In this document: positions 1-64,000 of the stretch, piece after piece | Layout: each line of letters opens with the position of its first letter | How positions within the stretch are numbered: the stretch's first letter is position 1 | Source of the DNA: a virus | Lineage: Duplodnaviria; Caudoviricetes | DNA: 64,000 nt | IMG/VR virus record: IMGVR_UViG_3300036713_000599 | Reading direction: 5' to 3' (one strand) | Notes under the pieces: model-generated | Seen by the model: the letters and a program-made list of their open reading frames with translations, nothing else | Told to the model about the DNA's origin: nothing | The model's database searches: none | Program-made: the position numbers and the translations under genes

Positions 1-746
1 CCACTGAGAGGAGCGGGGAATTTATTGTCTGTCCGAACACAGGCGAGTGCCCTGCTCAAGTCGAGGGCCGCATTCGACAGTGGATCAAGGAGCTAGGTAT
101 TCTTGAATGGGGTCCGACTCTGGTGTCGAGGGCCGTATCCACAGGTTTAGTTAAGTCAGTTCCCGATCTGTATAGGCTCCACCAGCGGCAGGTACAGGAC
201 TTAGAGAGAATGGGCGCTGCGTCTGCGAAAAAGGCCGTTGAGCAGCTTTGGGTGGTCACACCTCTACCACTGGAGCAGCTCATGGGCGCTCTTGCGGTGC
301 CTTTGTGTGCCACGAGTACGATGCAGCTTCTTGTTGACGCAGGGTACGACACTGTACACAAACTAAAGTCTGTTCGAATTTTGGATCTGGAGAACATTCC
401 CGGCTTTGGTCCTAAGAGAGCACAATCCTTTAGAAGATGGTTAGATAGTAACGAGGCCGTGTTGGACGACTTGGTTGAATTAGTTGGGGTCAAGGAGCGG
501 CCTGTGGGCGCCCTTACAGGTAAGACTGTCTGCTTTACAGGGGCGTCTTCGGTGAAGCGGTCCGACCTCATACGGTTGGCTGAGGAGGCAGGAGGGACTG
601 TCAAGAAGAGTGTGGTCAAAGGCCTGACTTATCTCGTCATGGCAGATCCAAGTTCTAACTCGTCCAAAGCAAAAGCCGCACGTAAGAACAAAACTGAGTG
701 TATTTCGGAAGAAGGTTTTCTGGAGATCGTGGGGACCAATGGCTAA
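1..746 (+). CDS. ligA: NAD-dependent DNA ligase, C-terminal part (5' end outside window)
   Basis: The frame of ORF 123..746 is open from base 3: GEFIVCPNTGECPAQ (Zn-finger end), HhH repeats (ENIPGFGPKRA), and a C-terminal BRCT domain (LTGKTVCFTG...GGTVKKSVVKGLTYLV...KAKAARK...ISEEGF). Confidence 0.93.
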   Translation, partial: TERSGEFIVCPNTGECPAQVEGRIRQWIKELGILEWGPTLVSRAVSTGLVKSVPDLYRLHQRQVQDLERMGAASAKKAVEQLWVVTPLPLEQLMGALAVPLCATSTMQLLVDAGYDTVHKLKSVRILDLENIPGFGPKRAQSFRRWLDSNEAVLDDLVELVGVKERPVGALTGKTVCFTGASSVKRSDLIRLAEEAGGTVKKSVVKGLTYLVMADPSSNSSKAKAARKNKTECISEEGFLEIVGTNG

Positions 747-2892
747 TCTGGAGACAATTGATGGTAGGATCCGAAAGGTGATTTTCCAGAGCGGTGATTT
801 TTACATTCTCTCATTTTTCTCTGAGGACATGGGTGAGCTGGTAGCGAAGGGTAATATTTTTGGCCTAGTTCGTGTTGTATCTGATATCACCATTCGGCTT
901 ATCGGTAAATGGGTGCGTCATCCGAAGTACGGTCGCCAATTGTTGATCCGAAACTGGGAGCCTTGGGCAAGGTACCCACAAGAAGTCCGGTACTTCTTGT
1001 GGAACTGTGTAGACGGCTTCAGTGATTCCGAGGTTTTGCGGAATATTAGCAAGAAGGGCCCTGAGGCCTTCCAGACGCTCACTGAAACGCCAAATGCGTT
1101 ATTGGACGCCCAACCACCCATTGGTGAGCCTCGGGCTGTTCAGGCGGCCATTCTAGGTTGGGGCGGGGCATTGTCTACAAGGAACCTGTCGACTCTCCTC
1201 CAGGCGGGTGGTGTCCGGGGGGACGAGATTCAGCTCGCCATGGCTAGGTTTGGGCAGAACACCGCGTCAGTTATTAAGGAAAATCCTTACCGTCTTTTGG
1301 AGGTCATGGATGACTTTTCGAGAGTCGACAAACTGGCGATGAAGCTCGGCTTTAGTATGGGTTCTCCGGAGAGGCTCCAGGGTGGGATCCTTTTAGCCCT
1401 CCGTGAGCGTTCGAAACAAGGCCACCTCTTTTTACGTCGGGGGGAACTCAAGGAGATTGTGCCGGCAGTTTTCTCTGGGTACAACCTGATCCCTCCTAGG
1501 GGGGACTACCGGGAGGCGATCAAGAAGCTTGTTGAGTCTAAGGGTGTGGTATTGGAGCCCGGGGTAGGTATTTATCTTGACAGTCTGCATTTCTATGAAA
1601 GGGAATCGGCTGCACGTATCCGAGATGTTCTGAAAGAGGAAAAGGGTGATCTTAGAATCAACATCCAAAGCTTCATCGCAGACTACGAGCGGTCCAATAG
1701 GATGTCGTTGTCGGATGCTCAGAAGGAGGCCGTTGAAAAGCTGGATCGGAACAGAATCCTCGTCCTTACAGGCCTCCCTGGCACCGGGAAAACAACCTGT
1801 GTCCGGAGCATTGTGCGTCTGTTTGAGACCACAGGGTTGACTTTCACGCTTATGGCCCCCACGGGTATTGCTGCGAAACGTCTCTCCTCTGTGACAGGGC
1901 AGCCTGCATCGACTATTCACAGGGCCTTGCGGTACGACGGTAGTTCTTGGGGCCATAATTCGGACAACAGGTATGTTGTTGACGCTGTCATCGTTGACGA
2001 GATGAGCATGGTGGACCAGGAATTGTTTTATCGGCTCCTGTCCGCACTTCGTCCCGATACATATTTGGTTCTTGTCGGCGACGACGCCCAGCTCCCTTCT
2101 GTGGGGCCCGGGAATGTGTTGAGAGAACTGGTGGCTTGCGAGGACGTGCCGAATGTGAGGCTTACTCAGATTTTTCGGCAATCCGAGAAGGGAGAGATCG
2201 TTAAGAACTCTCACCTCATCAATAAGGGGGAAATGCCGGTCCTCCAAGGACCTAAGGATAAAACGGAGTTCCATTTTGTCCCTATGGACGACGAGGACAG
2301 AATCCTTTCTTTTGTTGTTGCTATGGCTTCGAAGCTCAAGTCCCGTAACGACAACTTCCAGGTTCTTAGTCCGAAATACGAAGGACGTGTAGGTGTCAAC
2401 ACGCTCAATGAGAGGCTTCGGGATAAGCTTAATCCCAGAGGACCCAGGGAGTGGAAGCAGGGTGAGCAGCATTTTCGTACTGGTGACAGGGTCATGGTCA
2501 TTCAGAATGACTACGATCTTGGTGTCTATAACGGGGACATGGGCAAGCTCGTGAGTATTAGTCGCGAAAGCCTGTCCGTTCGTATACACGGGCTAGGAGA
2601 GAATGACCTAGACACAGAGATCACTTTTACGTATCGTGCGGCCGAACAAAAGCTTCGCCTCGCCTACGCGATCAGTGTTCATAAGTCCCAAGGCAGTGAA
2701 TTCAACCACATTGTACTACCGATCACACGGAGTCAGGGTAGGATGCTTCAACGGAACCTGTTGTACACTGCGGTCACTCGTGCACGCAAATCTGTGTGGC
2801 TTATCGGAAGCTCCTCTGCTGTCCAGATAGCCATTGACAACAATAAGGTTGTTCGAAGAAATACCGTCCTCCGGGATCTCATCTCGGTGTAG
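739..2892 (+). CDS. recD2: RecD2-like SF1B helicase
   Basis: N-terminal OB/HhH region (IKENPYRL), Walker A GLPGTGKT, APTGIAAKRL, STIHRAL, VDEMSMVD, LVGDDAQLPSVGPG, LAYAISVHKSQGSEF, NLLYTAVTRA. Confidence 0.95.
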   Translation: MANLETIDGRIRKVIFQSGDFYILSFFSEDMGELVAKGNIFGLVRVVSDITIRLIGKWVRHPKYGRQLLIRNWEPWARYPQEVRYFLWNCVDGFSDSEVLRNISKKGPEAFQTLTETPNALLDAQPPIGEPRAVQAAILGWGGALSTRNLSTLLQAGGVRGDEIQLAMARFGQNTASVIKENPYRLLEVMDDFSRVDKLAMKLGFSMGSPERLQGGILLALRERSKQGHLFLRRGELKEIVPAVFSGYNLIPPRGDYREAIKKLVESKGVVLEPGVGIYLDSLHFYERESAARIRDVLKEEKGDLRINIQSFIADYERSNRMSLSDAQKEAVEKLDRNRILVLTGLPGTGKTTCVRSIVRLFETTGLTFTLMAPTGIAAKRLSSVTGQPASTIHRALRYDGSSWGHNSDNRYVVDAVIVDEMSMVDQELFYRLLSALRPDTYLVLVGDDAQLPSVGPGNVLRELVACEDVPNVRLTQIFRQSEKGEIVKNSHLINKGEMPVLQGPKDKTEFHFVPMDDEDRILSFVVAMASKLKSRNDNFQVLSPKYEGRVGVNTLNERLRDKLNPRGPREWKQGEQHFRTGDRVMVIQNDYDLGVYNGDMGKLVSISRESLSVRIHGLGENDLDTEITFTYRAAEQKLRLAYAISVHKSQGSEFNHIVLPITRSQGRMLQRNLLYTAVTRARKSVWLIGSSSAVQIAIDNNKVVRRNTVLRDLISV

Positions 2893-2901
2893 ACTTGGTT
2901 C

Positions 2902-3255
2902 ATGTCAAGTAAGTTGACCCCTGAACAAGAGTCTAGGATCAAGAATCTTAGTGAAAGTATTTCAGAAGAAAAGCTAACTGTTGGTTTTTCTATCGAAAAT
3001 CGAGACACTAGGGGTTCGAAGAAGTGGTGTATGGTGTCTCGTACGATTAGTCTACGAGACAAGGGGTACACCTTTGGGGACTCTCGAATCCTTTCGTGCC
3101 TTTTGGGTAAACGTGTGACGGCTGAGGTTCTTCGTGATGCTGTGGTCCGAGGCCTCCTTTCTGGAGGCGAGGCTAAAGCGGAACTAGAGAGCGCTTTTTT
3201 GAAGTACGACACAGACATTGCAAGGTTTATGGGCGAGGAACATGGATCCAAATAG
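2902..3255 (+). CDS. Hypothetical protein
   Basis: 117-aa ORF filling the gap between recD2 and the next gene in the operon orientation; no recognisable motif. Confidence 0.6.
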   Translation: MSSKLTPEQESRIKNLSESISEEKLTVGFSIENRDTRGSKKWCMVSRTISLRDKGYTFGDSRILSCLLGKRVTAEVLRDAVVRGLLSGGEAKAELESAFLKYDTDIARFMGEEHGSK

Positions 3256-4279
3256 AGTCAGACAGATCCTGGATCGGTTGCCGCAGCTTGTGGTTGAACT
3301 TGACCCTGACCCTGTGACAAGAGGTCCGGCCCATCTTCAGAAGGCTATTTTCACCACACGGTCCTACCTCAATGAGACAGGTGTTCTGATCCAAGAAGTT
3401 CTGAGGTACTTGGGTGGGCTGGAAGGTGAGCTGGATGCCAGAGAGACACTTTTTCAGATTCGTTCGGATGAGCTAATGGCTGAGGACGACAGAGTCACAA
3501 GTCGTCCGTCTATTCGTGATCGAGAGGCTATGATCAATGTTATTGAGCGGGAGGCCAGGGCTGAGATTTTAAGGCTACGTCAACGTGTGCGCGAGGTACA
3601 GTCTATTGAGAAGGCCGTTCGGCACCGACACCGGGAACTGGAACACACAATGTCAGCCATACGGCTTCAGCGTGGTTTGATCCAGACTGAGGTGAAGACC
3701 GGCTCTTTTTATGGCGATGAATCGAACCCAGAGAACGGTACCTGGAGCCACAAGCAACCTAAGAAGGAACCGGAGTTGGACGAGTCTTCTTTGGAGAAGA
3801 TCTTCAACTCTACACTGGAGGAGGATTCCCCAGGAGACAAGGAGTCTGTTTTAGGGGCTAACGATCTTACGATTCTTGATCGTGATCGGCGCAGAAAAGG
3901 TTCTTTTGCAGAAAGGCCTGTGGCTGAGGCACCTTCTCAAGGAGAACACAGGGGGAGTCTTATCGACTTTCTGGATAAGGTTGATCTTGGAGACGACGTC
4001 AGTCTTGAGGACGATCCTCTGCCTGCACCTAGTGAGAACAAGAAAAGTACCAAGAAAAAAGAATCTAAGTCTAGTCTTGTTCAGCAGGATCTGGGTCAGT
4101 TTGACAGTGATGCGACTCTGGGTATGGGGGAGGATGTTTTGGAGGAGGTGTCCGAAAAATCTCTTGGAGACGGCAAGACATTTGATACAGAAGAGGTGGA
4201 TCAGGACATCGTTAACTTTCTTGATAGCGACGACGACGACGATGACGTGGACTTGTTGAACATTTTTGACGAAATCTAG
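3242..4279 (+). CDS. Coiled-coil protein with long acidic tail (possibly UvsY-like recombination mediator)
   Basis: ATG at 3242 follows a GAGGA SD. Helical/heptad N-half, D/E-rich C-half ending DDDDDDVDLLNIFDEI. The function is inferred from context only (upstream of SSB and RecA). Confidence 0.5.
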   Translation: MDPNRVRQILDRLPQLVVELDPDPVTRGPAHLQKAIFTTRSYLNETGVLIQEVLRYLGGLEGELDARETLFQIRSDELMAEDDRVTSRPSIRDREAMINVIEREARAEILRLRQRVREVQSIEKAVRHRHRELEHTMSAIRLQRGLIQTEVKTGSFYGDESNPENGTWSHKQPKKEPELDESSLEKIFNSTLEEDSPGDKESVLGANDLTILDRDRRRKGSFAERPVAEAPSQGEHRGSLIDFLDKVDLGDDVSLEDDPLPAPSENKKSTKKKESKSSLVQQDLGQFDSDATLGMGEDVLEEVSEKSLGDGKTFDTEEVDQDIVNFLDSDDDDDDVDLLNIFDEI

Positions 4280-4370
4280 TCGGAATTGGTGTATCTAGAC
4301 AGAGTCCTTGTTTGCGTGGCCCATCCCACGGACATTTGTTGGGCCGCACAACCTTCACATGGAGAGAAAA

Positions 4371-5219
4371 ATGACTGACGACGACATTTTTGGCGGTTAC
4401 GGGGAAGACGTGGGTCTTGGAGAGGAAGACAGGAAGTACGCGAAATCTGACAGGAAAGAAAGGTTCAAGGGCGAGAAAGATCGTACGTATCGAGTAGCTT
4501 TCGTGTATTTTCACCCGATTAATATCACAGCCATGAGATCGGCCAAGAAGAAGGATCCTGGTATTTCTGGCGAAGACTTGTGCAAGATTGGTGAAGATGC
4601 GCTGAAGAAACGTGCTGAGAGCCTGAACAAGTCCGTCGATGAGCTGGAGGACTGGGAGGTGCTGGATACGAGCCAGATTCAGTTCCGTAAGGTAGTAGCC
4701 CACTACAAGGAGGGTGTGGGCTACGCGGTGTCTAGGTTGGGGCTCGACGGCAAAGAGGCCGATAAGGTTTGGGAGCAGATGGGCGATCCCAAGACGTATT
4801 TCACCACTGTCCTGTTAATTTACCCCACCAACAAGGACGGGGACCTGGACAAGAGTCGCCTTAAGGATGGTTGGGACGTAAAGCCTTGGCGTTTCCCTCC
4901 TCGTATCTACGGTCGTCTACACAAGGTCGCCGAAGGGCTTAGATCGAATGGCCTGAGCGTCGCCTCCCAGGATATTCTGCTCACGTGCGAAAATACGGAG
5001 TACCAGAACTTCCAGCTGGATGGGGCCGGCAAGGCTTTGTGGGTCAAGAATGAGAAATTCAGGGACATGGTTTTGGAGGCGGCCTGTGGTTTGTACAAGG
5101 AACTCCAACCTTTCAGAGAAATGTCTACCGCGGATCTGAAGATCAAGCTAGGTATCAACGATTCTGTCGGAGAAGACGTCTCGGACGAAGACTTCTCTGA
5201 CATGTTGGATAACGTGTAG
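4371..5219 (+). CDS. Putative gp32-like single-stranded DNA-binding protein
   Basis: ATG at 4371 after GGAGA. ERFKGEKDRTYRVAF resembles the N-terminus of gp32-like SSBs; acidic tip DEDFSDMLDNV; lies next to the RuvC-like and RecA genes. Confidence 0.55.
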   Translation: MTDDDIFGGYGEDVGLGEEDRKYAKSDRKERFKGEKDRTYRVAFVYFHPINITAMRSAKKKDPGISGEDLCKIGEDALKKRAESLNKSVDELEDWEVLDTSQIQFRKVVAHYKEGVGYAVSRLGLDGKEADKVWEQMGDPKTYFTTVLLIYPTNKDGDLDKSRLKDGWDVKPWRFPPRIYGRLHKVAEGLRSNGLSVASQDILLTCENTEYQNFQLDGAGKALWVKNEKFRDMVLEAACGLYKELQPFREMSTADLKIKLGINDSVGEDVSDEDFSDMLDNV

Positions 5220-5220
5220 C

Positions 5221-5895
5221 GTGATTTCTCTTGGCCTTGACCCGAGTCTGACCGGCTTCGGTTGGTGTGTGCACAGGTCGGATGTTGTCGGTCCAGCTCG
5301 GGTCATCGCCAAAGGAGTGTGGGCTACGCCTGCGAGCCAGGTGTTTGTCTGGCGGTACATGTTCCTGCGGGATTCTGTGGACAAACTCGTGGGCACGTAT
5401 CCTGAAATTGATGGTGTTGGGGTAGAGTCTCCACCTTTCGGAGAGATGTGGAGCGAAGGCCTCTATGGGCTTTTCCTGTATGTCGTAGAAGCGCTTTTTG
5501 TGCGGAGAAAAGATGTAGTATTTTTCGACCCCCAGACACTAAAGCGTCTTGCTAAGATGGATCCGAAGGTTCGGAAAGGTACGATGGATAAGCGGGATAT
5601 GGTTGAGGCAGCTAAAGCGGACACTCAGGTGAAGCGGTGGAACCACAATGAGGCTGACGCGTACCTACTTGCTCGATCAGCAGCCCGTTTCTGGGAATAC
5701 CAGCGTGGCTTGTTGGGCCACGAGGAACTAACACCTTCTGAGGCTCTCACGTTCTGTAGAAGTCGCGTGTTCCAAAAAGGGCCGCGTGCCGGAACTGTGG
5801 AAAAGAGAGGGTTAATTTTCAAGGAGGACGACCGATTTTTTCGGTTCTCGGTCCTCGATCCAAATGATGTTCTGACTGGAGTTCGTTTCGAGTAG
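5221..5895 (+). CDS. ruvC: RuvC-like Holliday junction resolvase
   Basis: RNase H-fold acidic motifs ISLGLDPSLTGFGW, VGVESP and HNEADAYLLA. Confidence 0.8.
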   Translation: MISLGLDPSLTGFGWCVHRSDVVGPARVIAKGVWATPASQVFVWRYMFLRDSVDKLVGTYPEIDGVGVESPPFGEMWSEGLYGLFLYVVEALFVRRKDVVFFDPQTLKRLAKMDPKVRKGTMDKRDMVEAAKADTQVKRWNHNEADAYLLARSAARFWEYQRGLLGHEELTPSEALTFCRSRVFQKGPRAGTVEKRGLIFKEDDRFFRFSVLDPNDVLTGVRFE

Positions 5896-5919
5896 AAAGG
5901 AACGACCAGAGAGGTTTAC

Positions 5920-7329
5920 ATGAATCCTCCTAAGAAGGCTCCTGTTAAGAAGGCGGCCACGACGGCTCTCGCCAAAAAGACGGTGAGTACGAAGGTCGCC
6001 AAGAAGGTTAATAAGAAGTCGGAAGGGTTGATGGCTGTTATCCAGGCGTCCATCCTCAAGGACACTGGAGAGAAGCCCGTAAAGGCGTCATACAACACTC
6101 CGACACCTCACGTACCGTCAGGGAACTTGTTCCTTGACCACACTATTGGCGGTTCTCTCACTCTCGACGGCAAACATCGTGTCTGCCCTGGATACCCTAG
6201 ACGTCGGGTGACTGAGATATTCGGGGACGCCGGGTCTGGTAAGACAACGACAGCCCTTCAGGCTGTTGCGGAGGTCCAGAGACTTGGCGGTACCGCGATG
6301 TTTTTGGACTTTGAGCAAGCCATTGATCACAAATACGCGAAAGCGATCGGGGTCAAGTTTGATCAGTCTAAGCTCCTTCTCTACGGTCCTCGGACTTTGG
6401 AAGAGGGGTTCAAAATGATGTTCTTTGGTATCATGGGTGGTGTCGATCTGATTGTGATCGACTCTGTGGCCGCCATGACTCCCAAGAAGGAGTTGGAGAG
6501 AGATATCGATGACGAAGACCTCGTGGGTATCCAGGCTAAGAGGATCTCCACCTTGATGAAACGTGTGATCAATTCATGGTTACACGATCCTGCTGCGGTT
6601 AAGAGAAACGCGGAAGGTACTGCCATTCTCTGTATAAATCAGGAACGCAGTGCCATCGGAGGTATGGGTTCTAGCAAAAATACGGCAGGCGGTAAGGCCC
6701 TGAAGTACTACGCGTCCGTTCGTATGAACCTGTACAAGAAATCCGTAGAGTATGTGGAAAAGACGGACCCTCTCACAGGCAAAAAAAAGAAGTTTCCGTT
6801 CGGGACGCACACTGTTTGCAAAATGGTCAAAAACAAGATGGATTCTCGCCAGGGTCAGGAAGCCGAGTTATTCATCCGCTATGGTCACGGTATCGATGAG
6901 CATTACTCGGTCATTGCTGCTGCAACCAGCCATGGCATCGTGAAGAAGAAGACGGGTGGTATCTTTGATTACGGCCAGACGTCCATTCGCGGCCGGGAGA
7001 AGTTTCGTCTGTGGCTCAAGGAACATCCTCAGACTTTCCAGAAAATCAAGGAGGACGTCCTCAAGGCATTGGATGCGGCGGTCAGAGAGGTGGATTCAGT
7101 GGATGAGGACGAAGACGAGGACGACCTCACTTTGATGGCTGTCAAGGAGTTTGGTGAGGAGGATTCTGGAGACTACTCGGACACAGCGGAAGAGGAACGG
7201 GAGCCTGAGCAGGAGGTGACTCTTGATCCTGAGGAGATCGGTCCGGAGGAACCAGAGGACGATGCTCCCGGTACCATTGAACCACCAAAGGACGTCAGTG
7301 AGACATCTGGCGGTTTGAACGATGATTGA
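5920..7329 (+). CDS. recA: RecA recombinase with K/A-rich N-terminal tail and acidic C-terminal tail
   Basis: HVPSGNLFLD, RVTEIFGDAGSGKTT (Walker A), FLDFEQAID, LIVIDSVAAMTPKKE (Walker B), INQER, TAGGKALKYYASVR, VKNKM. Confidence 0.95.
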   Translation: MNPPKKAPVKKAATTALAKKTVSTKVAKKVNKKSEGLMAVIQASILKDTGEKPVKASYNTPTPHVPSGNLFLDHTIGGSLTLDGKHRVCPGYPRRRVTEIFGDAGSGKTTTALQAVAEVQRLGGTAMFLDFEQAIDHKYAKAIGVKFDQSKLLLYGPRTLEEGFKMMFFGIMGGVDLIVIDSVAAMTPKKELERDIDDEDLVGIQAKRISTLMKRVINSWLHDPAAVKRNAEGTAILCINQERSAIGGMGSSKNTAGGKALKYYASVRMNLYKKSVEYVEKTDPLTGKKKKFPFGTHTVCKMVKNKMDSRQGQEAELFIRYGHGIDEHYSVIAAATSHGIVKKKTGGIFDYGQTSIRGREKFRLWLKEHPQTFQKIKEDVLKALDAAVREVDSVDEDEDEDDLTLMAVKEFGEEDSGDYSDTAEEEREPEQEVTLDPEEIGPEEPEDDAPGTIEPPKDVSETSGGLNDD

Positions 7330-8560
7330 GTTCGAGATCAGAAATTTTCAGTCGATCAAACATACTCGGCTGAAAGTGGAGGGATTTCTCGCCCTTACCG
7401 GCCCTTCGAATATCGGTAAGAGTGCCATCATTCGAGCAATTCGGTGTTGTCTCACAGGTGCCGCGGGCACTGACTTTGTTCGACATGGGCCGGACTGTCC
7501 TCGTAGGAGAGGTAGGAAGAAGTGTAAGTGCTATGCTTCGGTGAGCATCAAGTTACCTGGTATGGTGGTGTTGTGGGAGAAAGGGGATGCAGTCAACCAG
7601 TACAAGGTGTGGAGGGGTGAGGCCTCTGAGCCTGAGGTCTTCAGTGCTGTGAATCGAGGGGCTCCTGAATTTCTTAGCCCAATGTTCGAGCCCGTTAAGA
7701 TCGGGGATAAACGGGAACTGGTGCAGGTAGCGGAACAGTTTGAGCCAATTTTTCTCTTGAAGCATAGCGGCAATACAGTTGCTGATGTCTTGAGTGATGT
7801 CGCCAACCTCGACGAAATTAATAAGGCGATGTCGTTGGCAACTAAGGATAGAAAGAATGCCGTAAGTACACGCAAGATCCGAGAAAAGGACATGGCTCGT
7901 CTTGACCAGGATCTAGTGAAGTATAAGGGCCTGGACGGAGTCGTACAGCGTGGGATTGAAGTGGAGGCACGCTACGGGGCCATAGAAGTGGCCCAGAATA
8001 AGCTTTTGGAGCTGGACAGGTATCGGAGCGTCTTAGGCAAGGTACTGCTTTCTGTTCAGGCTCTGAGCGACGCTACTAAGCCGCCTGTACCTGATGCCTC
8101 GAAGGTGCGGGAGGCTGCTTCTAGAGCAGCCGATTCCGACAGGTTTCTACAAAAGCTCCGTTCCATGGCTCCTGAAGTCCGTAGACTTAAAAACATCGGT
8201 CAGGTCAGGGACGTCGAAAGCAAACCTCTTCGTGAGGCGTATACCAGATTGGCCCAGCTAGACGGATGGGTCCAGAGGCTTCGGTCGTTCAAGAAAAATT
8301 CTTCTGAGATTGAAATGGTTCGACAAAAGATTGTACCGGACAAGAAATTTGTTGAAGAGGCCCTTGTTCGTCTGAAAAAAGTCGATTCTCTTTTGAGGAG
8401 GCATACTTCCGTTCAGGAGGAGATTTCCAGGCTGGGGGCGGAACTGAAGACAACCTTGGAGAGAGAGCAGGCCATAGTTCAAGAGTTTCGTGATATGGGA
8501 GTATGCCCTGCTTGCTCGCAGCCTGTCACAGCTGACCATTGCTTGAACCTTGGGGGTTGA
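7322..8560 (+). CDS. sbcC: SbcC/Rad50-like ATPase, N-terminal half (Walker A, coiled coil, CxxC hook)
   Basis: IRNFQSIKH...LTGPSNIGKSAIIRAI, a long coiled coil, and a terminal CPACSQ; no signature or Walker B motif. Confidence 0.8.
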   Translation: MIEFEIRNFQSIKHTRLKVEGFLALTGPSNIGKSAIIRAIRCCLTGAAGTDFVRHGPDCPRRRGRKKCKCYASVSIKLPGMVVLWEKGDAVNQYKVWRGEASEPEVFSAVNRGAPEFLSPMFEPVKIGDKRELVQVAEQFEPIFLLKHSGNTVADVLSDVANLDEINKAMSLATKDRKNAVSTRKIREKDMARLDQDLVKYKGLDGVVQRGIEVEARYGAIEVAQNKLLELDRYRSVLGKVLLSVQALSDATKPPVPDASKVREAASRAADSDRFLQKLRSMAPEVRRLKNIGQVRDVESKPLREAYTRLAQLDGWVQRLRSFKKNSSEIEMVRQKIVPDKKFVEEALVRLKKVDSLLRRHTSVQEEISRLGAELKTTLEREQAIVQEFRDMGVCPACSQPVTADHCLNLGG

Positions 8561-8561
8561 C

Positions 8562-9536
8562 ATGGGTCGCCTGTCCTTCATTTTCCGTACCGACGTACAC
8601 GTAGCTGACCGAAATCCTGACTCGTGGAAGGCTGATTACCCTGCGGAGGTGTGGTCAAGTTTGGAACAGATCGGGGATTTGGCTAGAAAATACAAGACGG
8701 ACGCCGTCCTTGATGGAGGGGACTTCTTTCATGTCAAGGCTTCAACTCGCAACAGCCATGGTTTGGTGGCTCGGGCAGCGTCGATCCATTCAGCTTATCC
8801 TTGTCCTGTCTACCTGAACATTGGTAACCATGATGTGGCGTACAATAACCTGGATACTCTTGAACGACAACCACTCCAGGTGTTGTTTGCGGCTGGTGTT
8901 TTTCAGAGGATGTCTGACAACACTTTTGAGAGCGGCGGGACCAGGGTTCGAGTAGTAGGGTTCCCGTATAATCCTGCGAGGGCTGTAGACGACTTCAAGT
9001 CCGTAGAACGAGGGGACGAAGATGTCTTGATTTTCGTAATACATGCTCTAGCCACTGAAAAAGTATCCTCGCCCGAGGACTCGAAAGACTTCTTTGGTGA
9101 GGCTGTTTTTGAGTACAAGGACTTCGTTTACGAAGGTGGCCCAGACGTCGCCTGTTTTGGGCATTGGCACAAGGATCAGGGAGTGGTTCGAATTGACGAC
9201 CGTTATTTCGTCAATCCTGGTGCTGTGTCACGGGGCTCTTTGAACAACGAGAACCTGAAACGTGTGCCCCAGGTAGCCCTCATAGAGATAGAAGATGGGA
9301 AAGTGTCTGTCGGGACTATCCCGCTTCGAGTGTCTCCGGCCAAGGATGTCTTTGACCTGGTTCGGAAACAGAGACGGGAGCAGGAGGGGGCTATCATCAC
9401 TCAGTTCGTGGAGCGTCTTCAGAAGGAGATGGGCGCTTCTTCTGATGGGGACGTGACCAAGACGATCGAGGGATTAGGCTTTGCTCCGGAAGTCCGTAAC
9501 CGTGCTTTGGGTTATCTGGAGAAGGCGAGGAAGTAG
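8562..9536 (+). CDS. sbcD: SbcD/Mre11-like metallophosphoesterase nuclease
   Basis: Motifs TDVH, GGDFFH, GNHD, GHWH and NPGAVSRGS. Confidence 0.88.
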   Translation: MGRLSFIFRTDVHVADRNPDSWKADYPAEVWSSLEQIGDLARKYKTDAVLDGGDFFHVKASTRNSHGLVARAASIHSAYPCPVYLNIGNHDVAYNNLDTLERQPLQVLFAAGVFQRMSDNTFESGGTRVRVVGFPYNPARAVDDFKSVERGDEDVLIFVIHALATEKVSSPEDSKDFFGEAVFEYKDFVYEGGPDVACFGHWHKDQGVVRIDDRYFVNPGAVSRGSLNNENLKRVPQVALIEIEDGKVSVGTIPLRVSPAKDVFDLVRKQRREQEGAIITQFVERLQKEMGASSDGDVTKTIEGLGFAPEVRNRALGYLEKARK

Positions 9537-10454
9537 ATGTACGTTTCGTACTCGGGTTTTAAGTTATTTAGTTCGTGTGCCTACGCTTATTGGCACCAAT
9601 ATGTCAACAAGACGGAGCTAGACGAACCTGACGACAGAAGCGGTTCTTTGTATGGTTCGATTATTGGGATAATTTTTGAGGATTTCTACAACGAGGAAAT
9701 GTGGCGCGACCCGTCCACAGTGCGGGAAAACCTCTCTCAGAAGGTCAGACACACAACAGATAAGGTTATTCGACAGGAGACCTCCCCCTCTTGGAGAGGG
9801 GCTGGCGGGGTAATCAGGTGGCGAGGCGAAGGGAAGGACCATAACCCTAAAGGTATGTACTCGAACAAAGAGGAGCTGATCGAGGACATTCGTAAATCGA
9901 TCCCACAGGGGCTAAAAACTATTAAGTTTGGTCGCTTTCTCGGCCCATACGCTCGGGCAGAGGTCCGGTTGGATCAGATCGTCCAAGGGCACAAGATCGG
10001 CGGTAGGGCCGATTTCATTATCCATCGCATCAAGCCTCATAACGATATCGTTATCATTGACGGCAAGGGCTCGAAATGGGGTGGTAAGTACGTAGACCCG
10101 CGACAGCTCTATTGGTACGGCATGTTGTACCAATTACAACATGGTCGGCTGCCAGACAAACTTGGATTTTTGTACTGGAGGTTCCCTCCCCCTCGCAGTA
10201 TAGATTGGGTGGAGTTTTCGGAGGCAGACACCGAGAGTTTGTTGGAGGAAGTCCTTTCGGCTATCGACAAGATCGAGGAGTTCTCTTCCAACATACCGGC
10301 GGGACTGGACTTTGTCGATCGAATGGATTGCGCCAAGAGACTATTCAAGCCCAAAGCCAATGAAAATAACTGTAGGTTCTGTCCGTACGCAACCCCCTCC
10401 TTGTGTACTTGGGGCGCGTCAGTTGCTCGGAAGATAAAATCTAAGAAGCCGTAG
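9537..10454 (+). CDS. PD-(D/E)XK nuclease, RecB/Cas4-like, with probable 4Fe-4S staple
   Basis: SYSGFKLFSSCAY (Cys1), GRADFII...IIDGKGSK, QLYWY, and C-terminal NCRFCPY...LC (three Cys). Confidence 0.82.
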   Translation: MYVSYSGFKLFSSCAYAYWHQYVNKTELDEPDDRSGSLYGSIIGIIFEDFYNEEMWRDPSTVRENLSQKVRHTTDKVIRQETSPSWRGAGGVIRWRGEGKDHNPKGMYSNKEELIEDIRKSIPQGLKTIKFGRFLGPYARAEVRLDQIVQGHKIGGRADFIIHRIKPHNDIVIIDGKGSKWGGKYVDPRQLYWYGMLYQLQHGRLPDKLGFLYWRFPPPRSIDWVEFSEADTESLLEEVLSAIDKIEEFSSNIPAGLDFVDRMDCAKRLFKPKANENNCRFCPYATPSLCTWGASVARKIKSKKP

Positions 10455-10474
10455 TGGCGGTGTAGGAGACTAAC

Positions 10475-10756
10475 ATGGCGACAATCACTCAGTTGAAACA
10501 GCGTGTCGAGAACGCTCTTGCTCGACACGCAAAGGTTAACCGGAAAAGGGATGAGTTGAGAGGTCAGTTAGAGGCCAGGAAGAAAGAGTTGGTCGAGATC
10601 GGTGAAGAGATACAGGCAGCTGGATTTGACCCTCGGCAACTCAAGCAGCAGAGAGATCAGGCCCACGAAGACCTACAGGAGCTTCTCGTCTCGTTTGAGC
10701 AGGACATGCAGGAAGTGGAGTCAGCTCTTGAAGAGTTCGAAAAGGAGAAGAGTTAA
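10475..10756 (+). CDS. Small coiled-coil protein
   Basis: 93 aa, entirely heptad-like; SD AGGAGA upstream. Confidence 0.7.
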   Translation: MATITQLKQRVENALARHAKVNRKRDELRGQLEARKKELVEIGEEIQAAGFDPRQLKQQRDQAHEDLQELLVSFEQDMQEVESALEEFEKEKS

Positions 10757-12016
10757 ATGAAAATTAAGGTGGAGAGTAAGACCCTCAATGAGGCCCTTGG
10801 GGTCGCTAGTCTGGTTCCGCCCACGACGATAGTTTCGTCGTCGAATTCAGCGTCTGGGCAAGGCTCTGGTTATCTTTTTGAGGTCAAGGACGGTAAGTGT
10901 TCCATCCATAGTCGCGACCAGACACACCGTGTGAAGGTCAACGTCCCTATCCTTGACGCTGAAGGAGACGGGCTCTTTATTTGCCCTTTGGCTATTGTGG
11001 GAGGGCTTAAGTACTTGGATGGTTGGATTGACATTGAGTTTGGTCACAACAAAGATGAGGATTTATATTGGCTGAAGTACACAACAGAAGGGGGAGCCAC
11101 CTCTGAGGTCTCGACCTTTGACCCTCGTTTAATGAAGACAATAGACGATGAGATCTCTGGTGACACCTACGAGGTTCCTTCTGCCATTCTTAAAGATGCT
11201 CTGGTGTGTGTCAACGCTCATGTTGCGACCGCGAACAACGACAGAGTGGGTGAGGTCTACAAGACGCTCCAGTTGTTTGATGCCTCACTTAGTGGCGGCG
11301 ATGGCACTATGTACGGGGCCGACAATATTCGAACATGTTACTACTACTCTCCTACCTTGTGTGGTAAGGTGTTCTCCATCAATACTCGCCATGTTGGTTT
11401 GGTGACTTCTTTCCTGTCCAAGTTCAACGGTTCGGCGATGAAGATCCATATGGGAGAGGCTGTTCGGTTTGTCGAAGCTCCGGATGGATCAGCAGTAGGG
11501 TGGGCCGGTTCAGTTGAGGAACATAAACGGTTTCGGTACTACGCGTACAAGAATGACAGGTATGTCCTGGCGATTCCCAAGACAGAGTTGGTCCGGGCTG
11601 TCAAACATGTGAGTGCGGGCAAGATCGAGAAGATTCGTGTCGAGTACAATCACGAGAACAGGTCTCTGCAGTTTCATGCTAGAGGTCCGAGTGGTTTGAT
11701 TTCCTCGACCCCTGTCGTCACTACCCCTCTTACCGAGGACGACGAAGAGTTTGGTGGCTTGGATGCTGATTCTAAGTCTTTCGGGGCCAACATTTCCACC
11801 GATCACATTAAGGGCATGATCGAACCTGTGAGAGGTCACCAGGTTATCCTTCGGGTGTTTATCATGCCGGAGAGTAAAAATCGCCGTGAGATGGCCCTTT
11901 TCAGGACGGTGGAGGAGTACCATCTCAACGACAACGGTAAGGAAGTCATTTCCGATGATGAAGGCGAGGAGGCCCACCTGTGTCGAGTAACGAGGTATGC
12001 TCCGTCGATGGGCTGA
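10757..12016 (+). CDS. dnaN: DNA polymerase III beta (sliding clamp)-like protein
   Basis: MKIKVESKTLNEAL start, YLFEVKDGKCSIHSRD, YEVPSAILKDAL, MYGADNIR match the three-domain clamp pattern; 419 aa; DnaX is encoded nearby. Confidence 0.7.
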   Translation: MKIKVESKTLNEALGVASLVPPTTIVSSSNSASGQGSGYLFEVKDGKCSIHSRDQTHRVKVNVPILDAEGDGLFICPLAIVGGLKYLDGWIDIEFGHNKDEDLYWLKYTTEGGATSEVSTFDPRLMKTIDDEISGDTYEVPSAILKDALVCVNAHVATANNDRVGEVYKTLQLFDASLSGGDGTMYGADNIRTCYYYSPTLCGKVFSINTRHVGLVTSFLSKFNGSAMKIHMGEAVRFVEAPDGSAVGWAGSVEEHKRFRYYAYKNDRYVLAIPKTELVRAVKHVSAGKIEKIRVEYNHENRSLQFHARGPSGLISSTPVVTTPLTEDDEEFGGLDADSKSFGANISTDHIKGMIEPVRGHQVILRVFIMPESKNRREMALFRTVEEYHLNDNGKEVISDDEGEEAHLCRVTRYAPSMG

Positions 12017-12654
12017 GACAGCGTGTGCGTGCTGCGTCAGCCGAGAGTGTTCGGCTGACGACACTTCGCGACCGTCTTCAGGCCGAAAGAGACGCTAGGC
12101 AACAGGAAGTCGCTGAATTGACTGTCGAAATAGACATCCTGTCGAAGGTTGGGGAATTGTATCAGGTTCTGATGGACACTCTCATCGTGAAACAGATAGA
12201 GGCTGTCGAGGGCCTGGTTACAGAGAGCTTCCAGACAATCTTTGATGATCAGGACTTATCTTTCGAGTCCGAAGTGAGCCAGAAGTATGGCAAGGTGTCG
12301 ATCGACTTCTTTGTGCGCAGTGGGCCAAAGGACAATCCTCTCTCGCATCGCGGTAGGCCCCTTGAGTCTTTTGGGGGCGGCCCCACTAGCATGGCCTCGC
12401 TCATCATACGCTTGCTCACTATCGTCCGACTTAAGCGACACCCTTTACTGCTACTAGACGAGACACTTTTGGCTATATCGGACGAGTATGTTGCAGCCAC
12501 CAGCCAACTTCTCCGAGAACTTTCATCTAAGATGGGGCTGGATATAGTTCTCGTCACACACAAACCCTCATTTGCTGAGCACGCTGATCAGGCGTACCGG
12601 TGTTCTCGTGTTGAAGAAGGTGGCACGGAACACCTGAAGGTTAAGAGGCTCTGA
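11980..12654 (+). CDS. sbcC: SbcC/Rad50-like ATPase, C-terminal half (coiled coil, signature, Walker B, H-loop)
   Basis: GTG at 11980 with GAGGAGG SD at 7-nt spacing; coiled coil, then ESFGGG (signature), LLLLDE (Walker B) and LVTH (H-loop). Confidence 0.82.
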   Translation: MSSNEVCSVDGLRQRVRAASAESVRLTTLRDRLQAERDARQQEVAELTVEIDILSKVGELYQVLMDTLIVKQIEAVEGLVTESFQTIFDDQDLSFESEVSQKYGKVSIDFFVRSGPKDNPLSHRGRPLESFGGGPTSMASLIIRLLTIVRLKRHPLLLLDETLLAISDEYVAATSQLLRELSSKMGLDIVLVTHKPSFAEHADQAYRCSRVEEGGTEHLKVKRL

Positions 12655-13274
12655 TGAGCGACCGTCAAGTTATCAAGGCACGTATCAGGCAACTCTTGTG
12701 TGAGGAATTGGACCGACGTGTGGACGAGGCCCAACAGAGAAGGCCTCGTTTGTGCGCGCATAACAGGGTTCAGTCGCTGGATAGTCGTAAAGAGATCTAC
12801 GGTGAGGTGAACGATGCTTACAATCGGATTGCTGTTGTTGGAAGCAATGTTCCCGTCAGCGAGACGATCGGGCTTTGTATGTTGGGCGCATCCGATATCG
12901 AACAATGGAAGGGTGCTGTCTGTGAGGACGACATGGACGCCATGAGGTGCCCGTATTTCTCACCGACAAAGACAAAGGGAGACATATGGGACGACTTCTG
13001 CCGGGACATATCTGACGCAGGCTGGGTTAGCCAGAACATGCCGGCGATCAGAGAACTCCTGTGGGTTGTGGGTGACCACCCTTTGGGCCTCCCATGGTGG
13101 AAGGATCTGTGGTACCGGTGGGTGCTTCGGATCAAGGTCGTTCCAGCTTTGCCTGTGTCTGATCCCGATCTTCTGCCTCCTGGTCTGGATGAACCACCAT
13201 TGTTGGAAATGCAGGATGGCGCAGGAAGACTGGTCCAGATTCGGAGGTCGAAGGATGAGGACGTCTGTTCTTGA
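12654..13274 (+). CDS. Cys-rich hypothetical protein (possible metal-binding domain)
   Basis: Spaced LCAHNR, GLCMLG, VCED and RCPYF; start overlaps the upstream stop (TGATG). Confidence 0.55.
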   Translation: MSDRQVIKARIRQLLCEELDRRVDEAQQRRPRLCAHNRVQSLDSRKEIYGEVNDAYNRIAVVGSNVPVSETIGLCMLGASDIEQWKGAVCEDDMDAMRCPYFSPTKTKGDIWDDFCRDISDAGWVSQNMPAIRELLWVVGDHPLGLPWWKDLWYRWVLRIKVVPALPVSDPDLLPPGLDEPPLLEMQDGAGRLVQIRRSKDEDVCS

Positions 13275-13851
13275 GATTATTTTGGAGGTGGACAGGGTCC
13301 GACGTCGGGCAGCACCGGCCGGATTTTCTCTTCCTGTGCTTTTAGAGTATACAGATGACCTTAAAAATGCCCCTTTCTTGTCGACGAACACGAGAGGGGT
13401 GTTCCTTCAAACTAGGTTATCCCGGGAAGGGGTTGTTCGGTTCGCCCCCACTCTTTGTCCTCCTGAGCAAGAAGGGAGGCTTGTGGAGGAACTGGTGAAG
13501 ACGCTTTGGGCGATTTCTTGTCGCGAAGGCTGGGCTAATCGGTGTAGTGATCTCGGTGAAGCTCAAGATGTCATGTTGTCTCTAGGTGAGACACCGAAGG
13601 CAGTGGTCGTACCGCCCTCTGTTCTTGAGCAAGCTTGTGGTGAGAAGATGACGATCGAAAGAGCGGAGCATCTGATGGCAATGCAGGGTTACATTGCTCG
13701 AACAAAGGAAGGTTTGTTGGTTCTGTCTGCGGATCTTCCTGAAGGCCGAGCCTTTTTGGCGTCAGGTACGGTTGGGGCTTATGTTCGATCACACAATCAC
13801 GTCGGTGTCTTGATTCGTAGGGCCGACAGGTCCTTGGTGTTAGTGGGATGA
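13255..13851 (+). CDS. Hypothetical protein
   Basis: ATG at 13255 after GGAGG; its stop overlaps the primase start (ATGA). Confidence 0.55.
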   Translation: MRTSVLEIILEVDRVRRRAAPAGFSLPVLLEYTDDLKNAPFLSTNTRGVFLQTRLSREGVVRFAPTLCPPEQEGRLVEELVKTLWAISCREGWANRCSDLGEAQDVMLSLGETPKAVVVPPSVLEQACGEKMTIERAEHLMAMQGYIARTKEGLLVLSADLPEGRAFLASGTVGAYVRSHNHVGVLIRRADRSLVLVG

Positions 13852-14561
13852 GCTGGATCAATACATTCATTGAGTACGCCCACGAACAGCTGACTGGTAG
13901 AGAGCGTGAAGCTCTTTGGTCACGAGGCGTGAGTGATGACCAAATCAGACTGTACCAGATCGGTTACGTCTCGAACGGTCTTCCCTGTGGCCTCGAAGGG
14001 GCCGACGTTTTACGCGAAAAGTACCAAAATACGGGATGGTTACGGGATGTTTTTGTTCTGCCTTTGACCAACACTCTTGGGCAGAACAAAGGATTTCAGC
14101 TCCGGCACGTAGAAGAAGAAAAGAAGGGTTACTCTCATTTCTCTGTTTACGAGGAAGAGCCTGTTCTGTTCGGTCTTGGTCAGGCCATGCGTGCAGCATG
14201 GGAAACCAGGTGCCTGTGGCTCACGGAAGGTGTTTTCGACTTGTTTCCTATTCAGCGGGTGTGCCCCAACGTGATCCCAACATTGACCAACCATTTGTCT
14301 GCGGAGACAGCTCGTTGTCTTCGTAGGGTCGTAGACGAGCTGTGGTTGGCGTATGATATGGATCTAGCGGGAAGAAAAGCTGCTGCTCGTGTCATCAGGG
14401 ATTACAGTGGGCAATTTAGTCGTATACATGATGTTGTTTTTCCAAGAGTTCCTAAATTTAGGGGAGGTAAGGTGAAGGACCCTAATGAACTATGGCTCGC
14501 CTGGGGGGACAACAAAGTGCAGAATTTTATCCGTAACCAGCTAGGAGAGTGTTATGCCTAA
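13848..14561 (+). CDS. dnaG: DnaG-type primase catalytic core (TOPRIM), without Zn-binding domain
   Basis: REALWSRGVSDDQIRLYQIGY, FVLPL...GFQLR, WLTEGVFD (TOPRIM E), LAYDMDLAGRKAA (DxD), KDPNEL. Confidence 0.8.
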   Translation: MSWINTFIEYAHEQLTGREREALWSRGVSDDQIRLYQIGYVSNGLPCGLEGADVLREKYQNTGWLRDVFVLPLTNTLGQNKGFQLRHVEEEKKGYSHFSVYEEEPVLFGLGQAMRAAWETRCLWLTEGVFDLFPIQRVCPNVIPTLTNHLSAETARCLRRVVDELWLAYDMDLAGRKAAARVIRDYSGQFSRIHDVVFPRVPKFRGGKVKDPNELWLAWGDNKVQNFIRNQLGECYA

Positions 14562-15057
14562 GACTTGGGAAGACGCTAAAGACTTGGAACACATTGCCTC
14601 AGGCCTCATCAGTGGCTACCATCCGGAGATCTCCACAGCTCGTATCCTGTACTGCTTTGTGAGTGAGGCTGGTTCAAAAGGGGGCCGCAAGATCCCAGGA
14701 AAGGTCCGTAAGTTCAGTGGGTTCATGGAGTGGGTCCTAAATAAGGACTTTGTCGTTGAGGTTGCTCTGGACATGTGGCTTGAGTTCGATCAGCAACAGA
14801 AGACAGCACTCGTGGACCACCTGCTGGAGAGGTGTTATGGGGAGGAGAACGAAGACTCCGGGGAGATTTCCTGGAAGCTTCGCGAGCCGGATGTCCAGGA
14901 ATTCGGTACAATCCTAAATCGTCATGGAGCCTGGAACTCTGATCTGCATACGTTCGTGAGTATATCTAGAGAGGTTGATCTCGATCAGATAATTGAGGAG
15001 GAAGGTCAAGTTGATCAACTGGAAGAGGAGACGGTACAGGTCGAGAACGAGAGGTAG
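14554..15057 (+). CDS. Phage metallopeptidase-like protein with degenerate HExxH
   Basis: ARILYCF...GKVRK...DFVVEV...W...QQKTALVDHLLERC...PDVQEFGTILNRHGAW fits the putative phage metallopeptidase pattern, but the active-site motif is altered. Confidence 0.6.
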   Translation: MPKTWEDAKDLEHIASGLISGYHPEISTARILYCFVSEAGSKGGRKIPGKVRKFSGFMEWVLNKDFVVEVALDMWLEFDQQQKTALVDHLLERCYGEENEDSGEISWKLREPDVQEFGTILNRHGAWNSDLHTFVSISREVDLDQIIEEEGQVDQLEEETVQVENER

Positions 15058-15060
15058 CGT

Positions 15061-16509
15061 GTGTGGGATATCAAGTACAGGCCCTTGACATTTGACGACG
15101 TTCTAGGACAGGACGGTTCCGTCCAGGTTCTTAGAAACCGTGTGAAGAAAGGCGTTGCCCTAGACACAAGCTACATCTTCTCGGGTGGTTTTGGTCAGGG
15201 GAAAACTACGATTTCTCGCATCCTGGGCCGTGCTTTGTTGTGCCAAGACCCTCAGGAGGACGGTAACCCTTGTAATCAGTGTGACAACTGCAGGGCTATT
15301 TTGAGTGAAGCTTCCAATGCTTTCTTTGAACTCGACGCTGCTAGCAAAGGCACTATCGACAACATCCGTAAAATCGTAGATGACTTAGCCTTCGCAGTCC
15401 CCGGCGCGCCTAAACGGGTTTACATATTCGATGAAATGCATCGCATGTCGCGGGACTCGCAGGATATTTTGCTTAAGCCTCTTGAGGACAGGCGTCTTGT
15501 GGGTATTTTCTGTACAACAGAGCCATCTAAGATTCGGAGCACCATTCGATCAAGATGTGAAGAGTACCCTATCCGACGTATCCCTCGTGAGGCCATTCTT
15601 GAGAGGATGCAGGAAGTCCTGAGGAAGGAGAACGTTGAATTTGAGGATGACGCTGTGCTTACTGTCATCGATTACAGTGACGGGCATGTGCGGGACATCT
15701 ATAACCGTCTGGAGATGGTCGCCCAGCTTGGTAAAATAGATCTACCTACTGTGCGTGAGTACCTGGACTTGTCTCTCGTTTCGAGGTATTATGAAATTCT
15801 ACTCCTTCTTGGAGAACCTTCAAAGGTGATCACTTTGGTGGAGTCGGCCTGTGACCGTGTAGGTGTGGACGATGTGGTTACGGGCCTTGCTGAAGCTGCC
15901 ATGAGTTCGTATCGGCTGGCTCATGGTATTTTTGCTGAGTTTAGTCACGTGGATAAGGATTTGGCGAAGCAGGTCTATTCTGTCTACGGTGACAACGTCG
16001 TGAGGCTTGCTGAATTCTTTCTTCGGCCGGCTCGCCCAACAAAGGTCGGGCTAGTATGTGACGTGGTGAGGTGTGCTGGAGGCGTCCCCGAGGCCACATC
16101 CCAACAGTCTACTGCCCCTCCAGTTGTAGTGGCCGCCCCTGCCGTTCAAGTACCCGTACCGCAACCCTCGCAGACACCTGGACAGCTTTCGGAGCCTCCG
16201 GCTAGCATTGAACCGTCTGTGGAGACAGAGAGACAGCATCAACCTAAAATAGAGGTTAAGCTCTCGCCACCGAAACCGAAACCGTGTGACGAGGTTGGCA
16301 ACCTTGGTTCGAGCGACCCTTGTGCCCTCACCGAGATCGATAAGCGAGTCATCCCGTCCGAGGGCCCTCGCGGCGCTAACGGTAATGTCGTCCAGAAGGT
16401 GCACTTATTTAAGGGCGCTAACGGATCGAGAATGGACGAAATCCTGCCTTCTGAACAATGGGCTCGTGAGTTTTCCCGGTACTTCTTCTCTCCTAGAAAT
16501 GGTGTTTAA
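15061..16509 (+). CDS. dnaX: DNA polymerase III gamma/tau clamp-loader subunit
   Basis: KYRPLTFDDVLGQ, Walker A GGFGQGKTT, PCNQCDNC, ELDAAS, IFDEMH, TIRSRC (SRC motif), Pro-rich tail. Confidence 0.93.
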   Translation: MWDIKYRPLTFDDVLGQDGSVQVLRNRVKKGVALDTSYIFSGGFGQGKTTISRILGRALLCQDPQEDGNPCNQCDNCRAILSEASNAFFELDAASKGTIDNIRKIVDDLAFAVPGAPKRVYIFDEMHRMSRDSQDILLKPLEDRRLVGIFCTTEPSKIRSTIRSRCEEYPIRRIPREAILERMQEVLRKENVEFEDDAVLTVIDYSDGHVRDIYNRLEMVAQLGKIDLPTVREYLDLSLVSRYYEILLLLGEPSKVITLVESACDRVGVDDVVTGLAEAAMSSYRLAHGIFAEFSHVDKDLAKQVYSVYGDNVVRLAEFFLRPARPTKVGLVCDVVRCAGGVPEATSQQSTAPPVVVAAPAVQVPVPQPSQTPGQLSEPPASIEPSVETERQHQPKIEVKLSPPKPKPCDEVGNLGSSDPCALTEIDKRVIPSEGPRGANGNVVQKVHLFKGANGSRMDEILPSEQWAREFSRYFFSPRNGV

Positions 16510-18315
16510 ATGCAGGAAGATTGGGTTGTCCTTGAGCTTTCGCCTCGAAGTGAGGGCGAGGATCCCGACATACTCAGTCGGGGTATTCGTAATTCTCTGA
16601 AGATCCGTGATGCTGAGGTTTTTGTTCCGGCGACTGTGACGCAGGTGGGCGAGGATAGAGCAGTTCACTACTTGGTGGAGGGCTATGTTTTTGTGCGGTA
16701 TACAGGGAACCCGACCCCATTTTTTCGCTCGGAGGGTACCCGTTATGTCCAGTCTGTGTTGCGGGACGGAGAGGGGCGACTATCGTTGGTCGCCAACTCC
16801 GAGATTTTGGGGATGCGGGAGAAGCTTTATCGCGAAGTAGATCAGGGTATTGGTATAGGGGACAGGGTACTGATCTGTTCAGGACCTTACCAGAACATTG
16901 AAGCCACGGTCATTGAAGATATTCCCGAGCAAGGGAAGGTCCAGGTCTATGTCAAACTGAGAAGCAAGCAAACGATTCTGACCTTGCCTCGTCCTTTCCT
17001 CCAGGTTGTAGAGAGAACCCCCCTTTCCGCTTATTTCAGCCGTCTTACGGCCCTTCGGGGTTGGACTCGGCAAGTTCGTCTTATTTTCAAGTGGCCTGCT
17101 GATCGAGACAAAGTTGTTCGTTGTGGTTGGGAGACTCTGGAACTTTTGGACAACTGGGACGATTTTAGTTCTAAGCGAATTGCCTTCATAAAATCTTTTC
17201 ACCGAGACACTCGTATGGCTCTTCTGCGAGACAAGTTGGGTAAATTGTCTCAGTTGGATGAGTGGGTTCGTAGGTCTAGTTCGAGATTTGTTTTCGTTCG
17301 AGCGTGTTGGCGCAATGACCTGGACAGGTGTGCTCGAACGGTCCAGGACAAGCTTGTGGAGCTGTGTTGGTTTGACGATGTGTTGGATCGGATTAATTCG
17401 CTTCAAAAAGAAGTAGAGGTTCTGGCGCATCGTGTCGCCAAGAGAAGGAAAGGTGGAGGCGTGAAGGTTATCCAGAATATTTTGGTCGACGGCCACAATC
17501 TCGCTCACAGATGTTTCCATGCTCCAGGGATATCTGAGCTGAGAGACGAACAAGGACGCCCTACAGGGGCTATTCTGGGTTTTTTGCGTTCCCTATGTGC
17601 TCTTCGGAAAAGATGTCCCGAAGCTCGCGTATATGTCGCTTGGGACGGTAGCTCGAAGCGAAGGAAGGCTATCTACGGAGAATACAAGGCTAACAGAAAA
17701 CCCCCCCTCGAAGGTTTTGTTGCACAGGTGGACTACCTCAGAGCTATTCTACCTTTTTGCGGGGTCTGGCAGGCGGACAGTCCTGACGAGGAGGCTGATG
17801 ACATTTTGGCAGCCTTGGTTCGAGGTCAGTTGAGAGATCAACATAACCTGTTGTTCTCTACGGACCGTGACTTGCTGTCGCTCGTCACAGAGACGACATC
17901 TATGCTCCTGCCCGGAGCAGGTAGTCGTAAGGATGTCGTGCACGGTCCGGCGTCTATCAAAAAATCTTTTGGGGTGGCTCCTTCGACTATTTTAGATTTT
18001 CGTGCATTTTGTGGGGACACTTCTGATAACCTTCCTGGCGTACCCAGAGTGCCTAAAAAGGTCCTGTGTTCTTTAGTTAAGGCCTACGGTTCGATCGATG
18101 GTGTTTACGGTTCAGGGTTGGCAGGGGTCAGTAAAGGGCAATATGAGAGGTTGCGTACAGCCGAACCTCAGGTCAGACTAAATAGGGAACTTATGTCCCT
18201 CATAAATGTCGAGGTTTTTGTGAGGGGCCCGAGTGCAGACGCAGAGAAGGCTGCTCAGCGGCTACGAGAGGTCAACATAGACCCGACCCCGCTCCTTGGG
18301 GTTCTTCTCGGGTGA
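16510..18315 (+). CDS. NusG-like (NGN+KOW) protein fused to a PolI-type 5'-3' exonuclease/flap endonuclease
   Basis: N-terminal WVVL..VFVP..LVEGYVFV..YVQSVL and KOW IGDRVLICSGPYQNIEATV; ~150-aa helical linker; from aa 318 ILVDGHNLAHR, AWDG, YKANR, EEADDILA, STDRDL, GDTSDNLPGVP. One uninterrupted 601-aa frame. Confidence 0.85.
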   Translation: MQEDWVVLELSPRSEGEDPDILSRGIRNSLKIRDAEVFVPATVTQVGEDRAVHYLVEGYVFVRYTGNPTPFFRSEGTRYVQSVLRDGEGRLSLVANSEILGMREKLYREVDQGIGIGDRVLICSGPYQNIEATVIEDIPEQGKVQVYVKLRSKQTILTLPRPFLQVVERTPLSAYFSRLTALRGWTRQVRLIFKWPADRDKVVRCGWETLELLDNWDDFSSKRIAFIKSFHRDTRMALLRDKLGKLSQLDEWVRRSSSRFVFVRACWRNDLDRCARTVQDKLVELCWFDDVLDRINSLQKEVEVLAHRVAKRRKGGGVKVIQNILVDGHNLAHRCFHAPGISELRDEQGRPTGAILGFLRSLCALRKRCPEARVYVAWDGSSKRRKAIYGEYKANRKPPLEGFVAQVDYLRAILPFCGVWQADSPDEEADDILAALVRGQLRDQHNLLFSTDRDLLSLVTETTSMLLPGAGSRKDVVHGPASIKKSFGVAPSTILDFRAFCGDTSDNLPGVPRVPKKVLCSLVKAYGSIDGVYGSGLAGVSKGQYERLRTAEPQVRLNRELMSLINVEVFVRGPSADAEKAAQRLREVNIDPTPLLGVLLG

Positions 18316-18333
18316 GAGGGTTGGGAGTGAACC

Positions 18334-19017
18334 ATGGAGTGCGGTATGGCTGCAGGATATATCATTCCCATTGACCCCAACGAGCTTGCAAATCGATTCC
18401 CGTCATACGACCCCCGTGAAGAAGAGGACGAGGACGAGATTCCTGAAGAGTGTCAGGTGTCTGCTGAGGATATGTTGGAATTTCTTGGGGTCGGTGATGA
18501 TTTTGGGGAGCGCGTGGTCCCGTTACTCGACCGAATCCCGGAGAGGGAGGCAGACCTGATCGACTTGTACTTTACCAGGAGAAAAAAGCAGGCAGACATT
18601 GCTATTATGTTCGGTATCACACAGGCGGCTGTGAGTTATCGACTGGATCGAGGTATCCAGCGAATTAAGTTCTTGTTATCCATTCCCGATGTAACAGAAG
18701 AAGACCTTCGGCGGGACTTGCCTGACATTTTTCCACTGAAGGCGAAAGAAACTCGAAATATTGATGTAGATATACTCGTCGGCATGTGGGAGACCACTTG
18801 TCAGTCTGAGGTTGCCGCACGATTAGAGTTGACTCAGGGTAGGGTTCGTCACAGATTTTTTAAGGCTGTCAAGGCCCTCGAAGAGGCAGCCGGGAAGGAC
18901 TCCAGGTTCTCCCCGTATTTTCAAATCTTTTCGGCAATAGCTGGAAAAAACTTTAATATACTCAAAGAGGTGAAGCTCCCTCAGTGGGTTAACCGCGGGA
19001 TAGACGAGTGTGTGTAG
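18334..19017 (+). CDS. Protein with two sigma70 region-4-like HTH domains
   Basis: LDRIPEREADLIDLYF...KQADIAIMFGITQAAVSYRL and CQSEVAARLELTQGRVRHRF; no region 2 is recognisable. Confidence 0.7.
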   Translation: MECGMAAGYIIPIDPNELANRFPSYDPREEEDEDEIPEECQVSAEDMLEFLGVGDDFGERVVPLLDRIPEREADLIDLYFTRRKKQADIAIMFGITQAAVSYRLDRGIQRIKFLLSIPDVTEEDLRRDLPDIFPLKAKETRNIDVDILVGMWETTCQSEVAARLELTQGRVRHRFFKAVKALEEAAGKDSRFSPYFQIFSAIAGKNFNILKEVKLPQWVNRGIDECV

Positions 19018-19171
19018 TGCTTCGTGGTGGTGTGCAGGTCTAATTTCTTTATGGGCTCTCAAGGACACACGAAACAGTCTCTTCATAGAACTTTAGGTTG
19101 GGCCTTGCTTCCTAGTGGTATCCATTGGGATGGTTTTTACTTATACCCGTGGATAAGCGGAGATCAATACC

Positions 19172-20074
19172 TTGTCTGCTGCCAACATTCGCTACCAAGA
19201 CTACCAGTACCAGCACCAGCTCGCCACAGGCAGTTGGCGCTGGACTACGCGTATGGACGTGTCGGGGTCTACGCCTTTGTACAGCGTTCGGGATATCGTC
19301 AGCCCTTATGGGATTTTGAGGGACTCTATTCCCATTCCTGGAGACGTGGTCGAGGCGATGAGTTCGTCCATCACCGAGATCCAGGCGAATTTCCCGCCGT
19401 CGATTCTAATCGGGCCTCCCTCTTCTCTCACCTTTGACGTAGACGAAGGTCGGGGGTACAGTTTACCTCAAGAGGTCGTGCTTACGAACGACGGGGTTTT
19501 CGGCTCTTTGTTGGGCTCATCTCTCGCGGCGTCGGCTACGTATGTCTCGGTTAGTCCTGCTAATGTGGGGAACCTTGCTGTAAATGAATCAGGTTCGTTC
19601 GAGGTGTCTGTTAATTCGACGGATCTTATAAACGCGAACAGCCCCTACATTGAGTCTGTTGTTATCCAGGACGCGAATGCGTCTAACACACCACAATCTC
19701 TGCCTGTGACTATCAATGTTCGGCCCAAGGCTACCATCTACGTGTCTCCAGTAGTACTGGCTTTCTCGGTCACGGCGCCGGTTACCGGACCATTCCCTCC
19801 AATTCCGAGTCAGCAGCTCACTGTCGAGAATACAGGGCCGGCTGACTCCGTCCTTGATTTCCAAATCCAAAGGTTGACTGGCCTTTCTGACGACTGGCTG
19901 TCTGGCTTTTCGCCTGCTTCGGGTACCCTGGTCTCCGGCGGCACTCAGGTGGCTAATGTTACGTGTGCTCCGGTTGTGGGTTTGGCCAGGGGAACATATA
20001 CGGAGGCACTTCGGGTTAGCGGGTACAGCTCTAATTCGTACGTTGATGTCCTCGTTCAGCTAGTGATTTCGTAG
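19172..20074 (+). CDS. Virion protein with two BACON/Ig-like domains
   Basis: Repeated VSP..L.F....Q.L.V.N.G....L...W L....P.SG.L...V.V pattern; TTG start after GGAGA. Confidence 0.65.
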   Translation: MSAANIRYQDYQYQHQLATGSWRWTTRMDVSGSTPLYSVRDIVSPYGILRDSIPIPGDVVEAMSSSITEIQANFPPSILIGPPSSLTFDVDEGRGYSLPQEVVLTNDGVFGSLLGSSLAASATYVSVSPANVGNLAVNESGSFEVSVNSTDLINANSPYIESVVIQDANASNTPQSLPVTINVRPKATIYVSPVVLAFSVTAPVTGPFPPIPSQQLTVENTGPADSVLDFQIQRLTGLSDDWLSGFSPASGTLVSGGTQVANVTCAPVVGLARGTYTEALRVSGYSSNSYVDVLVQLVIS

Positions 20075-20082
20075 GAGCCTGC

Positions 20083-20370
20083 ATGAGTAATTTCAAACTG
20101 AGAAACATCGAAACTGGCGGAGCTACTGGCATGGACGCCCTTTTCGCCAATGAGCCTCAGATCATTAGTCCGGTCGGAGAATCGAAGCCGTCTCCGGCTC
20201 CTAGGCGAATTAAGGTTGCGTCCCTCTCTGGCCTAAAGGGTTTTACACGTGTGGCGTCGGACACTCTTGTGAACAAGGCCACGAATGACTTGTGGGCTCT
20301 TCGTGAGGAGGACGGCGCCTTTTTCATTGAACGCTTATTCCAAGACGACGGTCAACCGCTGAAGGGCTAA
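20083..20370 (+). CDS. Small hypothetical head-associated protein
   Basis: SD AGGAG; contains IKVASL and TRVASD motifs. Confidence 0.6.
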   Translation: MSNFKLRNIETGGATGMDALFANEPQIISPVGESKPSPAPRRIKVASLSGLKGFTRVASDTLVNKATNDLWALREEDGAFFIERLFQDDGQPLKG

Positions 20371-20375
20371 CGGTC

Positions 20376-21608
20376 ATGGGCACCTCGGCGAAAACAGCAG
20401 CTTCCAATAACGAGCCTCGCCAGGCTGAGAAGCGGGATATCCCCAAGGATCATCCATTTGACTCGAAGTCCCTAAAGCCGATGTCTAAGACATTGTGGGC
20501 TTGTAGTGTCGCTTTGGGACACGCTCTTACAGCGTACAGGCACTTTACGAGGCTTAAGTCTGCTACTGTTAGTCCGGACGGTCGGTTGGGTGGAAAGGGG
20601 TATATCCGTGAAATTCCTCAGGTCCGTAGGGATCTTTACGATGTTTGTGAGAAGCTTAGTGCTATTTCTGACACCCTTTTTGACGAGATCAGCGCACCTC
20701 ACTGGAAACCAAAGCTCGCCCTTTTAGACGACAATGAGCAAGAAGACGTCGAAAGGTTCATCGAAGAGTCTAAGAGTGTGCTCGATAATCCCGAAGGAGA
20801 GGTCGAGGAAGAGATTCTGGAAATTGAGCAGGAGAACGATACCAAGTCAGAGCTTCCTGGCGGAGGTGATGTTCCAACCGAGGCACCGTCGAAGGAGACT
20901 ATGAAGCAGGCGTCTGTCGAGGGAGTCTTGTCCCATTTCTTGGGCGAGGCTGCGGGCTCTGACGCCCAAACGGGCGGGCCTCGTGTAGACAACCGTGACC
21001 CTATGGGTGGCGACGGCCCCCACGGTTCATTCAATCCACAGGAAGACGCGACCAGTGACGACTGGGGGCTCGAAGGTGTGCGTGAGTACGACTATAAGGG
21101 TAGCGATATAGTCATTGCTGCCCAACAGTGGGCTCAGACAGTTCTCCCGTTTGACGATACTCCGACTGAGGCATGGGACTGGGGCCTCGGTTACGGTGCC
21201 CGAGGCCAAGGGGCTGGCAACTACGCCAACCCTTCTGGCGAGGGTGGTGGGAAAGGTATTTGGGGGCCCCGCAGCGGGCTTCCTGGTGACTTTCCTCAGT
21301 CCTCGGGAGACTCGGTCGCTCCTGTAGTCGATGTGAGCCTCAATGGGCGCAGGAGCGAGGCTGGGCTTCCAGGGGATGGTGATGACCCTGTGGCTCGCAG
21401 AGACGAGTACGAAGGAGCTAAGGGAAATCTTGTGCAGGCATCCGAGGAGTGGGCACGATCGCTTCCGGACGACATTTTGGCACTCGAAGAAACCGACACA
21501 GGCGTTGATACTGACATAGGCGTCGACACCGACACTGGTTACGTTTACGAGGATCTCTCAACCTCATGGATGCCACTGACGGCCCCTGGGACAACGAGGA
21601 CAGAGTAA
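20376..21608 (+). CDS. Hypothetical protein: helical N-domain plus acidic G/P/D-rich tail
   Basis: 410-aa ORF in the operon; KTAAS and KQASV sites bracket the folded part. Confidence 0.65.
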   Translation: MGTSAKTAASNNEPRQAEKRDIPKDHPFDSKSLKPMSKTLWACSVALGHALTAYRHFTRLKSATVSPDGRLGGKGYIREIPQVRRDLYDVCEKLSAISDTLFDEISAPHWKPKLALLDDNEQEDVERFIEESKSVLDNPEGEVEEEILEIEQENDTKSELPGGGDVPTEAPSKETMKQASVEGVLSHFLGEAAGSDAQTGGPRVDNRDPMGGDGPHGSFNPQEDATSDDWGLEGVREYDYKGSDIVIAAQQWAQTVLPFDDTPTEAWDWGLGYGARGQGAGNYANPSGEGGGKGIWGPRSGLPGDFPQSSGDSVAPVVDVSLNGRRSEAGLPGDGDDPVARRDEYEGAKGNLVQASEEWARSLPDDILALEETDTGVDTDIGVDTDTGYVYEDLSTSWMPLTAPGTTRTE

Positions 21609-23608
21609 TGGCAGGCGAACTTGGCGACATCGGCGGCTTCTTTAGGGAAGGCGGGGCCATCAATCTGGATTGGTTGGACGTGGACGAGGAGGAGTACCGG
21701 AAGCTCGATCGGCTTCCGAAGCAAAACCTCGACATTGTTCCTGATCTTGAGGCACAGTGGCGCCATGACGACACGCCCGCTTCCAGGCTTGTTCCGAATA
21801 CAGGGGGACCAAAAACAATGGTGGATCTCGGGCCTTCTGGACCTGTTCGGGAGGTCCCGGAGGATCTTGTCCGCGCGGCCCGTCTTATCATGGTGCGTAC
21901 GCATGACGCGAGGGCCATCTATGCGGCTCTGACTAGTCGATTTGATGCAGACACTCTTAAGCGATCAGCTTCTGTTTTAAGGCCGGTTTTGGCCGAAAGA
22001 GGACTACTCGGTGGTTTGTATGTGTATGCTTCCGATTTTCCGGACTGTGCTAATTCAAATACCAAGAAGTCCTCTGTGTTTGTGCGCAAGTATGCCCCTG
22101 GTGCTAAGTTTGTTATAGCCAAGAAGTCTTGCGTGGAATGTGTCCACAGACAAACCCTCCCTGATCGAACATCTCGCTGTGGTGTTTTTCACAAACAGGT
22201 GCTTGTGAAAGTGCCTTATTCCGATGAGCTTGCGGAATCTGTTGAGAAGTCACAGGAAGCTAAAGGTGTTACGGCTTCAGAGAAGTCGTCTGATCCGAAG
22301 CGTCGTATCCAACTCGCTATTCTAGGGCAGTCGCGTAATGCTTCGACTTTTACAGGTCGGTTGCAGCCTAAGCCCAAGAAACCTCTAGATAAGGTAGCGT
22401 CGGGGCAGATTCTTGCTGCGTCGGCTCAGCTTGCTAAGGAGAAGGAGACCAGTGCGGCGAAAAGTCTTGCTTCCGCTAAGGCCAGGCCTATTATTTCCCT
22501 TCTTCGTCGAGAGATGATCAAGGGTCGTGGTGAGGCGGAACTGGTACATTCTCTTAAACTTGCTTTCGGTAAGGAGGACCTTCAAGCTCTTCGGCATCAG
22601 TGGGAGCCCGTGTATCGTGAGGCTGGACTCTATGGGGCGGTCTATATCACACAAGGTAGTTTTAGTGATTGTCGTGTGGGTGCCGAATTTCTCAGTAAGC
22701 ACAGATCGAAGGTTCGTGCCGTTGTTGCTGGAGATAAGTGTTCCGGTTGTATTTTTGCTAAGGTCGGTCGGTGTCTTATGTACGGGCGTAAGCTTGTTGC
22801 TCGGAAAGAAGACATTCTCACGACTGAGACAGTGGCTGCCGTCATCGACGAGCATAAAATGGCTGGACATTTGCCAGCGTCTGTCGTAGCAGACGGTCAC
22901 CAGAAGTGGGGCTCGTCGCCCGCTGAACAGCTTAAGGCCATTCACAGGGTGGCTACGAATATTCAACCGACTGCTATGGCACCAGGGTTCCGAGGAGCCG
23001 TCGAGAGAGGGTTTTATGGTGGCCCTGGCGAGCAAATGACGAGCGACCTGACCAAGCGTGATATAGTCTTTGCGGCCAAACGGTACATGAACGAGGGGCT
23101 CTACGGTTCACAGTTGGCGACGGTTCTTAAGGGTCGCTTTGAAACTAGAGATCTGGCCGCCGCTAAAGAGGAACTGGCTGAGGCCCTCGCGGAGCAGGGG
23201 CTTCAAGGCATTAAGTACGTTGATCCTTCAGTTTATCCCGATTACGGGCATGGTTGTGCGACGGCTTCTCGATTGCTCCGACCTAGGGCGGCCGTTAAGT
23301 TCGCTAAGGTTGGCTCAGCTTGTGCCAGCTGTGTTCATCAGTCAATGCCGGGCGTGTGCTCTGTGTTGAATAAGCAGCTTGTGGAGGAACCGCCTTATGT
23401 GGATAAAGCTGCTGAACAGAAAGCCGTTTTGGAGTCCGGTAAGTCTACCGAAGTTAGGTTCGACCAGCTCACGCACAACGGCCTCTCTATGATGGAAGAG
23501 TACGAGCTTCAGCGTTCTGCTTCGGCGGCGTATACCATCGATCTGAATGCTCCTGGTGAGGCCCTTGATGTGGACATTGAGTTTGGGAACCAGGAGATTA
23601 AGTTGTGA
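21608..23608 (+). CDS. Protein with three internal Cys4 repeats
   Basis: The unit E.GL.G..Y.....(F/Y).DC ... C..C.(H/F) ... C....K.L occurs three times; start overlaps the upstream TAA (TAATG). Confidence 0.7.
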   Translation: MAGELGDIGGFFREGGAINLDWLDVDEEEYRKLDRLPKQNLDIVPDLEAQWRHDDTPASRLVPNTGGPKTMVDLGPSGPVREVPEDLVRAARLIMVRTHDARAIYAALTSRFDADTLKRSASVLRPVLAERGLLGGLYVYASDFPDCANSNTKKSSVFVRKYAPGAKFVIAKKSCVECVHRQTLPDRTSRCGVFHKQVLVKVPYSDELAESVEKSQEAKGVTASEKSSDPKRRIQLAILGQSRNASTFTGRLQPKPKKPLDKVASGQILAASAQLAKEKETSAAKSLASAKARPIISLLRREMIKGRGEAELVHSLKLAFGKEDLQALRHQWEPVYREAGLYGAVYITQGSFSDCRVGAEFLSKHRSKVRAVVAGDKCSGCIFAKVGRCLMYGRKLVARKEDILTTETVAAVIDEHKMAGHLPASVVADGHQKWGSSPAEQLKAIHRVATNIQPTAMAPGFRGAVERGFYGGPGEQMTSDLTKRDIVFAAKRYMNEGLYGSQLATVLKGRFETRDLAAAKEELAEALAEQGLQGIKYVDPSVYPDYGHGCATASRLLRPRAAVKFAKVGSACASCVHQSMPGVCSVLNKQLVEEPPYVDKAAEQKAVLESGKSTEVRFDQLTHNGLSMMEEYELQRSASAAYTIDLNAPGEALDVDIEFGNQEIKL

Positions 23609-23985
23609 ACAGGATCACGGCTCGTGTCGTAGCTCGTTACCTCCTTGCCGGCCAGCAGCCGGGGCAGCGTCAACGTATTCGTGAAATGGCCAGGCCTATC
23701 AATAAACCGGAAGGTGTTGACCTCAGTGTGATCGAGGACGAGGGTCGGTCTAAAAGTGAGGGAGATGATACCACTAAACCAGACAAGAACGACATAACAC
23801 CGCGAGACTTATTTTATCCGCCGCTTCCTAAGAATACGGGTGTTCGCAATTTCGCTGAAACTGGAAAAGATCTCTCGGATACTACAGGGATCGAGAAAGA
23901 TAAAGGTTACGAGACGGTCGACAGTCTCAGTCAATACTTGATCAGAACAGAGGGTGGGGGAGAAGGTGGGCCGGAAGGGGTGTAG
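23605..23985 (+). CDS. Hypothetical protein with N-terminal RVVARYL leader
   Basis: GTGA overlap with the upstream stop; begins MNRITARVVARYL. Confidence 0.65.
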   Translation: MNRITARVVARYLLAGQQPGQRQRIREMARPINKPEGVDLSVIEDEGRSKSEGDDTTKPDKNDITPRDLFYPPLPKNTGVRNFAETGKDLSDTTGIEKDKGYETVDSLSQYLIRTEGGGEGGPEGV

Positions 23986-23987
23986 CT

Positions 23988-24635
23988 ATGGCAAATACAG
24001 CTATTACTGACGAAAAAGCTAGTGCGATTCTCGACGAACTTGAGGAGGCAGAGGCGTCTGACCCTGTTGAGCCCAGCGAGCATACTAAGCAGGTTGAGAA
24101 AACGGCTGCAGTGGTGCCTATTCAGACGGCCCCCAAGCGACGGAGAATGGCACCCCTCAAGGTGGATCGGCGTCCAGACTGGGATGCTGTCGAATACCAT
24201 CGTGAGATGCTGAAATGTCAGGCGGAGTTGTCCGACAATAGCGAAGTCGTCAAGGCTATCAGAGCGGATGCGTCCTCCCTCACTAAGCTGCGGGCGCTTC
24301 AAGAACAGATTGCTATGGCAGCGTCTAGTTTGGAGTTCCAGCAATGGGAGCTTCAAAAGCGTCGTAGCTCAGCTAAAGACACGGCTCAGATTATATCTCG
24401 GCGTATCTCGGCCCTCAAAGAGGTTGCGAACATTGAGCGAGAGATCTCTCAGTTTAGTGCCTCGACCTTGAATCTTAGGGATGAACGCCTTCAGAGGATT
24501 TTTGCTATGTTCCTTGAGGTGTTCCGTGATATACTGAACGAGACTTTGCCTGATGAACAGTTCGATCTTATCTGGAACAAGCTGGAAACTGCATTGGAGG
24601 GGTGGGAAAATAAGGCCGACGAGATACTGAGGTAG
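23988..24635 (+). CDS. Putative terminase small subunit
   Basis: All-helical 215-aa protein immediately upstream of TerL (positional inference). Confidence 0.5.
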   Translation: MANTAITDEKASAILDELEEAEASDPVEPSEHTKQVEKTAAVVPIQTAPKRRRMAPLKVDRRPDWDAVEYHREMLKCQAELSDNSEVVKAIRADASSLTKLRALQEQIAMAASSLEFQQWELQKRRSSAKDTAQIISRRISALKEVANIEREISQFSASTLNLRDERLQRIFAMFLEVFRDILNETLPDEQFDLIWNKLETALEGWENKADEILR

Positions 24636-24638
24636 CTT

Positions 24639-27600
24639 GTGGTCGAAAAACGCAACAAGGGTGTAGCCTCGTTAGTTCGGACTGTCGGCCGTGAGGCTAA
24701 GCGGTCTCAGTCCAAGGTCGATTCGAGCGGGGCTCCCAAAATATTTTCGATTCTCGACTACATTGAGGCTCCTTGGGGAATTGGTATGAGCCTGTTCCCT
24801 GCCCAGAGGGTCATTGTTAAACTGTACTACAATTTGCCTCTTGACGAGAAATTACCTGAAGAGGACCATCGTCAGATTAAGATACGGGACATGTTCGGTG
24901 AGAAAGTTCTGTACACTCTCACTGAACGTGAGTACTTGACCTATTTGTATAACGAAGGTCGATGTAACATTGGTGAGCAGGACCACATGCGTCGAGAGTT
25001 GGTCCTTGCAGTCGGTCGCCGTAGCGGGAAATGTGTGTGCCATGATTCTTTGGTTTTGACGGACAAAGGGGTGTTCCAAATTGGTGATTTGGCTGAAGCT
25101 CATGAGGATGACTTTTCGTCATTTGATGTGGGAGTGGTCCAAGAGAAAAGTCGTCGAGCCAGGTCTACTCATTTCTATAATGGTGGCGTGAGGCCGATTT
25201 TTTGTGTGAAAAGCGAGTCTGGTTATTCTATTAAGGGTACAGGGAATCATCGCGTCCGAGTCATGTCCAAGTCAGGCCAGGTGGTGTGGAAGTACCTGGA
25301 CGACATCCGACCTGGTGACTATCTAGCGATCAACAGAACTACGGATCTGTGGGCCTCGGATCTTGTGGATCTTAGGCCATTCCATGACGTGGTTGGCTGC
25401 GAGGAATCGAGCCTGCCCGACCTTTTTGATGAAAAGTGGGGCCGCTTTTTTGGCTACTTGGTGGGTGACGGTAGCTGGAACTACAGTGAGAATCCTGAGA
25501 CACGAGAACGTCTCGGTGAGTTGTATGGTACCCTTTTCGGACTCCATTCGACCTGTACGGGTAAGGGGGTGGAGAATGCCAGGTGTGTTCGGTTTGACGG
25601 TGTGTACCAGTTCTTGGCTAGTCTTGGGTGGGTGGCTGGCTGTGAACGACATGCTAGGACGGTTCCTTGGGCAGTTCTTCGTTCTCCGAGGCATGTTGTG
25701 TGTGCCTTTCTGCGAGGGCTTTTTGAGACAGGCGGCTCAGTGGAGAGCGGGGGAAAACGTATTACATTTTCGACGGCTAGTTTTCGCCTAGTCCGTGAAG
25801 TACAGACCCTTCTTTTGAATCTAGGGATTGTTTGCAGTAGGCGGGTTCGTGAGACTGGTGGGTATCGTGCCGTCCTGAGTGTAAAAGGTTTGAGGTCGCG
25901 GCAACGGTTCGCTAAGTTTGTTGGATTTGACTCTAAGAAGAAACAAGACTTGTTGCTCGAAGCTCTTGAGTGCGCCCAGGAAGGGAATCCAGGTACTGTT
26001 GTGCCTCACCAGCACACAAGAGCCCGGGATTTACTGAATTCAGTCCCACGACTTGAGGGCAACAAGTCGTGCAGACGTCGCCATCTTCGACAAGCCCTCG
26101 GTAGTGTGATTGAGCCTGGTTCGGGTGGAGGCTCGACCTACTCTCGGATGTACGCAGTTGTCGAGGTAGCTAAAGAGCAGGGCGCTGGGAGGCGGGAGAT
26201 TGCCCATTTCGAAGAACTGCTTCATCAAGACTATTTTTTCGATCCTGTGGTATCCGTCGAAGAAGGGGAGGATCAGGTATACGATTTGGTTGTACCTGAC
26301 GGGAAGTCTTTTGTGGCAAATGGTCTAACCAACCACAACACAGCCCTTTCCGGTATTTTCGCAAGTTACGAGGTCTACAGGCTACTCAACTTGTACAACC
26401 CTCAGGAGTACTTTGGGCTGCCGAACGGTAACCGTATTCAGCTTATCAGTATTGCTACGGATAAGGACCAGGCAGGGTTGTTGTTCAATGAAGTGACTAG
26501 CCACATAGCGAAATGTGACTATTTTGCTCCCTACCTTGCGAGTAATACACAGGGTTGGGTAAACTTTCGTACACCGTACGACATCGAGAAATACGGCCCA
26601 AATATTCGACAGGAGGACGGTAAGTTTGTATCCCTCAACGGGAAAGCGTCTTTAAGGGTCACGTTCAAATCTTGTATCGCTAAAGGGCTTCGTGGATCGG
26701 GCAACATTGTCATTATTCTCGATGAGGTCGCCCATTTTCTAGACAAGGGCGGTAGCTCTGCAAAAGAGATCTACGAAGCGGTGACACCCTCGAAGGCTGC
26801 TTTTTCTAGGAAGGACCCCAAAACTAAACGTGCGTGGGTCGATCCAGATACAGGCGAGGTGGCCCCTGTTGAGTCCCGAGTTATTTTGATCTCTAGCCCG
26901 CTCGGCAAGTCAGGTAAATTTTACGAGAAGTTCCAACAGGCTATGGGTGGAGGTGAGGGTTCAGAAAATATTCTCGCCATCCAGGCCCCCACTTGGGAGG
27001 TCAACCCTACCGTTCCTTCGAGCGCCTTTCGGGAGGCGTATCACGCTGACCCTCATACGTATGCTACTGAATATGGGGCTAATTTCAGTGATCAGTCTGT
27101 TGGGTGGATTGAGCGGCAGGGAGATCTTCTGGCGTGTGTTGATCCCGAAAGAAGGCCTCTTTTGCGGGGGCGCCCTAGGGCACCTCATCAGATGGGTATC
27201 GATGTTGGGCTTGTGGACGACGGCACTGCTGTCGTCATTACTCATATTGAAGACGACAAGGTTGTCCTCGACTATCACGAGATATGGTATGCGGGAAAGG
27301 ATTGGCGGGAAACAAATCCGCATTTGGGTTCGAACTTTACGACGGATTATGCTAAGACTCTCAGTGACGTGGAGCGTTTGGACTTCGACGCCATTGCTGA
27401 CTGGATCTCTACCCTGTGTTCTCGTTTCCATATCACAGCTGGACTATTCGATCGGTGGAACGGTATTCCACTTGAGCAGACATTGCATAAGCGAGGACTT
27501 AAGCAATTTAATGCCCAATTCTTTACCAGAGACGCCACCTCTAAGCTTTTTCAGACGACCAAACTCATGATGTTTGACGAATGTTTGGATTTTTATGACT

Positions 27601-27956
27601 ATCCTGTCCCGGAGACAGGCCCCGAAGACGAACGGCACTCGGGCCTTATTCGAGAGCTTTTCTCTCTCCAGTCTAAGCAGATCAGTAAGAATGTTGTCGT
27701 CGTGGAGGCCCCGAAGCGGCGTGGGGCACACGATGACATGAGCGATGCTTTAGTCAGAAGTATTTGGTTGAGTGTGGAGGCCATGCTTAACTCCAAGCAT
27801 GCCTCTAGGGGACGTTCCAGTACGAATCGACTTCGTACTGTTTCTGCCATGACTCCGTCAAGATATCAAGCGATTAGGTCGAGACGTCGCGGTAGAGGAG
27901 ATCGTGTAGCTCCGACACCTCGATCGTTTGTCAGGGGAGGTTTTCGTGGCACATAA
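24639..27956 (+). CDS. Terminase large subunit containing an intein
   Basis: After intein removal: Walker A GRRSGK|T, Walker B IVIILDEVAH, ISSP motif, RNase H nuclease MGIDVG and HDDMSDA. Confidence 0.92.
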   Translation: MVEKRNKGVASLVRTVGREAKRSQSKVDSSGAPKIFSILDYIEAPWGIGMSLFPAQRVIVKLYYNLPLDEKLPEEDHRQIKIRDMFGEKVLYTLTEREYLTYLYNEGRCNIGEQDHMRRELVLAVGRRSGKCVCHDSLVLTDKGVFQIGDLAEAHEDDFSSFDVGVVQEKSRRARSTHFYNGGVRPIFCVKSESGYSIKGTGNHRVRVMSKSGQVVWKYLDDIRPGDYLAINRTTDLWASDLVDLRPFHDVVGCEESSLPDLFDEKWGRFFGYLVGDGSWNYSENPETRERLGELYGTLFGLHSTCTGKGVENARCVRFDGVYQFLASLGWVAGCERHARTVPWAVLRSPRHVVCAFLRGLFETGGSVESGGKRITFSTASFRLVREVQTLLLNLGIVCSRRVRETGGYRAVLSVKGLRSRQRFAKFVGFDSKKKQDLLLEALECAQEGNPGTVVPHQHTRARDLLNSVPRLEGNKSCRRRHLRQALGSVIEPGSGGGSTYSRMYAVVEVAKEQGAGRREIAHFEELLHQDYFFDPVVSVEEGEDQVYDLVVPDGKSFVANGLTNHNTALSGIFASYEVYRLLNLYNPQEYFGLPNGNRIQLISIATDKDQAGLLFNEVTSHIAKCDYFAPYLASNTQGWVNFRTPYDIEKYGPNIRQEDGKFVSLNGKASLRVTFKSCIAKGLRGSGNIVIILDEVAHFLDKGGSSAKEIYEAVTPSKAAFSRKDPKTKRAWVDPDTGEVAPVESRVILISSPLGKSGKFYEKFQQAMGGGEGSENILAIQAPTWEVNPTVPSSAFREAYHADPHTYATEYGANFSDQSVGWIERQGDLLACVDPERRPLLRGRPRAPHQMGIDVGLVDDGTAVVITHIEDDKVVLDYHEIWYAGKDWRETNPHLGSNFTTDYAKTLSDVERLDFDAIADWISTLCSRFHITAGLFDRWNGIPLEQTLHKRGLKQFNAQFFTRDATSKLFQTTKLMMFDECLDFYDYPVPETGPEDERHSGLIRELFSLQSKQISKNVVVVEAPKRRGAHDDMSDALVRSIWLSVEAMLNSKHASRGRSSTNRLRTVSAMTPSRYQAIRSRRRGRGDRVAPTPRSFVRGGFRGT
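25032..26339 (+). mobile_element. Intein (436 aa) with LAGLIDADG endonuclease domain, inserted in the TerL Walker A
   Basis: Begins CVCHDSLV directly after GRRSGK; block B TGNHRV; LAGLIDADG-like GYLVGDG and FLRGLFETGG; ends VYDLVV...FVANGLTNHN with Thr at +1. Confidence 0.93.
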
Positions 27957-28191
27957 AACTCCGCTCACCTTTGCCGACAAGTCAATTCGTCAATTCGCTG
28001 ATAACATGTTTGGTGAATCTCTCATGATTCTGCCGGCCGACTATCTGTTGATGCGCACAGTGTTTCGTCATTTGAGGGGTACATGGGAGGCCGTGTTTGT
28101 CGGTGACGTGAAGCAGGTGGGTCTCCTTAGCAAGGTTGTTCAGACTTGGGGGAATAACAAGAAGGATCAGCGAAAGATACAGGTGGCTTGA
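27946..28191 (+). CDS. Small hypothetical protein
   Basis: GTG at 27946 after GGGAGG; its stop overlaps the next start. Confidence 0.5.
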   Translation: MAHKTPLTFADKSIRQFADNMFGESLMILPADYLLMRTVFRHLRGTWEAVFVGDVKQVGLLSKVVQTWGNNKKDQRKIQVA

Positions 28192-28709
28192 TGCCGGAGG
28201 TAGTTCGAGATCGGGATCTGATCATTTTTAAGAAGGGTGATGCGTATACTGTGGCAGTCAGTGGCGCTACTGCCCAGCAGGGTTGGGTCGGAGGCCAGGG
28301 CGGCCAATGGTTCGACTCTTCGTGTGATCGGTTCACCGTGGAGCTTACGGACGGTGCGGCTAACGGCTTTTTTCTGCGTGGTTCTGACGAGGATGGTGAT
28401 AAATACACTTCGATGACTCGGAATCAGCCCTATTATCGCTACTGTGTTTTCGGATTTGGTGGGTGGCTCGTGGCTACCCGATCTTTTGAGAGGTATACTT
28501 ACGCGAGTCGGCTTTCTGGTCCTCTTGTCGAGAATACTTATCAGGAGCAGGACGAGGTGGTTTTCTCTTTACGTGGGTTGTTCACAACAGAGGATGAGTG
28601 GACTCTGTCTGGTGACCCTCGTGCTCCGAACACTAATGTGGTTGGTGTGGTGGTCAAATCACCTTCAGATTTGACCGGCAACTATATCACCTTGCAGGTA
28701 AGGATCTGA
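28191..28709 (+). CDS. Putative capsid decoration paralog 1 (beta-tulip-like)
   Basis: Paralog of 28709..29221 (AYTVAV..GWVGGQG..GSDEDGD.YT..NQ); its C-half resembles 35967..36590. Confidence 0.55.
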   Translation: MPEVVRDRDLIIFKKGDAYTVAVSGATAQQGWVGGQGGQWFDSSCDRFTVELTDGAANGFFLRGSDEDGDKYTSMTRNQPYYRYCVFGFGGWLVATRSFERYTYASRLSGPLVENTYQEQDEVVFSLRGLFTTEDEWTLSGDPRAPNTNVVGVVVKSPSDLTGNYITLQVRI

Positions 28710-29221
28710 TGGTTGAGATCTTCCGTTCTCGTGACTGCGTCGTCTTTTATAAGGATGATGCCTATACTGTGGCGGTCGACGACACGCTTGTGTCAGAGGG
28801 CTGGGTTGGGGGCCAAGGAGTCCAGTGGGTAGCCTCCTCTTCGGAGTTCACTGTGACTCGGTCTATCGGCTTCTTTGGTGGATTTCTTGTGTGGGGTTCT
28901 GACGAGGATGGTGACAGATATACGGCTGTCACTCAAAATCAGCTATATTATCGTTTCGCTACAATGCTTTCTGGGGCCTGTCTTATCAGCACCTCCACGT
29001 ATGAACAACATACGTGGTCTTCTCGTCAGGCAGGGCCCTTGGTACCTAACACCTTCGCTGCGAACCAGAAGTTGTACTTATCTCTCCGTGGTTACTGGAC
29101 CCCAGAGGATGAATTGTCGGCGTCAGGGCACCCAAGTGCTCCCGCCCCTCTTGCTGGTGTTGTTGCCCGACTACCCAAGGCCCAGAATGGTTGGTCCCTT
29201 GGGATCCAGACGGTGATGTGA
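28709..29221 (+). CDS. Putative capsid decoration paralog 2 (beta-tulip-like)
   Basis: Tandem paralog of 28191..28709 with long identical stretches at the protein level. Confidence 0.55.
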   Translation: MVEIFRSRDCVVFYKDDAYTVAVDDTLVSEGWVGGQGVQWVASSSEFTVTRSIGFFGGFLVWGSDEDGDRYTAVTQNQLYYRFATMLSGACLISTSTYEQHTWSSRQAGPLVPNTFAANQKLYLSLRGYWTPEDELSASGHPSAPAPLAGVVARLPKAQNGWSLGIQTVM

Positions 29222-29685
29222 TGTTGCGTAGGCCACAAGATCGTGCACACACACTCCAGGAAAAAGAAGACTTCGATCGTCGGCAGGCGAGGGAGATCCA
29301 GTCAGAAATAATCGAAATTCAGAAGATTCGGGGCGAACTGGAGTCCCTTGCTACCAGGCTGCAGGAGCAGTGCGACAGGTTGCGGACCCGTGTGCGCCTG
29401 ACTGCCAGCCTTGATGCGAATCCTGTGGTCACATACACGAACGCGAATATTCGTATGGCAGGCGTGGTTCTCCAGGTGTCGAGGCGTACGGCTTCCTTAG
29501 ATAGGGTTCTAAGGATTGGCGAGGCCGAGAAACGCGAGCAAGAACGGTTGGACGCTCAGAGACAGAGGCGCGAAGAACGGGTACTGCGAGAGGCTGAGAA
29601 CAGCCGAAGAATACAGGGGTCAGGCAACGACTTCGAGGAGTTGTTCGGAGACTTCGATTACGAGGAGGGCGTGAGTGATGCCTGA
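29221..29685 (+). CDS. Coiled-coil hypothetical protein
   Basis: ATG overlaps the upstream TGA; heptad-rich; RLTASL and RRTASL sites. Confidence 0.55.
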   Translation: MLRRPQDRAHTLQEKEDFDRRQAREIQSEIIEIQKIRGELESLATRLQEQCDRLRTRVRLTASLDANPVVTYTNANIRMAGVVLQVSRRTASLDRVLRIGEAEKREQERLDAQRQRREERVLREAENSRRIQGSGNDFEELFGDFDYEEGVSDA

Positions 29686-31489
29686 TAACCCATACACCAA
29701 CGCAAGCCACACTCCCCGGTACTCTGCACAGACTAGGGTTCGGGCGACTCCTCAGGCACAGCCGTACGTGGCTCAGAAGTTCTCAAGTCAACTCACACCC
29801 AAGGAACGTTTGGCACGGCAACAGGCTAGGACGGCGAACTGTTTTGGTGGTGGGGGCTATTCCGGTGGAGGGATGGGCATGAACACCACCATGAGCGGAA
29901 ACAACAACTTCTTCTCTGTTCAGCTTTCAACAGACTTTTTGGAGCTGCCTCAATCTATTCGCGAGTGGCGGGAAATTTACCGTCATTTTTATAACAACGA
30001 CGAGATTGTAGGGCAGGCCATAGACCTACATACAGAACTTCCGCTTTCCAAGGTCCGGCTCACTCCTCCGAAGCCTCGCACGTGCCCTGAAGGTTTTGAG
30101 AATCCTCATGATTACGCTAAATACATCCTCAGTAGATTTCAGCGGATGTGTGACCGTGTTCGCCTTTTCAGTAACCTGATCACAATCGTCCACCATTATT
30201 GGTTGGACGGGGTCACGGCGATCTTTGCGGAAGATGGTGTTGTTGACGTACCTCAGGATATAGGGTACAGTTCACAAAAGAAGGTGAAATCCGTTCTGCT
30301 GGATGACGGCACACCTGTCGAGCAAGAGGAGTATGTTTGGGTTGAGAGATCAGACAAAGAAGACCAGGAATTAGCTTACTACCAGAAGCACTATCAAGGG
30401 TGGGAGAAGTTGATAGTGCTTCCGATCGATCAGGTCAAGATTACGACCTTTTCCTTCACGAATAAGACTAAGATGGAACTGATTCCTTCCGATCGCGATC
30501 GTCGTTTGGTTGAGCAGGCGTACGCAGGGGATCCGACAGCGGAGGAAGTACTTCAAGAGATCCCGGAAGAAGTTCGAGCACATATCGAGCAAAACCAGCT
30601 CATTCCTCTTGGGACTGACCCCGACGAAGGTAGCTTTGTGTACCTGCTCTCTGGCCGTAAGGGTGCCGACGATGAGCTAGGACAGAGTATCCTTCGGCGA
30701 TGTATGCGGACGTTGTTGTACAGAGACAAGCTTCGCCAGGCTCAGACGAGCATCGCTTCTCGGGCGATGACTCCGAAAAGGGTTGTGTGGGCGGAGGGCT
30801 TGAGTGACACCGACGTCGAGGATCTTCGTGAGCAGGTCGATTTGTCGTTGGTTGATCCTGATTACACTATTGTCGCTAACTACGAGATTCATTGGGAGGA
30901 GATGGGGGCTCGTGACCGTCTTCTGGACTTGAGTGTGGAGTATGAGCAAACAGAAAGACGGCTCATTACTGGGTTGGGTGTCACTGAGTCCCTTATGAGC
31001 GGAGAATCTCTCTACAGTGGTGACCGTGTGAAGTTGGAAGTTATCAACCAGCGGTATCTCCATCTACGTGATCGGGTCCAGGAGTATGTCGAGGACTTTC
31101 TCTTTAAGCCAGTGGCTAGACGGATGGGGTTTGTCGAGAAGGATAAGTGGGGCCAGGAAGTCATACTGTACCCTAAGTTAAGCTTCACTCGCCAACCACT
31201 CCGAGACAGCCAGGATTATTTTGACGCTATCTTTAACATGTACCAGAAGGGCTCGATCAGTGTGGATCTTGTGCTTGAGGCTCTCGGTATCGATCCGGAC
31301 GATACTCGCGTCAAGCTCGAAGAGGACATGCTTACGGTCAATGACGCCACCTTTAATGAGGTCCTGCGGGGCGTTTATTCTGAGGTTGGTCGTATGATCC
31401 CTGAGAAGACTGACGTGGTTGACAGGGTTGCCAAGTATATGGACCTGAAGATGAAAGAGGCCGGGGAGGAAGAAGGCGGTCGATACTGA
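29678..31489 (+). CDS. Portal protein
   Basis: ~600 aa between TerL and the protease; YRHFYNNDEIVGQAIDLHTELP, EKLIVLPIDQVKI, GQSILRRC..L..KLRQAQ..IA, LITGLGV follow the portal helical pattern. Confidence 0.8.
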   Translation: MPDNPYTNASHTPRYSAQTRVRATPQAQPYVAQKFSSQLTPKERLARQQARTANCFGGGGYSGGGMGMNTTMSGNNNFFSVQLSTDFLELPQSIREWREIYRHFYNNDEIVGQAIDLHTELPLSKVRLTPPKPRTCPEGFENPHDYAKYILSRFQRMCDRVRLFSNLITIVHHYWLDGVTAIFAEDGVVDVPQDIGYSSQKKVKSVLLDDGTPVEQEEYVWVERSDKEDQELAYYQKHYQGWEKLIVLPIDQVKITTFSFTNKTKMELIPSDRDRRLVEQAYAGDPTAEEVLQEIPEEVRAHIEQNQLIPLGTDPDEGSFVYLLSGRKGADDELGQSILRRCMRTLLYRDKLRQAQTSIASRAMTPKRVVWAEGLSDTDVEDLREQVDLSLVDPDYTIVANYEIHWEEMGARDRLLDLSVEYEQTERRLITGLGVTESLMSGESLYSGDRVKLEVINQRYLHLRDRVQEYVEDFLFKPVARRMGFVEKDKWGQEVILYPKLSFTRQPLRDSQDYFDAIFNMYQKGSISVDLVLEALGIDPDDTRVKLEEDMLTVNDATFNEVLRGVYSEVGRMIPEKTDVVDRVAKYMDLKMKEAGEEEGGRY

Positions 31490-31510
31490 TTCTATTCGCA
31501 GGTAAGATCA

Positions 31511-32506
31511 ATGATGGATCTCAGGGCAAAGAAGACGGAGTCGGAACGAGAGGACGAAGAAGCGGAGCGTTTAATCCGCGAAAGCCCTAAGCAGAGGCCC
31601 CCTCGTCGTGACCGACGGCGAGAGCGTATGGATACTTCTGAGGGAGACAAAGACAGAGATCTTAGCCTCAATTACAAAGATGTGGGTGGTTCTGCCTGTG
31701 TGGTTCGCCATTTCGTAAATTCTACTTATCTGAGGGGGTTGGCGATGGGACGTAGATTAGAGAGAGATGCTGTATACCACGGGGTCGCACCTTATAAGGA
31801 GGACCCCGGCCCTTATCCAGGGTGGGGGCCTGCCCACCAGAGGGATATAGGGGAAAGGGATTTTCAGATTATTCTGAAGAGCGCAGAGAATTGGCTACAG
31901 GCTCCGGTGCTCTCTCGTCACATTGAGGGGATGTTGCCGGACACCAGACTTCGTGCGGCTCTCGACCTTGCTATTCAGGCAAGTCCTTATAATCGTGCCA
32001 TCAACCCTCAAAGATACAACATGCTCCTCTCTCGGTTGGCGGAGCGTTTTGAAGAAAAAACGGATACTCGGGAAGCTAGATCTACTTGTACCCTGCCTTC
32101 TGGTAGGGTCAGTGCAGGTAACCCACAGGAGACTGATGCAATGACAACCAAGCTTTCGGCTGAACAAAGCAAGACGGCAAGTGGCATTTTGACCAAGCTC
32201 GATGAGACTGCAAAGGAGATTCAGGCTTCCTATGAGAAGCTTGGGTTGCCCCTCAAAGATGCAAAAAAGATGGTCAATGCGCTCGATCGTATTGCCGACG
32301 ACTTTGAAATCAATGCTTTTGGCGAAGAGTCTTGGGAAAACCGTCGCCAGGAAATTGAAGACAAGACCGCTGCTGTGTATCAGCGTGACCCTGATGAGTC
32401 TTATATGGATACATTCCAGAACCCTCATCAGCCTCACCAAGTGGACGCCGACGAGCCCTATATGGATGCTTTTTCGGACGACGACTCTTGGTCTGAGGGT
32501 GAGTGA
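31511..32506 (+). CDS. Hypothetical head-region protein with internal in-frame SD+ATG starts
   Basis: 331-aa ORF; in-frame ATGs at 31745 and 32141 each have a properly spaced SD-like sequence. Confidence 0.6.
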   Translation: MMDLRAKKTESEREDEEAERLIRESPKQRPPRRDRRRERMDTSEGDKDRDLSLNYKDVGGSACVVRHFVNSTYLRGLAMGRRLERDAVYHGVAPYKEDPGPYPGWGPAHQRDIGERDFQIILKSAENWLQAPVLSRHIEGMLPDTRLRAALDLAIQASPYNRAINPQRYNMLLSRLAERFEEKTDTREARSTCTLPSGRVSAGNPQETDAMTTKLSAEQSKTASGILTKLDETAKEIQASYEKLGLPLKDAKKMVNALDRIADDFEINAFGEESWENRRQEIEDKTAAVYQRDPDESYMDTFQNPHQPHQVDADEPYMDAFSDDDSWSEGE

Positions 32507-32536
32507 GACGACGAACCTTCGCCTCTTGAGTGACCT

Positions 32537-33244
32537 ATGACGATTGACTATTGGCAACTCGCAAAGGACTTCGCTGCAGGTGACATAGTGCAGCGGCTTC
32601 TTCCGGGGCAAGGTATCTCGCCCTTCTCTGGTCGTGTCCTCGCATCCTTACCTGGTTTAGGTGTCGTGGACGTCCAATGGCCTTACGGTTCGGAGAGAGT
32701 TTTTTCCGATGAGCTGCTGAAGGTAGACCCTCGTTTTGGTTACTACCTGCCCCCTACTCTTACTTTTGATTATTTTCCTGGGCTGGATGTTGTTAAACAG
32801 GCGTCCGTGAACAAGTGGCGGACTACTGAGGTGCCTGCAGGATTCCACAAGGAACTAGCTCGGTTATTTAGTAGAGGGTCAAACGAGATTCAGGCGTACA
32901 ATGAGTTGTGGCATCGTTACGCATCATATTCTCATGATGATGCACTGCGAGACGAGGTCGACAAATTTTACCGCTTTGCTTCCAATACTCTCGATCTGTA
33001 TCTTCAGGCGACTGTTGCTAAGACAGCTACCTATTGGATGGCCCAGAATCGGCAACACCGGGCCACGCGTAAAGAGCTATTGGCAAAGTGCCCTAACTGC
33101 CCTCGCTGTGGCACGGCTATGCGTCGCACTACGTACAAGATGCGAGAGGGGCAGAAGATGCGCCTTTTTGCGTGCCCTGTGGATCTCTTCATTATAAAGA
33201 GGGGTGACATTTTTGGGCCCGACGGTAATCCCGTGGAGTGGTAA
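32537..33244 (+). CDS. Hypothetical protein: SH3-like N-domain plus C-terminal Zn ribbon
   Basis: GDIVQ...GRV...VDVQWPYGSERV; C-terminal CPNCPRCG...FACP. Confidence 0.6.
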   Translation: MTIDYWQLAKDFAAGDIVQRLLPGQGISPFSGRVLASLPGLGVVDVQWPYGSERVFSDELLKVDPRFGYYLPPTLTFDYFPGLDVVKQASVNKWRTTEVPAGFHKELARLFSRGSNEIQAYNELWHRYASYSHDDALRDEVDKFYRFASNTLDLYLQATVAKTATYWMAQNRQHRATRKELLAKCPNCPRCGTAMRRTTYKMREGQKMRLFACPVDLFIIKRGDIFGPDGNPVEW

Positions 33245-33245
33245 T

Positions 33246-34721
33246 ATGGCTTTTTCGAAGTACGCCAACGCAGCTGTTGTTAAGCCTGCCATCACCATGG
33301 ATGCGTGGGACACGGTTCGAGCTAATGCAATGCAGCTCGGACCCGCTTTTGGTGCCCGAAAGTCTTCTGGGGCTGTACTTCAAAAATTCCATCCTGACCA
33401 ATATTTACTCAGCCATTGTACTATCATAGCCTCTGTGGACACAGAGGAACCCTCTGATGTCAAGCTAGGGGCTCAGATGGTAGATGGTTTCCAGATCAAC
33501 CGTAAGTACGGCGACTACCTAATCACTCCTGAGACAAGTCCTTGGATTAACAATAATTTTGATAGCTGGGAAAGAAAACTTTTGCTCGCAACATACCCCA
33601 CTTTTACTGGTGGTGAAAACTATGTTGAGCACTTACAGATTCCTGAGTTATCTAAAGGTAAGATCTTAGATGCTGCAGCACGGGACATTGGAGACTCTAT
33701 ATACGTCGACATCCTTGTAGCTACGAGTCGTAAACACCGCCCCTTGATTGAGGCGGTAGAGTCTGGTGAGCTTCAGACACTGTCGATGGGCGCACGGGTA
33801 GCATTTACCATTTGCTCTAAGTGCGGGAATGTTGCTGCTGACGAGACTGAACTGTGTCAGCACATCAAGTACCAGAAAGGTAACAACTTTACTGACGAGC
33901 TAGGTAAGGTCCGAAAGATTGCTGAGATCTGCGGACACGTGACAGCAGAGCCCGGAAGTGTTGAATTCGTAGAAGCTTCTTGGGTTGCTAACCCCGCCTT
34001 TACAGGTGCTGTTCTTCGCAACATCCTCGCTCCTGACCAGATAAAGGCTCTTGGATCCCGTGCTCAGGTAGCCTTCTCTCGTCTTCCTGGGGTTGTGGAC
34101 AATGATTCGATGCGGCGAGTCGCGAGTCTTGCTTTTGACCTCGGTGACCAAGGCCAGGATCAAGAAGAACCTGTGCCGAAGCCTCAGAAAGATCTTTTAG
34201 AAGAAGCTGTTGGTGATGTCGCGGACTATCTCCGAGAGCAGGCATTGAAAAAGGTTCGTGAGGAGATGGGTGGAGGGGAAGTCCCGGAAGCTGATCTCCA
34301 GGAAAACCTCAATGAGACTCTAGTGAAGGAAGCCACGTCTAGTCCCCAGTGGTGTGCCATATCTAAAGCTGTGGTCACTAAACTAGGATCGGGACCGTTG
34401 ACTAGACGTATTTTGTTCGGCTTTCTTTTATACCGTCGTGGTGGTTGGAAGTGTGTTCAAGCTGCCAAAAAGCTTAAGGGTGTGGACTTTCTAGCTATGT
34501 CTCGATTCATCGATTCATTCCAAGGCGTTCCTAAGATCGCAGGAGAGTCTCGTTTGTATCGTGCTGTCGTCGCTGTAGGCGGGTATGCACCATACGAAGA
34601 TGAAAAGAGCTATTTGGCCGCGTGTCGTCGAGTACTAGGTAGGGAATTAATGAGGTCCGAGCAGGACACTCTGTTGGCTAAGGGGAGATTGTACGACCTT
34701 GGGGCTCCCGGGATGTCGTGA
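33246..34721 (+). CDS. Prohead (capsid maturation) serine protease with Zn-finger insertion
   Basis: NNNFD, NYVEHLQ (His), YVDILVAT, TLSMG (Ser), CSKCGN..LCQH insert, EFVEASWVANPAF; located between portal and scaffold. Confidence 0.82.
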   Translation: MAFSKYANAAVVKPAITMDAWDTVRANAMQLGPAFGARKSSGAVLQKFHPDQYLLSHCTIIASVDTEEPSDVKLGAQMVDGFQINRKYGDYLITPETSPWINNNFDSWERKLLLATYPTFTGGENYVEHLQIPELSKGKILDAAARDIGDSIYVDILVATSRKHRPLIEAVESGELQTLSMGARVAFTICSKCGNVAADETELCQHIKYQKGNNFTDELGKVRKIAEICGHVTAEPGSVEFVEASWVANPAFTGAVLRNILAPDQIKALGSRAQVAFSRLPGVVDNDSMRRVASLAFDLGDQGQDQEEPVPKPQKDLLEEAVGDVADYLREQALKKVREEMGGGEVPEADLQENLNETLVKEATSSPQWCAISKAVVTKLGSGPLTRRILFGFLLYRRGGWKCVQAAKKLKGVDFLAMSRFIDSFQGVPKIAGESRLYRAVVAVGGYAPYEDEKSYLAACRRVLGRELMRSEQDTLLAKGRLYDLGAPGMS

Positions 34722-34761
34722 TTCTCTTTATATGCTCATAGAAGGCAGGAAAGGTGATATC

Positions 34762-35889
34762 ATGCGTAAGCGTACCACTTGGGTTTCATCGAAGGGAGCT
34801 TCCGAAAAGAAGGCAGAAGATCCCCGTGCCATGAACCAGGACCATTTGCAGCAGCAGCCGTCGGCTGACAAGTATACGATAGGCGGCCCATCAGAGTTTG
34901 CTGAGGACGTACATCCGTCTGCTGACACCTGGGAATCAGAGGACGAGGGTGGTGAGACTAAGCGGAATGAAATAGGGATGCCCGAGTTCCGTGACGACAC
35001 TTTCAAGCACGCTGGCGTCGACATGGAGACTCTGTACAAGAAGGGTAATATATGTCTCCGTGTTGCCCGCCACATGCTCCCGTCTGCAGATGATGAGACC
35101 CTTGAGTTCCAGGCTGCTGCTTTGATGCACCTTCCTGATCAGGACCTGGTTGAAACCGTTGGTCGTATTCAAACGGCCGGAAAGGTCCCGCCCGAGTTTC
35201 TTGAGCAGCAGGAGAAGATGAAGGAAAAGGCCGAGGACAAGAAGGAAGAAAAAGAAGAAAAGGCGGACAAGAAGGAAGCTTCTGAAAACGTAGAGCCTGA
35301 GCAGGTTGCGGAAGAAGAGACGGAAGAAGAGAAGGAAGAAGAAGAGAAGGAAGAAGAAGAGAAGGCTCAGGACAAGGAAGCTTCTTGCGGGCAGATGTTC
35401 TCAATGGAGCAGATGCAGGAGATGGTGAACCAGGCTGTCCAGGCCAAGATGGACGCCATGCAGGCGCCCGCCTCACAGATGTCTGAAGTCCAGAGCGATG
35501 AGGAAATCCTCGATCAAATGCTTCAGGACGACTTGGAGCCTGCCCAGACCTCTGAGATGGACCTTCAACTTGAAGGTGCTCCGATGAATATCGACGAGGT
35601 CCAATTTGACCAGGATGAGAGCGACGTCCTCTCGTCTTTGTTCGCGAACCACTCTGAAGTTCTTCAGGCCCAACAGGCCCAGACCCTTCAGGGCGGTGTT
35701 CCGGTAGTTCCTGTTGCACTTCCTGTAACAAAGAATGCTTCTACTCGGACGGTCGGCACACGACCGTCCGGCGGTGTTTCACAGATCGGTGGGGCAGGTG
35801 CTTCCGCTGAGACAAACAGCAACGATGTCGACTCCTTGTCTAGTATGTGGAAGTCGGCTCCTGATGTATCTGGCGTCTTTAACCCCTAA
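34762..35889 (+). CDS. Putative capsid scaffolding protein
   Basis: Very acidic, E/K low-complexity protein between the protease and the decoration/MCP genes; SD AGGAAAGGT. Confidence 0.65.
   Translation: MRKRTTWVSSKGASEKKAEDPRAMNQDHLQQQPSADKYTIGGPSEFAEDVHPSADTWESEDEGGETKRNEIGMPEFRDDTFKHAGVDMETLYKKGNICLRVARHMLPSADDETLEFQAAALMHLPDQDLVETVGRIQTAGKVPPEFLEQQEKMKEKAEDKKEEKEEKADKKEASENVEPEQVAEEETEEEKEEEEKEEEEKAQDKEASCGQMFSMEQMQEMVNQAVQAKMDAMQAPASQMSEVQSDEEILDQMLQDDLEPAQTSEMDLQLEGAPMNIDEVQFDQDESDVLSSLFANHSEVLQAQQAQTLQGGVPVVPVALPVTKNASTRTVGTRPSGGVSQIGGAGASAETNSNDVDSLSSMWKSAPDVSGVFNP
35311..35367 (+). repeat. Coding tandem repeat (GAAGAAGAGAAGGAA)n
   Basis: About three 15-nt copies encoding EEEKE in the scaffold gene. 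Confidence 0.7.
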
Positions 35890-35966
35890 GTTGAGACCCC
35901 AGTGGTTCCCTAAATGAAAATGAAGATTTCAGTCAACCCTAGCCAGTCTCGTAAGGAGAAGAGAAT

Positions 35967-36590
35967 ATGGCTCTGAATCAAGGTCAAGGCTCGGGCGACT
36001 TCGCGGAGATGAGTGGTAGAATTCATCTGTTCCACATGGGGATTCGCAACTCGATGGGTATCCTCACGGCAGATGCTTTCACCCAGGCAAATCCGCCAAT
36101 CGTCACGACAGCCGCAAACGTTTCAACAACTCTTAGTGGGATCTCCAAAGTGGGTGTCCTCGGTGCTTCGGTCGCGTTCACACGGCCGGATGCGGGCAAC
36201 GGCTATCATGGCGGACCCGTACAAGTCGGCTCAGCATATGTTGCCGGCCAAAAGCCCCTCGGTCTTTTTCTCAATGACGCTGTCGGCAATGCGTACGAGA
36301 ACACTCCTGGAGTCGCCTCCGGTCGTGGGCCTTACGCCTCAGGCCAAGGCGTTGTCGGAGTCTCTCTCTGGGAGACGCAGCAACAGGTCGGCGGATCCGC
36401 CGCCCTTACTTACGCATCTGGAGACGAGCTGTACGCTTCAGTTAACGGCTTGCTCACGAATCGTATTGAGGACGCCTACGAGTATAACGTCGTTGGTCAA
36501 AATGACCCCGATTTTGTGACCATTGTAGGAATTCTCAAGGTCGCCCCTGACGCTAACAACTCCCTGATGGTGTTGGATCTTCGGATCTAG
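35967..36590 (+). CDS. Capsid decoration (cement) protein
   Basis: 207 aa directly upstream of the MCP, strong SD; KPLGLFLNDA..TYASGDELYASVNGLLT..VGIL..AP pattern. Confidence 0.7.
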   Translation: MALNQGQGSGDFAEMSGRIHLFHMGIRNSMGILTADAFTQANPPIVTTAANVSTTLSGISKVGVLGASVAFTRPDAGNGYHGGPVQVGSAYVAGQKPLGLFLNDAVGNAYENTPGVASGRGPYASGQGVVGVSLWETQQQVGGSAALTYASGDELYASVNGLLTNRIEDAYEYNVVGQNDPDFVTIVGILKVAPDANNSLMVLDLRI

Positions 36591-36634
36591 CGGAGTCACC
36601 GCAACTCAAAGGGCAATTCCGCTAGGAGAATGAC

Positions 36635-37516
36635 ATGAACCAGCAAATCAGTAACGAGCAAAAACAAAAGGTCATCTCGGAGTACATCAAAACAGCAGCC
36701 GGTCGTGCGAAGCTTGCAGCTTCTATGATCCAGCCGCTCCGTCTTCGTCGTGACTACACGGCCGTAGGCCGCAAGACGTTCGCCGTCGAAAGCTTGCCGG
36801 ACGCGGCACTCCCCATTTACGACAAGGACCCTGAGGTCACCGCATTCGTCGTGGGCGAAGAAGGCGAGAACGTTCTTGCTATTCAAAAGTCCCGCCGCGT
36901 CATCTTCTCTTTGTTCGAGATCGCTTCGAACCCTGAGATTCCGTTCACTCAGGTCAAGGAGCGCCGCTTCGATTTGATTGAACGTTCTCAGGATCTTGCC
37001 AAGGCCCAGATTCAGGCTGCCGAAGATGAGCGAGTATTCGCTGTCCTTGATAGCATCGCTGTCTCTGGCTTCGACAACCTTCCGGGTCAGACTAACCCTG
37101 ACATTGCTGTTGTTGCTCCTATCTCCCCGAGCGTCCTCGCTGATGCTTTTGCTGAGATAGAACGTCACGACCTGCGTGTCGCCCGCATCTATATGAATGC
37201 GGTTGACTATGCTGATATCCGGAAGTTCGGACGGGATGTTCTCGACATCGAATCACAGGCAACTCTCCTGAAGACTGGTCTCCAGGCCACCTTGTGGGGG
37301 GCGCAAATCATCACCAGTCGCTTGGTTCCGGCCGGTTACGTGTATGCGTGCGCGGAAGCCGAAAACTTCGGCCGCTTCCCTGTTCGTACGGAACTTACGG
37401 TCCTTTCTGCCGACGACCCGAAGACCAGGACTATCGGGTTCTCCTGCTTCGAGAATGTTGGGATCGGGGCGTTCAATCCTCGTGGGTTGACCCGCATGGT
37501 TGTCACCCGTTTCTAG
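36635..37516 (+). CDS. Major capsid protein (short HK97-fold type)
   Basis: Position after protease/scaffold/decoration genes; strong SD AGGAGA; followed by a terminator; helix/E-loop/P-domain-like pattern (FDLIERSQDLAK..IQAAEDERVF, RIYMNAVDYADI, LWGAQIITSRLVPAG). Confidence 0.85.
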   Translation: MNQQISNEQKQKVISEYIKTAAGRAKLAASMIQPLRLRRDYTAVGRKTFAVESLPDAALPIYDKDPEVTAFVVGEEGENVLAIQKSRRVIFSLFEIASNPEIPFTQVKERRFDLIERSQDLAKAQIQAAEDERVFAVLDSIAVSGFDNLPGQTNPDIAVVAPISPSVLADAFAEIERHDLRVARIYMNAVDYADIRKFGRDVLDIESQATLLKTGLQATLWGAQIITSRLVPAGYVYACAEAENFGRFPVRTELTVLSADDPKTRTIGFSCFENVGIGAFNPRGLTRMVVTRF

Positions 37517-37549
37517 TTCTAGCTGGATCTCAGCTAATTCCCGCTTTTT

Positions 37550-37587
37550 AGCCCCGGCCGCTCTTGTTGGCCGGGGCTTCTTGATTT
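37550..37587 (+). terminator. Rho-independent terminator after the MCP gene
   Basis: Perfect 10-bp stem AGCCCCGGCC (37550-37559) / GGCCGGGGCT (37569-37578) followed by TCTTGATTT. Confidence 0.85.
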
Positions 37588-37662
37588 GTACAAGATCCGG
37601 CTTCTAGATACACACTATTATTTCTTTCCTGTGCTTGATCTTCTTTTGCCCTTACTTTGGTA

Positions 37663-38154
37663 ATGAACGACTTAGCACGAAGAGTAGCTATTCGGTACCG
37701 GCAAAAAGGTAAAGCTCGCAAGCAGCGGGTCAAACAGTACCGCCGAAACAAAGCTAAGAGCAAGACACAGAATCGCCATTGGCGTCTCAAGAACAAAATG
37801 CAGGTCAAAAGGTACCGCCAAAAGCGAGAGCGGAACCCTCACATGCATGAGCTTAGACGACGGTCGGCGGGTATCATGTTTGACCCTGTGGCCCTTCTTC
37901 CCATACACTTTTGGGACACGAAGGGGGAATTTTCAGGGCAGGTGCGCTCGGTCGCTGTTGACGGAACCTTTATTGACACCATGGTGGACGGGAAACTTAG
38001 GACGTACGACACAGAAGATTTCATGGTGACGTGTGTTGTGATTGATGAGGGAGCCGAGAGAACTTTGTTTGACGTTCTGGATGAGATTCATGGGATTGAT
38101 GCCGAACAAGATGTTTCAGAGTTGATCGATCTTGAGGAAGACATCGAGGACTGA
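37663..38154 (+). CDS. Hypothetical protein with K/R-rich N-half and acidic C-half
   Basis: Starts MNDLARRVAIRY, followed by ~50 aa very rich in K/R. Confidence 0.6.
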   Translation: MNDLARRVAIRYRQKGKARKQRVKQYRRNKAKSKTQNRHWRLKNKMQVKRYRQKRERNPHMHELRRRSAGIMFDPVALLPIHFWDTKGEFSGQVRSVAVDGTFIDTMVDGKLRTYDTEDFMVTCVVIDEGAERTLFDVLDEIHGIDAEQDVSELIDLEEDIED

Positions 38155-38189
38155 GTCGCCTTAATGATCTATTTGTTGGTTTGCCTCTA

Positions 38190-38214
38190 GTAATGGGTTT
38201 CTCAACCCCATTAC
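38190..38214 (+). promoter_or_regulatory. Inverted repeat just upstream of the SD of 38227
   Basis: GTAATGGGTT-TCTC-AACCCCATTAC, 10 bp with one bulge. Confidence 0.4.
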
Positions 38215-38226
38215 AGGGAGATAAAG

Positions 38227-39402
38227 ATGAATCAACAAATCCAATTCAAAGCAGGACAGGTACAAGTATTTGTAGCCACGAGGTCGTTTGCTCTCGGGCA
38301 GAGCGGTGTTACCGTCCCTAGAGGGGCGGAGGTCGAGTTTGATGGCACCAGTGTGTCCTATGCTGGTATGCAGCCAGTTGTGATGCCACAGCTCCGTGGG
38401 GCCCTTCGTACAGGATGGCTCGTACCTGCACAGAATTTTGACCCATGTGCTCCTGAAGCTCGGCCACAACCCGCGGGTATGACTATGAGGCCTGCTGAGG
38501 GGGGCAACCCTATGGATCCTAAGCCTAGCCGTGAGGTGAATGTGGAGGTTGATGCCGAGGCACACGAAGTTGCAAGTGTGGTAGACCACGCCTCTGCGAC
38601 GCGAGAGAGGAATCGAGACAACTATCGTCGTAGGACCTCTAATGATGAGTCCGCTGCTGGGCAGAGATATAGTGGTGTGGTTGTTGAGCATCAGGACGGT
38701 GTCCCAGTTCCGGGCATTTCGTTTAAGACTCCGTCGGGAAAAAAGGCTAAAAGTTCTTCTGCGGATATTTTGAAAGCTGGTGAGCTTATTCATTCTGCGA
38801 GTAAGGTTAAGATACAGCCTGGAGTGGGGCGTAGCCGTGACCAGCTCATTGCTGATGCACGTGCTAAAGGAGTCCCGGAAGAAGAAATCCTTCGATACGA
38901 ACAGGAATTAGCTGCACGTCGGGCAACGAAGCTTGTGGACGCAGATCTTCGGCATCAGGTCGTAGGGCAGGTGCGATCACCTCAGGTGGTGAGCGCTGAA
39001 GGCTTTAAACTCACGCAGAGTGTGGGTGGTGGTACTGAGATCGCAGATCTTGGTGGCACAGGTGGTCAAACTCGGACTGACGTGGTCGAGGAAGATGGTA
39101 TCAAGTTTACCACCACCAATGGGCCGAAAAAGGTAGTTCGTTTCGCTAAGAAGTCTGCGGCTTCCTCCACCCTGGGCGCTGGGTCTGCGGACGATGCTGT
39201 GTGCCGCACCATTGCCCGTTCTGTTTGTTCAGATTTTCCAGACAATTACGTCTTTACTGACCCTACTAGAAAAAAGATCGCTCGGCTTCAGGCAGACTAT
39301 GACGATCGTCCGGATGTCATTCGTGCAGTTGCAGCGGCCGAAACAGACGGCGAGATCAAGCGTCGCCTCGTTGAGGAGTTCCCGGAAGTGTTCAATCGAT
39401 GA
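38227..39402 (+). CDS. Hypothetical virion-region protein
   Basis: 391 aa, SD GGGAG; probable folded N- and C-domains with a disordered middle. Confidence 0.7.
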   Translation: MNQQIQFKAGQVQVFVATRSFALGQSGVTVPRGAEVEFDGTSVSYAGMQPVVMPQLRGALRTGWLVPAQNFDPCAPEARPQPAGMTMRPAEGGNPMDPKPSREVNVEVDAEAHEVASVVDHASATRERNRDNYRRRTSNDESAAGQRYSGVVVEHQDGVPVPGISFKTPSGKKAKSSSADILKAGELIHSASKVKIQPGVGRSRDQLIADARAKGVPEEEILRYEQELAARRATKLVDADLRHQVVGQVRSPQVVSAEGFKLTQSVGGGTEIADLGGTGGQTRTDVVEEDGIKFTTTNGPKKVVRFAKKSAASSTLGAGSADDAVCRTIARSVCSDFPDNYVFTDPTRKKIARLQADYDDRPDVIRAVAAAETDGEIKRRLVEEFPEVFNR

Positions 39403-39530
39403 CTCTGTGTATGGGCACTGTTGGAACTTCCTGGCAGGTTGTCTGTGTGAGCCCTCCCTGGCACCTAACCTACTTGTAAGGCTGCCTTGTTGACGACCCC
39501 TTTCGGGGAGACGCAGCTCAAGGACGCCAC

Positions 39531-40592
39531 ATGTTCGACAAAAGCAAGAAAGCTGGAGCCACGGTCTACCTGGTCGAAGAGTTGAGTGATGCTCGTATGC
39601 GGTGTGACCAACTTATTCGGCAGGTCGGTGATGCGACCCGGTTGGTTGAGGGTAGTCCCCACCGAGAGGCTGTTTTTGAGGCTGCCGGGCACCTTTTGTA
39701 TACGATCCCGCACACACTTTTTCGGCTCCAGAAGGCTCTCCAAGCAGCCGCACTCGCCACGAACAGGCTTGACTCAGAGGAGATCAAATCGGATCTCCGC
39801 CCTGAGAAGGTGCGACAGTTAGAGGACGTTTTGGAAGACGTTAGGATTCGGCAAATCAAGAGACACTCGGAGAATACTATGATTGACCCCAAGGATAGAA
39901 TTTGGAACGCGGACACTCCGATTCCCAGTAAGGTTGCTTTTGACGAGTATCCGAAGATGAATCGGCTTGCTCAAAATATTGCAGTGGCGTTAGACACTAT
40001 CAAAAAAGACGGTGAGGCGCTACTCAAGGAAATAGGTCGTGTCGACATGTCGGGGATTGACACGGAGATGGATGAAGGGGGCTTGAGACGTCTCGTTCAA
40101 GTGGCAAGTAGGGCTCGCAACACCCTTTTTGGTTGGGGAGGGATGACTTTCGTTGACAAATACGCATCAGACGAGGAGAAGGCAGGCCGCTTCGAGGAAG
40201 GTAAGCCAGCGGACCCTACGAAGAATATGTCTCCTGAAGACAAGAAAAAGTGGGAGTATTACAAGGACGAGAATAGGGACGAGTTCAAGAAGAAGGCGTA
40301 CGACTATGGTCGTGTGTTAGCAGGTCTTCCTAAGGCTGAGGTGAAAAAAGTTACGCCTCTTGAACGTAATCATCCTGAGAGTCGTGGGGTTTCAGGGTTG
40401 GCGACCATTGAGGGCTACAAGGGCAAGATAGAGGTTATCCGGGGTCCTAATGGCGGCATCACGACCAGGAACAAAGGTCGGAAAATACCAACCCCTCAAC
40501 AGACAAATGCGGCTATTAAGGCGTTCAAGCAAGCACTAGAAAAGAGCCAGTGGTCTTATGTTCTGGAGGACCACCCAAGCCCCTGGAAATAA
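39531..40592 (+). CDS. Hypothetical multi-module protein punctuated by K-x-A sites
   Basis: KKAG, KVAF, KYAS, EKAG and KKAY separate short modules; an in-frame SD+ATG lies at 39879. Confidence 0.65.
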   Translation: MFDKSKKAGATVYLVEELSDARMRCDQLIRQVGDATRLVEGSPHREAVFEAAGHLLYTIPHTLFRLQKALQAAALATNRLDSEEIKSDLRPEKVRQLEDVLEDVRIRQIKRHSENTMIDPKDRIWNADTPIPSKVAFDEYPKMNRLAQNIAVALDTIKKDGEALLKEIGRVDMSGIDTEMDEGGLRRLVQVASRARNTLFGWGGMTFVDKYASDEEKAGRFEEGKPADPTKNMSPEDKKKWEYYKDENRDEFKKKAYDYGRVLAGLPKAEVKKVTPLERNHPESRGVSGLATIEGYKGKIEVIRGPNGGITTRNKGRKIPTPQQTNAAIKAFKQALEKSQWSYVLEDHPSPWK

Positions 40593-40608
40593 GGTGAAGA
40601 GCCCTTTT

Positions 40609-41412
40609 ATGTCTAGTCCTTTCTACTATGAGGGGCTGCGCGTTCTCGGGGAGTCTGGGCTCCCTGAAGGTCCTCCCGCTCAGAAGGGGGTGGCTATCGA
40701 CCCTGGTATTCCTGGGACGAAGACATATGTCAAGCCACTAGACGACTCGACTTCGCAGCCGAAAGAGGGTGAGCCGTCTGGGAGGGATCTCGTTGACATC
40801 CTCAGGGAAAAGGGTCGTACTGACGAGAATAGTCCTTATTACGACACGAGTTATATGGGGCTTGGTCCTTCGGACAACTCTAAAACAAAGTACCCTTACC
40901 GAGACGGTATACCGAACAGACATAATGCGTCGGCTCGGTTCGCAGTACACCTCTGGTTGTTGTCAAAAACATCTTCAAGGTACTTTAGGTCATCTGAGGT
41001 TGTTAGGGTCGCTGCAACCCAAGAAGAAGTTTTGTCGAACCTCTCTGGGAAAGTGACACAGAAAGCGTCCGCTTGCACTGCAACCCTGAAACGGGCGGAC
41101 ACTAAGAATCTTCGGTGGACCTTTAGCGTGGATTGCGGTAATGGGCCGAAGGCTGTGAAGGTTAAGGCTATTCGCCCAAGAAAGAATGTTACAGCATTTG
41201 GCAAGCTTGAACTTCAGTTGGCATGTTCTTGCCCTGCCTGGCAGTGGCTTGGTCCAGAATACCACGCTAAGGGTCAGAAATATCTCTTGGGTAAGCCCCG
41301 CGGCACTGCGACGACCCCAGATGTCCGTGACCCGGACAGGGTGAACAAGGTATGTAAACACGTTGCTGCAGCCCTTCTTGTCACGAAGGGATGGAAGATA
41401 CCAAAAAAATGA
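40609..41412 (+). CDS. SWIM zinc-finger protein
   Basis: LACSCPAWQW...VCKHVAAAL (CxC-Xn-CxH). Confidence 0.75.
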   Translation: MSSPFYYEGLRVLGESGLPEGPPAQKGVAIDPGIPGTKTYVKPLDDSTSQPKEGEPSGRDLVDILREKGRTDENSPYYDTSYMGLGPSDNSKTKYPYRDGIPNRHNASARFAVHLWLLSKTSSRYFRSSEVVRVAATQEEVLSNLSGKVTQKASACTATLKRADTKNLRWTFSVDCGNGPKAVKVKAIRPRKNVTAFGKLELQLACSCPAWQWLGPEYHAKGQKYLLGKPRGTATTPDVRDPDRVNKVCKHVAAALLVTKGWKIPKK

Positions 41413-41424
41413 AATGGAGATGAA

Positions 41425-41835
41425 ATGCCAGTTTACACGTTTGAGTGCCCTGATGGGACAAGGTTCACACATCGATTGTCTATCGCTGAGTTTAAGGCTA
41501 TTCGCGACGGTGAGGCGGTGTTGTTAGACGAGGACGACAACGATTTGAGGCTTGTGTTCGATCCAGGTAAGATTAGTTTTACTCTCAAGGACGGGGAGTC
41601 AGGTGGCTGGCCTTCTCGAACAAGTAAAGAAAGAGCGTACCGTCGACAGAGGTACGAGGAGATGGGCCAACGGCAGCGAGATCACGCACCTAGGACACGG
41701 CTTGTTCCTAACCACAAGGGCAATATTGCCGATAAGTGGGCTGACGTACAAGACTATGTGCGGACAACCAAGGGGGAAGCTGCTTCCATTTCTTATGATC
41801 GTCTTGTGGCTAAGGAACGGCAGGGAGACACCTGA
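41425..41835 (+). CDS. FmdB-like N-terminal motif protein (degenerate Zn ribbon)
   Basis: Starts MPVYTFECPDGTRF; only one Cys is retained. Confidence 0.55.
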   Translation: MPVYTFECPDGTRFTHRLSIAEFKAIRDGEAVLLDEDDNDLRLVFDPGKISFTLKDGESGGWPSRTSKERAYRRQRYEEMGQRQRDHAPRTRLVPNHKGNIADKWADVQDYVRTTKGEAASISYDRLVAKERQGDT

Positions 41836-42512
41836 TGGCAACGAATATTCGGGAGTTCACGGTTCTTCAACGCCGTGCCAACATGATCGATATAGCCACG
41901 CCTAAGAGAGTGGGTGTGCAGGGGTATCGACTTAAGGCGGCCTTGAATTTTGATCTAGCCTTCCAGACACTCCTTACGGCAGACATCAGTAGCGGTTACC
42001 TGGATAACACTGCTCTACGTAATGGAAATATTCGGAGGGAGTACCTTTCGTTGTCCTCTGGAAGTCGTGTCCGTATTGTCTTTGACCCCGCCACCTTCTC
42101 TGGTGCCCCGCACAATCTAGCCGACGAGAACCATATATGGCTACAGTTCTTTCCTGTAGATTTTTCTGGTGCTGAAGGGGCGGGTGGTGCTAGGACACTC
42201 ATTCTGCCTCCTGATGAAATGATGTCCGATGGTCGGGTTATCATTTCAGGCGACGCTCCTACAGGTGCGTCCGTGGTAAACTCCCGTCGTCTAGATATGC
42301 CGCTTCGGATGGGTGACGTCTATGTGCGGAACAATGAGGCGTCTGGTGGAACTGACCTGTACATTGCGACGGCAGAAGGGGGGCCAGAACGCCCCGTTGC
42401 CCCACAGGAGGAGGCGCGTTTTACGGAGGGTGCCACAGGCACCCTCTTAGTTAGAGGTGGCGGTGGTACGGCCAACTTTACGGCGACCATGACCCATTAT
42501 CTGCCCCTGTAG
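41835..42512 (+). CDS. Hypothetical beta-rich structural protein
   Basis: Coupled start (TGATG); C-terminal VYVRNN..GTDLYIA beta-sandwich pattern. Confidence 0.6.
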   Translation: MATNIREFTVLQRRANMIDIATPKRVGVQGYRLKAALNFDLAFQTLLTADISSGYLDNTALRNGNIRREYLSLSSGSRVRIVFDPATFSGAPHNLADENHIWLQFFPVDFSGAEGAGGARTLILPPDEMMSDGRVIISGDAPTGASVVNSRRLDMPLRMGDVYVRNNEASGGTDLYIATAEGGPERPVAPQEEARFTEGATGTLLVRGGGGTANFTATMTHYLPL

Positions 42513-42529
42513 GGCTTAGGGGGCGTGGT

Positions 42530-42856
42530 GTGTACCTTGTTAATTATCTATCCCTTCAGGCCGCAGACCAACGCTACATAGCAGCGTCTCGGTTCCGAAC
42601 GGGTCAGCAATTAATCGGTCCCAAGGACGGTGTGAATGTTATATTTACAGTGCCCGTTGGGGATAAATTTACACACAATCTCCCGTTCCTTTCCATCCAG
42701 GTGTATTTCAACGGCATGCGACTAACCCTCTTGGACGACTATATGGTCACAGAGAGTGGTGGTTTGGGAACTGGGTACGACACTGTTGTACTAGAGGTAG
42801 CTCCCCTTCCATGGGACCACCTTCTTTCTGATTATGTGGCGGTTGGTTCGCCGTAG
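42530..42856 (+). CDS. Small Ig-like virion protein
   Basis: GPKDGVNVIFT...QVYFNGMRL...DDY...AP...D.L..DY, a pattern common in phage structural modules. Confidence 0.6.
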   Translation: MYLVNYLSLQAADQRYIAASRFRTGQQLIGPKDGVNVIFTVPVGDKFTHNLPFLSIQVYFNGMRLTLLDDYMVTESGGLGTGYDTVVLEVAPLPWDHLLSDYVAVGSP

Positions 42857-42901
42857 TCTTCTTATGTTTCCTCTTTTGGTGAGCCTTGGAAGGAGAAAAT
42901 T

Positions 42902-44842
42902 ATGGCTAGAACATGGATCAGGCAGGACGTTCAGATTGGTAGCACGACGGATACTGTGGCGGGGTACGCGGACACCACCGCTCCGTCCCTGGCGAATTAT
43001 CAGACGAATGCTTCGACTATTACGGACGACCTTAACAATCTTCGTTCACAGGTACACAACCTGTTGAAAGTCCAGTCGGGTAGTTGGTACGACGACATCA
43101 GTACTCCGTCCACCTTTGAGAATGGTGCCAAAAGAGGCGTCGATGGCATTAACCAGGATCTCCATGATTATGAGCGTAAACGTGTTCTTCGCGAAGTATC
43201 TCTCCTGACTGACGTCGCCACGACAGCTGCTGCGAGCGCAACCGGGACCTTGACATTGACCGGTAATGCAGCCGACACTGAGACGGTCACGATCGGCACC
43301 AAGGTGTATACCTTCCAGACGGTTTTAACTGACGTTGACGGGAATGTCTTGATTGGAGCGACTGCAAGTGACTCTCTCGATAACTTAATCGCAGCCATCA
43401 ACCTCGATGCGGGTGCTGGGACTTTGTACGCCACTTCGATGACGGTCAATACCGACGTCACGGCGGCGGCTGGTGCAGGCGACACGATGGACGTTACTGC
43501 GAAGAAGGCCGGTGAGACGCAGAACACGGTTGCTACGACAGACACTGTCACCAATGGTTCCTGGGGTGGGGCAACTCTCTCTGGCGGTGCGGGCCTCGTC
43601 CACATTCTTGGAGGTGGCGAGCTTCCGACACAGACGACTGTTGCTATTGGTACTGTCACGACTCTTGGCACGGTTGCTCAAACAGCATCAAGTTTCGGCA
43701 CCCCTTCCGCGACTGACGCCGTTTCTGGTGCGACAGCTGTCAACCCTGCCAACCTTTTTGAAATTGTCGACGGTTCAACTCGTGATCCGATCCTCGACAC
43801 ATCGGGTCGTCGTATCTGGGCCATGTTCCAGTGTGAGTCTTCGACTGATGGTAGCACCATGACCGGTACTACTCCGAACCGTGCCCAGCTCTCGTTCGTA
43901 GTTCTTAACTCTACCGGCGACGGACTAGAGTTGGTTGACGATGCTTCTGACATTGGATCGAAGACGATCAATTATACTTACATTGAGCGGAAAGCTCTTG
44001 AAGATCTCAATGAGTACGACTTCCTTCGTGGTGCGGCAGTGGATATCGGGTCCGGTGCTGCGACGATTAACCGGCAGGTTGCGTACACGAACCAGGGGAC
44101 TACACCTGTCAACGTGACCACGAACGCGTTCCTTGATCTCGAATCGGCTGGTATTGAGTGGACTGTCCGTGATGACTTGGAAGCTAACCTCTTCCGGATT
44201 ATTGAGGGTTCTGCGGGCGGCACGAGCGAGATCGAGATTGGCGCCAATGTAGACCTCTACGACAACAATGCGGTAGATGTCGATTTCGCTTCTGGTGCTA
44301 CGGTCAATTCGGGCGGCACTCGTCCGATCGACATTGGTGTCACTGACGGTGTTATTGAATCCACGGCCGGCGACCTTATGATCAAGGGTTTTGCTGAACT
44401 TCTCCTTGACGACGCCAACCAAACTGGATCAACTTGGGCCCAAGACGGCATCAAACTTTCTGATACTACGGCTGAGTGGGACACTTTCGAAACGAACTTT
44501 GGTGAGGTTTCTTTGTTGAGCGCCATTAACCAGGCGTACACCGGTACAGTGAGGACGAAAATCCAGGCTACCCTTACTTCTAATGTTACGGCTGGTAACG
44601 ACGTGAATGGCCCCACGTATGCTAACAACACTGACGTTGATCTGGCCCCCTATAACAATGTGACCTTTGTCAGCGACGTAGATGTTGTCCTCAATGGTGA
44701 GCTTCTGCGCAATGCTGTCGGAGCCACTGAGGATGTGTACCCTGGCACATCTCAGTCCCAAGGTGACCTTAAGTTCACCTTTAATCTTAGGGGCGTGGGT
44801 ACCAAACCTGACCAGATTACGGTTATCGTTTACGGTCAGTAG
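42902..44842 (+). CDS. Large T/G/A-rich structural (fibre/decoration) protein
   Basis: 646 aa, SD AAGGAGA; ATGTLTLTGNAADTETVTIGTKVYTF and VLIGATASDSLDNLIAAIN modules; C-terminal V.LNG.LL..D domain. Confidence 0.7.
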   Translation: MARTWIRQDVQIGSTTDTVAGYADTTAPSLANYQTNASTITDDLNNLRSQVHNLLKVQSGSWYDDISTPSTFENGAKRGVDGINQDLHDYERKRVLREVSLLTDVATTAAASATGTLTLTGNAADTETVTIGTKVYTFQTVLTDVDGNVLIGATASDSLDNLIAAINLDAGAGTLYATSMTVNTDVTAAAGAGDTMDVTAKKAGETQNTVATTDTVTNGSWGGATLSGGAGLVHILGGGELPTQTTVAIGTVTTLGTVAQTASSFGTPSATDAVSGATAVNPANLFEIVDGSTRDPILDTSGRRIWAMFQCESSTDGSTMTGTTPNRAQLSFVVLNSTGDGLELVDDASDIGSKTINYTYIERKALEDLNEYDFLRGAAVDIGSGAATINRQVAYTNQGTTPVNVTTNAFLDLESAGIEWTVRDDLEANLFRIIEGSAGGTSEIEIGANVDLYDNNAVDVDFASGATVNSGGTRPIDIGVTDGVIESTAGDLMIKGFAELLLDDANQTGSTWAQDGIKLSDTTAEWDTFETNFGEVSLLSAINQAYTGTVRTKIQATLTSNVTAGNDVNGPTYANNTDVDLAPYNNVTFVSDVDVVLNGELLRNAVGATEDVYPGTSQSQGDLKFTFNLRGVGTKPDQITVIVYGQ

Positions 44843-44876
44843 ATACTAGAAAAATAAATGGAGATGAGGAGGACAT

Positions 44877-45488
44877 ATGGCGAGTGGATTGGACCAATGG
44901 GTCGGTAAGCTGGAAGGCCTCAATGAGATCGGTGAGGCCCTTACCGAACAGCTTCAGGCAGCAGAAAATGAGGTCCAGCAATTCGTTGGCGGCAAACAAG
45001 CTCTCCAGGCAGCGGCTGAGAAAGTCGGTGCCTTGGGAGCTGCTGTCAGTGAAGACTTGGAACAGGGAAAATTGTCTTTTAGTAGCGAGTTGGAGGCGTC
45101 TGAATACATCAAGAAGACGATTATCAGGGCGAGAGAGATTGTGCTTAATTTGGCTGAGGGTGCCAAATCTCGTGAAATTGCGGCTTCCGGTAAGGTTTCA
45201 GCTTTGGGTGTGAGCCGTGGCCTGGTCATACGTCACTGCAAAGCGGCTAAGGTCCGTGCCGAACAACTCACTCAAGCAATTGAGGAGGCTAAGGATCTTA
45301 AAAATCGGTCGGAGGGGGACCTGCCCGAAGAACCTGCCCGAAGAACTTCTCGTGGGCCTGGAGAGCACCCGGGCCCAAGTTCCTTGGATTTGCGACGGGT
45401 CCAGGCTATTGCCGACAAGGTGGTCCCTGACAAGAAACTACCTACTAAGCGGCCAACTAAGGCGAAGAAAACACTAAAGAAATCATAG
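44877..45488 (+). CDS. Coiled-coil protein with basic tail
   Basis: SD GAGGAGG; heptads, then KKLPTKRPTKAKKTLKKS. Confidence 0.65.
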   Translation: MASGLDQWVGKLEGLNEIGEALTEQLQAAENEVQQFVGGKQALQAAAEKVGALGAAVSEDLEQGKLSFSSELEASEYIKKTIIRAREIVLNLAEGAKSREIAASGKVSALGVSRGLVIRHCKAAKVRAEQLTQAIEEAKDLKNRSEGDLPEEPARRTSRGPGEHPGPSSLDLRRVQAIADKVVPDKKLPTKRPTKAKKTLKKS

Positions 45489-45501
45489 GCAGGCTAGTTT
45501 T

Positions 45502-45810
45502 ATGGGTACCCGCGACGAACGTATAGAGGACCTGTTTTATGTCGATTTGACGGCAGACGGTAATCCTACGGAGGAGGGGCAGTCCAGGTTTGTCAGCGGG
45601 GATGTGCTTGCCTACCTTGGCGGTTCTGTGTGCAGTCTGACCAAGATTGTCGTTAAGGATAATGGGGTTGTACAAGGGTCTGTTAGATCAATTGATTTTG
45701 ATTCTAACTTGACTGTAAATGTTGTGGGCGACGAGGTGACTGTCTCAGCGGCGTCTGTTACGGGACTGACCCATCCTCAGGTGATGTCCCGCATTTCTAT
45801 GAGGTTCTAG
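45502..45810 (+). CDS. Small fibre-module protein
   Basis: 102 aa; VVQGSVRSIDFDSNLTVNVVGDEVTV is a short fibre-shaft-like motif. Confidence 0.5.
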   Translation: MGTRDERIEDLFYVDLTADGNPTEEGQSRFVSGDVLAYLGGSVCSLTKIVVKDNGVVQGSVRSIDFDSNLTVNVVGDEVTVSAASVTGLTHPQVMSRISMRF

Positions 45811-45815
45811 ACAGA

Positions 45816-46475
45816 TTGATGATCATTCTAGATTCCTCAACCAAAAAACTAGAAATCAATCTAGGGTCTGTTCCTACTTCCGAGCTACCGTGGGTGGCCA
45901 ACTGGGCAGACCACACGCTTACTACGTTCGTTGCTGCTGAGGCCGACGGGCTCACTAACGGTACGACCCCTGTGACGGTGGTGGCGGGCCCCGCCACTGG
46001 CAGCACTCAGCGCCAGGTCAAGTTCCTTTCTGTGCATAACTTGACCGCGGCTCGACAGAAGGTCACTGTTCAGGTGGACAACAGTGGGGCGAAACGCATC
46101 ATCCACGAATGCGAGCTGGCTCCTGGGGACCAATTACACTATATTGACTCAGACGGTTTCAAGGTACTCGACTCGAATGGTGCTTTGCGGACAGCATTGT
46201 CTTCTGGAAGCGCGTCCACACTGGAAACCAAGTCTGGTACTGTCCTTCCTGGTGCTTTTAGCGGGTTTCCGAAGAAGGCGACTGTGGTTTTTTCGGTTGC
46301 TTATTCTAGTGCGGCTTATGCGGTAACATTGTCGCCTTTGACTGCTGGGGTACGTACATATGCTCCTTCTGTAGAGAACAAGACGGCATCAGGGTTCGAC
46401 GTGAACCTTCATAGCTACGGCGTATCTGACCTTGTAGAAATCGATTGGCACACGATTGAGACAGGAGAAGAGTAG
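45816..46475 (+). CDS. Fibre-associated protein with C-terminal H-type-lectin-like sandwich
   Basis: The C-terminal ~70 aa align with the C-terminus of 46478..48259 (ATVVFS.A...A.YAVT....G.R.Y.P...N.....FD..L.S...L....W). Confidence 0.6.
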   Translation: MMIILDSSTKKLEINLGSVPTSELPWVANWADHTLTTFVAAEADGLTNGTTPVTVVAGPATGSTQRQVKFLSVHNLTAARQKVTVQVDNSGAKRIIHECELAPGDQLHYIDSDGFKVLDSNGALRTALSSGSASTLETKSGTVLPGAFSGFPKKATVVFSVAYSSAAYAVTLSPLTAGVRTYAPSVENKTASGFDVNLHSYGVSDLVEIDWHTIETGEE

Positions 46476-46477
46476 AT

Positions 46478-48259
46478 ATGGGTCTTGCCGTCGATAGTAT
46501 TATTTTTGACGAACTGGCATCCGATCCCGTGGGACCGATTGAAGGCCAGTTTTGGTACAACACCACTGAAAAACGGCTCAAGGTTTACCGGAACGGTGCA
46601 GTAGAAATCCTCATCGATAAGGACGAGTTCGATGCTCACGTGAACTCGACCTCGAATCCGCATGCTGTGACATTGGAGCAAGCACGGTCAGAAAATAATG
46701 TCCTTGCTGGCGACATCGACATGAACAATGCGGGTACAATTGCCAATCTTCCGGATCCGACGGCAGATGGCGATGCCGCCACGCTTTCGTGGACCAATGA
46801 ACGAATCCGTCAGCGACTTGCTGGGTTGGACTGGCAAGAGAGCGTGCTCGACAAGGATTTGAGCACGCCTCCAGGTTCTCCGAGCACAGGTGATCGTTAT
46901 ATTGTCGGCAAACAGAGCTACGCCATTATTGGAGCCAACACCTCGACCGAAACTTTTACCATTTCTGGGGACCACAGCACAGAACTGTCCGCCGCTGAGG
47001 TATTCGAGGTTCTTAGTTCGACTGGTAATGACGCTACTTGGACAGTCCAGTCCATCGCTTTCAACTCTCCGAATACGGACATTGTGGTGACGGGCGACAT
47101 CGTAGATGCGACCGCGGACGGTGATGTCGAATTCGCTGAAGATGCGTGGAACGGTAGTGTGGGCAGCATTGCCCAGTGGAACGGCACCTCTTGGGAATAT
47201 GCTGTCCCTAACGAGGGTTTTGCTACCACGGTTGAGGACGAGGATACGTTATATCTGTACGATGGCACGGCCTGGGCACCGTTTGGGAATGCTATTCATC
47301 ACAGTAACCTCACAGGGTTAGGATTAGACGACCATACCCAGTATCTGCTTGTTAGCGGTACTCGACCTATGTTGGGTAGCCTTCAGATGGGCGGTAACTC
47401 CATCACCAATGTCAACTTGGTTGACGGAGTGGACGTCTCTAACCATTCTGTTCGACACGACCCAGGTGGACTAGACGCATTGACCACGGCAACAGCATCT
47501 GGGATTAATGCCAGTTCGGTCAATGCTGAAGGTTCTGACGCGAGCTTTGCTCGTTCAGATCACAGCCACGATATAGATACAACTAATGGGGCTATTTCCA
47601 CCATTAATGCGGGGGACACTTCGTCTGAGGGTGTAGGCACAGGCCTTGCTCGCCGTGACCATGAGCACGCTGTAGCCACGGACACTGCTGTTGAACTTAC
47701 TGACTCGACCAATGATGGGGGTACGAGCACGAGCCTGGCTAGAGCGGACCATACTCATGCTCACGGTGACCGAGGCGGAGGCACACTCCACTCAGCTGTC
47801 AGCGCGTTGGGGGCAGGGTTCCAAGTACAGTCAAATCGGAATGCTTCTGCAGCCCCAACAGTTAATGATGACAACACGGCTGGCTATACCACGGGTTCGT
47901 ACTGGATCGATGTGGTGGCTGACCGAGCGTATATTTGTCTGGACGCTAGTACGGCGTCGGCTGTCTGGACAGAGACCACTCAGACGGGCAGTGCCGGCGG
48001 GCTACTCTACAAAGCTGGGCGTGTGTTGGCTGCGAGCTTCACGGGTAGTCCTAGGACGGCTACGGTGGTTTTTTCCACAGCTTTTGCTGATGCTAACTAT
48101 GCGGTGACTGTGACGGCTACCACAACGGGTGGTCGTAGGTATCTTCCGGTTATCCAGAATCAGTTGTCGTCTGCTTTCGATATACTGCTTGGATCTAATT
48201 CTGTAGCAGGTCTGACGCAGGTGAACTGGATTGCTGTGAAGGACGGCGAGTCTTCCTGA
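46478..48259 (+). CDS. Modular fibre protein (DUF2793-like module, ARxDHxH repeats, lectin-like tip)
   Basis: VLDKDLSTPPGSPSTGDRYIV..AQWNGTSWEY; DDHTQYLLVSGTRPM; three AR(S/R/A)DHxH repeats; YTTGSYWID..AYIC.DAS..AVW. Confidence 0.75.
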   Translation: MGLAVDSIIFDELASDPVGPIEGQFWYNTTEKRLKVYRNGAVEILIDKDEFDAHVNSTSNPHAVTLEQARSENNVLAGDIDMNNAGTIANLPDPTADGDAATLSWTNERIRQRLAGLDWQESVLDKDLSTPPGSPSTGDRYIVGKQSYAIIGANTSTETFTISGDHSTELSAAEVFEVLSSTGNDATWTVQSIAFNSPNTDIVVTGDIVDATADGDVEFAEDAWNGSVGSIAQWNGTSWEYAVPNEGFATTVEDEDTLYLYDGTAWAPFGNAIHHSNLTGLGLDDHTQYLLVSGTRPMLGSLQMGGNSITNVNLVDGVDVSNHSVRHDPGGLDALTTATASGINASSVNAEGSDASFARSDHSHDIDTTNGAISTINAGDTSSEGVGTGLARRDHEHAVATDTAVELTDSTNDGGTSTSLARADHTHAHGDRGGGTLHSAVSALGAGFQVQSNRNASAAPTVNDDNTAGYTTGSYWIDVVADRAYICLDASTASAVWTETTQTGSAGGLLYKAGRVLAASFTGSPRTATVVFSTAFADANYAVTVTATTTGGRRYLPVIQNQLSSAFDILLGSNSVAGLTQVNWIAVKDGESS

Positions 48260-48270
48260 GGTGGAGCTTC

Positions 48271-48783
48271 ATGGGTTTTAAGACGGATAGCCTTGAGTTT
48301 GATGAGTTGACTTCGGACCCCACGACTCCGGTGGATGGAGAGGTGTGGTACAATTCAGCCGAAGAACGACACAAGCTGCGCATTGGTGGTTCGACTTACG
48401 GCGTCCCGACTTTTTATGAGTGGGCGGAATCTACTGGAATTTCTACACGGACGTCCAGCGTTTACGGACAGAAGCTTAGGCTAACTACTTCTGTATTGGT
48501 GGCAGGGGACTATTATGTCGGTTGGCAGTGTGAGACGGGCAACAGTGGTAATGATCGGGCTCTTGGTGTTCGGGTGCAGGTAGACGACACGACAACCTTG
48601 TTGGAAAATGTTTCTAAACATCGCGGGAGAGCCACAGAAAACCCACCTATTTTCAATGTCCTCTCGGGATTTGATGTTGTCACTCTGACAGCGGGATCCC
48701 ATGACATCGATCTTGATTGGGCGTCTTTTGCCAGCACCGCTTATATTAAAAATGCCCGGCTTGAGATCTGGAGACTACCCTGA
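48271..48783 (+). CDS. Small fibre protein sharing an N-terminal module with 46478
   Basis: MGFKTDSLEFDELTSDPTTPVDGEVWYNSAEERHK versus MGLAVDSIIFDELASDPVGPIEGQFWYNTTEKRLK. Confidence 0.7.
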   Translation: MGFKTDSLEFDELTSDPTTPVDGEVWYNSAEERHKLRIGGSTYGVPTFYEWAESTGISTRTSSVYGQKLRLTTSVLVAGDYYVGWQCETGNSGNDRALGVRVQVDDTTTLLENVSKHRGRATENPPIFNVLSGFDVVTLTAGSHDIDLDWASFASTAYIKNARLEIWRLP

Positions 48784-51700
48784 TGTCGTACGAGTACACC
48801 TATAGTCTGGCTGCTGACTTTGGTGGGGTGCTTCACGAGGATATCCTTGAATCCGAGATTGAGGTCGCGGATTTAGGGCAGACCGTGCAGAACGTTGGAC
48901 GCGACGACGACGTTGTGCATATCATTTTCCAAAATCAGCTCAGTCAAGCAAGCAAGACAGTCCTCGATGGTGGCCTAACCCAGACAGAAGAGTCACCGCC
49001 TCTTGGTGGCAGCATTCTGGCCAATCACCCTGTGGCTGTCCCGCAGGACACTGAAACCGGTGCTGTCTCCAAGACAGTGGACCCTACTATTAGTGACGGT
49101 TCCAGTGAAGGATATGAAGCTGGTTGGACGTGGACCAACGTTACGACAGGCAAGTCCTTTGTCTGTATTGACGCTACTGATGGTGTATCTGTGTGGAAGG
49201 GCGATTCGAACGATTTCGAAATCGCCAACAGGTTGATTGTCGGCAAATCTGGTGCCGTTGATTACACGAGCATCAAAGAGGCTTGTGCTGCTGCTGTCGC
49301 TGGTGGGGCAAGTTCAAGTAACCCGTGGATTATTCAAGTTTTTCCTGGAATATATAACGAAGACCCTATGACGATCCCAGCTGGGGTCCAGGTCGACGCG
49401 TCTTATGCGGCTCGTGGTGGTTTGGTCGAAGTGGTTGCTAATTCGGCCACTGAAGATCTTTTTACGATGACCGGTGGTTCAGTCGACGGCGTTAGAGCGT
49501 CAGGTGTTACAGACGCGACCAAGGCGCTTTTTCGTTGTTCTGTTCCATTTTCGGCCACTTCACTTCGAGGTATTGGTGTAAAGAGGTGCTCTACTGGGAT
49601 TTTGGTTGAGGCTGGGGCAGTTGTTGTTGTCGCTAACCTAAGTACCACCGTGGTGGGTCCTGGTGACGCTATAGTGACTGCGGTTAAGGCAACGGGCTCT
49701 GGTACGACAGTTGTTTTGAACAGTTGTACCAGTTCGGTGCCTTTCGTTCATCCCGCGTACACTCAAAACCCTGTCCAAACAGTGCTCAGTGCTGAGGATT
49801 CGGCAACGGCGTTCGTTACAGGATCCTCGTTCAACAATGCGTACTACGACAACACTGCTGATATTGTAGTAGTCTCTGGTGGGGCGCGATGTACGATTCA
49901 GGGCTCTGTCTTCATTAACAGTAACAATGTTATTCGGATCGGTCCTTCTGGCTCCAATTCAACTGTCCTCCTTCAGGGCAGTGCATTTCAAAACAATGTT
50001 TTAAATTGGAAAATAGAGTCTTCCACTGGCACGATCTACACGGACGTTTCGTTTGATGCGGATAACCAGTCTGTTGTAACTGGAGGGAAGGTCAGTGGTT
50101 CCCTTATCGATGAATCGGATGACAGTTTTGTTATCACAGGCGCTGCAACGTACAGATATCCGTCAGGCCTTCAGCTCAGCTTGCCCGAATCTCTACACTA
50201 TCTGACGAGTTCTGGGAAATCTGAGGGTGGTGGGGTTACGGTTAATTCGGGCCTAGACGTCGACGTGGCAGCGGGCAAGGGACTTCTTAGAGGTACTGTT
50301 GGCGAAGGTGACGCTCAATTTGTTGAATGGGGTGCGGGCACTCTGACTCTTAGTGCAAGTACTACGAATTATGTGGTCTATGACTCAGGAACGTCCGACC
50401 TAGCCGTTCTGGTTTCTTCTCCATCGGTTTCGCAAATCTTGCTTGCGACTGTCGTGACAGGGGCAACAACCGTTCGATATCTGCACGACACCTCTCGTTT
50501 TTATCCGTATCTTCCAGAGAGAATCTACGAATACCTTCTAACTACTCGGAAAATTGCGTGGACTTCGGGCCTCGCTACAACACAGGGTAGTACTGCCCGC
50601 AAGTTGAATGTCTCCGGTGGGTCCTGGTACGTGGGTCCGGATTTGAAGACTGTCTCCGGTGGTACAGACGTCACATGGTCCTATTACTATGGGTCGGATG
50701 GAGCGACGGAAGTTGCGGCTCAAACTGAGCTGGATATTACGCAGTACGACAGTTCGGGGACACTCACCACGATGACTGCCGGGTATTTTCGAGCGGACAC
50801 CTTGGTCGTCACCTCTGATGGTAAGTGTAGTATTATTTACGGTAAGTCTCAATTCGATAACTCTGTTTCAGCTCAAAATGTGGCCAATTCTGCTGCTGCG
50901 ACATCATTTTTGGCTCAAACAGCATGCCATCTGGCTTTGGTTGTTGTAGAACAAGGAGTGGGGATCGACACGATTGTTGACGTTCGTCCTGACCCTAATG
51001 CAGCAACGGCAGGAGGTGGGGGTGGGGGTGGGGGTGGAGACCACAGTGCTCTGACTAACCTAGACAAACCAGGTGACCACTTGTGGGCCATGCTCCTCGA
51101 CGGATCTCGGCCTATGACCGGTGATCTGGACATGGGTGCTCAGGCCATCACGAATGTCGGTAATATCGACGGGGTGGGTGTTTCTGATCACAGTAGTCGT
51201 CATGACCCGGGTGGCTCCGATGCCCTAACTACGGGCGTGCCAGTGGCCGTCCAGGTCGGCGTGACACCTTCAGGGGGCTCAGGGTCCTCCTATGCTCTAA
51301 ATGACCACCAGCATGGTGTTGCGGCCGGTAGCGTGGGTGCTGTAGGTACTGCGAACAATAACGGGTCAGCGAGCACCGTGGCTCGGGCGGATCATGTTCA
51401 TGCGGGATTGACTCGCGATGCTGGTGATTTTTATCTTTTCACTGAGAAAACTGATACGGTACCGGCCGATCTTGTCCTTATAGAGGATTCCGAGGACACC
51501 AACAACAAAAAGAAGGTCCAGCTCAGCAACCTGCTTGATAACCAGGACACGAGTTACGCCGCAACGATCACGTCATGGACACCCTCGGGGGGCCGTAACT
51601 ACGCTGATGTAGTACATCATCTTGGGACCAAGGATGTTTTGGTTGAAGTGTATTCGGTAGACAACGATGAAACTGTCGGAGTTCACGCTGTCGACCGTCT

Positions 51701-52385
51701 TGACATAGATACGGTCCGAATCACCGTAAAGACCCCTGAGAACGTGCGTGTCCTCGTCACTACAGGGGGCTTTAGTCTTAGCGGTGGGATTGATTCTGAT
51801 GCGATCCACGACAATGTTGCTGGTGAGATTTCTCTAGTTTCTGAAAAAGTCACACCTGTCAGTGCTGACCTCCTCCTCATTGAGGATTCGGCGGACTCCA
51901 ATAACAAGAAGAGAATTCAGCTTGGAAATCTTCCAGGTGGTGGCGACGTCACGTCCACGTCGACCCTGGACGACAACACACTCATCCGAGGTGATACGCC
52001 AACCAAGGGCATTCAGGACAGTGGGATTCTGGTCAGCGATGACGACCAGATCAGCTCGGTCCAGACTCTCACTTTTGAAGGAGAGGTCGACAACGGGACA
52101 AGTGGTGCAAGTAAAACGGTGACTTGGGGTGCTGGACAAAAGCAACGGATTACGATCTCAGCTAACACGACTTTGACCTTTTCTGCTCCGCCTGGGGTAG
52201 GCAACTTCCTGCTTAAGTGTATCCAGGGGACGGGGGCCCCGTTCACCATCACGTGGCCGGCAACGGTCAAGTGGCCGGGAGGGGACGCACCGACACTGTC
52301 TTCGACGAACGGGGCTATCGATATCGTGTCTTTCTACTATGACGGCACCTCTTATTTTGGTGTCGCTAGTTTGGATTTTGCTTGA
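48783..52385 (+). CDS. 1200-aa tailspike/fibre with pectin-lyase-like beta-helix
   Basis: IVGKSGAVDYTSIKEA..IQVFPGIYNED beta-helix entry; repetitive beta strands; Gly hinge; shared modules; C-terminal TITWPATVKWPGGDAPTLS...DIVSF domain. Confidence 0.8.
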   Translation: MSYEYTYSLAADFGGVLHEDILESEIEVADLGQTVQNVGRDDDVVHIIFQNQLSQASKTVLDGGLTQTEESPPLGGSILANHPVAVPQDTETGAVSKTVDPTISDGSSEGYEAGWTWTNVTTGKSFVCIDATDGVSVWKGDSNDFEIANRLIVGKSGAVDYTSIKEACAAAVAGGASSSNPWIIQVFPGIYNEDPMTIPAGVQVDASYAARGGLVEVVANSATEDLFTMTGGSVDGVRASGVTDATKALFRCSVPFSATSLRGIGVKRCSTGILVEAGAVVVVANLSTTVVGPGDAIVTAVKATGSGTTVVLNSCTSSVPFVHPAYTQNPVQTVLSAEDSATAFVTGSSFNNAYYDNTADIVVVSGGARCTIQGSVFINSNNVIRIGPSGSNSTVLLQGSAFQNNVLNWKIESSTGTIYTDVSFDADNQSVVTGGKVSGSLIDESDDSFVITGAATYRYPSGLQLSLPESLHYLTSSGKSEGGGVTVNSGLDVDVAAGKGLLRGTVGEGDAQFVEWGAGTLTLSASTTNYVVYDSGTSDLAVLVSSPSVSQILLATVVTGATTVRYLHDTSRFYPYLPERIYEYLLTTRKIAWTSGLATTQGSTARKLNVSGGSWYVGPDLKTVSGGTDVTWSYYYGSDGATEVAAQTELDITQYDSSGTLTTMTAGYFRADTLVVTSDGKCSIIYGKSQFDNSVSAQNVANSAAATSFLAQTACHLALVVVEQGVGIDTIVDVRPDPNAATAGGGGGGGGGDHSALTNLDKPGDHLWAMLLDGSRPMTGDLDMGAQAITNVGNIDGVGVSDHSSRHDPGGSDALTTGVPVAVQVGVTPSGGSGSSYALNDHQHGVAAGSVGAVGTANNNGSASTVARADHVHAGLTRDAGDFYLFTEKTDTVPADLVLIEDSEDTNNKKKVQLSNLLDNQDTSYAATITSWTPSGGRNYADVVHHLGTKDVLVEVYSVDNDETVGVHAVDRLDIDTVRITVKTPENVRVLVTTGGFSLSGGIDSDAIHDNVAGEISLVSEKVTPVSADLLLIEDSADSNNKKRIQLGNLPGGGDVTSTSTLDDNTLIRGDTPTKGIQDSGILVSDDDQISSVQTLTFEGEVDNGTSGASKTVTWGAGQKQRITISANTTLTFSAPPGVGNFLLKCIQGTGAPFTITWPATVKWPGGDAPTLSSTNGAIDIVSFYYDGTSYFGVASLDFA

Positions 52386-53563
52386 TGGTTACCAACTATT
52401 ATCGAGCTGAGCAGACGACCGAGCAGGGCACCACTAGCACTACCTTCGTGGATGTCTCGGGTACTACTGTAACGTTCACGCCTGGTGACACGAGCGAAGC
52501 TTGGGTGATTTTTGCCACTGGTGTGCTTCGATCTGATAGTACGGCGGAGACTGCGGCTGAGGTCCAGCTCGTTTACGGTGGTGTGACTCAGGACCTCGCA
52601 GGGCACCAAAACAACGATGCAACTACACCAAACGGTGCAGGATTCTTCCTCTTTGGCGTGATCACGTCAACCGTCTCTCTTCAGACGGTCAAGCTCCAAT
52701 TTCGGGCGGCTGCGGGGACGACCTATTTGGATAACGCTCGGGTCATTGCCGCCAAATTACCTCCCAATTCTGATTGGCAGTTTTTTGAGTCGGACGCAAT
52801 TACTCAGACAACTGGAGTCGATCAGCAGGTAGGCCAGCTCCAATTCACGCCGAGTTCGGCTGGAGATTACTACATTTTCGGAAAAATGAGCCATCGGGAA
52901 TTCCCTGGAGGCTCCACTTCTCAGGCATGGTTGGAATATGGATCGGACCTCCATCCCGACGCTCCTGTAGGGGTGCATCATAGTAATGCTCGGGATGCTT
53001 GGAATCCAATGAGCGTGGCAGTTCGAAAGACATTGCCTCTGTCACTACAGTCTTTCAACCTTCGGTTCACTTCATCCTCGTCGGGCGCAGGGACAAGTGA
53101 ACACCAGTACCGACGCATTTTAGCCTTCCGAGCGGATGTTTTCGAGGAAGATAACTACTCGGAGTCGCTCAGCCAGAGCACCTCAACTTCGGCTTCATTC
53201 ACTACGAAAAACAGTCTTGTTGTAGGAACACCTCCCTCTGAACGTGACTACCTTGTGATTCAAAGTGCTAGAATTTCGGGAGACAACTCCACAACGGGTC
53301 AAAAGTCTGGCGAGCTGCGGACAGGCGGTACACCGAAGATCAGGACGGACCACCACATCAACCGTGACGGGTCCTCGACGCAGGGTTATCACCATATGGC
53401 TGTCTACGCTGACGCCGTGTCGACATCTTCATCGGTGACTTATGACAATGGGTTTTTGTCTCCAGATGCCATCACAGTCCAGTGTGCTGAAAGTGTGATC
53501 ATTGTACTACGTTGGCCTGGAGCCGAAGACAACAACGCTCCCTTCTTTGGGATGAACTTCTAG
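52385..53563 (+). CDS. Structural protein with repeated beta-sandwich modules
   Basis: Three T/S-rich units (TTSTTFVD.., TQTTGVDQ.., STSASFTT..) resembling the C-domain of 48271. Confidence 0.65.
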   Translation: MVTNYYRAEQTTEQGTTSTTFVDVSGTTVTFTPGDTSEAWVIFATGVLRSDSTAETAAEVQLVYGGVTQDLAGHQNNDATTPNGAGFFLFGVITSTVSLQTVKLQFRAAAGTTYLDNARVIAAKLPPNSDWQFFESDAITQTTGVDQQVGQLQFTPSSAGDYYIFGKMSHREFPGGSTSQAWLEYGSDLHPDAPVGVHHSNARDAWNPMSVAVRKTLPLSLQSFNLRFTSSSSGAGTSEHQYRRILAFRADVFEEDNYSESLSQSTSTSASFTTKNSLVVGTPPSERDYLVIQSARISGDNSTTGQKSGELRTGGTPKIRTDHHINRDGSSTQGYHHMAVYADAVSTSSSVTYDNGFLSPDAITVQCAESVIIVLRWPGAEDNNAPFFGMNF

Positions 53564-53572
53564 GAGGAAATA

Positions 53573-55801
53573 GTGGACTGGAAAGGCAAAATAGACTTCG
53601 AAGAACTGCCTTCGGTCGTGGGTTCCGACCTCCTATCTAAACTCGAAGACGAGTGGAGCGGACTGGTTGAGAAAACTTCTTTGGCGGATGCGGATTTAAT
53701 TCTCTTGGAGGACTCCGCTGACAGCGGTGCTAAGAAGAAAGTCCAGATTTCCAGCCTTCCTGGTCAAGAGTTGTACGATGCCGTCGTAGCTTCGTCTGGA
53801 GGGGATTACACGTTGCCTTCTGCGGCTTTTTCTGCGGGAGCTAAAAGCGTTTTTGTCCGGACGGGGACCTACAATGAAACGGCCAATGTCGTGGTTCCTG
53901 ATGGCGGGAAGTTGATTGGTGAGGATGACGTACAGATCAATCTTGGTCCTGGTTTTGAGGTAAACGTAGACGGGAATGGTGGCACGGTAGAGACGACTGG
54001 AACTGTTGCGTACACTAACGGTTCTAGTGCTGTGGTGGGTACGGGTACTGTATTCACGAATCTGAGCCCAGGTGACTACATCGCCTTAGGACCCTTGTTT
54101 TACGAGATTAGTTCGATCACAGACAATACAAACTTAACCATTGTAGGGATCTATAGAGGGTCGTCGCAGAGCGGCCAGGTGATGATCGGCACCTCGATGT
54201 TCACAGGTTGTGTCGTCTCCAACATCAGCCTTTCTGGGACTTTGGGTGTTGGCCTTCGTATTCGCGGCTGCACCGATACTGTTGTTGACAGAGTTACGGT
54301 TACGAGCTGTGGGGTTAATATCTCCGTGGCGGACGCTGGGACCGTTACTTTTAGCAGGGTTAATTCTTATCATAGTGCTGGTACAGGTTTCACGGTGGTT
54401 CGAGGTCGGAGCGTATCTCTGACGAACTGCCATCTGATGAACAATGTAGGTGCAGGTGTTACAATTACATCGGACTGTGATGCTTCTAAGTTGACGGCGT
54501 GTTGTTTGTCGAATAATGGGGCGGAAGGCCTCACGATCACGGGGGCTTCCAGGCACACTGTCATCCTGGGCTCTGTGGCTACATCTAACGCTACTAAAGG
54601 TCTCAATACAGAACCTGCTTCCGGTGCTACGACGATAGATTCCTGCCTTGTTGCCAATAATGGTACTATTGGTGTCGATTTTGACGGTGATGAAAATCTC
54701 ATCAATAATTGTGTGATCAAGGACAATGGTTCGGACGGCGTCTGGGGCGGGGATGATGGGATGGTCACTGCCTGCCACATTGAAGACAATGGTGGGAACG
54801 GCATCTCCTTATCTGGTGACATTAATACAATTATCACCAGCTGCAATATTCACGATAATACGCTGGACGGTATTAGTGTGGGTGCCACGGGCAACACAGG
54901 GATCCTGATCGTATCTAATAGAATTTACGCCAATGGCGGGAACGGTGTGACCATCCCTTCTAGTGTTGGGGCGAATGGTTGTCAGTTGCACGGGAACTTG
55001 ATTACGGGGCATACGACTGATGTGAGTAACGCCAATACGACCTTGGTTCGGTCGGTGGAGTCTGTTGGCAACCCCGTACGAGGCAACATTTTGTACTATG
55101 ATGGGTCGTCCTGGTCTAGATTGGCTCCTGGGGTTTCTGGTCAGGTTTTTCAAACCAGTGGTGCTGGCGCTGACCCAGTTTGGGCCGACGGTGGTAATGT
55201 GTTCGCCGCGGCCAACATTGCAGACAATGCCATCGTTCGAGGTGATGGTGGTGCCAAGGGTCTTCAAGGATCCGCGTGGGTCATTGATGACTCTGGGAAT
55301 CTTTCGTCTTCGAGTGGCAATCTTAATGGAGTCAAGCATTATCCGTCACAGGCTACCGACCCTGTGAGCCCTGCTCCTTCAGACGGAGATCGTTACTACA
55401 ACACGGTTCTCGGTGAAGAGATGAGATATGACGGCACTCGATCGAAATGGCTTAGTGTTGCGACACTTTGGGACGGGGGAGGTCGTAATGGGACAACGGG
55501 AGGGGGCGTGTACTATCGTCGGTATAACGGTATGCCATTCGCGGTAGGCGCGGGGTCTTTGGTTCGTAAGGGGACGATCACTGGAATCTCCTTCAATTGT
55601 TCGAACGCTGTGTCTCATGTTTTACAGGTTATGGTTGGAGGTAGTGTGGTGGCTACATTGGCATCCAATGGGGCTTTTTCTGCTTCGAATTATACGGTCA
55701 ATGCGGACTTCGATGAGGGAGTATTTTCACTTCTGAACGCTTCGGGGAGTTCTACCACAACGAATCTCCAGGCCACTGTCTACTATAAGCTGCGTGTGTA
55801 G
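53573..55801 (+). CDS. Right-handed beta-helix protein (depolymerase-like spike)
   Basis: VFVRTGTYNE, then many (N/D)NGxxG(I/V) repeats (IEDNGGNGISL, IHDNTLDGISV); shares modules with 48783. Confidence 0.8.
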   Translation: MDWKGKIDFEELPSVVGSDLLSKLEDEWSGLVEKTSLADADLILLEDSADSGAKKKVQISSLPGQELYDAVVASSGGDYTLPSAAFSAGAKSVFVRTGTYNETANVVVPDGGKLIGEDDVQINLGPGFEVNVDGNGGTVETTGTVAYTNGSSAVVGTGTVFTNLSPGDYIALGPLFYEISSITDNTNLTIVGIYRGSSQSGQVMIGTSMFTGCVVSNISLSGTLGVGLRIRGCTDTVVDRVTVTSCGVNISVADAGTVTFSRVNSYHSAGTGFTVVRGRSVSLTNCHLMNNVGAGVTITSDCDASKLTACCLSNNGAEGLTITGASRHTVILGSVATSNATKGLNTEPASGATTIDSCLVANNGTIGVDFDGDENLINNCVIKDNGSDGVWGGDDGMVTACHIEDNGGNGISLSGDINTIITSCNIHDNTLDGISVGATGNTGILIVSNRIYANGGNGVTIPSSVGANGCQLHGNLITGHTTDVSNANTTLVRSVESVGNPVRGNILYYDGSSWSRLAPGVSGQVFQTSGAGADPVWADGGNVFAAANIADNAIVRGDGGAKGLQGSAWVIDDSGNLSSSSGNLNGVKHYPSQATDPVSPAPSDGDRYYNTVLGEEMRYDGTRSKWLSVATLWDGGGRNGTTGGGVYYRRYNGMPFAVGAGSLVRKGTITGISFNCSNAVSHVLQVMVGGSVVATLASNGAFSASNYTVNADFDEGVFSLLNASGSSTTTNLQATVYYKLRV

Positions 55802-55809
55802 GAGAGATA

Positions 55810-57087
55810 ATGGCAGTCATTGCAAAAAATCAGACAGAGTCGGACGTCACTTTGACGGATCTTGCTGCCCCTGGGAGCGTCGTACCTGCAAGCGGTTCGC
55901 TTGATTTGCTCGTTGACAACACCTTTGTTGAGATCCAGAACAGCGGGCAGCTGAAGACTCTTATTGCCGCCGGAACCTTGCTTCTTAATGACGGGACCAA
56001 CGATCTGGATTTGGTGACCTCGTTGGCTTTCGTAGAGCACCCTTCAGGATTCCCTAAGACCTCGGGCGGTGTTCCAGTTCACACCCTTCTTCAGAGAAGT
56101 GTTGATGGCGTGCCCTTGGTGGCCCAGCAGCGACTTATTTTGGGACAAAAAGAGTTCTTGCGTACCGACAATGGTGCTGCCCTTATGAATATTGACGGAC
56201 GGCCTGCGGGTATTCCTGCGGTGGTCTGGAATGGTACGGGTGTGGGCGATACTGGAGGTGATTGGGCGGTGTCGGGGACAGGTTCGGAAACTGTTGGGTC
56301 GACGCACACTGGTACCAGTGGGTGGGACACCGGGGTGATGTCCTTGGGCAACTTTTTCGATTTCGACAACGGCACTCTCGTTGATGTGGCCAACGCCTAC
56401 TCTCAGCTTCGTTTTTGGATTCAACCGAAGGCGTGGCCGGTTAGATCCAGACTAGAGGTGGGCTTCTTGGACGACAGTGGTGCCCTTGTTGGTAAATGGC
56501 GGCGGGTTGAGACGTATACCGCGAATATGGACTTGGACACCTGGCAACAAGTGTTCATCCCTGTTGCTGATTTTTCCCTGACGTCTTCTGTACAAAAGCT
56601 TCAATTTCGGGCAAATAAAACAAACGGCCAACACTTCTTTTTGGACAATGTTGAATTGGTTCCTGCTGGAGGAGCAGGGCCCTATTGTTTTCGGGTAGCG
56701 GCTCCTGACGCTAGCACGCGACTACATGTGTCAATGGTGGTTATTGTTGTTGCCGCTCCCTCGGTTGGCTGGAATCCCTCCTCTTTTGCGAATATTGCAG
56801 GAGGTCTGACCGGTGGGTTGTTGGTGCGCCAACGACGGTTGAGTGATGGGGAGATAATTTGGCGGTTGAACAGTAAAAATAACATTGACTTGTTTGGCCG
56901 CTTCCACCCTCAGGACGACATCACGTTTGCCAATGGTGACCTTCTTGTCGGGTTTATGATCAAGCCCGGTAAAGCCTCGGTGACCGCGACCGATGACGAG
57001 GTGTTGGAGATCGTGGTTTGTGACGATCTGTCTAGTCTGAGCGAATTGCGTGGGTATGCCCACTATGGTACGGAGGTGGCGACGTGA
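55810..57087 (+). CDS. Structural protein with carbohydrate-binding-like domain
   Basis: W-rich jelly-roll pattern (LRFWIQP..LDTWQQVFIPVADF..FFLDNVEL); SD AGGAGA. Confidence 0.6.
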   Translation: MAVIAKNQTESDVTLTDLAAPGSVVPASGSLDLLVDNTFVEIQNSGQLKTLIAAGTLLLNDGTNDLDLVTSLAFVEHPSGFPKTSGGVPVHTLLQRSVDGVPLVAQQRLILGQKEFLRTDNGAALMNIDGRPAGIPAVVWNGTGVGDTGGDWAVSGTGSETVGSTHTGTSGWDTGVMSLGNFFDFDNGTLVDVANAYSQLRFWIQPKAWPVRSRLEVGFLDDSGALVGKWRRVETYTANMDLDTWQQVFIPVADFSLTSSVQKLQFRANKTNGQHFFLDNVELVPAGGAGPYCFRVAAPDASTRLHVSMVVIVVAAPSVGWNPSSFANIAGGLTGGLLVRQRRLSDGEIIWRLNSKNNIDLFGRFHPQDDITFANGDLLVGFMIKPGKASVTATDDEVLEIVVCDDLSSLSELRGYAHYGTEVAT

Positions 57088-58253
57088 GCATCAATTTGGA
57101 GAAGGCTAGAGTACAGGATGATGGCGTTCCTCTTGTGGCCTCTTCGCCTCGTGTAGGCAGCGAAGTGGTCGTCGCCAGCCACAACTTTTGCGATAAAACT
57201 ACCTGGTTTAGTAACAGTTCCCGTGAAACCGACCACTCGATGGTCGATTCAGGCGACGGTCTGAGGTGGACAAGCGGCCACATTGACTGGATTGATATGG
57301 TAAGTGGTCGCATCCACAACCAGGAGAAATTTTCAGCCTATGTAGAACATGGTTACAGTGTGGTGGTTAAAGTAGACGGGGTCGAGAAAAGTGCTTGTCC
57401 ACCCTTTAAGTTTGCTAGTTCAGACGGAGACTACTGGATCGACTATGATGCGGGCGAGATTAATTTTTTCGTTTCCCAGTCGGGTAAGACTGTCACGGCT
57501 AGTTTCAGTTATGCGGTTAATTCGGAATACGTCCTCGCTCCTAAGGCTGGCAAGATTCTTCGGATAGAAGACGCGGAAACCGATTTTAGTAACGACATCG
57601 TCCTGAACACAAGTTTCGGCTATATTGTCAAAGGTTATGTGGATGCTTTTGCCCCTCACATGGTTCGAGGTGCCAGTACGGAACATAATCCGGTCCTGGA
57701 CAAAGATTTGTCTACCCCTCCCAGTAGTCCCGTCTTAGGGGATCGTTACGTTGTTGCTGCGAGCGCCACAGGTGATTGGAGCACTTACGATGGACATATT
57801 GCGGAGTGGGGCGGTTCAGCTTGGGTTTTCACTGCTCCAGATGAAGAAGAGTGGGTGACGGTTATCGACGAGATCTCGACAGGTCCTTACTATACTTGGC
57901 GTGGCGGGCAATGGGCCTTCACTCTCCCTGCTGGAACTAAGATCCCTATTCAAGAGGATTACTACCACCGGGTGAGTCAGATCATAGCTGAAGCACGCGG
58001 TGCTCACCCGTCAGTCATAGCTGTAGGAGCTTCGCAAACGCACAAGGCCTTGACAGACATTAAAGAATTTCGTCGAAAATCTAGAGGTATGAGGTGCGGT
58101 GTTCAGGCAATCCCTTTCAGATATGGTACTGCCAGGGACCTACATTCGGCCTATGGTATGGAGTTGGTGGTTTCGCTAGTTGATGACACTAATTCTCTGG
58201 AGGGAGAGAGCCTGACCATTACCTTCTATTGCACAAGCATGAGTGAGGCGTGA
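57084..58253 (+). CDS. Structural protein carrying an inserted DUF2793-like module
   Basis: VLDKDLSTPPSSPVLGDRYVVA...DWSTYDGHIAEWGGSAWVF, homologous to the module in 46478. Confidence 0.65.
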   Translation: MSINLEKARVQDDGVPLVASSPRVGSEVVVASHNFCDKTTWFSNSSRETDHSMVDSGDGLRWTSGHIDWIDMVSGRIHNQEKFSAYVEHGYSVVVKVDGVEKSACPPFKFASSDGDYWIDYDAGEINFFVSQSGKTVTASFSYAVNSEYVLAPKAGKILRIEDAETDFSNDIVLNTSFGYIVKGYVDAFAPHMVRGASTEHNPVLDKDLSTPPSSPVLGDRYVVAASATGDWSTYDGHIAEWGGSAWVFTAPDEEEWVTVIDEISTGPYYTWRGGQWAFTLPAGTKIPIQEDYYHRVSQIIAEARGAHPSVIAVGASQTHKALTDIKEFRRKSRGMRCGVQAIPFRYGTARDLHSAYGMELVVSLVDDTNSLEGESLTITFYCTSMSEA

Positions 58254-58367
58254 TTCGATTAATTTAGGAGCCTCTGCCAGGTATGGTCTGGGTTCGAGTA
58301 GACCGGTATATGAAGGGCTTCAGCCTCTCAATGGCGCACTCAAAGTAACCTTGAAAGAAGTGAGATA

Positions 58368-59225
58368 ATGAAAAAAGGATTAGTGTTGTCGGGCGGCGGG
58401 GCTAAGGGTGCGTTTCAGCTTGGCGTTCTTCAAAAGTGGATGCTGGAAGATAACAGGGACTACGATATTCTCTGTGGTGTGTCCGTAGGGGCTCTGAATG
58501 TGTCTGTTCTGGGCCAGACCCCTTTCGGCAGACCAGAAGCTGCATTCACACAGCTTTTGTCTATGTGGGATCGGGTCCAGAATAGGGCTATTTGGAAGCA
58601 CTGGTTTTTACCTTACGTGGGGGTTCTGTGGAATCGGTCGGTTTTTAATTCTAGTCCTTTACAAGATTGGGTCCGCAATGAGTCCGACGTGAAGACAGTG
58701 AGGGCTTCAGGACGCGAGGTTCGGGTGGGGGCGGTAAATCTCAACACTGGGCGGTACGAGATGGTCAGTCAGAGGTCTGATCACTTTTCAGATTTCGTCT
58801 ATGCGTCGGCTAGCTTCCCTCTATTCTTCAAGCCTATGGTGCTCAAGGGCGAGGAGTGGACGGATGGAGGGATCAGGAATATCACGCCGATTGGGGAGGC
58901 TATTAAACTCGGGGCTGAAGAAATCGACGTTATCATGACCTCGCCTCTTACGGACGGAAACCGTTGGGTGTCGCCTAAGTGGCCAAGCGGGATTCCGTAC
59001 GTAACCCGTATCATTGACATTATGTCCACAGAGATCTTTCTAGGTGACCTTAAGGAGGCAGGATTGAAGAATCGTCTTGCCGAACTGAAGGAGCCGTACC
59101 GGCAGGTCAAGATTAGGATCATGGCCCCTGAGAAGGGCTTGACGAAAGATTCCCTTAACTTCTCACCCTCTGAAGTACTAAGAATGAGGGAGATTGGGTA
59201 CAAGCAGGCGTGCCAATCTGACTGA
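58368..59225 (+). CDS. Patatin-like phospholipase
   Basis: GLVLSGGGAKGAFQLG (oxyanion loop), GVSVG (nucleophile elbow), ASASFPLFF, DGG (catalytic Asp). Confidence 0.93.
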   Translation: MKKGLVLSGGGAKGAFQLGVLQKWMLEDNRDYDILCGVSVGALNVSVLGQTPFGRPEAAFTQLLSMWDRVQNRAIWKHWFLPYVGVLWNRSVFNSSPLQDWVRNESDVKTVRASGREVRVGAVNLNTGRYEMVSQRSDHFSDFVYASASFPLFFKPMVLKGEEWTDGGIRNITPIGEAIKLGAEEIDVIMTSPLTDGNRWVSPKWPSGIPYVTRIIDIMSTEIFLGDLKEAGLKNRLAELKEPYRQVKIRIMAPEKGLTKDSLNFSPSEVLRMREIGYKQACQSD

Positions 59226-59305
59226 GATTTCTTTTATGGGTTCGATCCGGCAGGGATCCGCCCGTTCGATTGCCCAGCTTTTTGGGATTTAGTAGGAGAC
59301 AGCAT

Positions 59306-59911
59306 ATGCTACGGCTCATTCATGCACAGACTGTTCAGGGGGCCATCTATGTAGACGACATCGATGATGGTTTGCCCAACAAGCCAGCCCATAGGATGGG
59401 ATCTGTTGGTGACCCTAATGCTTATGCAAGGGACGGTTATGCCAACGATCCCAAGCAACCTTGTTATGTCCCTCGCGTGAAGGCCGCGGACGAGAGTGTT
59501 GCAGGGTATATTGACCTGGAGGAATCGGAGAGAGTTTTGGCTTCTTCCGGTGGCGGTAAAATCGCAGGCCTTGTCAGAGCTGGTCTCATCTCTGTGGTAC
59601 AGTTCGTCGAAGGCGACCTCGCGGTTCCGGTCATTACAGGTGTGACTCTTGACTCACCTGCGGCTGGCGACGTGACCATTGACGGCACCGGGTTCCTCTC
59701 TATTGACCCTGAAGTTACCTCAGTGAACCTCTCGGGTGCGGGTGTAGGTGACGTTACTTTGACACAAGCTCAGATTGAGGCTGTGAGTCCTGGTGCTGTC
59801 GGTGGTACTCAAATTATCATTGACTCGACTTTGATCGCAGGCCTTGCTAGTGCTGATGATGTTGTTGTCACTGCCGACACCCAAGAATCTAACATCTTCG
59901 CGGTGCCCTGA
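59306..59911 (+). CDS. Structural protein with C-terminal IPT/Ig-like domain
   Basis: ATG at 59306 after AGGAG; PVITGVTLDSPAAGDVTIDGTGF, paralogous to the C-domain of 60322. Confidence 0.65.
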   Translation: MLRLIHAQTVQGAIYVDDIDDGLPNKPAHRMGSVGDPNAYARDGYANDPKQPCYVPRVKAADESVAGYIDLEESERVLASSGGGKIAGLVRAGLISVVQFVEGDLAVPVITGVTLDSPAAGDVTIDGTGFLSIDPEVTSVNLSGAGVGDVTLTQAQIEAVSPGAVGGTQIIIDSTLIAGLASADDVVVTADTQESNIFAVP

Positions 59912-59919
59912 GACGTGAC

Positions 59920-60300
59920 GTGCAGTATCGCCATTTACCTAGGTTGTTGCAGCAAGAAGGCGACCGCTTCTATCAGGTCGATAAGAGGTGGCGGCCGAAG
60001 GAGATCATTCCACCGATCATCAGTGGCAACATCCTTAAGGACGCTGTGGCGAAGTACCGTGACCTCAGAGAAGCCGAGGATGAATTGCAGACCTTGGAGA
60101 GGGCTCACGTGTACATCCGCATCCTCAATAGGATGCAGCTCGCTCTACGGCGAGCCCAATTTGCGTGGCGATCTGATGATCTTGTGCTCGTCACAGCCAT
60201 TGCAGAATTTTACAGTGATTACGGGACTGTCCTCCAGAATCTTAAGATCGATGAGGGTCGGGGGCGGTTCGCCAACCATGAGGATGGCTCAGTTCGCTGA
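59920..60300 (+). CDS. Hypothetical helical protein
   Basis: 126-aa ORF between two structural paralogs. Confidence 0.5.
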   Translation: MQYRHLPRLLQQEGDRFYQVDKRWRPKEIIPPIISGNILKDAVAKYRDLREAEDELQTLERAHVYIRILNRMQLALRRAQFAWRSDDLVLVTAIAEFYSDYGTVLQNLKIDEGRGRFANHEDGSVR

Positions 60301-60321
60301 GGAACCAAATAGGAGTCAACA

Positions 60322-61440
60322 ATGAGAGTCGGCGTCATTCGCGGAGATCTTCCTGGTCCCGTCTTCTTGGCGGACCTGGAGCCAGTTTCTCGCTACAACC
60401 CCCCAACAGAACCACGCGGGCAGGAGCGGTACGTCAGTCGCCCCGTAACGTCCGTTGTTGGGGCTGCTCTGTCGGACACGTTGACTGGGGCTGGTGCAAC
60501 CCTTGCGGGCAGTGACATTTCGGGAAGTTTCCCGCTTGCCATAAATGGCACGAACGATGACCTTAAGGTCAAGACCTCGTCTTCCGCATCTTTCACCACA
60601 GTCAGCGTTGCTAACGCGTCTTATACTACCTTGACGGACTTGATCGCGGCTTTGAATGCGGCCCTAGTAGGAACCGGTATCACGGCTCGTGAGAACGTCG
60701 CTGGCAACGGCATCGCCTTAGAGTCCGATACTTATGGTGTAGATAGCTACATCGAGAATGACAGCGTGGCGGGCGGGTCGACGTCAAACACGCCTCTTGG
60801 TCTTGCTGACGGTGCGGTCAGAGACATGCCCGCGGTTTCAGATTTCATTACGGACAGTCTCCCTGTCGGGGGCCCTCTTGACGTGTCTGCTACGACCATC
60901 AAGGCCGTGGGTTCCGGTACTAACTCTAATGCTTTGAATATCATCCCTGATTCTCGTGGGACTGTTGCAGCGGTAGCGGACGCTATAGCTCCACAGTTTG
61001 TCGAAACTCCCGTAGCTCTCGATAGCTACCTTGTGGGAAATATGGCCGATCTCCTTTCGGCTAACTTCAATCCTGACCCAAGACGTCAGCCGGCTCTGTC
61101 CAATGGTGCTGCCATTGCTGTGGTTGAGGACGATGGTTCCACTTCATTCTCCCTCACACTTCCGACAGTATCTTCGGCAACCCTTAATAGTCCTGGAGCT
61201 GGTGACATAACCATCGCTGGCACAGGATTGGGTGATGCAGAGCGGAATGAGACTCTAATCAAGTTCACAGGTGACGTTGCGACTGTCATCAGTCAGCAGC
61301 TTCTGGAGTCCGTTGGAGGGTCGGTAAGCGACACGTCTATCGTGGTCCCTGCCTCCTTAATCTCAGGGGCCGCTACGACCACGACCTCTGTGCAGGTTCA
61401 GGTTCGGCGACGAGTGTCATCGATCGCAGCAGTTAGTTAG
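60322..61440 (+). CDS. Structural protein with C-terminal IPT/Ig-like domain
   Basis: SD AGGAG; LTDLIAALNAAL..GITA module; PTVSSATLNSPGAGDITIAGTGL. Confidence 0.65.
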   Translation: MRVGVIRGDLPGPVFLADLEPVSRYNPPTEPRGQERYVSRPVTSVVGAALSDTLTGAGATLAGSDISGSFPLAINGTNDDLKVKTSSSASFTTVSVANASYTTLTDLIAALNAALVGTGITARENVAGNGIALESDTYGVDSYIENDSVAGGSTSNTPLGLADGAVRDMPAVSDFITDSLPVGGPLDVSATTIKAVGSGTNSNALNIIPDSRGTVAAVADAIAPQFVETPVALDSYLVGNMADLLSANFNPDPRRQPALSNGAAIAVVEDDGSTSFSLTLPTVSSATLNSPGAGDITIAGTGLGDAERNETLIKFTGDVATVISQQLLESVGGSVSDTSIVVPASLISGAATTTTSVQVQVRRRVSSIAAVS

Positions 61441-61533
61441 TTTTTGATGATACTTAGATGAAGATGAAAAATAGATCTAGAGCCCAAATTCGATAATTGC
61501 AGGCACTCTGTGCCCAGACTAAGAGAAGATCAG

Positions 61534-61788
61534 ATGACGAATAGGAACCAAAATCCAGACGAGTTCCGGACAAGTGATCTGTACTTCGCGGCCTATCTTC
61601 AGGTGGCGGGGGCACGGATGATTAAAACAGACCGAAATGATCGTAATAAAGTTACTTTTGTCTTTGACTCCTCAGTGACCAACATTGAGGAGTTGAAGAC
61701 GGCCTGGTTTAATCGGACGGGAAGGGTGGAGGCTTTACCCTTTTCGGATGCGGTGAAAAGTCTTAAGAGCATTTGCCACATGAGCTGA
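61534..61788 (+). CDS. DUF5659-like small protein
   Basis: FRTSDLYFAAYLQVAG...KVTFVF...F...K.LK pattern. Confidence 0.65.
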   Translation: MTNRNQNPDEFRTSDLYFAAYLQVAGARMIKTDRNDRNKVTFVFDSSVTNIEELKTAWFNRTGRVEALPFSDAVKSLKSICHMS

Positions 61789-62100
61789 GTAAACATTTGC
61801 CACACACCGTGTCTTAGTGTGTGCTAGGTATACGGAGTGTGAGGTTCGTGGTCGAAACAAAGACACGTCTGACTTCTAGTTGTTGGGCAAGCCGTAATAC
61901 TTTTGCAAGAACAACCTCTCCTCTAAATCTTTGGCTTCGGGCTAAAAGAGACAAGTTTGTAGGAGCGGCTCGTGCGAGCCACCCAAGAACCCATTGAGTG
62001 TGTGACCTGGCGCTTGGGCACGCAGAGAACGATTCCGAGTCCTACGGGAGTCTGTCCCAAGAAAGATCGTTAAGGTTCTCTTGATACTTTGTCTTCTTGC
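61789..62100. ncRNA. Candidate structured ncRNA or cis-regulatory leader (unclassified)
   Basis: Longest ORF-free gap in the window (~320 nt) with at least seven complementary segment pairs (see findings); strand unknown. Confidence 0.4.
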
Positions 62101-62109
62101 GGAGGCGAA

Positions 62110-62511
62110 GTGACAACTACCCGTGGACGACAGTTAATCCAGATCAATCAGGTGGTTTTCGATCAACCCGACTTCTTTGAGTCTGACGGGTTCACGAGAA
62201 AAACTGGTTTGGTCGTAGGTGACCTGACTTATGAGGTATTTTTCAACAATACCCCACAACCCTGGGTGTTGATTGATGGTTCGAGCACCACTGATAGCCA
62301 GGTTCGATCTGGAACCGTCTATTGGACGGAAGTCCCTGGTAGCCCTGGGTTCTATAACGTCCGGTGGCGTCCTAATGCGATTGGGTATTGGCGAGTGCTT
62401 ATTACCTACACAGCAGGTACTCAGATAATGGGCCAGGACTATGATGTGGTGGCTACCCTACCGCAAGCTGAGACAGGACTCCGAGCAACCTTCACCAAGC
62501 CTTGCAGCTAA
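62110..62511 (+). CDS. Small Ig-like structural protein
   Basis: GTG at 62110 after GGAGG; EVPGSPGFYNVRWRPNAIGYWRVLITY. Confidence 0.6.
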   Translation: MTTTRGRQLIQINQVVFDQPDFFESDGFTRKTGLVVGDLTYEVFFNNTPQPWVLIDGSSTTDSQVRSGTVYWTEVPGSPGFYNVRWRPNAIGYWRVLITYTAGTQIMGQDYDVVATLPQAETGLRATFTKPCS

Positions 62512-62549
62512 CAAGGCTCTTTTTGTGAGTCCTTCCGTGTGAGGTTCCC

Positions 62550-62936
62550 ATGACTAGCAAGACCAATTATCTCAAAACTCAATTTCTCAACCACGCGTTG
62601 AGAAATATTGCATACAGTCCCCCTACCGCCGTCTATGTGGGTTTGTTCATTGTTGCTCCGGACGACACGGGTGGTGGAACAGAAGTCACAGGTGGGGCCT
62701 ATGTCAGGCAGTTAGCCTCTTTTACGGCCCCCTCACCGGAAAGTTGTTCGAATGACGCAGACATAGTCTTTCCAATGGCAACCGCTGATTGGGGCAACAT
62801 TGTGGCGTTTGCTCTGTTTGATGCCGCGTCAGCAGGCAATATGATGTACCATGCCAATCTTACGGCAAGTAGGGAAGTTCTGACTTCGGACCAACTTAGG
62901 TTCCCCTCCGGCCAGCTTATGGTGATCGAGCAGTAA
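62550..62936 (+). CDS. Minor virion/tail structural protein (widespread family)
   Basis: TNYLKTQFLNH..VYVGLF..P...GGTEVTGGAYVRQ..F...N.A.I.FP.AT..WG.I..F..FDAASAGN. Confidence 0.75.
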   Translation: MTSKTNYLKTQFLNHALRNIAYSPPTAVYVGLFIVAPDDTGGGTEVTGGAYVRQLASFTAPSPESCSNDADIVFPMATADWGNIVAFALFDAASAGNMMYHANLTASREVLTSDQLRFPSGQLMVIEQ

Positions 62937-62942
62937 CGAGCC

Positions 62943-63809
62943 ATGGCAAACCTCGATGCGGCAGGGACAGCAACAGGGACTACGACCCTTTTGGGGACTG
63001 TTGCGATTTTTGTTGCTGTTTCAGGGTTAGCCTCGGGCCAGGCGGTCGTTTCAGGTGATGTGTGGCCTCAGGGGGCTGGGGTAGCCTTAGGCTCTTCTAC
63101 GGTCGTTGGAGCGGCAGCAGTCATATACAACGTTTCCGCTAGTGTTCAGGGAGAGGCTACCGTTACGGCTTCTGTTGGCCGAATTCAGATTGTCACGGGC
63201 CAACTCCAGGGGTCGGGTACTCTTGAAGCCGATCTGACTACGACTGTTGCCGGAACGGCTACAGGTTCGTCGTTGATGACGGGATCGGCTTTTCGGACTA
63301 TCAACGCCAAGGGGTTGATTCTTGGCCGCGGTGAGTTCAAGTGGGTGGGGGCACCTTTGCCTGTCTACGGGTCTTCGACAATGGTTGGATTTCCCATTGT
63401 TGAGTCCCGTGCTCCAGCGGTATGGGCCGTTGTGTGTTCTCCTAAGCAATTCCGGTACCGCCAGTTATTGCAGCGTGGGGACTTGCCGATCTTTATTTGC
63501 GATAGAGCTGGTCCCGTTTCTCCTGTATGGGTTCGGTACACCATGTACCACATCTTGCGTTGTGGTGCCCGTCGCAGAATAGGGCCGGCTAGGAGAGTTC
63601 CCGTGTCGGGGAAGGTGGGTGAGTTCTACGTGTCTGGTAGGGCGGGTGATCTTGGGCAGCCAGGGTCATGGCTCGTCTTGTGGGAGTGGCGGTATGGGCA
63701 TACCTCGGCGACTCAGAGTAAGGAAATGCAGTTTGAGGTGCTCGATGCTGTCTTGGCCGACTGCCCTCGGGACACCACAGTTAGGCATCGAAAGTACGGG
63801 TGGAGCTGA
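62943..63809 (+). CDS. Structural protein with G/A/T/V repeats
   Basis: N-half made of A.G.A.G.(S/A)...G repeats; follows the 62550 gene. Confidence 0.65.
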   Translation: MANLDAAGTATGTTTLLGTVAIFVAVSGLASGQAVVSGDVWPQGAGVALGSSTVVGAAAVIYNVSASVQGEATVTASVGRIQIVTGQLQGSGTLEADLTTTVAGTATGSSLMTGSAFRTINAKGLILGRGEFKWVGAPLPVYGSSTMVGFPIVESRAPAVWAVVCSPKQFRYRQLLQRGDLPIFICDRAGPVSPVWVRYTMYHILRCGARRRIGPARRVPVSGKVGEFYVSGRAGDLGQPGSWLVLWEWRYGHTSATQSKEMQFEVLDAVLADCPRDTTVRHRKYGWS

Positions 63810-64000
63810 TGAACTTAACGAGGCGTGTTGTTGCTCGATACCTTGGGGCTCTGACTAAGAGAGATCTCCCTCCAGCTTTTCGTGAGGAGTGGGGACGGTT
63901 CGTTCAGCGAATAGGTGGGTCAGACGGTGACTTTGAGGTCGTTGTTTCGATCCCTTCGGAAGCCTTAGACAAAAAGTTTGGGGGTGCTCCTGACAAGATG
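63809..64000 (+). CDS. Partial ORF with N-terminal RRVVARYL leader (runs off the window)
   Basis: TGATG overlap at 63807-63811; translates MNLTRRVVARYLGALTKRDLPPAFREEWG..., open to 64000; not in the supplied ORF track. Confidence 0.7.
   Translation, partial: MNLTRRVVARYLGALTKRDLPPAFREEWGRFVQRIGGSDGDFEVVVSIPSEALDKKFGGAPDKM

What the first reader, a model, noticed from the sequence alone, without database searches (positions are those of the whole stretch)
16510..18315. NusG fused to a 5'-3' exonuclease: candidate RNAP-tethered nuclease (torpedo or R-loop cleaner)
Seen: one open frame with a complete NGN+KOW (aa ~1-167), a ~150-aa helical linker and a PolI/FEN-type exonuclease with its acidic active-site motifs (DG.N, WDG, EADD, DRD, GDTSDN). 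A purine-rich stretch (AAGGAAAGGTGG) precedes an in-frame GTG at 17461, exactly where a stand-alone exonuclease would start, so two products are possible. Known: NusG/Spt5 rides elongating RNAP; 5'-3' nucleases mediate torpedo termination (Xrn2/Rat1; archaeal FttA is linked to Spt4/5); FEN-type enzymes remove RNA primers and flaps. Inference: the phage tethers a 5' nuclease to RNAP to terminate or degrade host transcripts, resolve replication-transcription conflicts, or couple late transcription to replication. I do not know this architecture as a characterised system.
Basis: partly seen in the sequence, partly recalled or inferred. Interest (0 to 1): 0.8.

Follow-up and report, generated by a model that had tools for sequence, protein, structure and literature searches.

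The report
NusG-like factor fused to flap nuclease
A family of uncultured huge phages joins a NusG-type RNA-polymerase-binding module to an intact DNA-replication flap nuclease in one protein, probably also making the free nuclease from a conserved internal start; this is an undescribed physical link between transcription and replication that can now be tested.

Summary
Window 16510-18315 (+) is one uninterrupted 601-aa ORF. It has a NusG-fold NGN+KOW module (aa 1-168), a ~140-aa helical arm, and a Pol I-type 5' nuclease (FEN) with all nine acidic active-site residues.

The fusion is not an assembly artefact. Three run-level assemblies match with no differences. More than 100 full-length homologs (45-70% identity) exist, about 50 examined loci carry an intact fusion ORF, and contigs reach 512 kb.

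New here:
- More distant phages encode the NusG-like protein and the FEN as adjacent, usually overlapping genes in the same cassette (clamp loader, NusG-like, FEN, sigma-region-4 protein). Some nested lineages are split again, so fusion and fission recur.
- The ancestral FEN start codon is retained at the junction in all 42 fused loci analysed (31 ATG, the rest GTG; GTG 17461 here), often with an SD-like site. Two products (601 aa and ~284 aa) are likely.
- These phages show no RNA polymerase of their own, so the partner would be host RNAP.
- One relative of the NusG module is fused to a sigma-70 factor.

The function is inferred: an RNAP-tethered structure-specific nuclease at the replication-transcription interface. 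A torpedo role is unlikely. The scan flagged the same architecture in four other genomes. I found no paper describing it.

The parts
16510..18315 (+). Complete 601-aa NusG-arm-FEN ORF (ATG 16510, stop TGA 18313-18315). Its ATG directly follows the TAA stop of the clamp-loader gene.
   Evidence: identical in three run assemblies; full-length homologs
16510..16833 (+). NGN domain (aa ~1-108). Family-conserved W5, L8-E9-L10, P19, P40 and the G58-Y59-x-F61 strand, which aligns with the PGYVFV strand of NusG.
   Evidence: RfaH NGN Z 9.8
16843..17013 (+). KOW domain (aa ~112-168), the best-conserved part of the N-terminal half.
   Evidence: Thermotoga NusG KOW Z 11.5, rmsd 1.1 A
17026..17439 (+). 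Helical arm (aa 173-310): three long predicted helices, low sequence conservation, weak ~36-residue periodicity with conserved Trp at 185, 195, 216, 252 and 287. No fold match found.
17443..17463 (+). Junction: purine-rich SD-like stretch (AAGGAAAGGTGGAGG) followed by an in-frame GTG (17461-17463, codon 318, 9 codons before catalytic D327). It is a candidate internal start for a ~284-aa free FEN.
   Evidence: family-wide start-codon retention; SD control
17479..17970 (+). FEN catalytic (PIN-like) domain, Pfam 5_3_exonuc_N, aa 324-487, with D327, D379, E428, D430, D431, D452, D454.
17974..18201 (+). FEN H3TH DNA-binding domain, Pfam 5_3_exonuc, aa 489-564, with the GDxSDNxPGV motif (D503, D506).
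18277..18312 (+). C-terminal tail with a conserved hydrophobic peptide (family NPxx[IL][LIV]xxFFG; here PTPLLGVLLG). A clamp-binding role is a lead only.
   Evidence: PolA lacks the motif
15061..16509 (+). Upstream neighbour: clamp-loader ATPase (DNA_pol3_delta2; phrog_5846), conserved in synteny.
18334..19017 (+). Downstream neighbour: sigma-like protein with region-4 HTHs but no region 2, conserved in synteny. Late (terminase, portal) genes follow.

Best explanation
The gene encodes a two-headed protein of a huge phage that depends on host RNA polymerase.

Shown:
- The N-terminal NGN+KOW module is a true NusG-family fold.
- The C-terminal module is a catalytically complete Pol I-type 5' flap nuclease, and it is the only FEN in the genome record.
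- The two were ancestrally adjacent, mostly overlapping genes inside a conserved cassette: clamp loader, NusG-like, FEN, sigma-region-4 protein.
- They became fused, with a ~140-aa helical arm, in one large clade.
- The old FEN start codon is kept at the junction.

Inferred:
- The gene makes two products. The full-length protein docks through its NGN domain on the host RNAP elongation complex. A free ~284-aa FEN, made from the internal start, does ordinary Okazaki-primer and flap removal.
- The tethered form brings a structure-specific 5' nuclease (flaps, RNA-DNA hybrid 5' ends, bubble or R-loop junctions) to transcribing RNAP on phage DNA. Likely jobs are clearing R-loops, removing transcript-derived primers and clearing flaps where replication and transcription meet. 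This ties replication to the sigma-dependent late programme encoded next door.
For: - Real and conserved: the ORF and frame are confirmed. More than 100 full-length homologs at 45-70% identity were listed, and about 50 examined loci carry an intact fusion ORF, on contigs up to 512 kb. NGN and KOW are as conserved as the nuclease (column conservation 0.64/0.75 against 0.70/0.73; arm 0.41).
- NusG fold. Family relatives pass Pfam's NusG and KOW cut-offs, and one (P0311) is fused to a sigma-70 region 2+4 factor.
- Active FEN. It is the only FEN in the record; no RNase H was found, and the PolA lacks a 5' nuclease domain.
- Partner would be host RNAP: no multisubunit RNAP domains in this record or in five relatives of 372-512 kb, three of them >=94% complete.
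- Cassette and neighbour-gene origin. Split lineages are nested among fused ones in the FEN tree (L141+L123 100/98).
- Internal start: among the 39 unique fused loci, a start-capable codon lies 7 codons before the catalytic Asp in 36, and a GTG lies at D-9 in the other three, including this window. Three more loci of the window's subclade also carry GTG at D-7 and/or D-9. Background is 6.6% per codon. Val codons at those two positions are GTG in 13 of 15, against 28% GTG usage. An SD-like core lies 3-12 nt upstream in 16 of 29 loci, against 11.7% at internal start-capable codons.
- Genomic position: last gene of the replication/recombination module (RecA, SbcCD-like, PD-(D/E)XK, candidate clamp, primase, clamp loader), just before the sigma-like gene and the terminase and portal genes.
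Against: - No experiment or expression data exist: no RNA run holds the stretch. RNAP binding, nuclease substrates and the short product are all untested.
- In this window and its closest relative the junction start is the weaker GTG. The best SD-like matches here are at awkward spacing, and L091 has no SD core.
- The retained Met/Val could partly reflect a structural need at the FEN N-terminus.
- Recurrent fission shows that covalent tethering is not essential, which fits mere co-expression as well.
- The arm's topology differs between the two AF2 models (hinge near 232 or near 269), so the geometry is unknown.
- Very divergent phage RNAPs could escape the Pfam models, and the control for the T7-like RNAP search did not ring.
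Confidence: 0.5

Rival explanations
1. Independent functions with co-expression only. The NusG-like part is a processive antiterminator for long phage operons on host RNAP (like RfaH or LoaP), and the FEN is the replisome's primer-removal nuclease. The fusion is a neutral or dosage-balancing merger of neighbouring genes, with no mechanistic tethering.
For: Both halves occur as separate genes in many relatives, and fission recurs. The retained internal start would free the FEN anyway. It is the only FEN in the genome, so a replication role is expected.
Against: The NusG-like and FEN genes stay adjacent, and mostly overlapping, across very distant relatives (27-33% identity), always in the same order. 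The fused state persists across a clade that has diverged to ~35% identity. A dedicated ~140-aa arm with conserved ends accompanies the association. A neutral fusion would be expected to decay more often.
Confidence: 0.25
2. T4-like coupling of late transcription to replication. The FEN end (with a C-terminal clamp-binding peptide) rides the phage sliding clamp loaded at nicks and primer ends. The NGN end engages host RNAP carrying the neighbouring sigma-like factor. The protein would then be a mobile bridge that activates or licenses late transcription on replicating DNA. Nuclease activity may be secondary.
For: The conserved cassette is clamp loader, NusG-like, FEN, sigma-region-4 protein, placed directly before late genes. 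A candidate clamp gene lies at 10757-12016. A conserved hydrophobic peptide sits at the extreme C-terminus in 98 of 117 homologs. A relative of the NusG module is fused to a sigma factor. Established knowledge: T4 gp45 clamp activates late promoters through gp33 and gp55.
Against: The clamp-binding motif is recognised only by resemblance from memory. The phage PolA does not share it, and it is degenerate (LL for FF) in this window. NusG-family proteins act in elongation, not initiation. Strict conservation of the catalytic residues argues that nuclease activity matters.
Confidence: 0.15
3. Torpedo-type terminator or host-transcript degrader. The RNAP-tethered nuclease degrades nascent RNA 5'-to-3' to dislodge RNAP (like Xrn2/Rat1 with Spt5, or FttA with Spt4/5).
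For: Formal analogy only. NusG/Spt5 KOW domains recruit termination nucleases in eukaryotes and archaea; PDB entries 8qsz and 9bct appear among the structural hits to the NGN/KOW part.
Against: The nuclease is a Pol I/FEN PIN-like domain plus an H3TH duplex-DNA-binding motif. From established knowledge, such enzymes are structure-specific for duplex junctions and are not processive single-strand exoribonucleases. No Xrn, RNase J or beta-CASP domain is present.
Confidence: 0.04
4. The NGN-KOW module has been repurposed and no longer binds RNAP. It may anchor the FEN to another partner such as the replisome, the ribosome (via KOW-S10-like contacts) or nucleic acid.
For: Sequence similarity to cellular NusG is low (Pfam below cut-off in this protein). 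KOW-like barrels occur in many non-transcription proteins (one search lists ribosomal, Tudor-like and restriction-enzyme hits).
Against: NGN plus KOW in canonical order matches NusG/RfaH/Spt5 as a whole. The most conserved NGN strand is the NusG signature strand. A family member is fused to a sigma-70 factor, and the gene always neighbours a sigma-like gene.
Confidence: 0.06

Closest known systems
Specialised NusG paralogs (RfaH, LoaP, UpxY, ActX) and housekeeping NusG/Spt5
   Same: NGN followed by KOW, with the same folds (Foldseek E down to 8e-10; NGN Z 9.8; KOW Z 11.5). The conserved GYxFV strand is shared. It is encoded by a mobile element, next to the genes it may serve.
   Different: It carries a ~140-aa helical arm and a complete nuclease after the KOW domain. 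Neither the NusG review (PMC7819879) nor my searches mention any nuclease fusion. Sequence similarity is too low for Pfam's cut-offs in this member. RNAP binding is untested.
Pol I 5' nuclease domain and stand-alone bacterial or phage FENs (Taq/Mtb Pol I N-domain, ExoIX/Xni, T5 FEN, SPO1-like phage 5'-3' exonucleases)
   Same: Same two Pfam domains above cut-off, all acidic metal ligands and the H3TH motif present. 30-37% identity to phage FENs such as those of SPO1-like Bacillus phages.
   Different: No deposited phage record covers more than the nuclease half (0 of 193 records cover >=80% of the query). AlphaFold DB cluster hits also cover only aa ~312-600. Here the FEN is preceded by a transcription-factor module.
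Spt5-assisted termination nucleases (Xrn2/Rat1 with DSIF; archaeal FttA with Spt4/5)
   Same: A nuclease is placed on an elongation complex through a NusG/Spt5-family protein. This resembles how the fusion may work.
   Different: Those nucleases are Xrn or beta-CASP exoribonucleases, bound non-covalently and acting on nascent RNA. Here the nuclease is a covalently linked FEN with a duplex-DNA-binding motif. It is not a member of those families.
T7 gene 4 (gp4A/gp4B) and similar phage genes with an in-frame internal start giving a long and a short product (from established knowledge)
   Same: A conserved in-frame start codon with an SD-like site at a domain boundary would yield full-length and C-terminal-domain-only proteins.
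   Different: Here the internal start is the relic of a formerly separate gene's start. Production of two proteins has not been observed.
T4 late-transcription machinery (gp45 clamp, gp44/62 loader, gp55, gp33) (from established knowledge; gp33 reference cited in PMC7824862)
   Same: Genes for a clamp loader, a partial sigma-like factor and a polymerase-binding accessory sit together at the replication/late boundary, which suggests replication-coupled transcription.
   Different: No homology to gp33 or gp55 was shown. The RNAP-binding element is NusG-like, and it is joined to a nuclease. Clamp binding is untested.

Membership tests
NusG/Spt5 family | NGN domain (alpha/beta fold, PF02357) | tested here: met
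   Pfam is below cut-off in this protein (13.4 bits against 22.2). The family profile hits Thermotoga NusG at E 1.6e-7. The AF2 model matches RfaH NGN (Z 9.8, 97 aa, rmsd 3.0) and Foldseek's top 49 hits are all NusG/RfaH/Spt5. Relatives P0319 and P0324 pass the Pfam cut-off.
NusG/Spt5 family | KOW domain directly after the NGN domain | tested here: met
   Thermotoga NusG KOW Z 11.5, rmsd 1.1 A over 56 aa. Pfam KOW E 0.048, below cut-off. Order NGN then KOW as in NusG.
NusG/Spt5 family | NGN binds the RNAP clamp (beta-prime clamp helices / beta gate loop) of elongation complexes | not testable with these tools
   Indirect evidence only: the conserved signature strand, a sigma-70 fusion in a relative, and no phage RNAP.
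Pol I-type 5'-3' exonuclease / FEN family | PIN-like catalytic domain plus H3TH domain (PF02739 + PF01367) above curated cut-offs | tested here: met
   110.9 bits (cut-off 34.3) and 52.2 bits (cut-off 40). Structural matches to Pol I and 5'-3' exonuclease clusters, rmsd 2.8-3.4 A over ~285 aa.
Pol I-type 5'-3' exonuclease / FEN family | Complete set of acidic metal-binding residues | tested here: met
   D327, D379, E428, D430, D431, D452, D454, D503 and D506 align with the Taq Pol I 5'-nuclease acidic residues. They are invariant or nearly invariant in 117 homologs.
Pol I-type 5'-3' exonuclease / FEN family | Structure-specific 5' flap / 5'-3' exonuclease activity | not testable with these tools
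   Requires an enzyme assay.
Torpedo termination nucleases (Xrn2/Rat1, RNase J, FttA/aCPSF1) | Xrn-family or beta-CASP/metallo-beta-lactamase exoribonuclease domain | tested here: not met
   Pfam, NCBIfam and PDB sequence searches find only FEN/Pol I 5'-nuclease domains in aa 321-601.
Genes with dual products by in-frame internal initiation (T7 gene 4 type) | Conserved in-frame start codon with a ribosome-binding site at a domain boundary | tested here: met
   A start-capable codon lies at D-7 or D-9 in all 39 fused loci and in the three further subclade loci (background 6.6% per codon). GTG accounts for 13 of 15 Val codons there. An SD-like core is present in 16 of 29 loci against 11.7% background. 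In this window the start is GTG 17461, with a sub-optimally spaced SD-like stretch.
Genes with dual products by in-frame internal initiation (T7 gene 4 type) | Two proteins actually made | not testable with these tools
   No RNA or protein data; no RNA run holds the stretch.
T4-type clamp-coupled late transcription system | Clamp-binding C-terminal peptide on the RNAP-associated factor | tested here: inconclusive
   A conserved C-terminal hydrophobic peptide occurs in 98 of 117 homologs. Its resemblance to PIP-like or clamp-binding motifs is from memory only, and it is not shared by the phage PolA.

The most novel reading that the evidence does not exclude
Huge phages that rely on host RNA polymerase have evolved an RNAP-riding flap/RNA-DNA-hybrid nuclease. 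A NusG paralog delivers a replication nuclease to elongation complexes and may bridge to the sliding clamp through its C-terminal peptide. This would be a dedicated machine that resolves or exploits replication-transcription encounters (R-loop removal, processing of transcript-derived primers, licensing of late transcription on replicating DNA). Its dosage would be set by producing tethered and free nuclease from one gene.
Probability: 0.35. Interest if true: 0.85.

Novelty: new variant of a known kind. Interest (0 to 1): 0.68.

Why it matters
NusG/Spt5 is the only transcription factor family conserved in all life. Its KOW domain is known as an adaptor for ribosomes, Rho and RNA-processing or termination factors. 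A covalent fusion to a DNA-replication flap nuclease has, as far as my literature searches show, not been described.

The family is large: 411 clusters at 50% identity for the NusG-like module, about 76 of which carry the arm. It is widespread in huge phages of sediments and other habitats, and it sits at the boundary between the replication and late-gene modules.

If the tethering is functional, it gives a simple, genetically separable system (NGN, arm, FEN, internal start, natural split variants) for studying how replication and transcription are coordinated on one template. It could also provide a tool for delivering a nuclease to elongating bacterial RNAP.

The fused, split and two-gene series is also a clean natural example of a Rosetta-stone fusion that keeps the downstream gene's start codon.

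Tried and rejected
- Assembly error or hidden stop: rejected. Three run assemblies are identical and the frame is conserved in many independent contigs.
- 'Short' exonuclease-only relatives on long contigs (P0134, P0138): these are gene-calling artefacts, because the whole frame is open upstream.
- Stand-alone close relatives of the N-terminal half: only two fragments, on ~1-kb contigs.
- Deposited phage genomes: no record holds the fusion.
- Literature searches (NusG with huge phage, Biggiephage, jumbo phage, flap endonuclease or fusion): nothing describes it. Neither the jumbo-phage comparative paper nor the NusG review mentions it.
- RNA evidence: no RNA holder is listed for the stretch.
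- Fold of the helical arm: no usable match in the ESM Atlas (TM below 0.45) or in the PDB searches, which were dominated by KOW and NGN.
- Shared clamp-binding motif in PolA: not found.
- Sigma-70-type promoter and intrinsic-terminator scans over 13500-20500: not above shuffled expectation. There is one 9-bp hairpin plus T-run at 19110-19130, after the sigma-like gene.
- Beta-clamp Pfam N-domain (PF00712) and Pol III alpha (PF07733): no match in the record.
- T7-like RNAP (PF00940): no match, but the control genomes did not ring, so this result is uninformative.
- Torpedo mechanism: rejected on nuclease family.
Full report
**1. The observation**

Window 16510-18315 (+) is a single 601-aa ORF (P0001). 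Its ATG directly follows the TAA stop of the upstream gene. Contigs assembled separately from three sediment-metagenome runs (two studies, possibly the source samples) cover 16400-18400 with no differences or gaps at 20-36x word depth. The open frame, including the region around 17460, is therefore not an assembly artefact.

**2. Domains**

The C-terminal half is a Pol I-type 5' nuclease (FEN).
- Pfam 5_3_exonuc_N covers aa 324-487 (E 7e-32) and 5_3_exonuc (H3TH) covers aa 489-564 (E 9e-14). Both are above the curated cut-offs.
- The best solved relatives are the 5' nuclease domains of mycobacterial and Taq Pol I (E 3.5e-30 and 1.7e-28). Those alignments pair every acidic active-site residue: D327, D379, E428, D430, D431, D452, D454, D503, D506.
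- All of these residues are invariant or nearly invariant in 117 homologs.

The N-terminal part falls below Pfam's cut-offs in this protein (NusG E 0.12, KOW E 0.048). The NusG assignment still holds up on independent tests.
- PHROG 6386 'transcription antiterminator' matches at E 1e-8.
- TIGR00922 nusG matches at E 1e-6, followed by UpxY, RfaH and LoaP.
- A profile of 118 homologs hits Thermotoga NusG over both NGN and KOW at E 1.6e-7. The family's invariant G58-Y59-x-F61 strand aligns on NusG's PGYVFV strand.
- An AlphaFold2 model of aa 1-322 (mean pLDDT 89.5) gives 49 Foldseek PDB hits at E<=1e-3, all NusG, RfaH or Spt5.
- VIA-align gives KOW Z 11.5 (rmsd 1.1 A over 56 aa) and NGN Z 9.8 (rmsd 3.0 A over 97 aa).

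Between the two modules lie three long predicted helices (173-193, 199-267, 271-310 in the full-length model, pLDDT 90.8). The hinge position differs between the two models. The arm is poorly conserved (0.41 column conservation, against 0.64-0.75 elsewhere). It shows a weak 36-residue periodicity, which is the best lag and about 3 SD above the mean of lags 5-79, with conserved Trp at 185, 195, 216, 252 and 287. I found no fold match for it.

**3. How widespread, and in what**

- A word-indexed search found 653 proteins at E<=1e-3. The best 120 are 552-650 aa long, nearly all cover the full length of the query at 45-70% identity, and many sit on contigs of 100-475 kb. JGI's automatic name for some is '5'-3' exonuclease/transcription antitermination factor NusG'.
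- An exhaustive profile search with the N-terminal half found 411 representatives at 50% clustering. About 76 of them (E<=1e-30) include the arm.
- IMG/VR holds 59 loci matching the N-terminal profile, on contigs up to 512 kb, some with terminal repeats.
- The window's own record is a 241-kb viral contig. Earlier notes of this scan place a CasPhi system and other huge-phage features on it.
- No deposited phage genome has the fusion: 193 records match only the nuclease half. No AlphaFold DB cluster among the top hits has it either.
- I found no paper describing the architecture.

**4. Context**

Upstream, all on the + strand, lie RecA, an SbcC-like ATPase, an SbcD/Mre11-like phosphoesterase, a PD-(D/E)XK nuclease, a 419-aa candidate processivity factor (phrog_947, E 5e-5), a Toprim primase, a phage metallopeptidase and a clamp-loader ATPase. 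Then comes this gene. Next is a sigma-like protein with region-4 HTHs only, followed by an intein-containing large terminase and a portal.

The run Toprim, metallopeptidase, clamp loader, NusG-FEN, sigma-r4 is conserved in relatives at 45-50% identity.

This gene is the only FEN and the only NusG-like gene in the record. No RNase H was found, and the family-A DNA polymerase has no 5' nuclease domain.

Neither this record nor five relatives of 372-512 kb (three >=94% complete) have recognisable multisubunit RNAP domains. The NGN domain's partner would therefore be host RNAP, redirected by phage sigma-like factors.

**5. Origin of the fusion**

- More distant relatives (27-33% identity; L144-L146, L148, L149, and the carriers of P0323 and P0333) have the same cassette with two genes. 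A 171-209-aa NGN+KOW protein without an arm comes first, then a 277-353-aa FEN. The two genes usually overlap by 4 nt or abut.
- Within the arm-bearing clade, L113 and L141 encode NGN-KOW-arm (320 and 298 aa) and FEN (309 and 294 aa) as separate overlapping genes. L123 has the two halves in frames that overlap by 164 nt.
- In a maximum-likelihood tree of FEN domains, L141+L123 form a supported split clade (100/98) nested among fused forms, and L113 sits at the base of the larger group that contains them. The distant two-gene forms make a long-branched clade (100/100).
- Fusion and fission have thus occurred more than once. The covalent link is derived and dispensable, but the partnership is old.
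- One relative of the NusG-like module (P0311, 541 aa) is instead fused to a sigma-70 factor with regions 2 and 4. This independently ties the module to RNA polymerase.

**6. Internal start**

- In the split genes the FEN begins with Met 7-10 codons before the catalytic Asp.
- In the fused genes that codon is still there. Of 117 homologs, 57 have Met 1-3 residues before the Q/E-N motif, inside an otherwise variable linker.
- At DNA level, 36 of 39 unique fused loci have ATG (31) or GTG (5) exactly at D-7. The other three, including this window and its nearest relative L091, have GTG at D-9.
- Three further members of the window's subclade have GTG at D-7 and/or D-9.
- Start-capable codons make up 6.6% of codons in these ORFs. 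Val codons at these two positions are GTG in 13 of 15 cases against 28% GTG usage, while the neighbouring D-6 Val codons are unbiased.
- An SD-like core lies 3-12 nt upstream in 16 of 29 loci, against 11.7% for internal start-capable codons in this genome and about 31% for crude first-start calls.
- These counts ignore shared ancestry, so they are not formal probabilities. The pattern (ATG, GTG and TTG interchanging, with synonymous non-start codons avoided) is what selection on a start codon predicts.
- In this window the start would be GTG 17461, giving a 284-aa FEN. Its SD-like stretch is present but not ideally spaced, and L091 has none. The short product is therefore less certain here than in the ATG-bearing majority.

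**7. Mechanism**

Shown: a NusG-fold module, an intact FEN, their ancient gene partnership, the cassette with clamp loader and sigma-like factor, the retained start codon, and the absence of a recognisable phage RNAP.

Inferred (confidence about 0.5): the full-length protein docks on host RNAP elongation complexes via the NGN domain and carries a structure-specific 5' nuclease to them, while the free FEN made from the internal start serves the replisome. FEN-type enzymes cut 5' flaps and remove RNA from RNA-DNA hybrids at duplex junctions (established knowledge). The likely targets near RNAP are therefore R-loops, transcripts used as primers after replisome-RNAP encounters, and flaps on heavily transcribed replicating DNA.

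Rivals:
- Independent functions with mere co-expression (0.25).
- A T4-like bridge between sliding clamp and RNAP that licenses late transcription (0.15). The cassette and a conserved C-terminal hydrophobic peptide in 98 of 117 homologs hint at this. However, the motif is only a resemblance from memory and is absent from the PolA.
- A repurposed NGN-KOW module that no longer binds RNAP (0.06).
- Torpedo termination (0.04), which does not fit because the nuclease belongs to the wrong family.

**8. Verdict**

The same architecture was flagged by this scan in four other genomes. Those notes suggested the internal start and the ~36-aa repeats, which I tested here.

Novelty: a new variant of known kinds, namely a NusG paralog with a covalently attached replication nuclease. 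It is undescribed in the literature I could search, although automatic annotation names both domains.

Noticed in passing
protein P0311 (541 aa): A relative of the phage NusG-like module is fused C-terminally to a sigma-70-type factor (Sigma70_r2 aa 51-113, Sigma70_r4 aa 215-263, NGN-KOW aa 326-491). A sigma-NusG fusion is itself an unusual architecture.
   Followed up: partly
window 18334-19017 (+): The conserved downstream neighbour is a 227-aa sigma-like protein with two region-4-type HTHs, an acidic N-terminus and no region 2. It is kept next to the FEN gene even in the distant two-gene relatives.
   Followed up: partly
window 24639-27956 (+): The large terminase subunit (phrog_17415, phrog_9) is interrupted by an intein with a LAGLIDADG homing-endonuclease domain (Intein_splicing aa 139-567).
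   Followed up: no
G000:C1:234226-238413 (+), outside the window: The family-A DNA polymerase lies in a 1395-aa ORF. Its Pfam match is split by about 1.2 kb (model positions 4-304, then 303-380), which suggests an intein or other large insertion. It has no 5' nuclease domain.
   Followed up: no
window 10757-12016 (+): A 419-aa protein with a weak match to 'DNA polymerase processivity factor' (phrog_947, E 5e-5) and no Pfam hit. It is a candidate divergent sliding clamp and is conserved in relatives (a 417-418-aa gene in L005 and L007).
   Followed up: partly
window 18277-18312 (+) and homologs: A conserved peptide at the extreme C-terminus, NPxx[IL][LIV]xxFFG (here PTPLLGVLLG), occurs in 98 of 117 homologs. 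From memory it resembles PIP-like or clamp-binding peptides of FENs. It is not shared by the phage PolA.
   Followed up: partly
L153 2856-4004 and L154 2856-4004: In one distant relative, an RRXRR-family HNH-like endonuclease gene (382 aa) is inserted between the clamp-loader and NusG-like genes. It is probably a homing element within the cassette.
   Followed up: no
window 7322-8560 (+) and 11980-12654 (+): An SbcC/Rad50-like ATPase appears in two pieces about 3.4 kb apart: an N-terminal head (AAA_23) and a 224-aa protein matching the C-terminal part of SMC_N. An SbcD-like phosphoesterase, a PD-(D/E)XK nuclease and the candidate clamp lie between them.
   Followed up: no
window 19110-19130 (+): A 9-bp stem-loop followed by a T-run lies about 90 nt after the sigma-like gene's stop. 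It may mark the end of the replication/transcription-factor operon, before the late genes. It is a consensus match only.
   Followed up: no
L123 3989-5131 and 4968-6017: In this 448-kb relative the NusG-arm and FEN reading frames overlap by 164 nt. Its sister L141 is also split (26-nt overlap), so the split looks real. A frameshift has not been excluded.
   Followed up: partly

Follow-up and report, generated by a model that had tools for sequence, protein, structure and literature searches.

A hydrophobic-x-Lys/Arg-x-Ala motif conserved in phage head-assembly proteins as a candidate prohead-protease cleavage signal

Recurrence of the motif in head proteins

Do the head proteins of a large uncultured phage share a cleavage signal, and would it be read by the phage's own prohead protease? 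The question is raised by the 64,000-nucleotide stretch analysed here (IMG/VR record IMGVR_UViG_3300036713_000599; the window), in which a preliminary description had listed basic-x-Ala tetrapeptides as a possible maturation-protease code. All of these tetrapeptides were found in the ORFs to which they had been assigned; 34116, where the protease has RVAS, and 36689, where KTAA occurs in the capsid protein, are motif positions, the ORF starts lying elsewhere. In this 241-kb phage and many relatives, a short signal, hydrophobic-x-Lys/Arg-x-Ala followed by a small residue, is conserved in the head-assembly proteins. With its hydrophobic residue at P5, Lys/Arg at P3 and Ala at P1, this motif is probably the recognition and cleavage signal of the prohead protease.

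The 21 ORFs at 20083-41412 contain 22 instances of K.A[SAG], where shuffling within each protein gives 7.8±2.8 (z 5.0); elsewhere in the 241-kb genome the figures are 64 vs 55. For [KR].A[SAG], the rest of the genome is mildly above shuffles (z 3.9), an excess driven by R.A[SAG]. When all a.bc patterns are scanned without bias, K.AS leads (11 vs 2.2), and the highest-ranking dipeptide is 'AS'; this single-genome result does not survive correction within the a.bc class (Bonferroni p 0.15). Taken by itself, the genome of the window phage suggests the motif without proving it. The x-x-E motifs of the T4 gp21/phiKZ gp175 type are at expectation in the head ORFs, where [LI].E, [SAG].E and A.E show no enrichment (z 1.3, -1.2 and -1.3).

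The ortholog alignments contain 28 conserved [KR]-x-A column pairs, compared with 10.4 by expectation (p 4e-6). Among the pairs of all residue classes at offsets 1-4, [KR]-x-A ranks first, and its excess is seen only at offset +2. These alignments establish the excess as real, which the single genome could not. The head core (31511-36590) accounts for 19 pairs vs 4.9 (p 1e-6), as part of a signal that runs from the portal to the scaffold gene, with the decoration protein at chance. The ORFs at 20083-24635 have 8 vs 2.3; since [KR]/Ala pairs at offset +4 are equally frequent there (8 vs 2.2), this block has no spacing specificity. Non-virion proteins (1 vs 1.2), TerL (1 vs 1.2) and neck/tail proteins (1 vs 1.8) are at expectation. 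Counted over orthologs, which are not independent events (this bears on all ortholog frequencies given here), the observed/expected ratio of [KR].A[SAGTNQ] is 2.65 in the head core, 2.43 in ORFs 20083-24635 and 2.06 in the portal, compared to 0.85 in non-virion proteins, 1.05 in TerL and 1.01 in neck/tail proteins. As the proposed code predicts, the head groups are enriched (2.4-2.7x) and the replication genes are at chance. The motif also recurs in the head modules of distant lineages, in Tunturi_5 (31 vs 15.9, z 4.2), in Myrna (25 vs 13.0, z 3.3) and, more weakly, in phage G (13 vs 7.7, z 2.0).

Conservation divides the individual sites. About 17 of the 29 listed ones are retained in at least 65% of orthologs, at a per-site background of 6-22%; about 12 (roughly 40%) behave like chance, in line with the caveat made at the outset that K-x-A also occurs by chance. 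Overall, about half of the sites first listed belong to the conserved set and the others are chance occurrences. Retention is at or near background for the following:

ORF 20083: RVAS, aa 56
ORF 21566: KVAS and RNAS
ORF 23988: KTAA
ORF 29191: RTAS
ORF 31511: KTAS
Scaffold: KEAS, aa 192
ORF 39531: KVAF, KYAS and KKAG

Fine specificity of the motif

In the head-group orthologs, [KR].A[small] reaches 2.52x expectation, and 3.76x with a hydrophobic P5. Other spacings lie at 0.92-1.40x, offset +4 being mildly raised (1.40x). An acidic P3 gives 0.72x and Gly or Ser at P1 0.91-0.95x, and Pro is avoided at P1' (0.60x). In control proteins, the same patterns give 0.83-0.97x. After the P1 Ala, small or polar residues prevail; Ser is the commonest, then Ala, Arg, Lys, Gln, Thr and Asn. 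P1' is broader than the S/A/G initially proposed for it.

Some conserved K-x-A lie within folded domains: R-K-I-A-E at aa 237-241 of the protease, L-R-Q-A-Q at aa 354 of the portal and R-V-A-R at aa 181 of the capsid protein. These cannot be cut sites, which means that the motif does not suffice by itself and does not mark a cut in every case. The conserved candidate sites of the protease lie in unstructured stretches modelled with low confidence. The hydrophobic-x-K-x-A pattern is compatible with an amphipathic helix too.

Prohead protease

Downstream of the portal gene (29675) come those for the protease (33246), the scaffold (34762), the decoration protein (35967) and the capsid protein (36635), an order shared by phage G and Tunturi_5. 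The protease has the following features:

33246-34721, + strand: prohead protease gene (PHROG 18299, head maturation protease, E 1e-10)
33258-33269, + strand: K-Y-A↓N, residues 5-8 of the true N-terminus, candidate site (arrows mark predicted or known cuts)
about 33384-34037, + strand: catalytic domain, followed by an acidic linker
33624-33980, + strand: candidate catalytic residues His143 (VEHLQ), Ser194 (TLSMG) and Glu257 (FVEAS), in the numbering of ORF 33204
33813-33866, + strand: zinc-ribbon-like CxxC...CxH insertion
34116-34127, + strand: R-V-A↓S, aa 305-308, candidate self-release site at the border of the catalytic domain and the acidic linker
about 34317-34703, + strand: helical C-terminal domain, downstream of the acidic linker
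34326-34337, + strand: K-E-A↓T, start of the C-terminal helical domain, candidate site

The protein start, MAFSKYAN at 33246, is fixed by the orthologs, while the longest ORF opens at 33204. The protease matches no Pfam family at E <= 0.01 and none of the sequences in the PDB. As modelled (pLDDT 84.9, pTM 0.80), its domain has the fold of herpesvirus assemblin and T4 gp21, that of the prohead serine protease clan. In an exhaustive VIA-align comparison, the best structural matches of the model were the VZV protease (Z 11.0, 129 aligned residues, rmsd 3.6) and T4 gp21 (Z 9.7, 121 aligned, rmsd 2.1 Å), with the HCMV (Z 8.5) and KSHV (Z 6.9) proteases at ranks 3-4; unrelated MCE domains came next at about Z 6. 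Foldseek placed the same families on top, weakly (E 0.01-0.6). The candidate residues, in the order His...Ser...Glu, are invariant in sets of 28 and 75 homologs, and phage G gp19, Tunturi_5 gp331 and Myrna gp97 have them too.

The R-V-A↓S site lies within a low-pLDDT stretch (286-329), and the D+E content around it is 11% before and 25% after. [KR]xA is present here in 58/58 orthologs. Among 151 protease homologs, representatives of 50%-identity clusters, 142 carry [KR].A 30-60 residues past the PAFxGA anchor, against 53±6 when shuffled; the same tail reads K-V-A-S in Tunturi_5 and K-I-A-S in phage G. K-Y-A↓N, in an unstructured segment, is retained in 90% of orthologs vs a background of 13%. 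At K-E-A↓T, [KR]xA is retained in 76% vs 13%, and the site is a weaker candidate because P1' is mostly Leu in relatives. The polyprotein-like cargo envisaged in the preliminary description was not borne out: the window holds no polyprotein, and the long protease homologs of relatives are intein insertions, not fusions.

Capsid protein and scaffold

The capsid protein and the scaffold, two candidate substrates, have the following features:

36635-37516, + strand: major capsid protein, HK97 fold, 293 aa (phrog_2522, E 1.5e-50)
36689-36700, + strand: K-T-A-A, capsid protein aa 19-22, inside the predicted propeptide
36710-36721, + strand: K-L-A↓A, capsid protein aa 26-29, predicted maturation cut, with the mature protein starting at Ala29
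34762-35889, + strand: scaffold-like acidic, low-complexity protein, true start MRKRTTW at 34762
34792-34803, + strand: scaffold site KGAS, conserved
35005-35016, + strand: scaffold site KHAG, conserved
35272-35283, + strand: scaffold KEAS, aa 192, not conserved
35374-35385, + strand: scaffold site KEAS, conserved
35731-35742, + strand: scaffold site KNAS, conserved

The capsid protein shares 37% sequence identity with phage G gp27 and 47% with the major head protein of Tunturi_5. In phage G, the capsid protein is shortened from 282 to 255 residues according to N-terminal sequencing (PMC5646251 Table 1), the sole experimental N-terminus in the family. This corresponds to a cut after Ala27, EGRVALA↓QAMANP, which aligns gap-free with AGRAKLA↓ASMIQP in the window. 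The homologue of the phage G cut is thus K-L-A↓A, instead of the K-T-A-A that had been proposed. The latter is kept in the close clade and in Tunturi_5, and phage G has E-T-E-E at the same place; it may be a second cut in the propeptide or may not be cut. A basic P3 with P1 Ala, as originally suggested, is conserved and specific to head proteins, but in the phage G site (R-V-A-L-A↓Q), P3 is Ala and P5 is Arg; the basic P3 is therefore a preference at most.

In the scaffold alignment, the motif is constant while P2, P1' and the flanks vary; one position reads KTAA, KTAT, KTAQ, KTAS, KTAG, KHAG or RQAS across orthologs. The conserved sites have a retention of 0.73-0.91 vs a background of 0.19, and the motif reaches an observed/expected ratio of 3.45 over 65 orthologs. 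About 50 residues ahead of the conserved C-terminal tail, T-[RK]-T-A-S-T-R is invariant.

Portal, head-core and other candidate substrates

Further candidate sites (with their retention vs background) are found in the portal, in a head-core protein and in other ORFs:

29828-29839, + strand: R-T-A↓N, in the portal's variable N-terminal tail (gene 29675-31489), immediately upstream of the Gly-rich stretch and conserved core
32795-32806, + strand: KQAS, second, weaker site of protein 32537-33244 (0.65 vs 0.17)
33020-33031, + strand: K-T-A↓T, aa 162-165 of head-core protein 32537-33244 (0.89 vs 0.17)
20212-20223, + strand: K-V-A↓S, aa 44-47 of the 95-aa protein 20083-20370 (0.75 vs 0.10)
20391-20402, + strand: K-T-A↓A, aa 6-9 of protein 20376-21608 (0.72 vs 0.08)
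20904-20915, + strand: K-Q-A↓S, a conserved island within protein 20376-21608 (aa 177-180)
41005-41016, + strand: R-V-A↓A, aa 150-153 of protein 40558-41412 (0.93 vs 0.06)

At the portal site, [KR]xA is present within ±3 residues in 69% of 70 orthologs vs a background of 7%, and distant orthologs show KKAS, KTAS, RTAS, KVAY and KYAT at this position. The motif reaches 3.5 times its expected frequency in protein 32537-33244 (56 orthologs) and 4.1 times in protein 20083-20370 (22 orthologs). In the latter, the site, which reads [KR]-[VI]-[AG]-[ST] in orthologs, separates a variable N-terminal half from a conserved C-terminal domain. In protein 40558-41412, the Ala is invariant and K/R is found in 28/30 orthologs, with a flank conservation of 0.41.

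Orthologs of protein 20376 are laid out as an N-terminal tag, K-T-A, a domain, an acidic linker, K-Q-A-S and a second domain. The tag is of an RVxARY type and is missing from the window copy. The K-Q-A↓S ends the acidic, poorly conserved linker between the two conserved domains; its P1' is Ser in 14/15 orthologs, and flank conservation is only 0.28. An RVVARY tag is also present in protein 23605, with no K-x-A nearby.

Proposed maturation pathway and alternatives

We infer that all conserved sites are cleaved, that the protease encoded at 33246-34721 is responsible, and that the events would take place inside the assembled prohead in the following order. The protease would first cut itself at R-V-A↓S, which would release its catalytic domain from the linker and the C-terminal domain. 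It would then chop the scaffold at four or five K-x-A sites, and the cut at one of them, the conserved T-K/R-x-A-S some 50 residues from the C-end, would detach the conserved capsid-binding tail, after which the 28-residue propeptide would be taken off the capsid protein at K-L-A↓A. Finally, trimming would affect the portal N-tail, the head-core proteins at 31511-33244 and two or more proteins from the 20083-24635 block. If the motif is the cut site of the protease, the trimmed head proteins become predictable from sequence.

It is unlikely that the element is instead an uncut, non-proteolytic module common to head-core proteins, either a helix feature or a docking/targeting peptide read by the scaffold, the portal or the capsid interior. 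Such a module would agree with the conserved instances in folded regions, with the i/i+4 hydrophobic-Ala spacing, which fits one helix face (offset +4 is slightly raised), and with the portable address tags present in the window's genome and in relatives. However, in the phage G capsid protein the cut falls precisely behind the aligned Ala, many sites lie at the ends of disordered linkers and not in helices, Pro is avoided and small residues are favoured at P1', and the fold family of the protease has enzymes specific for Ala at P1.

Cleavage by another enzyme, from the host or a second phage protease, with the assemblin-like neighbour having a different specificity, carries little probability. 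Phage G encodes several proteases (PMC12484599), and the tie between the motif and the protease at 33246-34721 is one that we infer; yet the motif accompanies this protease family across Bacillus-type hosts, Acidobacteria and Mycobacterium, its most conserved instance is in the protease's own tail, and T4- or phiKZ-type x-x-Glu motifs are not enriched here. Chance is more improbable still. Low-complexity head proteins are rich in Lys, Ala and Ser, and the pattern was chosen after viewing, to which the unretained sites (about 12/29), the corrected K.AS value and the mild [KR].A[SAG] excess in the rest of the genome can be added. Against this, composition is accounted for by shuffling within proteins and by per-protein expectations, the excess is limited to offset +2 and to head proteins, with none in the same-contig controls, and the motif recurs in three distant lineages and in the protease homologs. 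For the motif as a class, chance is largely refuted; it holds for individual non-conserved sites.

Comparison with known systems

The clan members considered, besides herpesvirus assemblin (MEROPS S21; HSV/PrV pUL26, HCMV UL80a), which has release (R) and maturation (M) sites, are T4 gp21 (S77) and HK97 gp4 (S78). The herpesvirus consensus is V/L/I-x-A↓S, with hydrophobic or polar residues ahead of Ala, unlike the Lys/Arg at P3 and hydrophobic P5 of the window phage. In the window phage, the candidate P1 Ala is most often followed by Ser, a small hydroxyl residue as in herpesviruses; the phage G cut is A↓Q. PrV assemblin cuts after Ala at YLQA-T and VQA-S (PMC4498786). The best structural match is to herpesvirus proteases (VZV, HCMV, KSHV), in both systems a site lies directly past the protease domain with a linker next, and the scaffold of the window phage carries a conserved site close to its C-terminal tail, in a position reminiscent of the M-site. 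In contrast to herpesviruses, Glu instead of His probably serves as the third catalytic residue, and the catalytic domain has the CxxC...CxH insertion. The C-terminal domain of the protease is not a copy of the scaffold, a separate gene to which it shows no similarity (E 2.6), and many more substrates are predicted.

The protease shares its fold clan with T4 gp21, although it has no detectable sequence similarity to the T4 gp21 and phiKZ gp175 proteases. As with T4 gp21 (I/L-x-E), phiKZ gp175 (S/A/G-x-E) and SPN3US gp245 (A-x-E), one short motif is reused across several head proteins: the capsid protein, the scaffold or core, the protease's own C-terminus and internal proteins. SPN3US gp245 cleaves after A-x-E and undergoes C-terminal autocleavage (PMC5694885). 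Unlike in T4 and phiKZ, the candidate P1 residue is Ala, not Glu, and phage G is also cut after Ala. The order of tag, candidate cleavage site and putative cargo in the protein 20376 orthologs would resemble that of the T4 capsid targeting sequence (CTS), but tag sequence and candidate cut motif are unrelated to those of T4, and the window copy lacks the tag.

Phage G (gp19/gp27) is the closest cultivated relative with data, its capsid protein, protease and portal all being homologous to those of the window. No published phage G cleavage consensus was found in the accessible literature. The 27 residues lost from its capsid protein end in Ala, aligned with K-L-A↓A. The candidate code would be a new specificity variant of prohead-protease cleavage, with Ala at P1, a usually basic P3 and a hydrophobic P5.

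Gene Map and Relatives

The window corresponds to bases 72097-136096 of one 240,951-bp contig, and almost all of its genes lie on the + strand. Judged by its capsid protein and protease, the phage belongs among the huge phages of the phage G/Tunturi_5 kind. The capsid protein shares 79.5% identity with that of the uncultured 485-kb phage LR745208, 47% with that of Tunturiibacter phage Tunturi_5 and 37% with that of Bacillus phage G; the cluster C mycobacteriophages are more remote (e.g., Myrna, 27%). No match was obtained when the whole region was compared with the phage collection by megablast. The flagged region is organized as follows:

20083-24635, five ORFs without a family match
24639-27956, large terminase with an intein
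27928-29685, small ORFs
29675-31489, portal
31511-32506 and 32537-33244, two uncharacterised head-core proteins
33204 (longest ORF) or 33246 (ortholog-supported start, MAFSKYAN), protease
34699 (longest ORF) or 34762 (ortholog-supported start, MRKRTTW), scaffold-like acidic protein
35967-36590, decoration protein, at the same position as phage G gp26
36635-37516, HK97-fold capsid protein
up to 41412, uncharacterised proteins, with neck and tail genes beyond

In the protease and scaffold genes, translation probably does not begin at the start of the longest ORF. The terminase is interrupted at about aa 139-567 by an intein that contains a LAGLIDADG endonuclease (Pfam Intein_splicing E 3.5e-16, LAGLIDADG_3 E 2e-13). 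Downstream of the capsid gene, aa 219-232 of protein 40558-41412 match the SWIM zinc finger weakly (E 5e-4, 19.9 bits, at the Pfam cut-off).

Motif Enrichment in Head Proteins

Every tetrapeptide listed in the preliminary description was found in the window ORFs. In the 21 ORFs of 20083-41412, the pattern K.A[SAG] was counted 22 times, against 7.8±2.8 in within-protein shuffles, and in the other 237 ORFs of the genome 64 times, against 55. Since this pattern had been picked post hoc, all patterns were scanned without preference. K.AS ranked top of 8000 a.bc patterns (11 vs 2.2) and AS was the top dipeptide, but K.AS fails a Bonferroni correction (0.15), so that the window on its own is suggestive only. 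The head ORFs show no excess of the T4- and phiKZ-type motifs [LI].E, [SAG].E and A.E.

A comparative test was based on 160 loci, with flanks of up to 10 kb on each side, collected by a capsid-protein scan and a terminase-profile scan of viral contigs. Ortholog alignments were made for 28 window proteins at 30-65% identity. Single-protein scans of the viral contigs with replication genes 10757-12016 and 16510-18315 gave no relatives, and the control families were therefore taken from the terminase-profile scan. Among all pairs of conserved columns, tallied for each residue class and spacing, [KR]-x-Ala stood out most (28 vs 10.4, p 4e-6). The excess of [KR]/Ala pairs is confined to spacing +2, the remaining offsets from -5 to +5 giving 4-13 against about 10. 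The pairs concentrate in the head core 31511-36590 (19 observed vs 4.9 expected) and in ORFs 20083-24635 (8 vs 2.3); the spacing specificity is weaker in the latter block, as offset +4 likewise gives 8 vs 2.2. The replication-side genes 14554-20074 and the terminase (each 1 vs 1.2) and the neck/tail genes (1 vs 1.8) stay at chance.

The same partition is seen for [KR].A[SAGTNQ] over all orthologs, with observed/expected ratios of 2.65 for the head core, 2.43 for ORFs 20083-24635 and 2.06 for the portal, versus 0.85 for replication-side genes, 1.05 for the terminase, 1.01 for neck/tail and 0.32 for the decoration protein. The two checks proposed at the outset, head versus replication frequency and conservation among orthologs, both favor the head proteins. 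Variants in the head groups gave 0.92-1.40 for other spacings, 0.72 for an acidic P3 (P1 being the Ala before the cut and P1' the residue after it), 0.91-0.95 for Gly/Ser at P1, 1.15 for a hydrophobic P1' and 0.60 for Pro at P1'. Addition of a hydrophobic P5 raised the ratio to 3.76; in the control groups, the main and the P5-extended motif gave 0.97 and 0.83. The motif is real as a class and specific to head proteins, and a more fitting description is hydrophobic-x-K/R-x-A with a small or polar residue behind it. The small P1' first proposed is retained, without its restriction to S/A/G.

Across 66 orthologs, the decoration protein has fewer [KR].A[small] motifs than expected (13 vs 40.6), and the predicted mature capsid body (36722-37516) contains none. 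This would fit motif avoidance in proteins needing to stay intact, though the sequences are too alike to test it.

Conservation of Individual Sites

The initial site list held up in part: some sites are kept among the orthologs and others occur at or near background.

Table. Motif sites by protein (named by ORF start). Kept, present in at least 65% of orthologs; backgrounds are 6-22%.
Protein; kept; at or near background
20083 (95 aa); KVAS; RVAS (aa 56)
20376; KTAA, KQAS; none
21566; none; KVAS, RNAS
23988; none; KTAA
29191; none; RTAS
Portal N-tail; RTAN; none
31511; none; KTAS
32537; KQAS, KTAT; none
Protease; KYAN, RVAS, KEAT; none
Scaffold; KGAS, KHAG, second KEAS, KNAS; first KEAS
Capsid protein; both sites (KTAA, KLAA); none
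39531; KKAY; KVAF, KYAS, KKAG
40558; RVAA; none

The ortholog alignments look like those of cleavage sites. One scaffold position reads KTAA, KTAT, KTAQ, KTAS, KTAG, KHAG or RQAS across relatives while its flanks drift. In a portal tail that cannot otherwise be aligned, distant relatives still read KKAS, KTAS, RTAS, KVAY or KYAT. In protein 20376, K-Q-A-S stands out as conserved where an acidic linker ends (flank conservation 0.28). Some conserved K-x-A lie within folded domains (protease aa 237-241, portal aa 354, capsid aa 181), where they are not plausible as cut sites.

Orthologs of protein 20376 are ordered as an N-terminal RVxARY-type tag, K-T-A and the conserved domain. The window copy (20376-21608) begins just before K-T-A and lacks the tag. 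RVVARY-type tags are rare in the gene calls of the genome (three hits) and show no regular adjacency to K-x-A there. N-terminal tags of this type were found at 23605-23652 (protein 23605-23985) and at 63800-63850 (a 115-aa protein).

The Protease

Homologs of the protease fall in 1529 clusters (E ≤ 0.001, search of 1.84 billion representatives). Folded at full length with 28 close homologs, the protein was modelled poorly in its catalytic domain (pLDDT about 50), whereas a helical C-terminal domain came out with confidence and residues 286-329 were disordered. The catalytic domain refolded with 75 more diverse homologs reached a pLDDT of 84.9. An exhaustive structural search then placed the varicella-zoster virus (VZV) protease (Z 11.0), T4 gp21 (9.7), HCMV protease (8.5) and KSHV protease (6.9) at the top, unrelated folds beginning at about Z 6. 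Foldseek ranked the same families first, but with weak E-values, and a profile search of PDB sequences returned nothing relevant. The candidate catalytic residues His143, Ser194 and Glu257 (numbered from 33204) are invariant in homologs and retained in phage G, Tunturi_5 and Myrna. Also conserved from the window phage to these three is a zinc-ribbon-like CxxC...CxH insertion in the catalytic domain (33813-33866), between the candidate Ser and Glu. We know of no such insertion in assemblin or T4 gp21.

Directly behind the domain, a [KR]-x-A is present 30-60 residues beyond the PAFxGA anchor in 142 of 151 representatives (53±6 in shuffles), and the remaining nine mostly keep x-x-A-S. Position P5 holds L, M or F and position P2 most often Ala; at P1', Ser (54), Ala (22), Arg (16) and Lys (12) occur. 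D+E make up 25% of residues downstream and 11% upstream. The window site, R-V-A↓S at 34116-34127, is best read as a candidate self-release site by analogy with T4 gp21, the phiKZ-group proteases and the assemblin R-site.

The reading of the long protease homologs as polyproteins is rejected: they are a single protease broken at several positions by insertions (inteins) of about 400 residues. These occur in relatives' loci L004:5122-7959, L070:5051-8020, L026:4740-7844 and L055:1920-4703 and in many other homologs, with up to five matched protease stretches within one 1963-aa protein; the window protease has none. They look as if a prohead protease had acquired several inteins independently. 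Myrna gp97 (L083:3677-7312, 1211 aa), annotated "tape measure", carries an N-terminal homolog of the protease domain (31% identity over about 200 residues) and 13 [KR].A[small] motifs; it seems to be a fusion of a protease with a long head protein, not a tape measure.

Capsid Protein Cleavage in Phage G and the Predicted Window Site

The capsid protein of phage G has 282 residues, and 255 in its mature form by N-terminal sequencing (Hua et al. 2017, Table 1, PMC5646251), which places the cut after residue 27, EGRVALA↓QAMANP. This shows that a cut after Ala occurs in the phage G capsid family. A gapless alignment sets it against AGRAKLA↓ASMIQP in the window and GRQKLA↓ASLGP in Tunturi_5. The homologous window site is K-L-A28↓A29 (36710-36721), seven residues downstream of the KTAA originally singled out. 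The proposed Ala at P1 agrees with the phage G cut; a basic P3 is not obligatory, since in phage G P3 is Ala and an Arg stands at P5. A literature search for N-terminal data on Bxz1-type capsid proteins gave nothing beyond PMC5646251.

Motif counts are raised in the head modules of Tunturi_5 (31 vs 15.9, with 15 falling in a "DNA ejection protein" and nine in the protein at the scaffold position), Myrna (25 vs 13.0) and phage G (13 vs 7.7; 5 in the protease).

Proposed Processing and Alternatives

An assemblin-fold protease would be incorporated into the prohead and would free its own catalytic domain at R-V-A↓S. The scaffold would be cleaved four or five times, once at the invariant T-K/R-T-A-S-T-R, which lies some 50 residues ahead of the conserved C-terminal tail, and the capsid protein would lose 28 residues. 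The portal tail, head-core proteins and at least two proteins of 20083-24635 would also be trimmed, so that this block looks like one of head-internal proteins. We infer the links between enzyme and sites.

Chance, which holds for many individual sites, is a very improbable explanation for the motif as a class in view of the comparative test. It is unlikely that the conserved element is a shared peptide with no proteolytic role; the K-x-A conserved inside folded domains would fit that reading, but the phage G capsid protein is cut at the aligned position. That another protease makes the cuts seems quite improbable; the window protease itself carries the motif behind its catalytic domain.

Applied to a very large clade of huge phages, the proteolytic reading becomes more tentative, and we lean slightly against its full form: one hydrophobic-x-K/R-x-Ala↓small code, together with portable N-terminal tags, would direct how head proteins and cargo are loaded, released and trimmed. 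At 50% identity, the clade's protease homologs form at least 1529 clusters; phage G and Tunturi_5 belong to the clade, as do, at greater distance, the cluster C mycobacteriophages. If true, the virion cargo of uncultured huge phages would be predictable from sequence. Once validated, a K/R-x-Ala rule would supply structural work on capsids with the boundaries of the mature proteins and would mark those unknown proteins of uncultured huge phages that are packed in the head and probably injected. It is directly testable, as cultivable relatives exist.

Comparison with Known Systems

In the literature searched, which did not cover the 2020 phage G capsid study, no cleavage rule for phage G-like huge phages and no statement of the motif were found. 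For the prohead proteases of T4 and of the phiKZ group, a single short motif recurs in numerous head proteins and marks the cut, which follows Glu. Multi-substrate processing would work alike in the window phage, but the Glu specificity that defines T4 gp21 and phiKZ gp175 fails here. With herpesvirus assemblin, the window protease has its fold and its predicted Ala specificity in common; it differs at P3 and lacks the nested protease-scaffold gene, and no similarity was found between its C-terminal domain and the scaffold. The scaffold site T-K/R-T-A-S-T-R would be the analog of the herpesvirus M-site, which detaches scaffold from capsid protein. If the clade-wide reading is true, assemblin specificity would have its nearest counterpart among bacterial viruses in this Ala-specific cutting, which would suggest that such cleavage is old in the assemblin/prohead protease clan; the rule, once validated, would join phage and herpesvirus capsid maturation by substrate specificity, beyond fold. 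We file the system as a new specificity variant within the prohead-protease cleavage-code theme.

What the first reader, a model, noticed from the sequence alone, without database searches (positions are those of the whole stretch)
23605..64000. Shared N-terminal leader MNxxxRV(V/A)xRY on three unrelated proteins: candidate capsid-targeting signal
Seen: MNRITARVVARYL (23605), MNDLARRVAIRY (37663) and MNLTRRVVARYL (63809); downstream sequences are unrelated. A similar internal helix LRVARHML occurs in the scaffold. Known: T4 internal proteins carry a ~10-aa capsid targeting sequence removed by the prohead protease, and encapsulin cargos use short targeting peptides. Inference: an address peptide that loads diverse cargo into the prohead and, with the K/R-x-A sites, forms a 'tag and cleave' packaging system. 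It could be useful for engineered capsid loading.
Basis: partly seen in the sequence, partly recalled or inferred. Interest (0 to 1): 0.72.

Follow-up and report, generated by a model that had tools for sequence, protein, structure and literature searches.

The report
Portable RVxxRY docking tag, huge phage
Three unrelated small proteins in this piece of an uncultured huge phage (and a fourth elsewhere in its genome) start with the same 10-12-residue peptide, a tag that related phages attach to either end of many different enzymes; it most likely docks them to one shared receptor, either the assembling phage head or the phages' own ClpX unfoldase, and no experiment yet says which.

Summary
Three ORFs (23605, 37663, 63809) start with [LI]-x-x-R-V-[VA]-x-R-Y, and a fourth lies outside the window. 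Chance expects 0.017 such N-termini; four are seen (P about 4e-9). Codons differ synonymously and the downstream sequences are unrelated.

The record is a roughly 50%-complete huge phage. In about 500 related viral contigs the tag sits at N-termini, C-termini or inside unrelated proteins: type IB topoisomerase (either or both ends), HExxH peptidase, 2H phosphoesterase and DnaJ proteins. It is therefore portable.

Two contexts recur:
- The conserved protein encoded between the portal and head-protease genes carries the tag in most relatives. The window's carriers lie next to the terminase and capsid genes and among tail genes.
- In eight larger relatives, tag-coding hits are 10-fold enriched within 2 kb of a phage clpX gene. 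The tag core (L-R-V-A) also resembles the SspB peptide (A-L-R-V-V-K) that docks on the ClpX N-domain.

My reading is a shared docking tag. Head loading is most likely (about 0.4) and a ClpX tether is a close rival (about 0.3). The "tag and cleave" part and the scaffold look-alike are not supported. The scan noted this tag before on other DNA (e1-5373604, e1-5410371). I found no paper describing it.

The parts
23605..23985 (+). Carrier A: 126-aa acidic protein (pI 5.1) of no known family. GTG start overlaps the stop of the upstream 680-aa gene. Lies two genes upstream of the large terminase.
   Evidence: A syntenic orthologue that keeps the tag is in L143, and L107 holds a tagged homologue.
23614..23649 (+). 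Tag copy in A: ITARVVARYLLA (residues 4-15)
   Evidence: 25.3 bits in the position-matrix scan; coordinates
37663..38154 (+). Carrier B: 163-aa protein directly downstream of the major capsid gene. After the tag, the N-terminal half is very basic (pI 12.0) and the C-terminal half acidic (pI 4.05).
   Evidence: Homologues in L015 and L016; the L016 copy keeps a tag, IAQRVASRW.
37672..37707 (+). Tag copy in B: LARRVAIRYRQK (residues 4-15)
   Evidence: 26.1 bits
63809..64000 (+). Carrier C: 112-aa basic protein whose start overlaps the stop of the upstream gene. It lies in the tail-fibre/connector block and runs about 147 nt beyond the window end. No relatives found.
63815..63850 (+). Tag copy in C: LTRRVVARYLGA (residues 3-14)
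   Evidence: 27.3 bits
31511..32506 (+). Post-portal head-module protein (331 aa). Its orthologues (314-1412 aa) carry the tag after the conserved '...KPPRRDRRRE...DLSLNYKxVGGS', and often a second copy before the conserved C-terminal domain, bracketing a hypervariable insert.
   Evidence: no Pfam, PHROG or PDB-fold match
31691..31729 (+). Degenerate tag in the window's own post-portal protein: SACVVRHFVNSTY (first Arg replaced by Cys, second by His)
24639..27956 (+). Context: large terminase (1105 aa)
   Evidence: phrog_17415, E 3.9e-29
29675..31489 (+). Context: portal protein
   Evidence: phrog_16240, E 3.1e-27
33204..34721 (+). Context: head maturation protease (505 aa)
   Evidence: phrog_18299, E 1e-10
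34762..35889 (+). Context: acidic scaffold-like protein. Its conserved helix at 35050-35079 is not the tag.
36635..37516 (+). Context: major capsid protein (293 aa), about 90% identical across about 500 viral contigs of up to 529 kb
   Evidence: phrog_2522, E 1.5e-50

Best explanation
The peptide [LIM]-[AST]-x-R-V-[AV]-x-R-[YF]-[LQK]-x-A is a portable docking tag. It lies in flexible ends of proteins, outside their folded parts, and lets many unrelated proteins of one clade of huge phages bind the same receptor. For the carriers in this window, the most likely receptor is a component of the assembling head (the scaffold or core, or the inner capsid wall). On this reading the tagged proteins are loaded into the prohead as cargo and probably leave with the DNA, as T4 internal proteins do. 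Shown: the tag is non-random, acts at the protein level, is clade-wide and is portable, and it has a conserved copy in a head-module gene. Inferred: that it binds anything, which receptor it binds, that carriers are packaged, and that they are ejected. Nothing indicates that the tag is cut off.
For: 1. The tag is real and portable. In this genome there are four N-termini against 0.017 expected, well separated in score from noise. Residues not used in the search pattern are also enriched: [LMI] at -3, Ala at -2, +3 and +8. In relatives it heads 31 unrelated N-termini. It also occurs at C-termini, internally and in tandem. Type IB topoisomerase orthologues carry it at the N-end, the C-end or both. 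In an AlphaFold model of one of them both tagged ends lie outside the folded core, with pLDDT below 50.
2. It is restricted to this clade. A scan of all viral contigs for the canonical coding pattern gave 14 hits. Seven are true tags, all on contigs of this huge-phage clade or on 400-kb-class contigs, and the other seven look like chance.
3. There is a head link. The protein encoded between portal and prohead protease carries the tag at a fixed place in most of about 30 distinct orthologues, often twice, bracketing a hypervariable insert. The window's copy is degenerate.
4. The window's carriers are co-oriented with late genes. A and C overlap the stop codon of the upstream gene. A lies beside the terminase, a position kept in L143. 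B lies directly after the capsid gene. C lies among tail-fibre and connector-like genes. In 16 of 70 relatives the stretch after the capsid gene holds different small tagged ORFs.
5. The payloads are enzymes: topoisomerase IB, an HExxH peptidase, a 2H phosphoesterase, a J-domain protein. They resemble the enzyme domains of proteins that phages inject with their DNA (PMC7824862).
6. There is a precedent. T-even internal proteins share only a capsid targeting sequence that puts them into the scaffolding core (PMC3012670).
Against: There are no virion proteomics, and no binding has been shown. The strict coding pattern is not enriched around the capsid gene in eight larger relatives (7 hits within 10 kb against 5.4 expected), whereas it is 10-fold enriched next to clpX. 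Carrier D lies in a two-component-system operon, not among structural genes. J-domain proteins are not typical head cargo. Unlike the T4 sequence, the tag is not confined to N-termini, and no cleavage motif follows it. The tag core resembles a ClpX-docking peptide (PMC3983244, PMC7226468).
Confidence: 0.4

Rival explanations
1. ClpX tether. [quoted passage not shown] The carriers would then be substrates whose lifetime is controlled, adaptors that bring other proteins to ClpX, or partner enzymes; ClpX would unfold them, degrade them together with host ClpP, or remodel them.
For: All ten larger clade records examined (58-100% complete by CheckV) encode a ClpX with the zf-C4_ClpX domain. The protein is full length, with Walker A, GYVG pore loop and LGF ClpP-docking loop, and matches solved ClpX at E 9e-101. 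Tagged genes sit directly beside clpX, often on both sides, and the payloads differ between genomes. In eight genomes 11 pattern hits lie within 2 kb of clpX against 1.06 expected (P about 2e-8), and 15 within 3.5 kb against 1.86. Two contigs with a more distant ClpX that scores below the cut-off for the zinc domain have no tags. In relatives the tag core is L-R-V-A. The SspB peptide that binds the ClpX N-domain is RGGRPALRVVK (PMC3983244). A published consensus for peptides bound by that domain is L-K-x-h, and the domain is proposed to bind a helix of RssB (PMC7226468). Known ClpX signals occur at either terminus. The orthologue of carrier D lies 1 kb from clpX in G004. In this genome D lies between two single-domain response regulators next to a PAS histidine kinase, and RssB, a ClpX adaptor, belongs to the response-regulator family (PMC7226468).
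Against: No clpX was found in this record, but the record is only about 50% complete and lacks the whole syntenic region. The four tags of this genome have Ala or Arg, not Leu, before the first Arg. This reading gives no reason for two tag copies bracketing the insert of a conserved head-module protein, nor for carriers co-transcribed with terminase, capsid and tail genes. The genomes are related, so the adjacency counts are not independent. The zinc domain is rather variable between genomes while the tag is nearly invariant. The likeness to XB covers only 4-5 residues.
Confidence: 0.3
2. Another shared hub or self-association. The tag binds some other phage or host protein (for example a replication or chaperone hub), or tagged proteins bind each other to form one assembly.
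For: A portable, exposed, conserved peptide needs a partner, but none has been shown. Payloads include DNA enzymes and a J-domain protein. Tags often come in tandem and tagged genes come in clusters.
Against: No candidate hub recurs next to tagged genes other than clpX and the head module. Nothing in the data points to a specific third partner.
Confidence: 0.17
3. Not a tag. The shared N-terminus is the remnant of one ancestral small protein family whose remaining sequence has diverged beyond recognition, or a nucleotide-level element at gene starts.
For: Some carriers do share more than the tag. These include a 'tag + ...YLxEHPxADxSKH' module and a 'tag + KxxDTGxxVxV' module that also occur in the post-portal protein.
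Against: The same tag sits at the N-end, the C-end or both ends of orthologous topoisomerases, and on Pfam families that exist widely without it. Codons vary synonymously. The tag lies outside the folded core.
Confidence: 0.04
4. Export signal (twin-arginine type), suggested by the R-R in two of the leaders.
For: T-R-R-V-V and A-R-R-V-A resemble the start of a Tat motif.
Against: No hydrophobic region and no A-x-A site follow; charged residues come directly after the tag. Two of the four tags have a single Arg, and the tag also occurs at C-termini.
Confidence: 0.01

Closest known systems
Capsid targeting sequence (CTS) of phage T4 internal proteins IPI-III and Alt
   Same: A short shared peptide on otherwise unrelated, fast-evolving proteins. 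Carrier genes are scattered, while head-core genes between portal and protease share the feature. Its function is loading into the scaffolding core (PMC3012670).
   Different: There is no sequence likeness. The tag here is not confined to the N-terminus (it also occurs at C-termini, internally and in tandem). No protease site follows it. Packaging is not shown. The capsid protein here is a 293-aa HK97-type protein, not gp23-like.
XB (ClpX-binding) peptide of the SspB adaptor and related N-domain docking motifs (UmuD, RssB)
   Same: A short exposed peptide on a flexible end. The core L-R-V-[VA] is close to A-L-R-V-V-K, and to the L-K-x-h consensus (PMC3983244, PMC7226468). Carrier genes cluster around a clpX gene with the zinc-binding domain.
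   Different: The tag is longer and has a second invariant Arg and an aromatic residue that XB lacks. Tags in this window lack the Leu. It is used on dozens of payloads, including a head-module protein. Binding is untested.
Encapsulin cargo-loading peptides and microcompartment encapsulation peptides
   Same: Short peptides at either terminus, joined by a flexible linker, that dock diverse cargo to the inside of a protein shell; encapsulin shells are HK97-fold like phage capsids (own knowledge).
   Different: The sequence is different. The shell here is a true phage capsid with portal, protease, scaffold and terminase genes. No shell binding is shown.
Polyvalent / MuF-type proteins encoded next to the portal gene and injected with phage DNA (Iyer et al. 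2017, as cited in PMC7824862)
   Same: The post-portal gene has a conserved frame and a hypervariable insert. The payload types (peptidase, nucleotide-signal or RNA phosphoesterase, DNA enzymes) are similar.
   Different: No MuF or other Pfam domain was detected in the post-portal protein. Here most payloads are separate small genes that share a tag rather than domains of one giant protein.

Membership tests
T4-type capsid targeting sequence | Located at the extreme N-terminus of the carrier | tested here: not met
   It is N-terminal in all four carriers of this genome. In relatives it also occurs at C-termini, internally and in tandem.
T4-type capsid targeting sequence | Ends in, or is followed by, the prohead-protease cleavage motif and is removed | tested here: inconclusive
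   No conserved motif follows the tag in 31 aligned N-termini. The specificity of this phage's protease is unknown.
T4-type capsid targeting sequence | Sequence similarity to the T4 CTS | tested here: not met
   The consensus [LIM]-A-x-R-V-A-A-R-[YF] has two invariant Arg. From my own knowledge, the T4 CTS is a hydrophobic/acidic peptide ending in L-x-E.
T4-type capsid targeting sequence | Carriers are present in proheads or virions; the tag is sufficient to encapsidate a foreign protein | not testable with these tools
   The phages are uncultured and no proteomics is at hand.
T4-type capsid targeting sequence | Head-core proteins encoded between portal and protease share the feature | tested here: met
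   The post-portal protein carries the tag in most orthologues.
ClpX N-domain docking (XB-like) peptide | Core L-[RK]-x-small hydrophobic residue in an exposed, flexible segment | tested here: inconclusive
   Many tags of relatives fit (L-R-V-A). The four tags of this genome have A/R-R-V-V/A, without the Leu. The tagged ends are unstructured in a model.
ClpX N-domain docking (XB-like) peptide | A ClpX with the zinc-binding N-domain is available to read it | tested here: inconclusive
   Present in all 10 larger clade records examined. Not found in this record, which is about 50% complete and lacks the syntenic region. Host ClpX is unknown.
ClpX N-domain docking (XB-like) peptide | Functional link between carriers and ClpX, tested here by the proxy of conserved gene neighbourhood | tested here: met
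   11 hits within 2 kb of clpX against 1.06 expected in eight genomes; also seen in L165-L167.
ClpX N-domain docking (XB-like) peptide | Direct binding to the N-domain; competition with XB | not testable with these tools
Twin-arginine (Tat) signal peptide | R-R motif followed by a hydrophobic stretch and an A-x-A site | tested here: not met
   Charged residues follow the tag and there is no hydrophobic region.

The most novel reading that the evidence does not exclude
One tag, two readers. The tag would be read both by the prohead and by the phage's own ClpX N-domain. Either ClpX unfolds or hands over tagged cargo for loading into the head, which would be an ATP-driven protein-loading step, as was once speculated in general terms for phage ClpX/ClpA (PMC7824862). 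Or ClpX destroys the tagged effectors that were not sequestered in heads. The post-portal protein with tags bracketing a hypervariable insert would be the ancestral cargo cassette.
Probability: 0.12. Interest if true: 0.9.

Novelty: new variant of a known kind. Interest (0 to 1): 0.62.

Why it matters
If the tag is an address label, a simple sequence rule predicts a whole functional class of proteins (head cargo or ClpX clients) in hundreds of uncultured 240-530-kb phages whose genes are otherwise mostly unannotatable. It also points to the enzymes these phages deliver or regulate: topoisomerase IB, zinc peptidases, 2H phosphoesterases, J-proteins. A 12-residue peptide that works at either end of a protein would be a handy tool for loading proteins into capsids or for programmable turnover. 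The clpX link is a concrete, testable alternative that the capsid reading had not faced.

Tried and rejected
- Complex prediction of the tag (36 aa, alignment A2) with the capsid protein (A4) plus the scaffold N-terminal 150 residues (A1) returned no verdict. It is not used for or against any binding, and the single job is spent.
- Pfam, PHROGs and the ESM Atlas on carriers A-D found nothing usable.
- The fold of the window's post-portal protein had mean pLDDT 68 and no PDB match. Pfam on seven large orthologues found nothing.
- Megablast of 16.5 kb of the window against GenBank phages gave no match.
- No relatives of carrier C were found in the viral contigs or in five large genomes.
- Attempts to reach more distant capsid-protein clades failed, so I could not test whether the tag tracks the head module or clpX. 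Contigs from the look-up of encoding contigs were too short, and scans with distant homologues or a distant alignment found nothing.
- Five fragments closest to this phage have no clpX, but they are only 20-32% complete and so uninformative.
- ClpP is encoded in only one of five records, so a phage ClpXP pair is not general.
- The idea that the roughly 1000-aa tagged ORFs upstream of the capsid gene were terminases was rejected: they do not match this phage's terminase region and are post-portal proteins.
- The helical nature of the tag was not confirmed. The AlphaFold model, built from only 3 sequences, leaves it as low-confidence coil.
- Three literature searches for a description of such a tag found none.


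Full report
**What is in the window**

The window is C1:72097-136096 of a single 240,951-bp viral record. CheckV rates the record about 50% complete. Almost all genes from 61.6 kb onward are on the + strand. The window holds a classical head module:
- large terminase, 24639-27956
- portal, 29675-31489
- a 331-aa protein, 31511-32506
- a 235-aa protein with a C-terminal Cys cluster, 32537-33244
- head maturation protease, 33204-34721
- an acidic scaffold-like protein, 34762-35889
- a 207-aa protein in the position of lambda D
- a 293-aa HK97-type major capsid protein, 36635-37516

Tail-fibre-like genes follow further on. The capsid protein is about 90% identical in 498 IMG/VR contigs of up to 529 kb. 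It has 1365 representative relatives in the large protein library. There is no nucleotide match to GenBank phages.

**The observation**

The first starts with GTG. A six-frame scan of the whole record found a fourth carrier (D) on the minus strand at 57809-57531.

The regex R[VI][VA]xR[YF] is expected 0.017 times in the N-terminal windows of 263 genes and occurs four times (P = 3.8e-9). A position matrix built from relatives scores the four at 25-27 bits. Everything else in the genome, and the reversed matrix, stays at 18 bits or below. Two borderline N-termini (MSDQTKRVISHFL and MSEQVERVIRKYA) lie in the left arm.

The Arg and Val codons differ between copies, so selection acts on the peptide, not on DNA or RNA. 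The rest of the four proteins is unrelated. They are small proteins of no known family. B has a pI-12 N-terminal half and a pI-4 C-terminal half.

**The tag across the clade**

The same peptide heads many different ORFs in loci around the capsid gene of 80 relatives and in five large genomes. It also appears at C-termini, internally and in tandem.

Positions that were not part of the search pattern are enriched as well. This gives the consensus [LMI]-A-x-R-V-[AV]-A-R-[YF]-[LQK]-[QEA]-A. Thirty-one aligned N-termini share nothing after about residue +8.

The payloads fall into about 35 BLAST clusters. They include:
- type IB topoisomerase
- DnaJ-domain proteins
- a 2H phosphoesterase
- DUF5661
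- a family with an HELGHR...ENFAE zincin signature

Orthologous topoisomerases carry the tag at the N-end, the C-end or both, in various states of decay. In an AlphaFold model the catalytic core folds (pTM 0.63), while both tagged ends stay at pLDDT below 50. The tag is therefore a portable add-on outside the fold. Its helical nature is my inference from the i, i+4, i+8 spacing of Leu, Val and Tyr, and the model does not confirm it.

A scan of all IMG/VR for the canonical coding pattern gave only 14 hits. Seven are true tags, all on contigs of this clade or on 400-kb-class contigs. One of them is a syntenic orthologue of carrier A next to the terminase. The other seven look like chance.

**Evidence for a head connection**

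ORFs of about 1000-1400 aa upstream of the capsid gene in relatives carry the tag about 70 residues from their start. They are not terminases. They are long versions of the window's 331-aa post-portal protein, with a large variable insert between its conserved N-terminal 60 residues and its C-terminal domain.

In about 30 distinct orthologues the tag follows the conserved '...KPPRRDRRRE...DLSLNYKxVGGS'. A second copy often precedes the C-terminal domain. The window's copy is degenerate, reading SACVVRHFVNSTY.

Carriers A and C overlap the stop codon of the upstream gene, in the packaging and tail blocks. B follows the capsid gene. In 16 of 70 relatives the stretch after the capsid gene holds assorted small tagged ORFs.

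This layout recalls T4. There, head-core genes lie between portal and protease, and diverse internal proteins share only a capsid targeting sequence that places them in the scaffolding core (PMC3012670). The payload types recall the enzyme domains of proteins injected with phage DNA (PMC7824862).

**Evidence for a ClpX connection**

This evidence is new here. While looking at the orthologue of carrier D in G004, I found it 1 kb from a gene with a ClpX-type zinc finger, among other tagged genes.

All ten larger clade records examined encode such a ClpX. It is a complete ClpX, with the zinc-binding domain, Walker A, GYVG loop and LGF loop. It matches solved ClpX at E 9e-101, and the G004 copy is interrupted by an intein-like insert. 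ClpP is encoded in only one of five records.

In G002-G005 clpX lies in a conserved block between a CN-hydrolase-like gene and a 'PYSLSRWTD' gene. One to four tagged genes flank it directly, and their payloads differ between genomes. The same holds in three further contigs whose ClpX is only about 50% identical.

| Region, eight genomes | Pattern hits seen | Expected | Enrichment | P |
|---|---|---|---|---|
| Within 2 kb of clpX | 11 | 1.06 | 10-fold | about 2e-8 |
| Within 10 kb of the capsid gene | 7 | 5.4 | none | not significant |

These counts cover 101 strict pattern hits in 3.04 Mb. The genomes are related, so the P value overstates independence.

The tag core in these relatives, A/S/T-L-R-V-A, resembles the SspB XB peptide RGGRPALRVVK, which binds the ClpX N-domain (PMC3983244). 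It also fits the L-K-x-h consensus reported for peptides bound by that domain, which is proposed to bind a helix of RssB (PMC7226468).

In this genome D lies in an operon of a PAS histidine kinase and two single-domain response regulators. RssB, a ClpX adaptor, is a response-regulator family member (PMC7226468).

This record has no clpX. It also lacks the entire syntenic region, and half the genome is missing.

**Weighing the two readings**

Each reading explains what the other leaves open.
- Head loading explains the conserved, doubled tag in the post-portal protein, the position of the window's carriers and the effector-like payloads. It does not explain the tight clustering around clpX.
- A ClpX tether explains the clustering, the likeness to XB and the use of either terminus. 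It does not explain the head-module copy. The tags of this window also lack the Leu that matters in XB.

I put head loading at about 0.4, a ClpX tether at about 0.3, another hub or self-association at about 0.17, and the rest on minor rivals. A combined model, in which ClpX acts on head cargo, is the most novel reading not excluded, at about 0.12. A general form of this idea was floated for phage ClpX/ClpA in PMC7824862.

No motif follows the tag, and many copies are C-terminal or internal.

**Known or new**

I found no paper describing this tag. The scan itself had noted the same RVAxRY tag in another phage of about 350 kb (e1-5373604). It had also noted heavy tagging of proteins encoded between portal and protease in related phages (e1-5410371). 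I reached both points independently from the sequences. The clpX association was not in the summaries of those notes.

In kind, this is a new variant of known address peptides: the T4 CTS, encapsulin and microcompartment targeting peptides, and ClpX docking motifs.

Noticed in passing
G000:C1 56000-59500 (L002), outside the window: The phage encodes a two-component system: a PAS histidine kinase (365 aa) and two single-domain response regulators, with the tagged 92-aa protein D between the regulators.
   Followed up: partly
L127:61-2385 (G004 280061-282386): The phage clpX gene of one relative is interrupted inside the Walker A motif by an intein-like insert of about 345 aa (GPSG-C...HN-TGKT).
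   Followed up: no
window 31511-32506 and orthologues, e.g. L033:1052-4741 and L029:180-4388: The post-portal protein ranges from 314 to 1412 aa through a hypervariable insert between conserved ends. No Pfam domain was found in the inserts.
   Followed up: partly
window 24639-27956: The large terminase is unusually long (1105 aa). The terminase match covers only residues about 340-955, so the N-terminal third is unexplained.
   Followed up: no
window 28188-28709 and 28709-29221: Two adjacent genes of about 170 aa are clear paralogues (shared ...FKKGDAYTVAV...WVGGQG...GSDEDGD.YT...) just upstream of the portal.
   Followed up: no
L082:4921-7875 and L068:1891-3537: In some relatives the prohead protease and the scaffold are one fused ORF (985 aa in L082); in this window they are separate genes.
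   Followed up: no
window 32537-33244 and 40558-41412: Two conserved head-region proteins have small Cys-rich motifs: a C-terminal CPNCPRC...C cluster in the first and a SWIM zinc finger hit in the second. In some relatives orthologues of the second carry an internal tag-like R-I-A-A-R-F.
   Followed up: partly
G000:C1 about 37760-37800 and 31200-31240 (+ strand, outside the window): Two further N-termini (MSDQTKRVISHFL and MSEQVERVIRKYA) score 17 bits, at noise level, but have the right spacing from the start codon. They may be decayed tags.
   Followed up: no
L069:2552-2986, L091:664-1542:-, L099:1087-1533:-, L007:2342-5128: A recurrent two-part module: the tag followed within about 10-20 residues by ...YL(K/H)EHPxADxSKHTV. 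It is found both in small proteins and in the post-portal protein.
   Followed up: partly
L158-L160 and G004 271-291 kb: The clpX block of relatives lies beside genes that by their N-terminal sequences look like thymidylate synthase, dihydrofolate reductase and a CN-hydrolase (not run against a family library). None of this region is present in the window's record.
   Followed up: no
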